A stretch of DNA of 33,786 nt from Octopus bimaculoides (lineage: Eukaryota). This document shows, piece by piece, positions 1 through 33,786 of this stretch. The notes beneath the pieces are model-generated. The model was given only the letters and a program-made list of their open reading frames with translations. It was not told the origin of the DNA and made no database searches. The stretch covers positions 10,699,050-10,732,835 of the forward strand of contig NC_068981.1 in the NCBI RefSeq assembly GCF_001194135.2. Reading direction: 5' to 3'. The translations under genes and the position numbers were made by a program. Each line of letters begins with the position of its first letter. The stretch's first letter is position 1.

Positions 1-18
1 ATTCCTATCGATGCTACT

Positions 19-62
19 ATTATTATTATTATTATTATATTATTATTATTATTACTATTATT
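19..62. repeat. (TAT)n microsatellite, the (AAT)n tail of the adjacent minus-strand tRNA-like element
   Basis: tattattattatt... seen directly. Confidence 0.9.
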
Positions 63-64
63 AA

Positions 65-140
65 TCAGGTCGCTGCCGTGAATCGAACTCGGAACCTTGG
101 GGTTAGTAGCCCGCGCTCTTAACCACTACGCCATATGCCC
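65..140 (-). mobile_element. Short tRNA-derived SINE / tRNA pseudogene
   Basis: Reverse complement GGGCATATGGCGTAGTGGTTAAGAGCGCGGGCTACTAACCCCAAGGTTCCGAGTTCGATTC...: A box (TGGCGTAGTGG), B box (GTTCGATTC), CT-ACT-AA loop. Acceptor stem unpaired; followed by (AAT)n tail. Confidence 0.75.
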
Positions 141-318
141 ATTGTGTTAACAACAAACAAGATGAGGACGAATATCCGTCAAATGTAAATAATGTAAATA
201 ATGTAAATAATTTCTCATCTCTTAAATATAGAACAGATATATTTTGATGTATTATTTCTAACGAATACATTGAACCACTCATAAGACGTTTTAAAAAAAG
301 TAATCTAAGGATATACTA

Positions 319-680
319 GAATATATCCCACAAAACACACTTTGCTCTTGTCAACGTGTGATCGCCATTTTCAAGGAGTATGATTTGAGAACTTTCAAAT
401 ATTTCATAAATTCATAAAAGCAGTTGAGTGAAAGATAAACCTATTGTTAGAGACACTGGCATTGTTCCGCGTTATAGAAGCTGTGGATAATATAGTCGAG
501 ACATGGGATGAAGTGAAAGCCTAAGTTATGAATGAGTTTTTTTTTAGAAAAACATGTGTCCGTGACGGTAAAAGTTTTCCACTAGCAGGAAGTCGGTATC
601 AAGTTCAGTAAGATTCTGACGCTGGCAAATGCTGTAGAAATCATCGATGATGTAGCTGAGTTCCTTGCTTCTGTCTTTAC
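319..680 (+). pseudogene. Degraded Tigger/pogo (DDE_1) transposase fragment
   Basis: Translates to EYIPQNT..VIAIFKEYDLRTFK and VIEAVDNIVETWDEVKA*VMN, matching Tigger-type VISTFKSYYLRNTF and ILDAIKNIRDSWEEVK. Contains stops and indels. Confidence 0.7.
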
Positions 681-925
681 TTCAAAACATTTTATTTTTT
701 AGCAAATGACTATAAAAAGTACATGAACATTTTATTATATAATAGCTTATACTTGAAGAATTAAAAGTTTGTCAGCATACAAAAACACATTACATGTATA
801 TCAAAAAGCTGAAATAGAACAACTAATTTTGACTAAGTTTATTTGAGAAGGTGGCGCCATTAGAACAAGAACGAGCTGCAGAGCAATAAAATAGAATTTC
901 CACCCAAAAAAGACGGACGAAATAC

Positions 926-1160
926 CTATTTCTTTACTGCCCACAAGGGTTCTACACACAGAGGGGACAAACAAAGACAGACAAACGGATTAAGTCGATT
1001 ATATCGACCCCAGTGCGTAACTGGTACTTATTTAATCGACCCCGAAAGGATGAAAGGCAAAGTCGACCTCGGCGGAATTTGAACTCAGAACGTAACGACG
1101 GACGAAATACCGTTAAGCATTTCATCCGGCGTGCTAAAGATTCTGCCGGCTCGTCACCTT
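926..1160 (-). mobile_element. tRNA-derived SINE, family A (core gcctttcatcctttcggggtcgattaaataagtaccag)
   Basis: Near-identical to the plus-strand copy at 33505-33727, including the tail. Confidence 0.85.
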
Positions 1161-1206
1161 NNNNNNNNNNNNCCTTAGCTTTGGTATTTATATTACAAAT
1201 AAACAA

Positions 1207-1415
1207 AAGGCAATGAGCTGGTAGAATCCTTTGAATTGTCAGGCAAAATGCTTTGCAGAATATCTCGCGGGTCTTCACATTCTGAGTTGAAACCATTCCG
1301 AAGTTCAGTTTTGCTTTTCATCCTTTCGAAGTCGATAAAATAAGGTACCAGTCAAGTACTAGGGCCAATGGTATCGACTAACCACTCCCTTCAAAATCGC
1401 TAACTTTGTGCCTTA
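1207..1415 (+). mobile_element. SINE family A, diverged copy
   Basis: aaggcaatgagctggtagaatc head and ttttcatcctttcgaagtcgataaaataaggtaccag core. Confidence 0.8.
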
Positions 1416-1958
1416 ATAAGAGATCGTATTTCAAATAAAAACCAGTTAGTCTCACCATAGAATATAAATATGAAGCTAAAGAAGAAGTCACTACGTAGTA
1501 GTCTAATGTATCACGATGGACAGCAGAGTGTTCCTCAAATCACATCCTTCCGTCTGAAAAACAGAGAAGAGCCCGTCGCGAACAATTTTCCTGGATATGC
1601 TATACGCAAGATGTGGGGAAAGCCTTTTAATCATAGTTATGCTTTGTCGACGCTGACCTGGCATCAACAACACGATGAAAATTTCCTGCCTAAATTCAGA
1701 AAACTTTGAAATATTGAATTTTAAATACAAAGCCATTTCACTTAATTCTATTATTCTATTTTCGGTTCCAGCCGGGTTTGTAAGCTTCCTGGGGCACCAA
1801 GTAAATCTTCATAGTCATTTCTTAAAAGTATTGGAATTCCTTTCACTAACCACGACAGAATGAAAACAGAGTAGACCACATCAGAGAAACATTAAAGAGA
1901 AACATTAAAGAAAAGACAGCCAGGAAAATTTCTGTTATTTTTATTACTCTGAAAATTA

Positions 1959-2364
1959 TTAAAATTCCATATCATAAACCACAATTCCTGATGACTGATA
2001 ACCTATTTGTTCATGGACACTAATAGAAAGAATATTTTCTGGTTGAATTTTGACACTTGGCGTTATTCCTGCTTCAATAAACTTAGCTGATAACATAGAG
2101 ATCACCGCTTTTGTGCAGCCTCGTCCGCGATAATTAGCATTGACATGTAGATATCCGATTGTTCCACTATCGGTCCCCAATCCATAAGCAACTACTTTCT
2201 CAATGGAATTACACAAACACACATTTGGGAACGTGTTTATAAGTACATTGATATATTCCTTAGTACTGTCCACTTGGTCGGTAGAAGATTGTTCCCAGGT
2301 GTCTGCGATATCGTCCAAATGTTCTGTGGTAAGGACTCCTATGTCTAGATTAGTTGGTGCTACA
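1959..2364 (-). CDS. Glycine N-acyltransferase-like (GNAT) gene, terminal exon
   Basis: Acceptor ttttcttttgcag|T. Encodes VAPTNLDIGVLTTEHLDDIADTW...GTIGYLHVNANYRGRGCTKAV...ENILSISVHEQIGY...EF*. YRGRG acetyl-CoA motif and GLYAT/FR47-like C-terminal domain; AATAAA about 15 nt after the stop. Confidence 0.85.
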
Positions 2365-3195
2365 CTGCAAAAGAAAAGACTTGAGCATTAATGATACTTC
2401 CATTATGATCTTCGTTACTTTACAATTATCATCAATGAATATCTCATTAGAATTTATAATTATCATGAATGAGTATCCCGTTAAAAATGACAGTAAAATA
2501 AGAAATATTCGCATTAGGAGACAACTAACACCTTCACAAGGGGTTTACGCACATACTAACACCTTCACAATGTCTAAGGTGTGTTTATTTGAGAAATGAT
2601 TTGACTTGCTATTTTATGTCACACCTGAAACAATTACGTCGATGAGGAGTGATGAACACATGCATAAACAAGGTTGTGTGGCTGTAGGTGTGTTTGTGTG
2701 GTTGTTAGTTTAGCCGGCTCTGGTTGAATACAGGGTTTGCTTAGTCGCGAATCTCTCATGTAGGGGTTCCAAGTTCCACATCGTGGTACAGTGCCTCAGT
2801 TGACGGACTGGAGCACATGATGGTCTGGTGCTGACACTGCATCACTGGACGAGCTATGGCAACGGCCAGGGCGGAGGAGTCCCAATGAGACCAACAACCA
2901 AGTGTCCGTAACTGGATGCGACCCGCACTATACTTCTTCGACATCGGCTAGCAGTCAAAAGAGACAGCTCCACTTACAGTGTCTTTCATAAATGCAAGTG
3001 CTTGGGCTTCAGGTTAGCACCCTGTCCACCGTAGAAATCTCATACTATGAAAATAGTTCAAAGTGGAAACTCTGACTACCACATGTGCCTCCCGACCTTG
3101 GGGCACCTAAGTCTAAAGTCTTAATCACAGGTAGTTCTGTGTTGTTTAAAAGCTAATTAGAAAAACAATACAATTACATTGTTTCTTTCTTTAGG

Positions 3196-3244
3196 TAGAA
3201 GACCAGCAGCAGCAGCAGAAGCAGCAGCAGCAGAAGCAGCAGCA
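3196..3244. repeat. (AGC)n-rich microsatellite
   Basis: agcagcagcagcagaagcagcagcagcagaagcagcagca. Confidence 0.85.
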
Positions 3245-3371
3245 TATAACTTTCGAATAAGCTGACTTCATTTTAAAGCGTATTGATGCCCGTTTAAACT
3301 GACAATGGTTATATGCAAATATTTCTTCTCCCAAAGGAATCAAATGAAATCAAAGTATAATTTTTATTTAC

Positions 3372-3489
3372 CTGCTTTGAAGGGAATTTTCGTCTAAATG
3401 ATACAAGTTGTACATGTCGCATTTTTTAACGCATTTGTCTTTAGATTTCATGTATTCTTCTACAACACTTTTTCTTTCAGAGAGAATGG
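3372..3489 (-). CDS. GLYAT-like gene, internal exon
   Basis: (TC)n polypyrimidine tract, cag acceptor and gtaaat donor. 118 nt, phase 1/2, open (ILSERKSVVEEYMKSKDKCVKKCDMYNLYHLDENSLQS); joins the 2364 exon in frame. Confidence 0.8.
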
Positions 3490-3610
3490 CTGAATTGAGA
3501 GAGAGAGAGAGAGGAGAAAAGGTGACATCGCATTAGTAATTCTACATTTCTCTCCTTTCGCGATAAATAGTTACAGTATATGATATAATACTATACACAC
3601 ACACATATAA

Positions 3611-4862
3611 ACGAGAGGGTGCTGAAAGGTTCCTGGATTTAAGGGTAACGCGAAAAGGTAGAGCTGTTACCTTCACAGGAGAAGAAGGTTAATTGTTAAG
3701 GAGAAGATATGCAAAAAATCATGATGGTATACTATATATTTTACTTATTTTTGCAGATTTAACGCATGATTGCAGCTCCCACAGTGCATTTTGGTAATAC
3801 TGAAGCACATCCGGTTATGAAGTTCTTCTTTTTGTAAAGCAAAGGAGCTGCGGAAATCCATGGCGAGATAAAGGAAATTTTGAAAGATGACCGCCCATCT
3901 TACGCCACAGTAAAAATCTGAGTGTCAATGTTTCGGACTGGTCATTTCGAGGCCACTAGATGAATCCCGGTCAGGACGATCAACTTCCTTGACTACGGAG
4001 AACAAAGCCGACTCTGTACACGTCATCATTCTCGAGGACCACCGGATTTCAGCTGAGACTATGGGAATTTTCTGCGAAAGAATTGACCACATCATCCACA
4101 AAATTCTGGACATGTGAAAGCTTTCAACAAAATGGGTGCCGAAATGCCTGGACGCAGATCAGACGCGCTTTAGAGTGACGACATCAAAGGCGATTCTGAT
4201 TTTATGGCTAGTTTAATCACCCTGGATGAAACCCGGTTTCATCATTGTGACCCTCAGACTAAGCAGCAATCAATGGAGGGGCGAAACAGCGGTTCAACGT
4301 GTCTCAAGAAGTTTCTGACCCAGAAGCTAGCTGAAAAGTTTCTGGCTTTAGTGTTCTGGGAGAAAGACGGAATACTCCTCATAAAATACATACCAAATGG
4401 TGGTACCATCAATGCAGAATACCACATGTCTCTTTTGGACGAACTGTGTGATGCTTTGAAACAGAAACACTGAACTGTGGTGTTTTCCTTCTTCAGGACA
4501 ATGCACCAGCAGGCATAACACATGAAGCTCTACGGAAAATACGCGATTTAGGATTCGAACCGGTAGACCACACGCTTCACTCTGACTCTGACTTGGCCCC
4601 CTCTGACTATTACCACTTTCCTACTGAAAAAAAAACATCTCAATGAAACGAAATTTCACTCTGATTCGGAAGTCATCGCTGCTACAGAGGCCTGGTTGGA
4701 CACCCAATCTACCGACTTCTTTTGACAGGGTTTAGTAAAATTGAAGGAGCGTTGCAAGAAGTGTGTGAATTTGAGAAGGGAATCTGTTGAACAAAATCGT
4801 AATTAATTGATTGTCCTGTCTTTTCTTTCACACAAAACCAGGAACTTTTCAACACCCCTCGG
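3611..4862 (+). mobile_element. Full-length decayed mariner (DD34D) transposon
   Basis: ~26 bp TIRs (cgagagggtgctgaaaggttcctgg ... ccaggaacttttcaacacccctcg), about 1.25 kb. Motifs KWVPK, ITLDETRFHHCDPQTKQQSME, LQDNAP, SDLAPSDYYHF; multiple stops and frameshifts. Confidence 0.92.
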
Positions 4863-4954
4863 ATGTAATACATATAATGTATTATTTAATACATATACCA
4901 CGTACTTTAGTTTAATATAATACTTACATAGTGTACGCTATATATATATATATT

Positions 4955-5122
4955 CTTTTACTCTTTTACTTGTTTCAGTCATTTGACTGCGGCCATGCTG
5001 GAACACCGCCTTTAGTCGAGCAAATCGACCCCGGGACTTATTCTTTGTAAACCTGGTACTTATTCTATCGATTTCTTTTGCCGAACCGCTAAGTTACGGG
5101 GACATAAACACACCAGCATTGG
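4955..5122 (-). mobile_element. SINE family B (CORE-type), 3' part, truncated by a gap
   Basis: tgactgcggccatgctgg..accgcctttagtcgagcaaatcgacc; same as 18705-19108. Confidence 0.85.
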
Positions 5123-5487
5123 NNNNNNNNNNNNNNNNNNNNNNNNNNNNNNNNNNNNNNNNNNNNNNNNNNNNNNNNNNNNNNNNNNNNNNNNNNNNNN
5201 NNNNNNNNNNNNNNNNNNNNNNNNNNNNNNNNNNNNNNNNNNNNNNNNNNNNNNNNNNNNNNNNNNNNNNNNNNNNNNNNNNNNNNNNNNNNNNNNNNNN
5301 NNNNNNNNNNNNNNNNNNNNNNNNNNNNNNNNNNNNNNNNNNNNNNNNNNNNNNNATATATATTTATTTATACATACATGTATCATAATTTGACTTAGCT
5401 ACATGTTACTCAAAGTTCCGTGGTGTAGGACACAGCTACAAAGCTTTCATCAACAAGGACTTGTGTGAAGTTGCTATTAAAAGCTGA

Positions 5488-5592
5488 AAGGTAAAGTTGA
5501 GTTCCGTGAAATTTGAACTCTCAATGTAAAGGGCCGGAACACTGCGAAACCATTTTACGAAGGTCATAGAATTTTGTAAACGCAGTGCCCTT
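5488..5592 (-). mobile_element. Degraded SINE family A head
   Basis: gaaaggtaaagttgagttccgtgaaatttgaactc resembles gaaaggcaaagtcgacctcggcggaatttgaactc. Confidence 0.55.
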
Positions 5593-5751
5593 GTGATTAC
5601 GTTAATATTGAAAAACAAAAATCATTTCATATCTAGAGGTGCCCCCATCGATACTCAGACAAAAATTGTAATTTTAGATACTATAGTAATTTTGTGAGAT
5701 AATTTCCTGAAATAAAGTAACCTTATTAAAAACTATATTAAATACGGTGAG

Positions 5752-6115
5752 TCAATCAATCAATCAATCCATCCGTCTATCTTCTCCGCACACTACTCCT
5801 GGGAATGTCGTGGGGATAGAATCCTTAAGCAACTCTTCTATCAGAAGAACCCGTCATTACACTTTCCCGTTGAATTCCCAAGCTTGACCAACTGAGACCA
5901 TGATCAACCTCCAGATCTCGCGCCGGTTGGCTCATTTGACATTGTAATCACGTGTCCCTGATACCAGAGTTGTGACCTCTTAAAGTGGAGAAGTAGCGGC
6001 TCCATTTAGATAGAGTCCCTGATCTCAGAGTTACGAACCCAGTTGAGTAACGTTACTCCTGAAATCCTTTCGAGGCCGCTTGTGTTCACGATCATACACT
6101 TTCGGTCATTAACTC
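5752..6115 (-). mobile_element. RTE-clade LINE 3' end, degraded
   Basis: Minus translation LERISGVTLLNWVRNSEIRDSI*MEPLLLHFKRSQLWYQGHVITM matches the RTE ORF2 C-terminus (VRSSEIR..EPLLL..RSQLRW.GHV). Ends in a GGAT/GATT repeat tail. Confidence 0.75.
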
Positions 6116-6845
6116 AGTATTTATTCACTAGTGATGGGAAGCAGGGGACTGAATTGGTTTGATATTTAATAGCATGAATTATAATAATTCAATTAAATAT
6201 ATTAAATTCCATCAGTTATCATCTTCATCAGATCTAACAGTGAGGTCTGACAGAAGGTATTCCACTTACGACCATCCCACCTTTTGTTGAACTTGTATGA
6301 CTACATCGACAAATGAATCCTCACCTTATTTTAAATGGTAGAGATATTTATTCACTTGCTATTTCTAGCAGGTCGAGCAAACACTTAGAAGCTTCTTTGT
6401 TACTTGCAACTAAAACTCAAAAACTATATATAAAGAACTGGGAAATTGTGACGTCCATGACTTCCAAAGTGATAAAAGTGACACTAAATTCTTTTCAAAA
6501 ACAAACCAAAATCGAAACCGGATTGCAGTTTACACTTCGAAGTAACTTACCGTTTATTCTGTGACGTTCACCATAATTTTTTTAACAANNNNNNNNNNNN
6601 NNNNNNNNNNNNNNNNNNNNNNNNNNNNNNNNNNNNNNNNNNNNNNNNNNNNNNNNNNNNNNNNNNNNNNNNNNNNNNNNNNNNNNNNNNNNNNNNNNNN
6701 NNNNNNNNNNNNNNNNNNNNNNNNNNNNNNNNNNNNNNNNNNNNNNNNNNNNNNNNNNNNNNNNNNNNNNNNNNNNNNNNNNNNNNNNNNNNNNNNNNNN
6801 NNNNNNNNNNNNNNNNNNNNNNNNNNNNNNNNNNNNNNNNNNNNN

Positions 6846-7195
6846 TCACAGTGATTAGATTGCGGCCGTGCTAGAGCACTGCTTTTAATGATGTAGTCAA
6901 ACAAATCGTTTCAAACCAAGTACTTTTTGCGCCGGTCTTTTTTTTGGGTGGTGGTGTTGGTTCTGAATCGCTAAGTTATGGGAGAGAAACCTAAAGGAAC
7001 CACTACTGGTTGTCAAGTTGTGCTAACACACACACACACACACACACACATGACAGCGTCCTTCAGTTTCTGTCTACGAAATTCACTTACAATGTCTTAG
7101 CTGTGTTATAGTAGAAGACATTTGCCCATGCTGCCGTACAGTGAGACTGAACCTGAAACCACATGGTTGAGAAGCAAGTTCGTTAATTACACTCT
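6846..7195 (-). mobile_element. SINE family B, diverged
   Basis: gattgcggccgtgctagagcac, internal (AC)n, gtagaagacatttgccc..ggactgaacc head. Confidence 0.75.
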
Positions 7196-7310
7196 GCCAA
7201 TGAATAAAGCGTAAAACAAATCCTGCAAATTTGCATACAGGCAAGTAATATTTAATAAATATAGATACGGAGCGGTGGTTTGGATCGTTATTGTGGAAAT
7301 AATTAACAGG

Positions 7311-7481
7311 ATGGGTAACCGACAGTCATCCGTACCGGTGAGACAACGTCACATGTCTGGTTCTGAGATTAGATCAGGAATTTCTTCCCTAAATGATATC
7401 ACAGGAAAAAACTATTATTTTGAAAATTTAGTTCTTGAAGGGAACAACGTAAAGAGCCTGGCTTATGTAGGGGCTTTAAAT
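7311..7481 (+). CDS. Patatin-like phospholipase-fold gene, coding exon 1
   Basis: cag|G ATG; MGNRQSS...YYFENLVLEGNNVKSLAYVGALN|gtaagt. Matches the patatin FENLVxEGGGxKGxAYVGAL N-terminal motif. Confidence 0.88.
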
Positions 7482-7920
7482 GTAAGTGATTTGCTTTTTC
7501 ATCTTCCATTTTGGTTACGAATAGTGTTTTTTTATTAACCATAAAGGTTGAAACACCGAGGGGACAGCACAAGAGGTGGGGTGGGGGGGGAATTCGCCAA
7601 CGAATGATAAACGGAATATTTACAAATTTATGATCAAAAGAATAAAAATAACGATGAGGGAGGGAAGGACGGATGTGACCCCACGAACAACATTCCACCA
7701 CTGGACCTTTTCAGTACTTTTGTCATCCTTTAAGTAGACACCTTCACTCTCAACACTTCTTCCACTTTCATTTTGGTTTCGAATGTGAGCAGACAGAAAC
7801 TTCACTTCGAAGTCACCGTCACCAGTCTTCTTGTAAAAGTATAATTATGTACTCTACGAAAAACTGAGTAATTCTTCAGTTTAAATGTAAAGTTGGTTTC
7901 TTTTAATGATATTTCGTCAT

Positions 7921-8125
7921 AAGGCGGTGATCTGACAGAATCTTTAGCATGCCGGGCAAAATGCTTAGTGGCATTTCGTCTGTCTTTACGTTCTGAGTCC
8001 AAATTCCACCGAGGTCGACTTTGTCTGTCATCCTTTCAGGGTCGATAAATTATGCACCAGTTGCGTGCTGGGGTCAATGTAATCGACTTGCCCCGCTACC
8101 CACCCAAATTTCGGGCCTTGTGTTT
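7921..8125 (+). mobile_element. SINE family A
   Basis: aaggcggtgatctgacagaatc...gagtccaaattcc..gtcgactttgtctgtcatcctttcagggtcgataaa. Confidence 0.8.
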
Positions 8126-8153
8126 AGAGTAGAAGACAATATTATCTCAACAT

Positions 8154-8365
8154 GAGGCGTCGAGCTGGCAGAATCGTTAGCTTGTCGGGCAAAATGCTTA
8201 GCGGCATTTCGTCCGTGTTTACGTTTTGAGTTCATTGCCATTGGGGCCGAATTTGCATTTCATCGTTTTGGGATCGATAAAATAAGACTCAGTTGAGAAT
8301 TGGGGTAGCTGTACTTGACTTAACCCCTCCCCTTGTATTGCTGGTCTTGTGCCAATTTTTGAAAC
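8154..8365 (+). mobile_element. SINE family A, tandem second copy
   Basis: gaggcgtcgagctggcagaatcgttagc...tttcatcgttttgggatcgataaaataagac. Confidence 0.8.
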
Positions 8366-8784
8366 CAATTACATAACACAATATAAGGCAGCGAGTTCGG
8401 AATATCGTAAAGGAGCTGGACAAAATGTTTGGCATTTTCCCCGAGTCTTTAAGTTCCAAGTTCAAATTCTGCAGAGGCCAATTATGCCATTCATTGTCTT
8501 CGAATTGATGAAATAAGTAACAGCCGACTACTAGGTTGGATTTAAATGACTGTCTGCTTCCCCTCAAAATTACTGGACTTATGTCGAAAGTAAAAAGAAT
8601 TGTGACTCGACATAAACATAAACCCAGTTCGTATGCGATTTCGCGCATTATCGTCGATTGTCACGACTCGATAAGTTTCAATTGCTTCCCATTATTTCTA
8701 CCCATCTAAAGGAATCAGTTCCTCATTAAATACTTTGAATTGACACTAATCTAAATTGCTCTACCTCCCTATTTTTATCAATAG

Positions 8785-8932
8785 GTGCTGGACAAAGTTG
8801 GAATCTTAGGGAAACTGAAAAGATTCGCTGGTGTAGGAACTAGTGGCGTCATAGTTTCTCTATTAGCTGCCGATTTTGATTGCGATACAGTCCAGAGTTT
8901 GCTGAACGAGCATATTGATAATTTACTATTTG
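8785..8932 (+). CDS. Patatin-like gene exon 2 (nucleophile-elbow region)
   Basis: atag|VLDKVGILGKLKRFAGVGTSGVIVSLLAADF...NLLF G|gtaag, phase 0/1; aligns to KRFAGTSAGAIxAxLLA. Confidence 0.88.
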
Positions 8933-9001
8933 GTAAGACTTTAAATCAAACATTTTTCTTCCCTGTTGAATTTCTATCTAATTTTACTGCGTTACTTCAT
9001 A

Positions 9002-9025
9002 TCTATATATATATAAATGAGAATG

Positions 9026-9060
<35 letters not shown>

Positions 9061-9356
9061 GTGAATCCCTAAAACTCGAGAACTACGCAACCAATTTTAT
9101 TCAAACTTTACACATGCCTTACTTAGGGTTCCAGTTGTGTTTTAGTCAAAAAAAAATTATTAACTTCTTGCAGAGTTCGAGCACACGGCAACATAATATC
9201 TCCTCCACTATTTAAGTATTACGTGTCAAAAGTGAAACAAAAACACTCATGTCAAATACTTTCACTTTAAAAATGAAACTATTCCACTAACTGAAACAAT
9301 CACATTTCGATACTGTAGTGACAGATACTTTCACAGAGAGAGAAAGAGAGAGACAG
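9002..9356 (+). mobile_element. Non-autonomous Helitron-like element, 5' part (runs into a gap)
   Basis: A|TCTATATATATATAAATGAG start followed by (GTCT)n, typical of Helitron-type non-autonomous elements; 3' end not visible. Confidence 0.55.
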
Positions 9357-10450
9357 NNNNNNNNNNNNNNNNNNNNNNNNNNNNNNNNNNNNNNNNNNNN
9401 NNNNNNNNNNNNNNNNNNNNNNNNNNNNNNNNNNNNNNNNNNNNNNNNNNNNNNNNNNNNNNNNNNNNNNNNNNNNNNNNNNNNNNNNNNNNNNNNNNNN
9501 NNNNNNNNNNNNNNNNNNNNNNNNNNNNNNNNNNNNNNNNNNNNNNNNNNNNNNNNNNNNNNNNNNNNNNNNNNNNNNNNNNNNNNNNNNNNNNNNNNNN
9601 NNNNNNNNNNNNNNNNNNNNNNNNNNNNNNNNNNNNNNNNNNNNNNNNNNNNNNNNNNNNNNNNNNNNNNNNNNNNNNNNNNNNNNNNNNNNNNNNNNNN
9701 NNNNNNNNNNNNNNNNNNNNNNNNNNNNNNNNNNNNNNNNNNNNNNNNNNNNNNNNNNNNNNNNNNNNNNNNNNNNNNNNNNNNNNNNNNNNNNNNNNNN
9801 NNNNNNNNNNNNNNNNNNNNNNNNNNNNNNNNNNNNNNNNNNNNNNNNNNNNNNNNNNNNNNNNNNNNNNNNNNNNNNNNNNNNNNNNNNNNNNNNNNNN
9901 NNNNNNNNNNNNNNNNNNNNNNNNNNNNNNNNNNNNNNNNNNNNNNNNNNNNNNNNNNNNNNNNNNNNNNNNNNNNNNNNNNNNNNNNNNNNNNNNNNNN
10001 NNNNNNNNNNNNNNNNNNNNNNNNNNNNNNNNNNNNNNNNNNNNNNNNNNNNNNNNNNNNNNNNNNNNNNNNNNNNNNNNNNNNNNNNNNNNNNNNNNNN
10101 NNNNNNNNNNNNNNNNNNNNNNNNNNNNNNNNNNNNNNNNNNNNNNNNNNNNNNNNNNNNNNNNNNNNNNNNNNNNNNNNNNNNNNNNNNNNNNNNNNNN
10201 NNNNNNNNNNNNNNNNNNNNNNNNNNNNNNNNNNNNNNNNNNNTGCTCAAGAGTGGGCAGCAACAAAAAACCTATTTGTATATGCTCCACAAGGGAAAAC
10301 AAGGAACATAGTTTACAATGAGGTGTTATAATCACAACAACAAGAAAGTATGTACATGATCACCTTCTTTTACGAAACTTCATTGACTTTCATATATTTA
10401 TATTGATATACATATATATACGTGTGTTTGGGTGCGTGTGTGTATATACA

Positions 10451-10541
10451 TCTCTATATATAAAGATGATGCGTAGTCTAGACGGCGTTTTTAGATTTCA
10501 TTATTCTCTTTCACCCGGGCAACGCCGGGTATTTCTGCTAG
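10451..10541 (+). mobile_element. 91-bp mini-Helitron
   Basis: 5' TC after A, GC hairpin cccgggc-aac-gccggg, 3' CTAG before T; inserted at A|T. Confidence 0.7.
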
Positions 10542-11171
10542 TATATTATAAAATAGGTGACGTCAATTTTAATACAATGAGTTATTTACTGAAAAATACT
10601 ATGCTTCAGTATAAAGTATTTATAAAGTATTTATATCCATGTATACAGGCGGAAACTTAAACCGAGTCGTGTGAGAGCAAAAGTTTCCTTGTTTCAGTTC
10701 TGTGCGATTTGAGTTTATGTTTAAACCGAGGACAAGTTTGTGTTTTACCATTTCGGAGCTGTAACAGTTACGCCCAGGAGTCGGTGTTTTATTCTCTCTC
10801 TTTGTCAGTCTTTCTATTTCTGATAAAAAAAAGTGTTTCTATCTAAAGGTAAATGTACTCCGCCAGGTTTAAAATCCCTTAACACATGCGGTATGTTACC
10901 GTATTGGCACCACGATTCTATTAGTCAGGAGAGGATCCAAGGCAAGGCATCCGTGTTCGTATGTTATGTATTTATTTTCAAGCGTTTAATCTGATGAATA
11001 GAATACCAAACCTCGTTTTTGTCTCAGTAGATTAACGTACACTTTTACCGCTAAATATTGCCGTGCTGGTATTTTTTCTGCGTTGAGTCTATTTTGCTAT
11101 ACACGGTTTATAAATATGAAATTTATTTGCATCTTAATCGAAAACTTATGAAGGCAGTTATTTCTCTTTAG

Positions 11172-11302
11172 ATAATCAATGTGCTGTACTTGCAAAGGAT
11201 GTGATGGAAAAGTTGGGTCGTAATTCGGGAAGGAAGTTTTTGGAATGGTTTGGCAACATCTTAAGGATTAAATGTGGCAATGCTGACATTACCTTCAAAC
11301 AG
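11172..11302 (+). CDS. Patatin-like gene exon 3
   Basis: ttag|(D)NQCAVLAKDVMEKLGRNSGRKFLEWFGNILRIKCGNADITFKQ|gtgag, phase 1/0; G.....WF..........DITFxQ family motif. Confidence 0.88.
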
Positions 11303-11418
11303 GTGAGTTTGATATTTTCGCCACAGGTTCTCTTCGTCGTTAGTGTTTAAAAGTGAGTTTGTGATAGCTGTGCATTCGGATGTTATATTCTCTAGGCATG
11401 ACTGTGTGGTACGATTGA

Positions 11419-11530
11419 ATCCCTCCATTTAAGCGCTCGCGCGCATTCCCATTCAGTCCCTCCACTTGAGCTCTCGTGCACACTCCGATGAAAATCCCTC
11501 CACTTTAGTGCTCGCGAGCACTCCGATTAA
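11419..11530. repeat. Three imperfect ~37-bp direct repeats, one with a 14-bp palindrome
   Basis: Each unit starts tccctcca(c/t)tt; gtgctcgcgagcac is a perfect palindrome. Confidence 0.7.
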
Positions 11531-12423
11531 AATCACTTTTCCATTCGCAAAATGTGCCCCTTTTAATTTTGTTTAGATGGCTTTCAATTTTGGTGTATCG
11601 ATACAACTGTGAATTTGATTAAGATCAACCAATTACTATATCTCAAATTAAAGAATCTGATGTTATTTTGAATTAAAGTTGGGAAATTTGGGTAATTTTA
11701 ACCAATCAACGGACAGCTAGGTGTTAACAGCTTGTTACCGTGACAACCGCACGTTGTGTTGTTTCACCCACATGTGTTGGCTCTTCACACCACCAGATTT
11801 ACTTCATCCGCGTCTTTTTTCTTTAATAAGAATTTATATTTATCAATTAGAATTATATTAAATTTTTCACCAATTGTCTTTATATTTTACATATTTTTCA
11901 TATATAGCAAAAATAGTTTGCGATGTTTACAGTTTCTTAGCATTATGAAGGTGAATGGAATATGTGAACTTAGTACAGATAATTTGACATCAGTTTTGAA
12001 TTCTGCATGCAAAAACAAGATGCAGGGATTCTTTTTCTTTGGACAAATTCTTTGTTGACCAGTGTTATTCTTATCGTAGTTTACATATCCAAGCATGAAA
12101 TCGTTACACAACTATGAAGTTTTGGAGACAGACGCCCATTTTCTCAACTGACTTACTGGCTGGCTGGGCTTCGCTAACTGGCTAAACTCAGCAGCCGTCT
12201 CGCTTGCTCACTCACGGCGTACAGAATATTGAAATACGCATAACTAAACACAATCATTGCGCAGACAAAAGAAACAATAAGATGATACCTGTTTATTTTA
12301 TAAAGTATTTCTGTTTATATAGAAACTTACAATGCGGTGGTCATTTCACAGACGCTGAAGTGTAAATTTCACAGGGTACAACCTTAAGTTGACACCGCTC
12401 CGCTAAGCGCAGAATGTTTCTTT

Positions 12424-12490
12424 AGGTTTAAAAATCTAAACTGTATTTTTAGCTAAAAGGCTAAAAATACAGTTGTAGATTTTTAAACCT
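12424..12490. repeat. 67-bp near-perfect inverted repeat (hairpin)
   Basis: aggtttaaaaatctaaactgtatttttagc-taaaag-gctaaaaatacagttgtagatttttaaacct; 30-bp stem with one bulged G. Confidence 0.9.
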
Positions 12491-12631
12491 TTTCTTCTCC
12501 AATTTTTTTCTCCACAACATCATAGCAATTAGCCTGGAAAGGTATATTATTATAGCCGATTTTCACATTATTTTACTGTCTTTTGAAAAATGCATTTTTT
12601 TTTTGCTAATGAAAAAAATGTAGATCCAAGA

Positions 12632-12970
12632 TCCCTCCACTTCAACGCACACTCGTGGCACCCCGGTTACGACGACGAGGGTTCCAGTTGATCCGATCAA
12701 CGGAACAGCCTACTCGTGAAATTAAGACAAATGTCCCCTTAACGTAGTTCTCGGAGATTCAGCGTGACACAGGTTTTGACAAAGCTGGCCCTTTGAAATA
12801 CAGGTACAACAAGAACAGGAAGTTGTGGTGAAAAAGTACAGCACGTTTCGCCACCATCCCCTGCCGGAGCCTCGTGGAGCTTTAGGTGTTGTCGCTCAAA
12901 CACTCTCAATGCCCTGTCTGGGAATTGAAACCGCGAGTCTGCTGTCCTAACCATAAGGCCATTGCTCCTC
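12632..12970 (-). mobile_element. tRNA-derived SINE family C
   Basis: Reverse-complement similarity to 31159-31543 (ggaacagcc..ctcgtgaaatta; gggaattgaaaccgcga B box). Confidence 0.8.
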
Positions 12971-14211
12971 CCCTGAACATAAAAAAAAATAAACACTTGC
13001 TATCTCACATGTTAACAAAAGGATTTACATGCTCGCGCCCGTGAGTGAAAAATACTTACATGCACGGCTCTGGCCCTTTCTCACGGACACTCAATTCTTC
13101 TATGCGAAGGAAAGTACGACAAATACTTTTACTTTTCTAACGAAAATAAATGACTAGAAGAACTACATACATACTCTCTTGCTTAACTTCAACAACTAAG
13201 TAAAAACAGTACTCACTCGCCGGCTGGCTACACCATCACATATGCACCACACCAGGCCAGCAAAACAAGAGAGTAAAACACTAACTACATCATAACATAC
13301 ACACCACATTGCACGACACCACACCAAACCAGCAGAAGTAGACAGAAACTAACAGGAAAACTTATTCGCTATCACATATACACCACACCATTTCCAGTTT
13401 GCTATTACCCCTTCCTTCCTTATTCATGTTGTGACGGAGAAAAGCACGAGTATTATTATAGTAGATTGTTATGCAGAGCACTCTCTCGACCCTTCAACGT
13501 ATTAGGGTCCAGGAAAACATAGCAAATTCACACCTTCCCCACGTCTGGAAAAATGACTATCATCCAATGGCCACCCTGCATGCTGGATCAAAGCTGAAGG
13601 CCTCCAGTAGCTTTCTGTCCCCGTTGCTTCTTTCCATATAGCTCCTGTACTTAAGTGTGAGGGCGTCTTGGTTTGCTGAACAACCAAATATTATTGTAGG
13701 CATGGTTTGTGCAGACCCAGTTCCAATATCTGATCCCTCGAACTTGTCTTGATCTGGTGCAACGAGTACCACGATGAAATGTTTGTGTGGCGTTAGCTTC
13801 ACTTAGACGAACAGCAAAAGAACTAAGAGCTGAATGGTTTCTTCCGGTTTGGGTCGATTGGAGTGTTTGTGAGCGACCTATTTCTGGATCCAATTACGTG
13901 ATATGCTAGTTAACCCGAAATACAGTAAACACGGGGAACAATGGTGATTCAGAGCTGGTTCTACACTCCTGGAAACTCTGGAAGTCTCATGCTAAGTGCT
14001 CACTCACTCATTCATTAAATACGCGTGCGCGCGCGCGCCTGTGAGTATATACATATATGTTCATAAATATTTGACACATAGTGGATACAGTGTGTGAACA
14101 CACACACACACACGCACAATAACAAAAATTTCTATATATATATTTATATACATATATAATGTATAGATATATATAAACATATTACACAAACTGGATTATT
14201 TGATCTGACAG

Positions 14212-14347
14212 CTACATGACCAGACTGGCAAAGAGCTCTGTATTGTTGCGATGAATCTTAGCCGGAGGTGCGAAGAATATTTTCATGTGAAAACTACTCC
14301 AGATGCTGTGATACGCCGTGCAGTTCTCATGACCATATCATTCCCAG
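14212..14347 (+). CDS. Patatin-like gene exon 4
   Basis: gacag|LHDQTGKELCIVAMNLSRRCEEYFHVKTTPDAVIRRAVLMTISFP G|gtatc, phase 0/1; GKELC.V..N and KTTP...I..AV.MS.S.PG motifs. Confidence 0.9.
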
Positions 14348-15366
14348 GTATCTTGCATTTTAATCTCTGATAATGATGAATACTTTTCTTTTTCTAATCA
14401 TCTATCGAATTTCAGTTTCCAGCCTGTAACTGTACTAACTTTTGAAGTTTGTATTGTTTCAATACGCTTTTATGAACAGAAGCTATGTTAATCCCTCAAG
14501 GTGTATATTCTATAGTGCCAATAACTAGTCAATCATTCGTATAACTATTCGAAGTTCGTTATACGAGTCAACGGAGCCTCTACTTGGTAATTTTAGCCTT
14601 CAAAAAAAAAAAAAAATGCCAAATTCGGCTCAAACCACACTTTATAATAATTTTAGAGGAAAGTTCTTGGGTACTAAATTCAAGAATACATGAGCTTGCT
14701 TTATCAAGAGTTGGCTGTTTAGTTTAAGCTAAGACAAAACAGATAACCTCGAATACTTAGCCCTTTTTCTAATCGCTGGTGACTCTTGGCATTCAGATAG
14801 ATATAATAAAGTTTTACAAATATTTTTTGTAATGCCAAGAAAATATGGCGTTCAAACAACTGAATAGGCTTAGCGGAATTACGGGGCAGGGGTTAGCGGC
14901 AAATAACAATTTATAATTCCAGTAAAACTATAATACAATATATTTTAAATGTAATGAAGCATAATGTCCGGCAGTGTAAGGAGGTGATTTAATTTTCCAT
15001 ATGACTTTTATAAGGTTACAGCCGTTTCGTAACATTCGTGTACTATTTTCAATTTGAGTCTGCAAAATTATAGATACAAGATTGTATTCCGTATGTATTC
15101 TCAGCATTATACAATTGTGTATTCACAACTTGAAGCAAGTAAGGCTTACTCTTCAAATCACTGGGACATTATGGCTACATCTACAATTTAACTCTAATAT
15201 GATACAGAATAATGGTAAATAACGTAGTGATATCTGTATTGTGTGCTTGTCATACAATTGGTTATTATTGCCTGTCGATTTCTGGATGGATGTCATTTTA
15301 GTTGCCGTGTGTCGTTTTGACACCGTTGTTGTTATGCGTGACATTGTTTTCTAAATCAATTTTCAG

Positions 15367-15462
15367 GTATGTTTCAGCCAGTCAAGTACCATGTCGATGG
15401 ACAAGAATCGTATTACTTAGATGGTGGAATAATTTGCAATTATCCGATTAATTGCTTCGACG
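15367..15462 (+). CDS. Patatin-like gene exon 5 (DGG motif)
   Basis: ttttcag|(G)MFQPVKYHVDGQESYYLDGGIICNYPINCFD G|gtgggt; DGG..xNYP motif. Confidence 0.92.
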
Positions 15463-17214
15463 GTGGGTATGAAAGTCCTTTTAATGTTATTAATATTTTG
15501 AGAACAGAGGCAGATCCTTAAATAGATAGGGATCCTAATTTCTATAACAAATAATTTGGTGTGAATGTCTTTTTCTCTCTGTATAAACATACGACCGAGG
15601 GACATGAGCTGCACGAAAATGAAAGAAGCAATAGTATATTGTTGAGAGCAAATCTTTCCCAATATTTCTATGTAAACATTGCGATCAAGTTTTAAATTTC
15701 CCCGACATCTGACATCACATATTTAATCCATATTGAGAGTTAGACACAAGACCTGAAATTTTGTGGGGAGGGTTACATGAATCCCAGTGCTCGACTGAGA
15801 TGCACATCCTCGACTAAAAATAAAGTACATGTATTTTCTCATTGGTTCAATCGTCACCGACATGGGATAACAGGTTACGCTCAGTTGTGAACCACGTTAC
15901 ACTTACCACGGATTGATCTGAGATAATGCGGGTTGTTGATCAGCCGAAGGTTCTTGTACCGCACAACTGCAATCCAGCGAACTTCCACAATGCTCAGTTA
16001 ACAAGAATGTTCTGATTATCATGACTTGTGACGCCGCGTATTTTCTGGTGACAGATTTTCGTACTTATTAATCTGGAGCAATTGAGCAGAGAATACTCTG
16101 TACAGGAGTGGTGTGTTTGTGTGTGTGTGTGTNNNNNNNNNNNNNNNNNNNNNNNNNNNNNNGGGGGGGGGGGGGTAGAAAATACGAGATAGTGGGAGCT
16201 TCGCTGCTGTGAGTTTGGTGTCTATGAATCGACCATTCGTTCAACGTATCGAGTGCGTGGAGAAATCCCGGTGAATAACTAGGAAAGACGAACTGAAGGA
16301 GCTTTAATATTGTAAAAAAACGTGAGCTGTATTTATAAACTATTCCCAGGTGAGACAGATGATTGAAATTATTTCATGTAGAACGAAATCATTAACTTCG
16401 CAGCAGATATCAGACAACAGCAACAGATTCCACTAAATCGATGAGTCTCACACGAAGGGAAAAGGGGGATGTGAGTTCGAGTCCACAGCTAGTCACCTAC
16501 ACTTTTCTCTGCAAAATAGGGATAGTTTATCCTGTTCAGGCTATATTAGCATTATTCTGCGATTGAGAATTTAAAATCACTTCTTTAACTTTCTAAAAGA
16601 CATCTCAACGCTTCTAAAAGCAAACTTCGTTTGTTTGTTTACGTTTGTCATAATTTGAATTTAACCTGAAAATTATTTCGTCAGCTGTCTGTCCAAATAA
16701 GATTTTTATTTCACTCCTCACACGTTAATTTCCAACATTGCGATTGTTTTATTTCGAGATTTGAAGTTGCCACATGTCTTGTATAAATTTAAAGTGAAAG
16801 GTTTGAATAAATCCGTCAACTTAGACTTTAAAGCTTTGTATATTTTATACTTAGTGAGTTTTACTTCTCGTCTCATTGAGTTTGTTACTGTTTAATGTCT
16901 AAGTGTTATATCGTTATACCTAGAACCGATGCACTCAACCAAATTTTAAATTTTTACTCGGAATCTTTAGAACAATCCACACGAAATCCTTGTTAGACTA
17001 TCGCAAGCGAAGTAAGGAGTGGCTAGTTTGTAATGGGTTGTAGTCGTTTAACATATTGTAATAGTCAAATCAAATATTAAAAATGCATTCAAAATATATT
17101 TGGTTCGGCAACACATACGTACAGTATGTAATATATGTAGTGCTGCGAGGCTAATTAAGTTGCATTTAACGGAGAAATTATTTAAATACTTATGAAAAGC
17201 CATTTTATATTCAG

Positions 17215-17339
17215 GTTGGTGGCTGTCGATGGAATCAAAGAACAACTTTGTGGATCGGTGTTGTTCTGCGGCTGATGTTACAACTTTGTACAAAGGACGT
17301 TTCTTAGGCAAGAACTACGCCACACTAGGAATACTTTTG
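17215..17339 (+). CDS. Patatin-like gene exon 6
   Basis: ttcag|(G)WWLSMESKNNFVDRCCSAADVTTLYKGRFLGKNYATLGILL|gtgagt, phase 1/0. Confidence 0.88.
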
Positions 17340-18704
17340 GTGAGTTACTTTATATAATTAAAGCAAAACATTTGCTTCATGCGATTTTTACACTTTAAAA
17401 TATGAGAGGTATTGCCAGAATGATTGGTGTCGGAAATAATGCCAGTATACTTTAGATTCCATTATCTTCGTTTTGAGCTCATATCTTGCCAATGTCAGCT
17501 TTTCATTCTAGTAGTTCTCAAAGTACTGAAGGCGAAATGGTATTAGATTTATAGCTACAAATCTATGTACCATAAAATATATAGATTTCTATATTTATAG
17601 ATATGGATTTATACTTCTACAGATTTATTTGTATAAATCCATAAAGGTATATTTATACTTGTTTGTAACACCTATATAAACAGGTAAAAATACTTATACT
17701 ATTGGTAACAGTGAACACTAATGATTACACTAATACAAATATCCTTATAAACTACTTAAAAGTATTAGTTTGTTAGCATTAGATGTGACTGGAATTAGCA
17801 AGTAACTATTGGTTTAGAAGAGGTTTAACATTTCAGGCAGATCCTCTTATTTGATTCAGATATTGGAGCGACAGACATCTTTAAAAATAAATGAATAAAA
17901 TAGAATGAAATTTAAATCTGTTTCAGTATGACAACTATCATTATACGGAAGAGTACTGCATTGTTAAGCAACAACTCTGCATGGCTGAGACGAATGCATT
18001 GATACCTGATACGAAGCTCGGAAGGTATTTAATTACTAAACATTTTCCTAATCGTTTATAAGTGATTTGGGAATGGCCGACTGGTAGAGAAGAAATTCGC
18101 TTCATAACTATTTGGTTTCGTGTTTGTATCTTTAGCAGCATCTTTAGGAAATCGCTTCTATGATATCCTGGGAGCAACGAAAGCTTTATTAGGGAAATTT
18201 GGAAGGCTAAAACTTAGGCTAAAACTTAGGCTAAAACTTTGTGGATGGTAGAATAATCGGTCTCTCCTGGATTTAAATAATGCTAATTCCTACAGAGTCC
18301 CAAGGGCCTGCGAAGCAAAGTTCCAATGCGAGGAGAATTCCTTCCATCAATTATGATGCTGAAAAGGCCTGGAGACTGGCATTGTTTTTTCTAAGACTTT
18401 AAAAACACATTTCCTTAAATCAACTTTTTTACGATAGATTTAAACAGCCCTATACTTCAATTTCGTAGATGGAAACTGAAATAAACCTGAGTGTGTGCTT
18501 GTTCCCCCCCACCACACACCGCTTGAAAACTGGTGTTAATTTAAGTCTTTGTAAGCACTGACGCCCATTCTGTGGCTATGGTTTTTAAAAGGAACAAAAG
18601 CTTACTTTTGAAAGGTATATTGGTTAAATTGTAGCTGGATCTACATTAGTATTACCTGAATCTGAAGAGTTCATCATTACCATTTTAACTTTATATACTC
18701 TTTT

Positions 18705-18868
18705 ACTTGTTTCAGTCATTTGACTGCGGCCATGCTGAAGCACCGCCTTTAGTCGAGCAAATCGACCCCGGGACTTATTTTTGTAAGCCTAGTACTTATT
18801 CTATCGGTCTCTTTTTGCCGAGTGACGGACATAAACACACCAGCATCGGTTGTCAAGCAATGCTAGGA

Positions 18869-18933
<65 letters not shown>

Positions 18934-19108
18934 CGTATATACGACGGGCTTCTTTCAGTTTCCGTCTACCAAATCCACTCACAAGGCTTTGGTCGGCCCG
19001 AGGCTATAGTAGAAGACACTTGCCCAAGGTGCCACGCAGTGGGACTGAACCCGGAACCATGTGGTTGGTAAGCAAGCTACTTACCACACAGCCACTCCTG
19101 CGCCTATA
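18705..19108 (-). mobile_element. Full-length SINE family B (tRNA head, CORE-like domain, internal (GT)n)
   Basis: Reverse complement ggcgcaggagtggctgtgtggtaag...ggttcagtcccactgcgtggcaccttgggcaagtgtcttc...gatagaataagtac... Confidence 0.9.
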
Positions 19109-19286
19109 GCCACTCCTGCTCAGATTCTGTAAAACATTTTTTCGGATTCTTTTAAATCACTCGAAACACAAAATCAGGTTGTGCATATAATTTTAATTTT
19201 TCCTTCTAATAAGCTAACCTCTAATGATCTAATTAAATCTCTTTGTAAATTAATATTTCCCCAATCTGAAATTTCTTGGCAGACAA

Positions 19287-19367
19287 TTTAATGATGCTTC
19301 AGAGATATCGATGTTACAAATGGAAGTGTTTGAACGGTTTTCTGACAGCAATGAACAATTCTGCATG
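19287..19367 (+). CDS. Patatin-like gene exon 7 (acceptor uncertain)
   Basis: Open frame FNDASEISMLQMEVFERFSDSNEQFCM|gtaagt. The expected start at 19287 follows CAA, not AG; the nearest in-frame AG gives a start at 19305. Confidence 0.6.
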
Positions 19368-19797
19368 GTAAGTTGTGTACTTTTGTCGGGTGACTGGCAC
19401 GTTGCCTAACAGTAACTAGGATTAGTAGTTTCTACTGAGAAATTGTACTAGCAGTTAAGACAATCATAGTTATGTTTAAGCAAAGTGAAAGCTCCTAAAA
19501 TCATAATTTACTTGATCTAACAGATTAGTTTATGCATGCATCCATATTCTCACCCAAAATTTCCTTAAGGGTTATGAGGGTAGACTTCAGACCTCCCCCG
19601 TAAGGTCCTCTGAGAAACAACCTTCATTACACTTTGCGGCTGGATTCCCTATCGTTACAAAGATTATGGATATTAGCCAACCACCTTGTTCTTAGTTTAT
19701 CCCTTAGGTCTCTCATCGATTGGTTTTGCTTGGAAACTCCGTCTTGTAACTCCAGTCCGTTTTACCGGAGCTATGATCTCTCACTGCGGAGAAGTAG

Positions 19798-20024
19798 AGG
19801 CTCGATCTGGAGAAACTCCTTAATCTTGGAGCTACAAACCCAATGAGTAGTTACTCGGGTGGATTTGAACCGGAAGACAGTGTCAGAAGTGCTGATGGGC
19901 ACTTTGTTCGACGTACTGACGAATCTGTTAGGCAGCTACTTCATGTTTATAAGATCTTGCTGGATTATGCTTACACTCCGGAGGATAAAATTAGAGAGCA
20001 TTTCATTGCAGATCACTTTAAGAA
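19798..20024 (+). CDS. Probable patatin-like gene exon 8 (boundaries uncertain)
   Basis: Open frame ...MSSYSGGFEPEDSVRSADGHFVRRTDESVRQLLHVYKILLDYAYTPEDKIREHFIADHFK. Possible donors after 19944 (phase 0) or 20024 (phase 2), each compatible with one exon-9 acceptor. Confidence 0.4.
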
Positions 20025-20210
20025 GTCTGTCCAAATCTGTTTTCATATATTTTAATACACTACAACGAATGGTCTCTTTTGATCAAAATCCTTTGCAACA
20101 TATTTTAAAACTGAATTAAGAATAGATTTCAGATTTTAAGTAACTGTAGCTTCCATAAAATTACATACATGCTATTGGCTATAATACAAATGGCAGCCAT
20201 TTTGTTGCAG

Positions 20211-20282
20211 TTGTTGGACAGCTTGAAAGATTGCGATGATGCTGTGGAAATAAATTCATTGGCAAAAGTATTAAGCAGCAAT
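20211..20282 (+). CDS. Patatin-like gene exon 9
   Basis: ttttgttgcag|LLDSLKDCDDAVEINSLAKVLSSN|gtaagt; alternative acceptor starts at 20222. Confidence 0.65.
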
Positions 20283-20429
20283 GTAAGTAAAACCATTAGA
20301 TTCGTCTTTCTTTACTCATCCCTGCAGTATATAATATTTTGACTTGGTTGTGATGTAATAGTTGCATGTTAGAATCATATGGAATTAAATCTGATCAGCT
20401 GCGAAGTTCAACTATTTCCGAAAGCCGTA

Positions 20430-20690
20430 GACTGCACTGCTGAAGGATCGCTCACCGACACTCGTCAAGCATTAGTCTTACTTCCTGTCAGTCCTGCACC
20501 AGCATGTGATGTACTGAATGTTGCATGTCCCTTATACTTACTGTCCTTATTATCTTAACTGTCTAACTATGCACCGAACCGTTTTGCAAAAGTTGCAGCA
20601 TGTTTCTCCACTCATCTTAAGAATACAGCTAATGTTCAGTTTCATGCTTTATCACAAGCTTGGACAGACGTAAAATGTTCACTGAAATTG
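20430..20690 (-). mobile_element. Possible highly degraded Tigger N-terminal (HTH) remnant
   Basis: Minus frames give MKLNI..GET and MLVQD*QEVRL, loosely like Tigger MKLDI..GE and WIEDQ.QRR; many stops. Confidence 0.25.
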
Positions 20691-21685
20691 TCAAATTAGA
20701 AGTAAAAATCGGTAATTTGACGCAAAAGCTCTGTTTGTCTATCAAACTTCATTGACGGCATTAATCAACTTGACGATGGAATTGACTATTGACGAAGGTG
20801 CGGCACAATGGGTTCGCAATCGTAAGGTCATAGTTACTAAGCGAACCTTTTTATGCACACAGCCGCCATGCCCGCGTCTATATCACTGATATTTTACAAT
20901 AACACGCAATGTGTGACTCTCCGGTCAAGCAGATGGAGAGAAGGGTAAAACAAGAAACGGAGTGGGTGACTATCACAAACTCTGAAGGCAGGTGAATAGC
21001 ATTCAGATTTTTCTCTCGAGTCACTGGTATTTATGCTATAATAGAGAAAGCTGCTTATTAATTAGGCATGCAACAATTACTAAAAGTACTAAAAGAAAGC
21101 AATTATTACATGGTTGACCGTCTGGGAACATTTTTATAAATTCATGTTCTAAGAAATTTCCTGTAATTTCGATTTCTGAAGTTTCTTGAATTTTTTAACT
21201 CCAATTTCTCGCAAATTTAAATATTCATGCATCCAATTCACAACTTTAAATATTCATTGCATTCACTGCGGAGTAATCCATTCTCATTTGCAGAGTCTTT
21301 CAAGTTCTCTTATAAGTTTTCATTCGCAATTTGGGAAACCGTCAGCTTATTCTATTAATGTATACGTAATTATTTATTGAATGAAAAAAATTTAAATACT
21401 CGTATAATTTTTGAACGCGGGATAGATGTGAGAAAAGCCTAGAAAATTGGGTAATTACTTTTAGACGAGGAGAAAAAGTTACCGAGAAGTACTCGAAACT
21501 TGCACGCTATTCAGTTTCCAAACACTCTGTACCACTAAGCCAATATATACACGAGTTGCACGAGCGACTTCAACATTGACATACTCGCGCGCGCACATAG
21601 ATACACTGACACACAAATGAAAGGCAATGAATGTGTGTTTGCTGTTCATTGACAAAACTTGGCGCTGCATTACTTCTGCGAAGTT

Positions 21686-21881
21686 TTTTGTCAGTGAACA
21701 GGTCACGGTTTCAAAGTGAAGAAAATAGTTTGAGACAAATGAATTTTTAATTGCAGCGTGGAGGGTGTTTATAAGCCATTTAGGAAACGCACAAAAGCCG
21801 TTAGATCCTCTTCAACATTTAAAATTTAATTTGCCAAAATATTTCCGTCGCTTTGAGATCGAGACCTGTTCACTGACAAAA
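21686..21881. mobile_element. MITE-like element with 31-bp inverted repeats
   Basis: ttttgtcagtgaacaggtcacggtttcaaag versus ctttgagatcgagacctgttcactgacaaaa (3 mismatches). Confidence 0.6.
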
Positions 21882-21889
21882 TTCCGTTG

Positions 21890-22400
21890 TGTGTGTTTGT
21901 GTGTGTGAAGTTGTATACATATATAGACGCACGCATATATATGTGTGTGTGTGCGTTTGTTCCTCTCACCCCGTCTATCAGTGAATGGATACGTCTTAGG
22001 TTATATATGCGCATGTAACCTTATACATATTTACAAGTACACACAATCATATAGACACCTACACGCTCTCAAAAATATACGTATAATCTTAAAGTACACA
22101 CACACTACGCTTATCCATCTCTCTCTACACACACACACATATATATATGACACCGTTTTCAATGACAACGGTTAAAATTCAAATTTGCTTTTATTTTACA
22201 CGCATACATATACAATACATACGTATATCTACACACTAATACTTGCATGCATGTACATACTCATACACTAACATACTCACGTATACACACATACATCTAC
22301 AGATACGTATATACGTATCAAACTATATACGCTCATACGGTTATATATAACGACATATATTTATTTTAGTATCATGCATCTCAATATGTATGTATGGATT
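21890..22400. repeat. Degenerate (GT)/(CA)/(TA) low-complexity region
   Basis: Seen directly. Confidence 0.75.
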
Positions 22401-22639
22401 TCCACATGTAAATGAGAGAGAAGGGTAGCTAAAGAGGGGTCCTCCCGAGTGGAATCTTGATGTTATCCCATTGGGATTTACGGTTGAGAGTGGGTTTGTA
22501 TTCCTGTATACAGACAGCTTCAGTGACTTGTCTCAGCANNNNNNNNNNTTACGGTTGAGAGTGGGTTTGTATTCCTGTATACAGACAGCTTCAGTGACTT
22601 GTCTCAGCATTGCATCACTGGGATGTGTGGATAAGATGT

Positions 22640-23075
22640 TTAACTTTAGGTTAGTCGCACAAGCACCTTCTTGGAACTTAATCTGCTATACAGTGCTCTT
22701 GGTTTTGCAGTTCACATGTGGCTTTGTAGAACATACTACACAATTATTTTGACACGTGATTCTATCAAATGGATATGATCTACATAATGCAGATTTGATA
22801 GTCCTACCTGTCTTTTCTACAACTTTGATCTTAATGCCAGTTGTACGCAGAATTTTCTTGAATGCCTTGCTTAATTCGTTGTTAGGTGTAGCGTCAACAA
22901 ACATAACACTGAAATTTCTTGTTATCATACCAAATATTGTTTTTATTTCTTTTGTTGGTGTCCTTCTCTAACCGATTCCTGAACTAGTTGCAGTATAGGA
23001 GGCATATATAGTTTTCGTCTCTTAGAATGCGTTCGAATCTTGTTTTCGCTCCTTTTTAATGTTGAAGTGAAACTG
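22640..23075 (-). mobile_element. Penelope-like retroelement fragment (RT thumb, Cys-rich linker, start of GIY-YIG region)
   Basis: SVMFVDATPNNELSK..ILRTTGIKIKVVEKTGRTIKSAL.RSYPF..C..NCVVC...NCKTKSTV*QIK matches the PLE VMFVPxTP...IKVVExxG...C..C..C....VxYxI pattern. Confidence 0.7.
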
Positions 23076-23994
23076 GTACTTCTTAAATACAGAGATCCCT
23101 TAACGGTACTACTTAAATACAGGTGTTGCATCCAAAATATTTTAAATGTACGTTGTGTGGACGTGTAATGACACGCTAACTAAGCCTAAAACTAGCCCTT
23201 CCCTTAACCCTAAAACTAATCTTCCCTTTCATATCGTTACGTAGATGCATCGGGACCTCCTTTATTTAAGTAGTTCCGTGAAAGTAACGGATTCTGTGTG
23301 TTCTTGAATGGCTTACAAACACCTCCGCTGCAACTTTTGTTTCAGCACACGATCTCTCATCAAGTCACTTGCTATGCAAGTACATCTCTGTGATGTTTTA
23401 AAATCACTGGATAAATGCCAGCAATGACCTTCTCAAGCTCTCCAATATTTTAATTTCTAAATAGAAACACGCGGGGTCTGGGAGTGAGGTTGCAAAAAAT
23501 TCATTATTTCTTAAATTTTCTTTTTTATAGCATATAAATGTATTTATGGGGAAGAATATTGAAAAACACCAATACATGCGAGAGTGATAAAGAAACGAGG
23601 AACGTTGTCTTTAGATATGCTAGAAACAACATCCAAATCGCCCTTAAATCACTCGCTTTTCCGTCTGAAAATATTAACAATTTAAAAAATTTACCGAAAA
23701 TTCTCTTCCTGTGGGTTTGCAGTACCAAGGAAAAAAAAATTGGCCAAAACAGGTCAGGAGTGGGATGAGGGCGGGGTGTGTGGAAAAAAAAGCGTTTACA
23801 AAACTTTTTTCAAAGGTGCTCCCCACTAACCCATCATTTCGAAAGAATTTTCCCCACAAATTACATGCACCAACTCACTCAATTTCGATTGACACCAAAC
23901 ACATCTCTAAAAACCGAGTTCTTGCGGATTCATTTTCCTGTCCAAATCAATCTCCCATTTTTTACTAGTTTCCTAAATGTCCTTTTTGTCTTAG

Positions 23995-24099
23995 GAATGT
24001 TTGAGTGCCACGGAAAAAGAAGTCCTGTTTGGAAATGCGATGATCAGTGAAGCTGAGTGCATTGAATTCTTAAATAAGATAAGTAATGGCAATGATATG
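23995..24099 (+). CDS. Patatin-like gene exon 10 (EF-hand-like insert)
   Basis: ttag|ECLSATEKEVLFGNAMISEAECIEFLNKISNGNDM|gtgagt, phase 0/0. Confidence 0.82.
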
Positions 24100-24194
24100 G
24101 TGAGTAACGTTCTATGACGTTGTAATCGATAACTTGTGTTTTGTAATCAATTCAAGTGTATGAGTTCAGTTGATTGGTGCAATTTCTTTTCAAG

Positions 24195-24347
24195 TTGGCC
24201 GTCTCAGATATGGAGAATCTCTTGGAGAGTAAAAACTGGGCGTTATATAGCCAATGCTTATGCAGTGAAAGGATTGAAATAACCAACCACTTTTGTTACT
24301 GGGGAGTTATAGCAAATGTTTTACACAGCGGTACCAGTAAAGTATTG
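24195..24347 (+). CDS. Patatin-like gene exon 11
   Basis: ttttcaag|LAVSDMENLLESKNWALYSQCLCSERIEITNHFCYWGVIANVLHSGTSKVL|gtaagt, phase 0/0. Confidence 0.82.
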
Positions 24348-24662
24348 GTAAGTAACGAGTCATAAATATAGTTCATTGTCACTTTAGCGTGAAGTCTCTC
24401 ACCTTAATTGTAACCCCGAATAAGTTATTTCATAGCTTTCATTGCGATAGACCTCTGCTTTAATTCTCGACGCTTATTTGCCGCAAGGATTAGTTTAGAG
24501 AGATCTACTTTATCATTTGTAGCGATTAAACATGAAAATATGACCAGGAATTGCTCTATGAAATAATGAGTGTTGAGACGGATCATCATCTGTTATGTCG
24601 GATTTGAATCATAAACTTACATTTACATAACTTAGAACTGTGTGTGTGTGTGTGTGTGTGTG

Positions 24663-24890
24663 TGGAGGTGCGTGACTTAGTGGTTAGGGCGTTGTTCCCC
24701 TGTTCGTAAGACTGTGGTTTCGATTGCTGGGCGATGCGTTGCGTCGTTGAACGAAACACTTAGCTCTACGTTGCTCGTCCAACAAAACTGAGTAATCCTG
24801 CGGTTGACCAGCGTCCTGTCCAAGAGGGGAATGTTACACCACAAAATCTGGGGAACTGGCCTTATGAGCCCTTGGCTTGGGAAGGACCTG
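24663..24890 (+). mobile_element. CORE-type tRNA-derived SINE, diverged
   Basis: ggaggtgcgtgacttagtggttaggg...gtttcgatt...aacacttagctctacgttgctc; follows (TG)n. Confidence 0.7.
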
Positions 24891-24977
24891 TGATCCCTAT
24901 TTTTTGTTTTTGATATATGTATGTATATGTATCGGTATGTGTATTTTAGGAACTTGTTTACTTAATTTTTCTTGCAG

Positions 24978-25073
24978 ATGGACAATTTTGAAAGGACTGT
25001 TGGTGTATACACTGGATATATCGACAACAGCGCACTTCATCTCGAAGAAGCTGATGAAAGTTATCTCTTTCAG
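24978..25073 (+). CDS. Patatin-like gene exon 12
   Basis: tttttcttgcag|MDNFERTVGVYTGYIDNSALHLEEADESYLFQ|gtgaat; RTxGIxTxYI...F.L...D..xL motif. Confidence 0.88.
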
Positions 25074-25181
25074 GTGAATATAAATTTCACAAATTTTATT
25101 TATTGCTTTTGACATTTATACACTGTCTAAATGCTTGAATTATTTTGTATATGTAATGTGTATATGATTATATATATATAG

Positions 25182-25229
25182 CAAGGATGGAACTGTACTG
25201 TGTCTTATCTGCGGCAACTTACCATGTGA
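25182..25229 (+). CDS. Patatin-like gene, terminal exon 13
   Basis: tag|QGWNCTVSYLRQLTM*; QG...T..FL patatin C-terminal helix; AATAAA at 25371. Confidence 0.85.
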   Translation, partial: QGWNCTVSYLRQLTM

Positions 25230-26687
25230 ACCGAACGTACTGAAGTGAATCGAAAACCGGCTGATTAATTAACAACGACTGTCTCAACAATTGTAAAATA
25301 TATAAATTAATAAACTGAGTTTGAGAAAGTATTTTCGTACTTTGTACTTCGGAAGAGACATTATGCTAGTAATAAACACACACATTGGTTCTATTTCACT
25401 TCATTTGTTTATTAACCAATCAAGTGATCGATTGTTTGCTTAATCGAACATTAAGGTTTGTCAGTCTTATCGTCACCATGCGACCTTATCAATGCTTTGG
25501 GTCTGACTTAATTTATGGATTTATAATTTTATAGGGATGCATATCGTAATTTTCTAGTTTGTTGAATCGAAAACTTATTTACTGAATATTATTTATAAGT
25601 TGATGCACAACTGAATTGAGATCGTCTGTTCTCTTCTAAATTTAACAATTGAACTTTAGTAATGCCAGTGTAGCTGGCTGGCTGTCACAAATCAGGCTGG
25701 CGAACTCTCGTGCTTGTGTTTACATAAAGTCGTGTTGAAAGTGAAAGGGCCAGCTCGAAGTACTAGGAATGTTTTGTGGGGGAAATGAGCTGGTAACCCT
25801 TAAAAAGCTTCGGAAAGGAAGATGCAATGAAAATGGATGCAGCTGTTCAGGGGATGTTTTTTTGGGGGTAAGACGAAACGAAAATGGATGTGGAGTGGAG
25901 AGGAAGACGAATACAAAATCTCGTAAGTGGCGAGAAGAGGCCAGAACAGTCACAAGTGGCGGTGGCGGCTGATAGCAGTGTGCACGGTTGCGTCCGGCTC
26001 AAAGAGAATAAATTGGGTTTATGAGCTGTTCTAATCTTTTTCAGACAGTCCCGTTTTCCGTAAGGTACTGCGAAAAATGTTATTCGTCATCCTTACAACA
26101 AATGTATTAAGCATTTGAATTTTATTGATTAATTGACCGATTTTAAAACTGTCGACCGGAGTTTAGATTTTCCGGTTTACGAAAACTGTTTCTTAAAACC
26201 AAAAGTAGTCGGTTTTTGATATTTTGTTTACCATAAACCACGGCAAAGTATTCATGCCATTAGTTAGGTGCCCAGTGAATCACGGACTGACCACAAAAAC
26301 GTCCGATAACATGCTCCAACATTAAAGCAGTTATTTTCACTTTCAACAACGGAAATTAAATCGGTTATTCTATGAGATTGTGTTGTGAAGAAAAAACAAA
26401 TCTTACTTGCAATTAGATTTACCTAAATATAAAACCCAAAATAGCTTTAAACTTAATGTTTGAAGAATCAATGTTACGATCCCGTCTTTGTACTATGCGG
26501 ATATACCACCAGCACTGCTCAAACGGCCTTAACATCAAATTCACAACTTATCCAAGGCTTGTATCTCGTGCCATATCCACCCCAACAGCAAGCCAGTATC
26601 CTAACACAACCACACTGCAACACAACTCTTCAAGTTCTGCTTTAATGTTATTGCATTATTATTTTTTAAAACGGATTTACTACTCAC

Positions 26688-26796
26688 CAGGAAATTTAAT
26701 TGAAGAACTTCGAACAATTCCAGGTGTTTGTAATAATTTTAAAAGACTTTCTTCTTTCAAAGAGAATTCGTAGTAGGTGTAGCTTATATGCGTGAT
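26688..26796 (-). CDS. GLYAT-like gene, internal N-domain exon
   Basis: ttctttag|ITHISYTYYEFSLKEESLLKLLQTPGIVRSSSIKFP G|gtgagt, 109 nt, phase 0/1; resembles GLYAT YTN.Y.I.SKD...L..FL..P..I.W region. Confidence 0.7.
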
Positions 26797-26984
26797 CTAA
26801 AGAATATATTAAAAATCGAGATTATTTTTAGCTGCATAAAATGTATTTAAGAATTCTCCAAAAACGTAGTTAGACTTTTTAACCATTCGTCGACAATTTC
26901 TTTCATTAGTTAACTTGGAAATAAAAGTATTTGTTAAAAGAGGAATTAATATCTGCGCAAGTGACTACACATAATTTAGTTCTT

Positions 26985-27283
26985 AGTTATTTCATTCATT
27001 GGATTGCGGCCATGCTAGGGCACTGACTACACAGGTTTAGTTGAACAAATACATCCCAGGACATTTTTAGTCTGGTACTTATTCTATCATTCACAAACCA
27101 ACACCGGTTGTCAAGTTGTGTTGTTGTGGGACACTTTCACACACTACGTACTTCTTTCAGTTTCCGTTTAAACCCACTCAAATGGTTTTGCTCTTCTCGT
27201 TATAGAAGACAAGGTACTCCGCAATGGAACTGAACTCAAGATCACAAAAATTGGGAAGCAAAGTTAGCCACGCCTGCGCCTAT
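26985..27283 (-). mobile_element. SINE family B, diverged
   Basis: gattgcggccatgctagggc...ggtacttattctatc...tagaagac..ggaactgaactc..agccacgcctgcgcc. Confidence 0.75.
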
Positions 27284-27379
27284 ATACGATTATAATTAAA
27301 CTCGAATATGGACCTACTAGAAACTTATAATATATATCAGCATTACGACATTGTGGTTGGTAGGGCGGTGTTTCTTTTC

Positions 27380-27560
27380 TACTCTAGGCACAAAATTTTT
27401 GGGAAGCGAGCCAACCGATTAGATGTACCCCAGTAGCAACTGGTGCTTAATTTATTAACCTCGACAGGGTGAAAGACAAAGTTGAGCTCAGAACGTAAAG
27501 ACCAGCGAAACACCGCGAAGCATTTCGCCCGGTGTGTGCTAACGTTTCTGCCGGCTCGCT
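27380..27560 (-). mobile_element. SINE family A
   Basis: gggtgaaagacaaagttgagctcagaacgtaaag..gcatttcgcccggtgtgtgctaacgtttctgccggctcgc. Confidence 0.75.
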
Positions 27561-27669
27561 GTCTTGGCGTTGTTGTGCTAACGTTTCTGCCGGTTCGCTG
27601 TCTTGGCGTTGTTGTGCTAACGTTTCTGCCGGTTCGCTGTCTTGGCGTTGTTGTGCTAACGTTTCTGCC
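27535..27669. repeat. 39-bp tandem minisatellite built from the SINE 5' head
   Basis: tgtgctaacgtttctgccggttcgctgtcttggcgttgt repeated at least 3.5 times, running into a gap. Confidence 0.9.
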
Positions 27670-28610
27670 NNNNNNNNNNNNNNNNNNNNNNNNNNNNNNN
27701 NNNNNNNNNNNNNNNNNNNNNNNNNNNNNNNNNNNNNNNNNNNNNNNNNNNNNNNNNNNNNNNNNNNNNNNNNNNNNNNNNNNNNNNNNNNNNNNNNNNN
27801 NNNNNNNNNNNNNNNNNNNNNNNNNNNNNNNNNNNNNNNNNNNNNNNNNNNNNNNNNNNNNNNNNNNNNNNNNNNNNNNNNNNNNNNNNNNNNNNNNNNN
27901 NNNNNNNNNNNNNNNNNNNNNNNNNNNNNNNNNNNNNNNNNNNNNNNNNNNNNNNNNNNNNNNNNNNNNNNNNNNNNNNNNNNNNNNNNNNNNNNNNNNN
28001 NNNNNNNNNNNNNNNNNNNNNNNNNNNNNNNNNNNNNNNNNNNNNNNNNNNNNNNNNNNNNNNNNNNNNNNNNNNNNNNNNNNNNNNNNNNNNNNNNNNN
28101 NNNNNNNNNNNNNNNNNNNNNNNNNNNNNNNNNNNNNNNNNNNNNNNNNNNNNNNNNNNNNNNNNNNNNNNNNNNNNNNNNNNNNNNNNNNNNNNNNNNN
28201 NNNNNNNNNNNNNNNNNNNNNNNNNNNNNNNNNNNNNNNNNNNNNNNNNNNNNNNNNNNNNNNNNNNNNNNNNNNNNNNNNNNNNNNNNNNNNNNNNNNN
28301 NNNNNNNNNNNNNNNNNNNNNNNNNNNNNNNNNNNNNNNNNNNNNNNNNNNNNNNNNNNNNNNNNNNNNNNNNNNNNNNNNNNNNNNNNNNNNNNNNNNN
28401 NNNNNNNNNNNNNNNNNNNNNNNNNNNNNNNNNNNNNNNNNNNNNNNNNNNNNNNNNNNNNNNNNNNNNNNNNNNNNNNNNNNNNNNNNNNNNNNNNNNN
28501 NNNNNNNNNNNNNNNNNNNNNNNNNNNNNNNNNNNNNNNNNNNNNNNNNNNNNNNNNNNNNNNNNNNNNNNNNNNNNNNNNNNNNNNNNNNNNNNNNNNN
28601 NNNNNCCTGG

Positions 28611-28654
28611 GTCTTATCACTCTAGCCCGAAATGGCCTCTCGACTAGAAGCATT

Positions 28655-28708
<54 letters not shown>

Positions 28709-28755
28709 TCTCTTATCACTCTTATCACTCTTATCACTCTAGCTCGAAATGGCTA
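28611..28755. repeat. (CT)n microsatellite flanked by a direct repeat, plus three copies of tcttatcac
   Basis: tcttatcactctagc(c/t)cgaaatggc on both sides of (CT)n. Confidence 0.75.
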
Positions 28756-30545
28756 TCTATGTCTTTCTTTCTTTTCCCCCTGCATCACCAAACTTGTGTG
28801 TGTATGCATGTGTAATATAATCATATACACAAATGCAATTTCTGTCTTACCATCTTGCTGCCTACAGCAGTGAACCAGTCTTGACGAAACTTTATGTTAA
28901 ACTAACATCTAGTTCAGTTACAAGCTAATTGGATTTCAATAAAAATCTATAATGGCCCTCACTAGGCTAGTATTTGAGGGAGCAAGAGTGTTAGTGTGAG
29001 GGAAATGTGGTAGCATAGTGAGTGTGGCTGGTATCAAGGAAGGGGAGAACAACGTTGTGTAAGCGACATACGTAACTTTTAAAACGCCAAAGGGAAAGAA
29101 AGGCGGGTGTGAGGAATGTGATCACCTGTGTGTACGTTTGTAAATGTGTGTGTGTGAGACGTCCTATAACTGTCTGTCTATTTTTGTAGGGTCTTCCTTG
29201 TTGCTGTTACATTGTGAAATTCAGTTGCAAAAGATCTTGATTGTGTATAACGATTAAAAGTTTTTGAAAATCTTGCGTAGGCACTGAGCAGGTATCGCCA
29301 AGCTTTTGGCAAAATTTGATGCAGATTCTCTGCTCAATTTTTTGTCATGGTCAATGCGATGATCACATGCTACACACCTTCCTTCCAAGCACTGCTGTAA
29401 GCAACAGAAGTGAGCTAGAACGTTAAAATTTAGTGTGCATGCATAAGCAGAGTTCAAGGTTAATTTGCGCCAAGAGGCTTTGCTCTGCGGGATGTAGCTT
29501 TGTCCGAATACTTATTGATCAGACTACGTATATATATATAAGTATTATGTGAATGATGAAGGGGAAAATAGGAAAGCTTCTGACAATGCGGCAAGTTTCA
29601 CAAAACCTTTGTTTTTGGTGCAAAGGCCCATCCTCAGACGAAACAGTCTGGGAGATGTCTATTTATAGAGGTTCCGTTAACCCATCCAAATCCCTCAGCG
29701 TTATCTTAGCAGCAGAAGTCATCCTCCATATTCGTCTAACCGAAGCATTTATTCACAGTGAGTTCTTTTCTCGTATTAAACAGGAATCATGGCTAAAATC
29801 AATGTTTATTGAGCGATGAGTGAACAAACTACATTTCTAGAGACCACACTTTAGTGCCCACCTCACTAATCTCAGTAGACACTGAGTGCAGCAACAATTT
29901 CCTTGTGCAACTCTGTCTGCCACCAGATTTACAGATGTCACAGAATATTTCTGGTTGTGTCTGTTGCAGCTCGTGACTGTATAGACACATAAAACAATTA
30001 TCAAAAGCTGTGTTACCAAGTTATATTCGCTTGAGAGTGGCGGCAGCAGTACACTATTATAAAGTAAATGATTTTTATTAATTTCCTCCAAATATATTTA
30101 TACTTTGCTTTATCTTCATTCTGTTTCATACTTTTCATACATTAAACAATAATTTTAAAACAACTATTATTCTTCTACCAAATAAAATCAATTTTTATGA
30201 TCGTTTTATCGATCTCAGTAGAGTCATTATTGTTTCTGAATAGTTCAATGTTACATCGTTAAAACAAAACAAAACGTGACTACTTGTGCTTAACTCAACA
30301 CAAATGTAAACCAGGCTTTCAGGTTCAAACGCTCCTACAAACTAAACACAAAACTCTAGTTTTTAAAGGAGAGATAAGTGTGGATTTTTATAATTTTCGA
30401 ATTAGTTGTCTAACTTTTTCTTAGCTTGTAATTTGTAAATCATCGGCAAATAATAGGAATTACAACAGTCTGAAAGCTTTCTATATCCAGATCGCTATAA
30501 TTTAACATGATTTTGAAGATAAAATAATAGGAAACGGTTACTTAC

Positions 30546-30626
30546 TAATAGTGCCTTTTCTCCGTATTCGTTTAAGATCTTAATCAACTGTAATGTATCA
30601 GATTCATTTAACTGTAGGGGTGCCAT
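30546..30626 (-). CDS. GLYAT-like gene, probable first coding exon
   Basis: gccATGg context; MAPLQLNESDTLQLIKILNEYGEKALL|gtaagt, phase 0. Length and pattern resemble the GLYAT N-terminus (L.....L..L...L......SLK|V). Confidence 0.55.
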
Positions 30627-31158
30627 GGCGTTTATTAAAATAAAGTAAATTAAAAAAGTGCCGTCAGCTTCTTTCAATTATTACTGTTAAATTTCCACAT
30701 CGATTTGTTTCACAACTTCCGTTAATTTAAGAAAGAAATGACGAGACTTTAGTTGTTTAAGTTTGATAATATAACAAGTACACCGCGTAACTTATAACTT
30801 CGAAGTGGGTTACTCAGGATTGCAGTGACAGTAGAGGTCGACAAGGGTTAGATAACAGCTTGTATTTACTAAAGTCTCGTGATAATCATTAAAGGCTATC
30901 AGTAAACAACTTAGTTTTCAATTAAATGTAGATGGTGAAAAATATCTTGTAAGAAACTGATATTGTATTGGCTGTTATTTTATAAAAGTTGACTTACAAT
31001 TATTATGTAGAACAATGCATCATTTATATAAATGCAACGTAAAACCTAATGCATACAATAATCATTCTTATAAAGATTCATTATACTAGTACAAAATGAC
31101 AACTATATAAGCGAAGGGTGTAATCCATTGAAAAGATAAATATACTATTGGTTCTTGT

Positions 31159-31543
31159 GGAGGCACAATGGCCCAGTGGTTAGGGCAGCGGACTCGCGGT
31201 CATAGGATCGCGGTTTCGATTCCCAGACCGGGCGTTGTGAGTGTTTATTGAGCGAAAACACCTATAGCTCCACGAGGCGCCGGCAGGGGATGGTGGCGAA
31301 CTCTGGTGTACTCTTTTACCACAACTTTCTCTCACTCTTACTTCCTGTTTCTGTTGTGCCTGTAATTCAAAGGGTCAGCCTTGTCCACACTCTGTGTCAC
31401 GCTGAATCTCCCCCAAGAACTACGTTAAGGGTACACTTGTCTGTGGAGTGCTCAGCCACTTGCACGTTAATTTCACGAGCAGGCTGTTCCGTTGATCGGA
31501 TCGACTGGAAAACCCTCGACGTCGTAAGCGACGGAGTGCCAAC
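31159..31543 (+). mobile_element. Full-length SINE family C
   Basis: ggaggcacaatggcccagtggttagggcagcggactcgcgg...gtttcgattccc (A and B boxes)...gttccgttgatcggatcgactgg. Confidence 0.88.
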
Positions 31544-31719
31544 GCTATTGGTATTTATTTTTATCGAAAGGAGGACCCAGATAAATGAAAAGCAAAATCA
31601 CCTGAGCAGGACTTGCACTTAAAACATAGAGACATAGCTATACACGGCAGGTAATTTAATCTGGCGTTCTAATGTTTCTGACGTTTATCACAAGCAGCGG
31701 CTTCCATAAAGAAAATAGG

Positions 31720-31890
31720 ACGTTGCGGGTATTGCATTCGCTTTGTAATTACTTGGTTTCAGATGCAGACCCACTGCGCAGCACCTCGGGCGAGTATCTT
31801 CTACTATTGTCCAGAGTCGAACAATACTTTGTGAGTGAATTTCGTTAGCAGAAACTGTGTAGAAGTCCGTTATACATACATACATACATA
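31720..31890 (+). mobile_element. SINE family B, 5' half
   Basis: cccactgcgcagcacctcgggcgagtatcttctactat..gtgagtgaattt..gaaactg..gaagtccgt + (ACAT)n. Confidence 0.7.
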
Positions 31891-32390
31891 AAGCTGAAGA
31901 TCAGTGAAAAAGAGAACACCTATGCTGGACTATTGAGAAATCATCAGTTACTCTATCCAGATTAGAAGTTCAGGTTTATACCTGTAATTATTGGAGTCCT
32001 GGGGTATGTAACACACTGCCTAGATACCAATCTTGAGAAATTACGCTTCTCAAAACCAGAAAGGAGAAAGCTAATTCAAAGACTACAGATCCAATCAATC
32101 ACTGGAACTGTAAGAATCTGTAAAACTTTCCAGAAGTTTATCATTTAAATATATATGAGCATGTCTAGACAAGTAACAATATGCATGAGAATACATACAT
32201 AAAACAAAACATCTGCACACAAAGACATACGCACATACACACACATACATACCTGCATGCAGGCCCTGTTGTTGATGTTGAAATTCCAACGAAGGAGCCT
32301 TGGATCTAGGTTCGAAACCGGTTCTTTCTCTATTGGCAAGAAATCTTGAAATAAACTGAATAATAACATACATACACACACACATACAGT
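31891..32390 (+). mobile_element. 5'-truncated LINE with restriction-like endonuclease C-terminus (R4/CRE-type), plus 3' UTR
   Basis: EKENTYAGLLRNHQLLYPD*KFRFIPVIIGVLGYV...LQIQSITGTVRICKTFQKFII* (stop 32146-32148); EK..KY..L and PvviGalG RLE motifs. Confidence 0.75.
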
Positions 32391-32409
32391 GCGTGTGTGT
32401 GTGTTTCGA

Positions 32410-32570
32410 TCTTTTCTGTCCGCCCACACTTTGATAATTGGGGTTGGTTTATTTACGTGTTATTCACTTTGGTGGTTCAGCAAAAGAGAAGGATAGAGTA
32501 AGTATTAGACTGGGTTCGATTTGTTCGACCGAAACCCTTCACAGCGGCGCCCCAGCTGGGTTATAATGCA
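32410..32570 (+). mobile_element. SINE family B, 3' half
   Basis: ggttcagcaaaagagaaggatagagtaagta..ttcgatttgttcgaccgaaacccttcacagcggcgccccagc. Confidence 0.65.
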
Positions 32571-32692
32571 ATTAGTGAAACTAATATGAAAGAAAGAAAT
32601 AATGAATTTTTAAACAAGTAAAATTCAAAGTTATCAGTTTAACTTATCAGTTTACAATCAACAAAAAGAATGGAACATGAAAACTGGCAACG

Positions 32693-32975
32693 TTTATTAC
32701 CTCCGCCTTAGCGAAGGTGGAGGTATTGTTTTCAGTCGTGTTTGTTTGTTTGTCTGTAGACAAGATATCTCAAGACTCGCTGGATGAATTCAGATGAAAC
32801 TTTCAAAGATGTTTGGCCTCCTGACTGGCACGAACTGACTAGATTTTGGAGTCGATTCGATACCGGACAAGGATTCTGGATTATTTTTCTGTTTTTTTTT
32901 TTAAATTTAACTTTTGAGAGCGGTCTGGTTCATTTTCATTATTCTCGTTTGTGAGAGCAGTCGAGTTTATTTCAG
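32693..32975 (+). mobile_element. HINE/Helentron-like non-autonomous element (tentative)
   Basis: ttattacctccgcctt-agcg-aaggtggaggt terminal hairpin, then (TTTG)n and gatatctcaa..gatgaaactt. Confidence 0.5.
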
Positions 32976-33337
32976 ATATTCTCATTGATATCATCATTGA
33001 TAATATATAAATGATAAACTTCATTTTAATCTTAAATGTCATTATCAGTTTGAAGAACTAAAGTGCAGAGTAAATCAGTTCTCCAAACTGATGATAATAT
33101 ATTTACTTTAATTTGTTCCATGAGCTTTTGGCTTTTCAAGTAATTTGAACATTTTTCGAACAATTCCCTCTCAGAACACCCACTCCGTTCCTTGAAAAAT
33201 AACCGTAATTCATAAATAGATGTACTCCTGAACGTTATTGGTCATTTAGTGATCTTTTTGTCTATCCTTTTCTGCTTATCCTAATCTTACCTTCTTAGGC
33301 AAGATTACAATAGTTTTTAAAAAAATCTTTACTTGTT

Positions 33338-33490
33338 CTCTTACTTGTTTCATTCAGTTGTCTGCGGCCATGCTAGAGCACCGCCTTAAAGGGTTTTAGT
33401 CGAAAAAAAGTCGATCCCACGACTTAGTCTTTGTAAGTCTAGTACTTATTCTATCGGGTTGTTAGGCTGAAGCGCTAGGTTACGGTGACC
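33338..33490 (-). mobile_element. SINE family B, 3' part
   Basis: ctgcggccatgctagagcaccgcc..agtacttattctatcg. Confidence 0.8.
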
Positions 33491-33504
33491 TAAACATACG
33501 AACA

Positions 33505-33727
33505 TCTGGCAGAAACGTTAGCACGCTGGGCGAAATGCTTAGCGTATTTCGTCTGCCGCTACGTTCTGAGTTCAAATTCCGCCTAGGTCGACTTTGCCTT
33601 TCATCCTTTCGGGGTCGATTAAATAAGTACCAGTTACGCACTGAGGTTGATATAATCGACTTAATCCGTTTGTCTGTCTTTGTTTGTCCCCTCTGTGTGT
33701 AGCCCCTTGTGGGTAGTAAAGAAATAA
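33505..33727 (+). mobile_element. SINE family A
   Basis: ctggcagaaacgttagcacg...gagttcaaattcc...gcctttcatcctttcggggtcgattaaataagtaccag...gtttgtcccctctgtg. Confidence 0.88.
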
Positions 33728-33786
33728 CACAGACACATACATACATTCTCTTCCTCTCTTTCTCCCTCCTCCCATACCCACCTTCC

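Follow-up and report, generated by a model that had tools for sequence, protein, structure and literature searches.

Antisense nesting of a patatin-like gene within a 23 kb intron of an Octopus GLYAT-like gene

The stretch of Octopus bimaculoides chromosome analyzed here (33,786 nucleotides, hereafter the window; identical in sequence to CM046601.1 of GCA_001194135.2) very probably carries an ordinary pair of host and nested genes: a five-exon GLYAT-like gene on the minus strand, whose 23 kb third intron harbors, in antisense orientation, the complete coding region (13 exons) of a patatin-like gene. The pair itself is already known from public annotation, in which the range of the patatin gene lies inside that of the host gene both in O. 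bimaculoides and in O. sinensis (counterparts LOC118764038 / LOC115232612). RefSeq names both O. bimaculoides products 'uncharacterized protein', and literature searches for the loci by name and for nested genes of O. bimaculoides returned nothing relevant. The features of the two genes, in window coordinates, are as follows.

30546-30626, minus strand: host gene (LOC106878188) coding exon 1, MAPLQLNESDTLQLIKILNEYGEKALL, donor gtaagt
27670-28605, no strand: assembly gap likely hiding host exon 2 (40 aa, TKNIIQLSSPKPKNYLLEVWVDAWPNFNAVLVIYDWTVTE in O. sinensis)
26688-26796, minus strand: host exon 3 (the second visible in the window), ITHISY...SSSIKFP plus one base, phase 1
3490-26687, minus strand: host intron, 23,198 bp including 1,417 N, enclosing the complete patatin coding region (opposite strand)
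3372-3489, minus strand: host exon 4, (A)ILSERKSVVEEYMKSKDK...ENSLQS, first two bases completing the Ala codon
1959-2364, minus strand: host terminal exon 5, GNAT/FR47 domain (PF08445, 37 bits) and stop codon
7311-7481, plus strand: patatin gene (LOC106878189) exon 1, MGNRQSS..., degenerate oxyanion motif LEGNNVKSLAYVGA
8785-8932, plus strand: patatin exon 2, GVGTSGV where the GxSxG nucleophile elbow would stand
11172-11302, plus strand: patatin exon 3
14212-14347, plus strand: patatin exon 4
15367-15462, plus strand: patatin exon 5, catalytic Asp motif LDGG retained
17215-17339, plus strand: patatin exon 6
17927-18024, plus strand: patatin exon 7
19283-19367, plus strand: patatin exon 8
20211-20282, plus strand: patatin exon 9
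23995-24099, plus strand: patatin exon 10
24195-24347, plus strand: patatin exon 11
24978-25073, plus strand: patatin exon 12
25182-25229, plus strand: patatin exon 13, stop codon

When joined, the four visible host exons (1, 3, 4 and 5) form a 237-aa open reading frame that translates exactly to RefSeq XP_014782813.2. Exon 1 matches residues 1-30 of O. sinensis XP_036360206.1 at 93% in tblastn, with 27/27 exon-encoded residues identical. Exon 3 is preceded by ...ctttag and ends in phase 1 (...TTTCCTG/gtgagt), and exon 4, preceded by ...aattcag, starts CC ATT CTC and ends AG/gtaaat. Across the large intron, G and CC together encode Ala and the product reads ...IVRSSSIKFP-A-ILSERKSVVEE...; at the following border, AG and the T at 2364 make AGT (Ser), and the frame runs on into the GNAT terminal exon. 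The original prediction was thus accurate in its coordinates, all of which agree with the re-read exon borders and the exact RefSeq identity, and likewise in the phase-1 end of exon 3, the two spare bases of exon 4 and the in-frame join. Its further statement that no alternative GLYAT exons lie at 25-26.6 kb or 3.5-7.3 kb also holds: with the complete O. sinensis protein as query and a lenient E-value, each host exon came up in single copy, both in the window and in its gap-free O. sinensis counterpart (L002), and neither the stretch from exon 3 to the 3' end of the patatin gene nor that from its 5' end to exon 4 contained exon relics.

The nested gene occupies positions 7311-25229, wholly within host intron 3490-26687. 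Its 13 exons comprise 1,464 nt with AG/GT at all borders, and their translation is identical to XP_052834477.1 at 487/487 residues. The introns of this gene are 80-89% identical to those of O. sinensis, and tblastx/tblastn conservation against that species could therefore not pick out the exons; the model was instead built by a splice-graph dynamic programme with a raised exon penalty and the annotated coding length, followed by an exact look-up. A lower exon penalty gave over-fragmented models of 21-23 exons, which we rejected in favor of the exactly matching 13-exon model. The claim of a 13-exon patatin gene lying antisense in a single GLYAT-like intron of about 23 kb is therefore sound, and RefSeq models from two Octopus species agree with it. 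AATAAA signals at 25309 and 25371, 80-140 nt past the patatin stop and about 1.3 kb before host exon 3, suggest that the patatin mRNA probably ends some 100 nt past its stop codon, so that its 3' end would stay within the host intron and no exon-exon antisense overlap with the host would be expected.

The host gene as visible in the window is nevertheless incomplete. The O. sinensis model contains a 40-aa exon 2, bearing a VDxWPxF motif that is conserved in the family according to a protein alignment of homologues, whereas the O. bimaculoides model lacks it and tblastn does not find it in the window sequence. In the O. sinensis locus this exon lies 632-754 bp past the last aligned base, its end being 1,452 bp upstream of exon 3; the projected position in the window is about 28200-28330, inside the gap at 27670-28605 (a gap that corresponds to 25 kb in O. 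sinensis). The conserved exon thus almost certainly lies in this gap, and the O. bimaculoides host model misses it owing to the assembly. In this respect the gene model of the original prediction, right in its visible exons, fell short of completeness; an exon hidden at this position leaves the nesting intact.

Do the exons on either side of the large intron indeed belong to one product, and is their order that of the chromosome? A scaffolding artefact might be considered, in which an Illumina scaffold with 2,365 N in seven runs, six of them within the span of the nested pair and one standing for 25 kb in the sister species, wrongly interleaved two loci. Zero N runs touch an exon of either gene, and in the O. 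sinensis chromosome, a PacBio-based assembly without gaps, all exons of the two genes follow one another in the same order and orientation, with the patatin gene at 34631-54750 inside a host intron of about 23.8 kb (32729-56527). This chromosome is collinear with the window across every N gap: both flanks of the gaps at 6589-6845, 9357-10243 and 16133-16162 align in the same orientation, and the gaps at 5123-5355 and 22539-22548, which fall inside stretches present only in O. bimaculoides (about 2.0 kb and 1.35 kb), are each bracketed by collinear sequence. In O. vulgaris (L003), 13.9 kb are collinear with O. sinensis at 97.8% identity, and the patatin 5' end adjoins exons 4-5 there as well. 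The nesting therefore survives the test for gap-related misassembly, and we regard an artefact of this kind as exceedingly improbable. Conceivably, exons 4-5 might instead constitute an independent GNAT gene, translated from an internal Met (MKSKDK...) into 161 aa, with exons 1-3 being a relic or a short gene, such that the patatin gene would be flanked rather than nested. Such a 161-aa product from exons 4-5 is the only one listed in the O. vulgaris annotation and as UniProt A0A0L8GA32, the 2015 O. bimaculoides RefSeq version gave only a 149-aa product from the same exons, a 5.3 kb duplicated block in O. vulgaris carries exons 4-5 without exons 1-3, and word-indexed protein searches returned only the known cluster, with no transcript-derived Octopus protein containing the N-terminal host exons. 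Against this, PF06021 matches the O. sinensis host protein as one unbroken stretch (residues 7-189) that spans the junction at 103/104 and would be halved in a 161-aa product; homologues of about 280 aa align across the junction without a gap, and the Ala created by the fitting phases falls in a column of Gly/Ala. Moreover, an intron interrupts the cuttlefish orthologue at exactly the same codon position and in the same phase, an intron-free transcript contig from a relative encodes a related full-length protein (285 aa) with both halves joined, the gap-free O. sinensis locus has no second copy of any exon, and current RefSeq models join the two halves in two species. Single-copy exons and the lack of relics in the window and in O. 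sinensis also rule out a pair of GLYAT paralogues. Separate transcription units thus appear very unlikely, and the 161-aa entries of UniProt and the O. vulgaris annotation probably represent truncated proteins. Given the collinear nesting in O. sinensis, the unbroken domain, the cuttlefish intron and the related transcript, we take the join, as judged by these comparisons, to be real.

O. sinensis shares the arrangement of a single host gene with a nested patatin gene, and O. vulgaris shares part of it. Comparison of two octopuses shows purifying selection on host and nested gene alike (dN/dS 0.23 and 0.34, respectively), with a synonymous divergence among octopuses (dS) of about 0.09. The check on conservation called for by the original prediction turns out positive for octopuses and negative for the one cuttlefish and the three gastropods compared. 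In Sepia pharaonis, the one decapodiform genome serving as outgroup, the orthologue is likewise built of these five exons and contains the corresponding phase-1 intron (G/gt...ag/GT), yet this intron measures 1,493 bp and is empty; no patatin match was found in the 32.8 kb locus, whose contig begins 382 bp upstream of exon 1, so that a patatin neighbor farther upstream could have escaped the search. The GLYAT-like genes of the gastropods Haliotis, Patella and Lottia are compact and arranged in tandem arrays, and none of these three loci has a patatin neighbor. Because the cuttlefish intron is short and empty and the gastropod loci are devoid of patatin, the nesting would be young and octopod-specific. 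We envision that, once octopods had separated from decapodiforms, a rearrangement at the DNA level in the octopod line carried the patatin gene into the intron; a retrocopy origin is ruled out by the 12 introns within its coding region. Each gene would be driven by its own promoter, the nesting itself might have no dedicated function, as its lack of conservation suggests, and any interaction might amount to generic transcriptional interference between converging polymerases. The empty cuttlefish intron provides a clean, datable case for the origin of a nested pair, which may be of use in comparative studies of cephalopod genome rearrangement.

What might the two proteins do? The host shares with the GLYAT/GLYATL acyl-CoA:amino acid N-acyltransferases a length of about 280 aa and the layout of PF06021 (Gly_acyl_tr_N) followed by a C-terminal GNAT domain, although the match is very distant, with 20-28% identity to non-cephalopod homologues. 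PF06021 is reached by the O. sinensis orthologue at 31.9 bits (cut-off 31.2), and the window's own 237-aa product without exon 2 gives no match; FR47 (PF08445) exceeds its cut-off of 22.1 bits, whereas PF08444 stays below its cut-off of 27 with 17 bits, and this only in the decapodiform relative. NCBI names the homologues in Haliotis and Lingula GLYAT-like, and we describe the host as a GLYAT-like, putative N-acyltransferase. The nested protein matches PF01734 at residues 40-223 (51.6 bits; cut-off 27.7), and its best matches among solved structures are ExoU and VipD. It resembles these and the bacterial 'NTE family' patatins in this domain, in motif order and in the DGG aspartate: YLDGGIICNYP, which contains the D-G-[AG] motif, aligns to VDGGV of relatives and DGGV of ExoU. 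It differs from them by an additional C-terminal half (about 260 aa, including inserted segments) and at the active site. O. bimaculoides, O. sinensis and O. vulgaris have EGNNVKS where the oxyanion motif G-G-G-x-[KR]-G would be expected, as opposed to EGGGVKG in relatives and SGGGAKG in ExoU. The elbow motif G-x-S-x-G is likewise absent, with G-V-G-T-S aligning to G-T-S-A-G or G-V-S-A-G of relatives and G-S-S-A-G of ExoU, so that the column of the serine holds Gly in the three Octopus species; a Ser follows two residues on (GTSGV), devoid of the closing Gly. Relatives from amphioxus and metagenomes retain both motifs, and a protein search with the draft patatin sequence returned relatives at 29-40% identity but not the Octopus proteins themselves. 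Lacking the canonical GGGxKG and GxSxG motifs, the octopus patatin-like protein is probably not a standard lipid hydrolase, and an active lipase should not be assumed. The earlier description as a lipid-hydrolase-fold gene needs correcting in this respect.

Could the nesting nonetheless be put to use? It was suggested that it might bring about antisense transcriptional interference, dsRNA formation or a linked N-acyl-lipid metabolic module. The arrangement has been kept in three Octopus species with both genes under purifying selection, and transcriptional interference by nested genes is known in other systems (PMC3192792). However, the three octopuses are such close relatives that shared structure is expected from descent alone, the poly(A) signals suggest no exon overlap with the host, and the loss of both catalytic motifs speaks against a role as a lipase partner. 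The octopod-specific nesting argues against a conserved acyl-lipid module in particular: with an empty cuttlefish intron, no gastropod linkage and lost motifs, such a module is unlikely, and this part of the original prediction finds no backing. A functional use of the nesting, taken as a whole, seems to us very unlikely, and we found no functional link between host and nested gene in the present comparisons. Transcriptional interference or dsRNA might occur here, as in any nested pair. The RNA-editing machinery of cephalopods is very active. An octopod rearrangement might have put a patatin-fold pseudoenzyme into the GLYAT-like gene in an antisense layout that now imposes mutually exclusive expression, via transcriptional interference or via dsRNA feeding RNA editing; we give this scenario only a slim chance. 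Our preferred reading remains that of an ordinary nested pair, and its general biological weight is small: long introns and genome rearrangement commonly yield nested antisense genes as a mostly neutral side effect.

Nested and overlapping genes are common and mostly lineage-specific. About 6% of Drosophila genes are given as intronic in one account (PMC3786989), and another puts overlapping genes at 5-14% in vertebrates, mostly without conservation (PMC2151771). LRRTM genes, as described in PMC3933685, are likewise complete genes within opposite-strand introns of an unrelated host, alpha-catenin; their nesting is stated there to be conserved in most jawed vertebrates, whereas that of the octopus pair is seen only within Octopus. 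Another parallel is 2mit in an intron of Drosophila timeless2, by the description in PMC3786989 likewise a complete, multi-exon and independently translated gene that lies on the opposite strand of an unrelated host and is restricted in lineage.

The four exons of the minus-strand GLYAT-like host gene (LOC106878188) that are visible in the window assemble as follows:

30626-30546, minus strand: exon 1, from ATG to gtaagt
26796-26688, minus strand: exon 3, preceded by ...ctttag and ending TTTCCTG/gtgagt
3489-3372, minus strand: exon 4, preceded by ...aattcag, starting CC ATT CTC and ending AG/gtaaat
2364 to the stop codon at 1961-1959, minus strand: exon 5, the GNAT terminal exon, its frame open throughout

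The codon split between exons 3 and 4 (G + CC) encodes Ala, and the join therefore reads ...SSSIKFP-A-ILSERKSVVEE..., exactly as proposed in the original prediction. The final AG of exon 4 and the T at 2364 form a Ser codon, through which the same frame enters the GNAT terminal exon. The resulting 237-aa sequence and RefSeq XP_014782813.2 ('uncharacterized protein LOC106878188') are identical. The intron between exons 3 and 4 (3490-26687) measures 23,198 bp, including 1,417 N.

According to public gene calls, a 487-aa product with a patatin domain lies within the range of the host gene, on the opposite strand. Its exons were rebuilt from sequence: distant homologues anchored five of the first six, and the others came from a splice-graph dynamic programme that drew on the annotated CDS length, on codon bias and on substitutions in O. 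sinensis. The gene comprises 13 coding exons (7311-25229, plus strand; 1,464 nt in total) with AG/GT borders throughout, and its translation matches XP_052834477.1 ('uncharacterized protein LOC106878189') exactly and over the full length. Given these coordinates, the coding region is wholly intronic, its distances to host exons 4 and 3 being 3.8 and 1.46 kb; a gene of 18 kb and 13 exons in an intron of about 23 kb, as predicted, is thus a correct description of the reconstructed models. AATAAA signals lie 80 and 142 nt past the patatin stop codon, positions that suggest an mRNA end well short of host exon 3; in that case the mature mRNAs of the two genes would not overlap.

Might the exons on either side of the intron belong to two GLYAT paralogues instead of one host? 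In the O. sinensis locus (L002; GCA_006345805.1, CM016859.1), which contains no N and is collinear with the window over its entire length, host exons 1-5 lie at 5001-5081, 31046-31168, 32620-32728, 56528-56645 and 57559-57966, and the patatin gene (34631-54750) occupies the same host intron on the opposite strand. Every host exon is single-copy there, so that this gap-free sequence offers no spare N-terminal or C-terminal exons from which two paralogues could be built. We therefore reject the two-paralogue reading, and the earlier failure to find alternative GLYAT exons is borne out. On the O. sinensis protein, PF06021 (GLYAT N-terminal) aligns in one stretch (residues 7-189) that spans the junction at 103/104. 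An exhaustive HMMER search returned 155 relatives, several of which carry a GLYAT-like name (Haliotis, Lingula, Patella and Lottia). Many of the 155 measure 275-285 aa, and a single alignment covers almost the full query, with the junction ungapped. The closest relative with a genome, Sepia (Acanthosepion) pharaonis CAE1174811.1, is divided into the same five exons, with an intron that agrees in codon and phase (GAA TTT GTT G/gtaagg ... tttcag/GT ATA ACT), and a 1,587-bp transcript contig from SRR8281668 encodes, in one uninterrupted ORF, a 285-aa relative with ~90% identity to the Sepia exons. Shorter products of 149-161 aa, given by UniProt and by the 2015 and O. vulgaris annotations, begin with an internal Met of exon 4; as the true gene product they would halve PF06021, and we regard them as truncated models. 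Judged from sequence, five independent lines agree that the join across 23 kb is real, and the predicted nesting of a whole patatin gene, antisense, in one GLYAT-like intron holds in the window and in O. sinensis.

In reverse complement, the window matches positions 1841-35626 of the O. bimaculoides locus L001 (GCA_001194135.2, chromosome CM046601.1) over all 33,786 bases with 0 mismatches. Two large N runs of that record border the window and seven lie within it; none touches an exon of either gene. Every gap was compared individually with the O. sinensis locus:

5123-5355: within the O. bimaculoides-only block 4479-6461, with collinear sequence on both sides of the block
6589-6845: flanks in the same order and orientation, 138 bp apart in O. 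sinensis
9357-10243: flanks in the same order and orientation, 916 bp apart in O. sinensis
16133-16162: flanks in the same order and orientation, 11 bp apart in O. sinensis
22539-22548: within the O. bimaculoides-only block 21752-23104, with collinear sequence on both sides of the block
27670-28605: about 25 kb in O. sinensis

Aligned with the window protein, the patatin proteins of O. sinensis and O. vulgaris show no additional internal segments, so the gaps conceal no patatin exon. The 1.35-kb block 21752-23104, which includes the 10-N gap, lies in patatin intron 9; its 93-aa minus-strand ORF (22967-22689) has no Pfam match. In the window, 3.7 kb (26797-30545, with 936 N) separates host exons 1 and 3; in L002 the interval 5082-31045 lies between these exons, and 25.3 kb there (6471-31800) corresponds to window 27574-29529, a stretch of 1,955 bp, leaving the window short of ~23 kb. 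Either the gap conceals repeats amounting to ~20 kb, or these were gained by O. sinensis.

The same gap bears on the host protein. XP_036360206.1 (O. sinensis, 277 aa) has 40 more residues (TKNIIQ...TVTE) between exons 1 and 3, encoded in L002 1,452 bp upstream of exon 3. This exon includes VDxWPxF, the best-conserved N-terminal motif of the family, and no match to it was found anywhere in the window; by projection from L002, it most likely sits in gap 27670-28605. Skipping a 120-nt exon preserves the frame, which accounts for the open frame of the O. bimaculoides RefSeq model despite the missing exon, and the 237-aa XP_014782813.2 is most likely an in-frame, exon-skipped artefact of the assembly gap.

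The locus also carries mobile and duplicated sequence. A mariner-type transposase remnant in the host intron (3914-4722, plus strand) runs across several reading frames (PF01359 match at 4174-4470, 45 bits); below 4478 it is also present in O. sinensis, and the neighbouring block 4479-6461 has no counterpart there. A dispersed repeat family, probably a SINE-like element, yields recurrent pseudo-peptides such as DPERMKGKVDLGGI and RPRRNLNSER, with these copies:

864-1213, 7906-8293 and 33466-33786: window, on both strands
31364-31756: L002

In O. vulgaris (OX597814.1), a 5.3-kb block with host exons 4-5 exists in two copies of 98.6% identity, ~26 kb apart (loci L003, 6243-11507, and L004, 6212-11503); the patatin 5' end should fall within it as well, to judge from where that gene is annotated. 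Host exons 1-3 are absent within 10 kb upstream of the second copy, and the doubling reflects a segmental duplication of recent date or else a haplotype left uncollapsed.

What are the two proteins? The host appears from its domain matches to be a distant member of the GLYAT family (PF06021, 31.9 bits against a cut-off of 31.2; C-terminal FR47/GNAT domain, 35-37 bits). The nested protein has a clear PF01734 patatin domain (51.6 bits), and outside Octopus it is closest to an amphioxus protein and to ~345-aa metagenome 'NTE family' proteins. Compared with these and with ExoU (PDB), it has GNNVKS in place of the oxyanion GGGxKG and Gly (GVGTS) in the serine column of GxSxG, whereas the DGG aspartate is retained (altered motifs at 7431-7451 in exon 1 and 8830-8850 in exon 2). 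All three Octopus species share both changes; both motifs are intact in the relatives from amphioxus and metagenomes. Judged by the canonical Ser-Asp mechanism, an inactive or at least an atypical protein is to be expected. It is likely a pseudoenzyme, yet its dN/dS between O. bimaculoides and O. sinensis is 0.34 (467 codons); that of the host is 0.23 (230 codons), and on these values both genes look functional. An MGN start is common to the octopus (window 7311-7330) and amphioxus (P0172) proteins and puts Gly at position 2, as N-myristoylation would require; in O. sinensis the RefSeq model begins 7 residues further on and lacks MGN.

How old is the arrangement? The orthologous Sepia pharaonis intron spans 1,493 bp, and the octopus patatin protein has no match in the 32.8-kb Sepia locus. 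In Haliotis rufescens, Patella caerulea and Lottia gigantea, each GLYAT-like gene occupies a compact 2-7 kb and has no patatin gene within 10 kb; those of Haliotis and Lottia form tandem arrays. The conservation check proposed earlier thus found the nesting in O. sinensis, but neither in Sepia, with its empty intron, nor in the three gastropods; nesting is observed solely in Octopus. Because synonymous divergence between O. bimaculoides and O. sinensis is low (dS ~0.09-0.10), conservation among these octopuses counts for little. The nesting may either postdate the octopod-decapodiform split or have been lost in the cuttlefish line. Retroposition is rejected, since the patatin gene has introns; it would have entered the host intron through rearrangement of genomic DNA. 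The suggestion of a linked N-acyl-lipid module is unsupported, given a nesting confined to Octopus, and the loss of GGGxKG and GxSxG weakens an acyltransferase-lipase module further.

The nested pair is real, was accurately described by the original prediction and is already in public annotation; in the literature searched we found no mention of LOC106878188 or LOC106878189. In other systems, host and nested genes are documented to interfere with each other (PMC3192792); here it is a generic possibility, and our results point to nothing beyond it. Intronic genes make up about 6% of Drosophila genes (PMC3786989), and in vertebrates the share of genes that overlap is 5 to 14%, for the most part lineage-specifically (PMC2151771). 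Nested and overlapping genes are thus frequent and mostly not conserved, and the host-patatin nesting, without conservation past Octopus, is an instance of this common genome feature.

Follow-up and report, generated by a model that had tools for sequence, protein, structure and literature searches.

A serine-less patatin-like gene in Octopus bimaculoides as a candidate for a maintained pseudoenzyme

We judge, with a probability of roughly 0.6, that the gene LOC106878189 of Octopus bimaculoides encodes a maintained, non-catalytic member of the patatin fold, which on the basis of its sequence may serve as a lipid-binding or regulatory pseudoenzyme. Our data demonstrate that the protein has the patatin fold, that it has lost the catalytic serine, the oxyanion glycines and the EF-hand signatures, that its clade is older than the octopus-cuttlefish split, and that the gene is under purifying selection and has a conserved exon structure. 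The gene resides in a window of 33,786 nucleotides (contig NC_068981.1, positions 10,699,050 to 10,732,835), which is the whole stretch of DNA that was analysed. A first-pass annotation of this DNA had already put forward a non-catalytic reading, and this reading gains support from the loss of the catalytic aspartate and the altered oxyanion loops among serine-less relatives.

Gene structure, assembly gaps and selection

The patatin-like gene extends from window position 7311 to 25229 on the forward strand and comprises 13 exons that form a single open reading frame of 487 amino acids. Its spliced product matches RefSeq XP_052834477.1 letter for letter, and the existence of the gene is backed by this RefSeq model and by conservation. 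All 13 exons have canonical AG/GT splice sites and phases that agree, with no stop codon or frameshift, as expected from the intact exon structure described in the first-pass annotation, whose start (ATG at 7311) and end (TGA at 25229) are both exact. In the O. vulgaris orthologue, which comes from an independent assembly, all 13 exon lengths are the same. The features are as follows.

7311..7481 (+), exon 1, 171 nt, phase 0 to 0: start ATG and N-terminus MGNRQSS; same length in O. vulgaris
7437-7457 (+), within exon 1: degenerate oxyanion loop EGNNVKS, residues 43-49
8785..8932 (+), exon 2, 148 nt: nucleophile elbow KRFAG-V-G-T-S-GV
8830-8844 (+), within exon 2: codons of G73-S77; the Gly75 codon GGA (8836-8838) stands in the place of the catalytic serine
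9357..10243, gap 1: 887 N in intron 2
11172..11302 (+), exon 3, 131 nt: same length in O. vulgaris
14212..14347 (+), exon 4, 136 nt: KELCIV...KTTPD...SFPG core; same length in O. vulgaris
15367..15462 (+), exon 5, 96 nt: retained aspartate motif YYLDGGIICNYPI, with D214-G-G at 15420-15428
16133..16162, gap 2: 30 N in intron 5, with a (GT)n run and a G-run on its flanks
17215..17339 (+), exon 6, 125 nt: GWWLSM...; same length in O. vulgaris
17927..18024 (+), exon 7, 98 nt: same length in O. vulgaris
19283..19367 (+), exon 8, 85 nt: placed via the O. vulgaris orthologue
20211..20282 (+), exon 9, 72 nt: remnant of EF-hand loop 1, KDCDDAVEINSLA, without the acidic residue at position 12
22539..22548, gap 3: 10 N in intron 9
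23995..24099 (+), exon 10, 105 nt: degenerate remnant of EF-hand loop 2, NKISNGNDM
24195..24347 (+), exon 11, 153 nt: same length in O. vulgaris
24978..25073 (+), exon 12, 96 nt: RTVGVYTGY..., the final patatin-fold strand, past the inserted helical module
25182..25229 (+), exon 13, 48 nt: stop codon TGA at 25227-25229

The three assembly gaps within the gene span were considered in advance as a possible source of error, and all of them are intronic. Given that the 13 exon lengths equal those of the independently assembled orthologue, we conclude that the gaps hide no exon. At gap 1, exon 2 joins exon 3 without a break in homologue alignments, and O. vulgaris has no additional exon there. The 61 bases ahead of gap 3 (22478-22538) are repeated directly behind it (22549-22609), an artefact of assembly overlap.

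The GVGTS and GN[NG]xKS motifs and the exon structure are shared by the orthologues in O. vulgaris, O. sinensis and Argonauta hians, and amino-acid divergences of 7% and 40% rule out that these are annotation copies of one sequence. The gene is under purifying selection, in agreement with the earlier proposal that it is maintained: dN/dS is 0.30 in the comparison with O. vulgaris (bootstrap 0.19-0.48) and 0.17-0.25 in that with Argonauta. Pairs of paralogues give 0.50 and 0.26, and values of 0.3-0.5 denote moderate constraint only. No bootstrap replicate reached 1.

These observations bear on whether the locus is a decaying pseudogene or an assembly artefact, produced by lost constraint, sequencing error or exons lying in gaps. 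The presence of gaps within the gene, and a Pfam score below that of every other family member (51.6 bits, versus about 98 for canonical members), would fit such an origin. However, the combination of lesions and a dN/dS near 1 that was named beforehand as the mark of decay is not what is found: the 13-exon reading frame is intact, its exon lengths match those of O. vulgaris, the same motifs recur in independent assemblies of three other species, and dN/dS is significantly below 1. We therefore rejected this candidate explanation as extremely improbable.

Patatin fold and altered catalytic motifs

The score of 51.6 bits to Pfam Patatin (PF01734), which covers residues 40-223, exceeds the gathering cut-off of 27.7, and thus the HMMER search suggested for the first-pass annotation places the protein in the patatin family. 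An AF2 model (pLDDT 86.7, pTM 0.83) shows the predicted protein to adopt the patatin alpha/beta fold. Foldseek matches this model with probability 1.00 to CapE, CapV, VipD, Pat17, PlpD, iPLA2-beta and ExoU, with E-values of about 1e-9 for the first four, and a profile of the family matches VipD (E 3e-23) and ExoU (E 3e-22).

The motifs quoted in the first-pass annotation were all found at the given places on the forward strand, and its interpretation of each holds. Of the G-G-G-x-[KR]-G oxyanion loop, only the first glycine and the lysine are kept (G44-N45-N46-V-K48-S49, or GNNVKS versus the consensus GGGxKG). The GxSxG elbow reads G73-V74-G75-T76-S77 and so has no serine at the nucleophile position, and the catalytic aspartate of the D-G-[GA] motif is retained as D214-G-G in exon 5. 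HMMER aligns GVGTS with GSSAG of ExoU column for column without a gap, and the GaSaG of the family profile sits on GASAG of VipD and GSSAG of ExoU. These ungapped alignments place Gly75 at the canonical nucleophile position and the serine at +2. Because the same column holds 221 serines, 33 glycines and 1 asparagine in an alignment of 269 family sequences, the replacement of serine by glycine is real rather than an effect of alignment. On these alignments, the protein lacks a canonical Ser-Asp dyad.

The first-pass annotation had offered Ser77 as an alternative, register-shifted nucleophile, two residues past the canonical position, that took over in this orthogroup. This serine is indeed conserved in O. 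bimaculoides, O. vulgaris, O. sinensis and Argonauta, and it is specific to the orthogroup, with glycine at +2 in all other serine-less members. However, the AF2 model has a strand at residues 70-74 followed by a helix at 77-85; Ser77 is thus the first helical residue, and occupies the place of the +2 glycine rather than the tip of the elbow. In addition, GTSGV lacks the small +2 residue that an elbow requires, the oxyanion loop of this same orthogroup (GNN) is the most degraded of all, and the GVGTG elbow of the clade ancestor had no serine, such that activity would have been regained only after a long serine-less interval. We consider a shifted nucleophile highly unlikely.

The protein also has no recognizable Ca2+-binding EF-hand pair ahead of the last patatin strand. 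Both loops are visibly degenerate in the alignment, and a Pfam search for EF-hands at E<=1 yielded no matches in six octopod serine-less proteins; relatives from Haliotis and amphioxus give EF-hand matches of 29-36 bits. The Met-Gly start is preserved (MGNRQSS), as it is in 20 of 21 aligned family members, and on this basis the protein is probably N-myristoylated.

A serine-less clade in coleoids

We found 145 full-length homologues, and the window gene nests within the tree of the EF-hand patatin family, with which it is collinear over its full length. It falls in a clade of 16 serine-less rows (SH-aLRT 100), comprising 10 from octopods and 6 others, and groups therein with its O. vulgaris and Argonauta counterparts (SH-aLRT 100). 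One cluster among the non-octopod rows includes CAE1247306.1 of the cuttlefish Acanthosepion (Sepia) pharaonis and many transcript-sized Logan contigs. All 16 members have G-x-G-[TS] at the elbow, represented in the window protein by G75 and T76. The loss of serine is thus older than the split between octopuses and cuttlefish and marks the whole clade, rather than being a private lesion of one gene. This coleoid clade, as defined here, is a previously undescribed family common to octopuses and cuttlefish. The clade also takes in three tandem serine-less paralogues on another O. bimaculoides chromosome (C11), with a GxG[TS]G elbow and a GCG oxyanion loop, and two canonical paralogues with EGGG[SN]KG and GASAG are left in the genome (C9).

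The aspartate is absent from 12 of 25 serine-less sequences versus 1 of 86 canonical ones, which supports the view that catalytic constraint may have relaxed once the serine was gone. Within the sister group that contains cuttlefish, the aspartate is lost in five of six sequences and the oxyanion loop is altered in four of six.

A further possibility, which we regard as somewhat unlikely, is that the protein is a non-canonical hydrolase that cleaves acyl esters or thioesters without an elbow serine, either with Asp214 acting as a base on water or with Thr76 as the nucleophile. Such chemistry would be consistent with the retention of Asp214-Gly-Gly and Lys48 in 9 of 10 octopod serine-less sequences, and with reports that plant GxGxG patatins are active (PMC7031755). 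The residue at +1 is threonine or serine in 31 of 33 glycine-type sequences versus 7 of 221 serine-type sequences, and this enrichment is seen in each of the three independent serine-to-glycine lineages of the family tree (that of the cephalopods, amphioxus P0059 and one further clade). However, the association reflects only three to four independent events, for which a phylogenetically paired test is without power, and the canonical sister of one lineage already has serine at +1 (GSSSG). Moreover, the oxyanion loop has decayed to GNN in Octopus and to GCG in the paralogues, and both the cuttlefish-containing group and one Argonauta paralogue persist without the aspartate. As a separate observation that runs counter to the pseudoenzyme reading, Asp214, Lys48 and the +1 hydroxyl (Thr76) are kept in nearly all octopod members, and chemistry could persist there.

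Instead of a dead remnant, the G-x-G-T-[G/S] elbow might even be a convergent functional motif that arose at least three times (in coleoids, amphioxus P0059 and the third clade) for binding phosphate, nucleotide or lipid head groups, or for threonine- or water-based chemistry, although we deem this improbable. If true, lipid sensors or enzymes anchored to membranes would form a new and expanded class in coleoids. The geometry proposed for this elbow, a glycine-rich strand-turn-helix with a hydroxyl, would resemble that of a Rossmann fold or P-loop.

Proposed origin and function

For the preferred reading of a maintained pseudoenzyme, we place the origin among invertebrate ExoU/VipD-like phospholipases with an MG start, a GGGxKG loop, a GxSxG-DGG dyad and an inserted pair of EF-hands. 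Before octopuses and cuttlefish diverged, the nucleophile serine of one copy became glycine (G-x-G-T-G), and recognizable EF-hands were also lost from this ancestral copy. Its subsequent diversification produced four genes in octopus, among which the window gene, with its G-V-G-T-S elbow and G-N-N oxyanion loop, is the most derived. The protein would no longer perform Ser-Asp acyl hydrolysis, and would be anchored to membranes by N-myristoylation. The cleft is retained, with Lys48 in its anion-binding loop, Asp214 and the hydrophobic core, and may accommodate a lipid, an acyl ligand or a partner protein. Given both anchoring and binding in the cleft, the protein could be a sensor, a scaffold or a regulator, and the two canonical paralogues are possible targets.

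Such a role would be analogous to the activation of the patatin lipase PNPLA2 by ABHD5, in which the nucleophile serine is replaced by asparagine. Like the octopus protein, ABHD5 is a lipase-fold protein without its nucleophile serine, and it offers a precedent for the way in which a serine-less lipase homologue may function, but it has an alpha/beta hydrolase fold rather than a patatin fold and shares no homology with the octopus protein. In outline, ABHD5 (CGI-58) is described as a conserved, lipid-regulated and membrane-bound co-activator of the patatin-domain lipase PNPLA2 (10.1101/2025.05.06.652485). By this analogy, we infer that the octopus protein may likewise be regulatory.

Plant pPLAIII patatins, in which GxSxG has become GxGxG and the DGG aspartate is usually kept, have reported lipase activity (PMC7031755). 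The octopus clade resembles them in its patatin domain, in the change of the esterase-box serine to glycine, in the mostly retained aspartate and in conservation across a whole subfamily. However, the esterase box of the window protein is GxGxS and two of its oxyanion glycines are gone as well, whereas its C11 paralogues match the G-x-G-x-G type. Because the clade nests inside an animal family, in a tree that is without plant sequences, its origin is probably independent of pPLAIII.

The parent family consists of the canonical invertebrate EF-hand patatins, including the two C9 genes, one of which (C9a) pairs in the tree with LOC115216174 (P0140), the canonical orthologue of O. vulgaris and O. 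sinensis. These proteins share with the window protein the MG N-terminus, exon-by-exon collinearity and a patatin core whose last strand is preceded by an inserted helical module, but they have EGGGxKG, GxSxG and EF-hands that are detectable by Pfam, all three of which the window protein lacks. The closest solved relatives of the family by sequence and fold are ExoU of Pseudomonas and VipD of Legionella, whose GGGAKG, G-[AS]-S-A-G and DGG motifs are collinear with those of the family. Each is a bacterial effector whose dyad is intact and whose C-terminal domains differ, in contrast to the glycine-for-serine replacement and GNN loop of the window protein. CapV and CapE of CBASS systems, the best Foldseek matches, are ligand-activated patatin-fold enzymes, but they are bacterial, cyclic-nucleotide-activated and catalytically intact, and have the fold alone in common with the octopus protein (14-17% identity).

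Gene model and assembly gaps

The patatin-like gene LOC106878189 lies on the + strand of the window and comprises 13 exons, wherein every boundary conforms to AG/GT, the phases are consistent and a single ORF of 487 amino acids is formed. This agrees with the intact exon structure proposed in the first-pass annotation. The assembled product matches XP_052834477.1 ('uncharacterized protein LOC106878189', O. bimaculoides RefSeq) residue for residue, and the gene model itself is already present in RefSeq.

Exons of LOC106878189 (window coordinates)
7311-7481, + strand, exon 1
8785-8932, + strand, exon 2
11172-11302, + strand, exon 3
14212-14347, + strand, exon 4
15367-15462, + strand, exon 5
17215-17339, + strand, exon 6
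17927-18024, + strand, exon 7
19283-19367, + strand, exon 8, placed by the O. vulgaris orthologue
20211-20282, + strand, exon 9
23995-24099, + strand, exon 10
24195-24347, + strand, exon 11
24978-25073, + strand, exon 12
25182-25229, + strand, exon 13, with a TGA ending at 25229

Introns 2, 5 and 9 contain the three N-runs of the gene span. All 13 exon lengths are exactly equal in the O. vulgaris orthologue, which derives from an independent assembly, and in the Argonauta hians orthologue two exons each differ in length by a single codon. On these comparisons, the gaps hide no coding sequence. Within intron 9, 61 bp at 22478-22538 are repeated exactly, directly after a 10-N gap (22539-22548) and extending to 22609; this is an assembly overlap artefact rather than biology.

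Two candidate features were rejected. An alternative exon 8 at 19932-20028 has a weak GTCCAA donor and only chance similarity to a paralogue exon, and the O. vulgaris orthologue gives 19283-19367 instead. Exon-like tblastn matches reading IPVYRQL at 22500 and 22571, which flank the 10-N gap, are followed by a stop and lie within the duplicated 61-bp flank. Microsatellites of the (CA)n/(GT)n and (CTGT)n types, together with low-complexity stretches, are numerous in the introns (18890-18950, 9020-9060, 16100-16132 and 21860-22420), and such runs adjoin two of the three assembly gaps.

A patatin fold with an altered nucleophile elbow

The protein scores 51.6 bits against Pfam Patatin (cut-off 27.7). 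An AF2 model built from a 57-sequence alignment (pLDDT 86.7, pTM 0.83) is matched by Foldseek, at probability 1.00, to CapE, CapV, VipD, Pat17, PlpD, iPLA2-beta and ExoU, and the fold is thus that of a patatin. The first-pass annotation had described an altered oxyanion loop, a Gly at the nucleophile position and a retained Asp, all of which are borne out: the loop reads E43-G-N-N-V-K-S49, the elbow K-R-F-A-G73-V-G75-T-S77-G-V, with Gly75 in the nucleophile column, and the Asp motif Y-Y-L-D214-G-G.

When a profile built from 57 family members is matched to VipD (E 3e-23) and ExoU (E 3e-22), the family GaSaG falls on VipD GASAG and ExoU GSSAG, and the HMMER alignment of ExoU GSSAG to the window elbow is gap-free, with the downstream helix in register. 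Because these elbow alignments are in register, Gly75 stands at the nucleophile position and Ser77 in place of the second Gly. Of 269 family sequences, 221 have Ser in the nucleophile column, 33 have Gly, one has Asn and 14 have a gap. Given that the model places a strand at 70-74 followed by a helix at 77-85, Gly75 is predicted to form the tip of the elbow and Ser77 to be the first helix residue. The canonical Ser-Asp mechanism cannot operate in this protein.

The GVGTS elbow is kept in the orthologues from O. vulgaris (93% pairwise identity), O. sinensis and Argonauta hians (60%), whose oxyanion loops read GNNVKS (Octopus) and GNGPKS (Argonauta). An alternative raised in the first-pass annotation is that the nucleophile has shifted, with Ser77 serving as a new catalytic Ser. 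We consider this less likely, since Ser77 is a late change specific to this orthogroup, sits at the N-terminal position of a helix and coexists with an oxyanion loop more degenerate than any other in the family.

Ser-less members of the family

The O. bimaculoides genome carries six family members. Two canonical genes reside on contig C9 (EGGGSKG or EGGGNKG, with GASAG), and three tandem paralogues that are Ser-less, meaning that Ser is missing from the nucleophile position of the elbow, are found on contig C11 at 8.906-8.929 Mb (G000:C11:8906700-8928800; loci L021, L022 and L023); the sixth is the window gene. The C11 paralogues, two on the + strand and one on the - strand, have short introns, EGCGxK[AG] oxyanion loops and GVGTG, GAGTG and GMGSG elbows. 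In one of them, LOC106880001 (L022), exons 5 and 6 are fused (221 nt), as they are in the O. sinensis orthologue, which indicates intron loss.

In a 111-sequence tree, the cephalopod Ser-less sequences form a single clade (SH-aLRT 100). One part consists of ten octopod sequences, with the window orthogroup and the C11 group as sisters and with both Octopus and Argonauta in every orthogroup. The other holds six more sequences, one of which has a 90% cluster that includes Acanthosepion (Sepia) pharaonis CAE1247306.1 alongside a dozen Logan contigs of transcript size; the cuttlefish Ser-less members are transcribed. Given that A. pharaonis falls within the clade, the loss of Ser is older than the octopod-decapod split. 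An exact look-up of the window protein returned no transcript-derived contigs, an absence that is uninformative in that the cluster of P0140, a canonical orthologue (O. vulgaris / O. sinensis LOC115216174), equally has no Logan members. The Asp is mostly replaced (by N, G or S) in the cuttlefish-containing group, and four of its six members have a scrambled oxyanion loop; in one Argonauta Ser-less paralogue, the Asp is changed from D to N.

The parent family extends through molluscs, annelids, echinoderms, hemichordates, amphioxus, cnidarians and one sponge, and is characterized by an MG- start, EGGGxKG, GxSxG, DGG and EF-hands detectable by Pfam. A Pfam search for EF-hands in the octopod Ser-less proteins gave no matches even at E<=1, and their EF-hand loop positions are degenerate. 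The helical module that formerly held the EF-hands is an insertion within the patatin domain, because the C-terminal RTVGxxTG segment, a strand plus a helix in the AF2 model, aligns with VipD.

At least four changes of the nucleophile state map to the tree.

Changes at the nucleophile Ser
Change 1: cephalopod clade
Change 2: a second clade with seven members of unknown taxa (P0186, P0094, P0166, P0178, P0192, P0197 and P0221), Asp mostly lost
Change 3: amphioxus P0059 (Branchiostoma lanceolatum XP_066299541.1), GVGTG, Asp and EF-hands intact, one oxyanion Gly changed (EGAGHRG)
Change 4: P0179, GTNYG

The elbow is mostly G-x-G-T-G in the three Ser-to-Gly lineages (cephalopod, amphioxus and second clade). 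Among non-redundant sequences, 22 of 25 Ser-less versus 2 of 86 canonical proteins have Thr or Ser directly after the nucleophile column (+1), and 12 of 25 versus 1 of 86 have lost the Asp. Paired phylogenetic tests of Ser loss against each of these states comprise three to four independent contrasts, too few for significance, and we therefore regard the coupling of Thr(+1) to Ser loss as a lead rather than a result.

Estimates of dN/dS across cephalopods, as the first-pass annotation had suggested, are below 1. For the window gene, the comparison with O. vulgaris gives an omega of 0.30 (dN 0.036, dS 0.120; bootstrap 95% 0.19-0.48, with 0 of 300 replicates reaching 1), and that with Argonauta 0.17-0.25 depending on method (dS ~1.3-1.6). 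Two C11 orthologue pairs yield 0.50 (0.34-0.76) and 0.26 (0.18-0.40). The window and C11 genes are under constraint, though not strong constraint. The reading of the window gene as a pseudogene is excluded, as is its reading as an artefact.

Function, annotation and locus context

Ser-less clade members persist despite loss of both the Asp and the oxyanion loop. Given that these losses are tolerated in persisting members that are transcribed in cuttlefish, the most economical reading of the sequences is that the clade's function would not need hydrolysis. On this reading, the window protein would be a Ca2+-independent pseudoenzyme, associated with membranes via its MG start, that binds lipids or partners, with a possible action on the intact paralogues or alongside them. 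ABHD5, which is reported to regulate PNPLA2 (10.1101/2025.05.06.652485), is the functional precedent. The chief competing explanation is that some non-canonical hydrolysis persists, like that claimed for plant GxGxG pPLAIII (PMC7031755), and conservation of Asp214, Lys48 and Thr76 in octopods speaks for it.

Ser-less patatins have so far been discussed mainly for plant pPLAIII, whose mechanism is still unclear, and the octopus gene is a new animal case of this kind. A literature search on cephalopod or EF-hand patatins and on animal patatin pseudoenzymes returned nothing relevant, and no paper on an animal Ser-less patatin clade was found. This case has a clear evolutionary history, in that a clade common to octopods and cuttlefish is both Ser-less and devoid of recognisable EF-hands, and in octopus its four genes are under purifying selection in the same genome as two intact paralogues. 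The clade is thus a natural experiment on the patatin fold after removal of catalysis and Ca2+ control, and the window protein offers a tractable test of whether patatins of the GxGxG type really have activity. A lipase-derived pseudoenzyme can hold a key regulatory role, as ABHD5 does in its control of ATGL.

In current annotation, LOC106878189 is only an 'uncharacterized protein', and the O. vulgaris name is misleading. That orthologue (P0004, CAI9715823.1) is labelled 'NHL repeat-containing 2-like', a name left unsupported by the detection of only Patatin. An older O. bimaculoides RefSeq model (P0126, XP_014782815.1) uses an upstream exon 3 acceptor (+6 aa, GSYFSL) and differs also in its last exon. 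P0034, of the cuttlefish-containing group, is intronless (locus L028, 3001-4458, on an 821-kb contig of ENA metagenome assembly ERZ21867824) and has lost the oxyanion loop (ASGSTEG), Ser (GVGTG) and Asp (SGS); it has the appearance of a retrocopy within a 'metagenome' contig that derives from the host.

Upstream in the window, an exon-like ORF at 1959-2387 (- strand) encodes a GNAT/FR47-like acetyltransferase domain (Pfam FR47 E 1e-9). Synteny is conserved, since an acetyltransferase gene of this kind also lies upstream, on the opposite strand, at the O. vulgaris locus. Between the acetyltransferase and patatin genes is a mariner-type transposase fragment (4174-4473, + strand; Pfam Transposase_1, E 7e-12).
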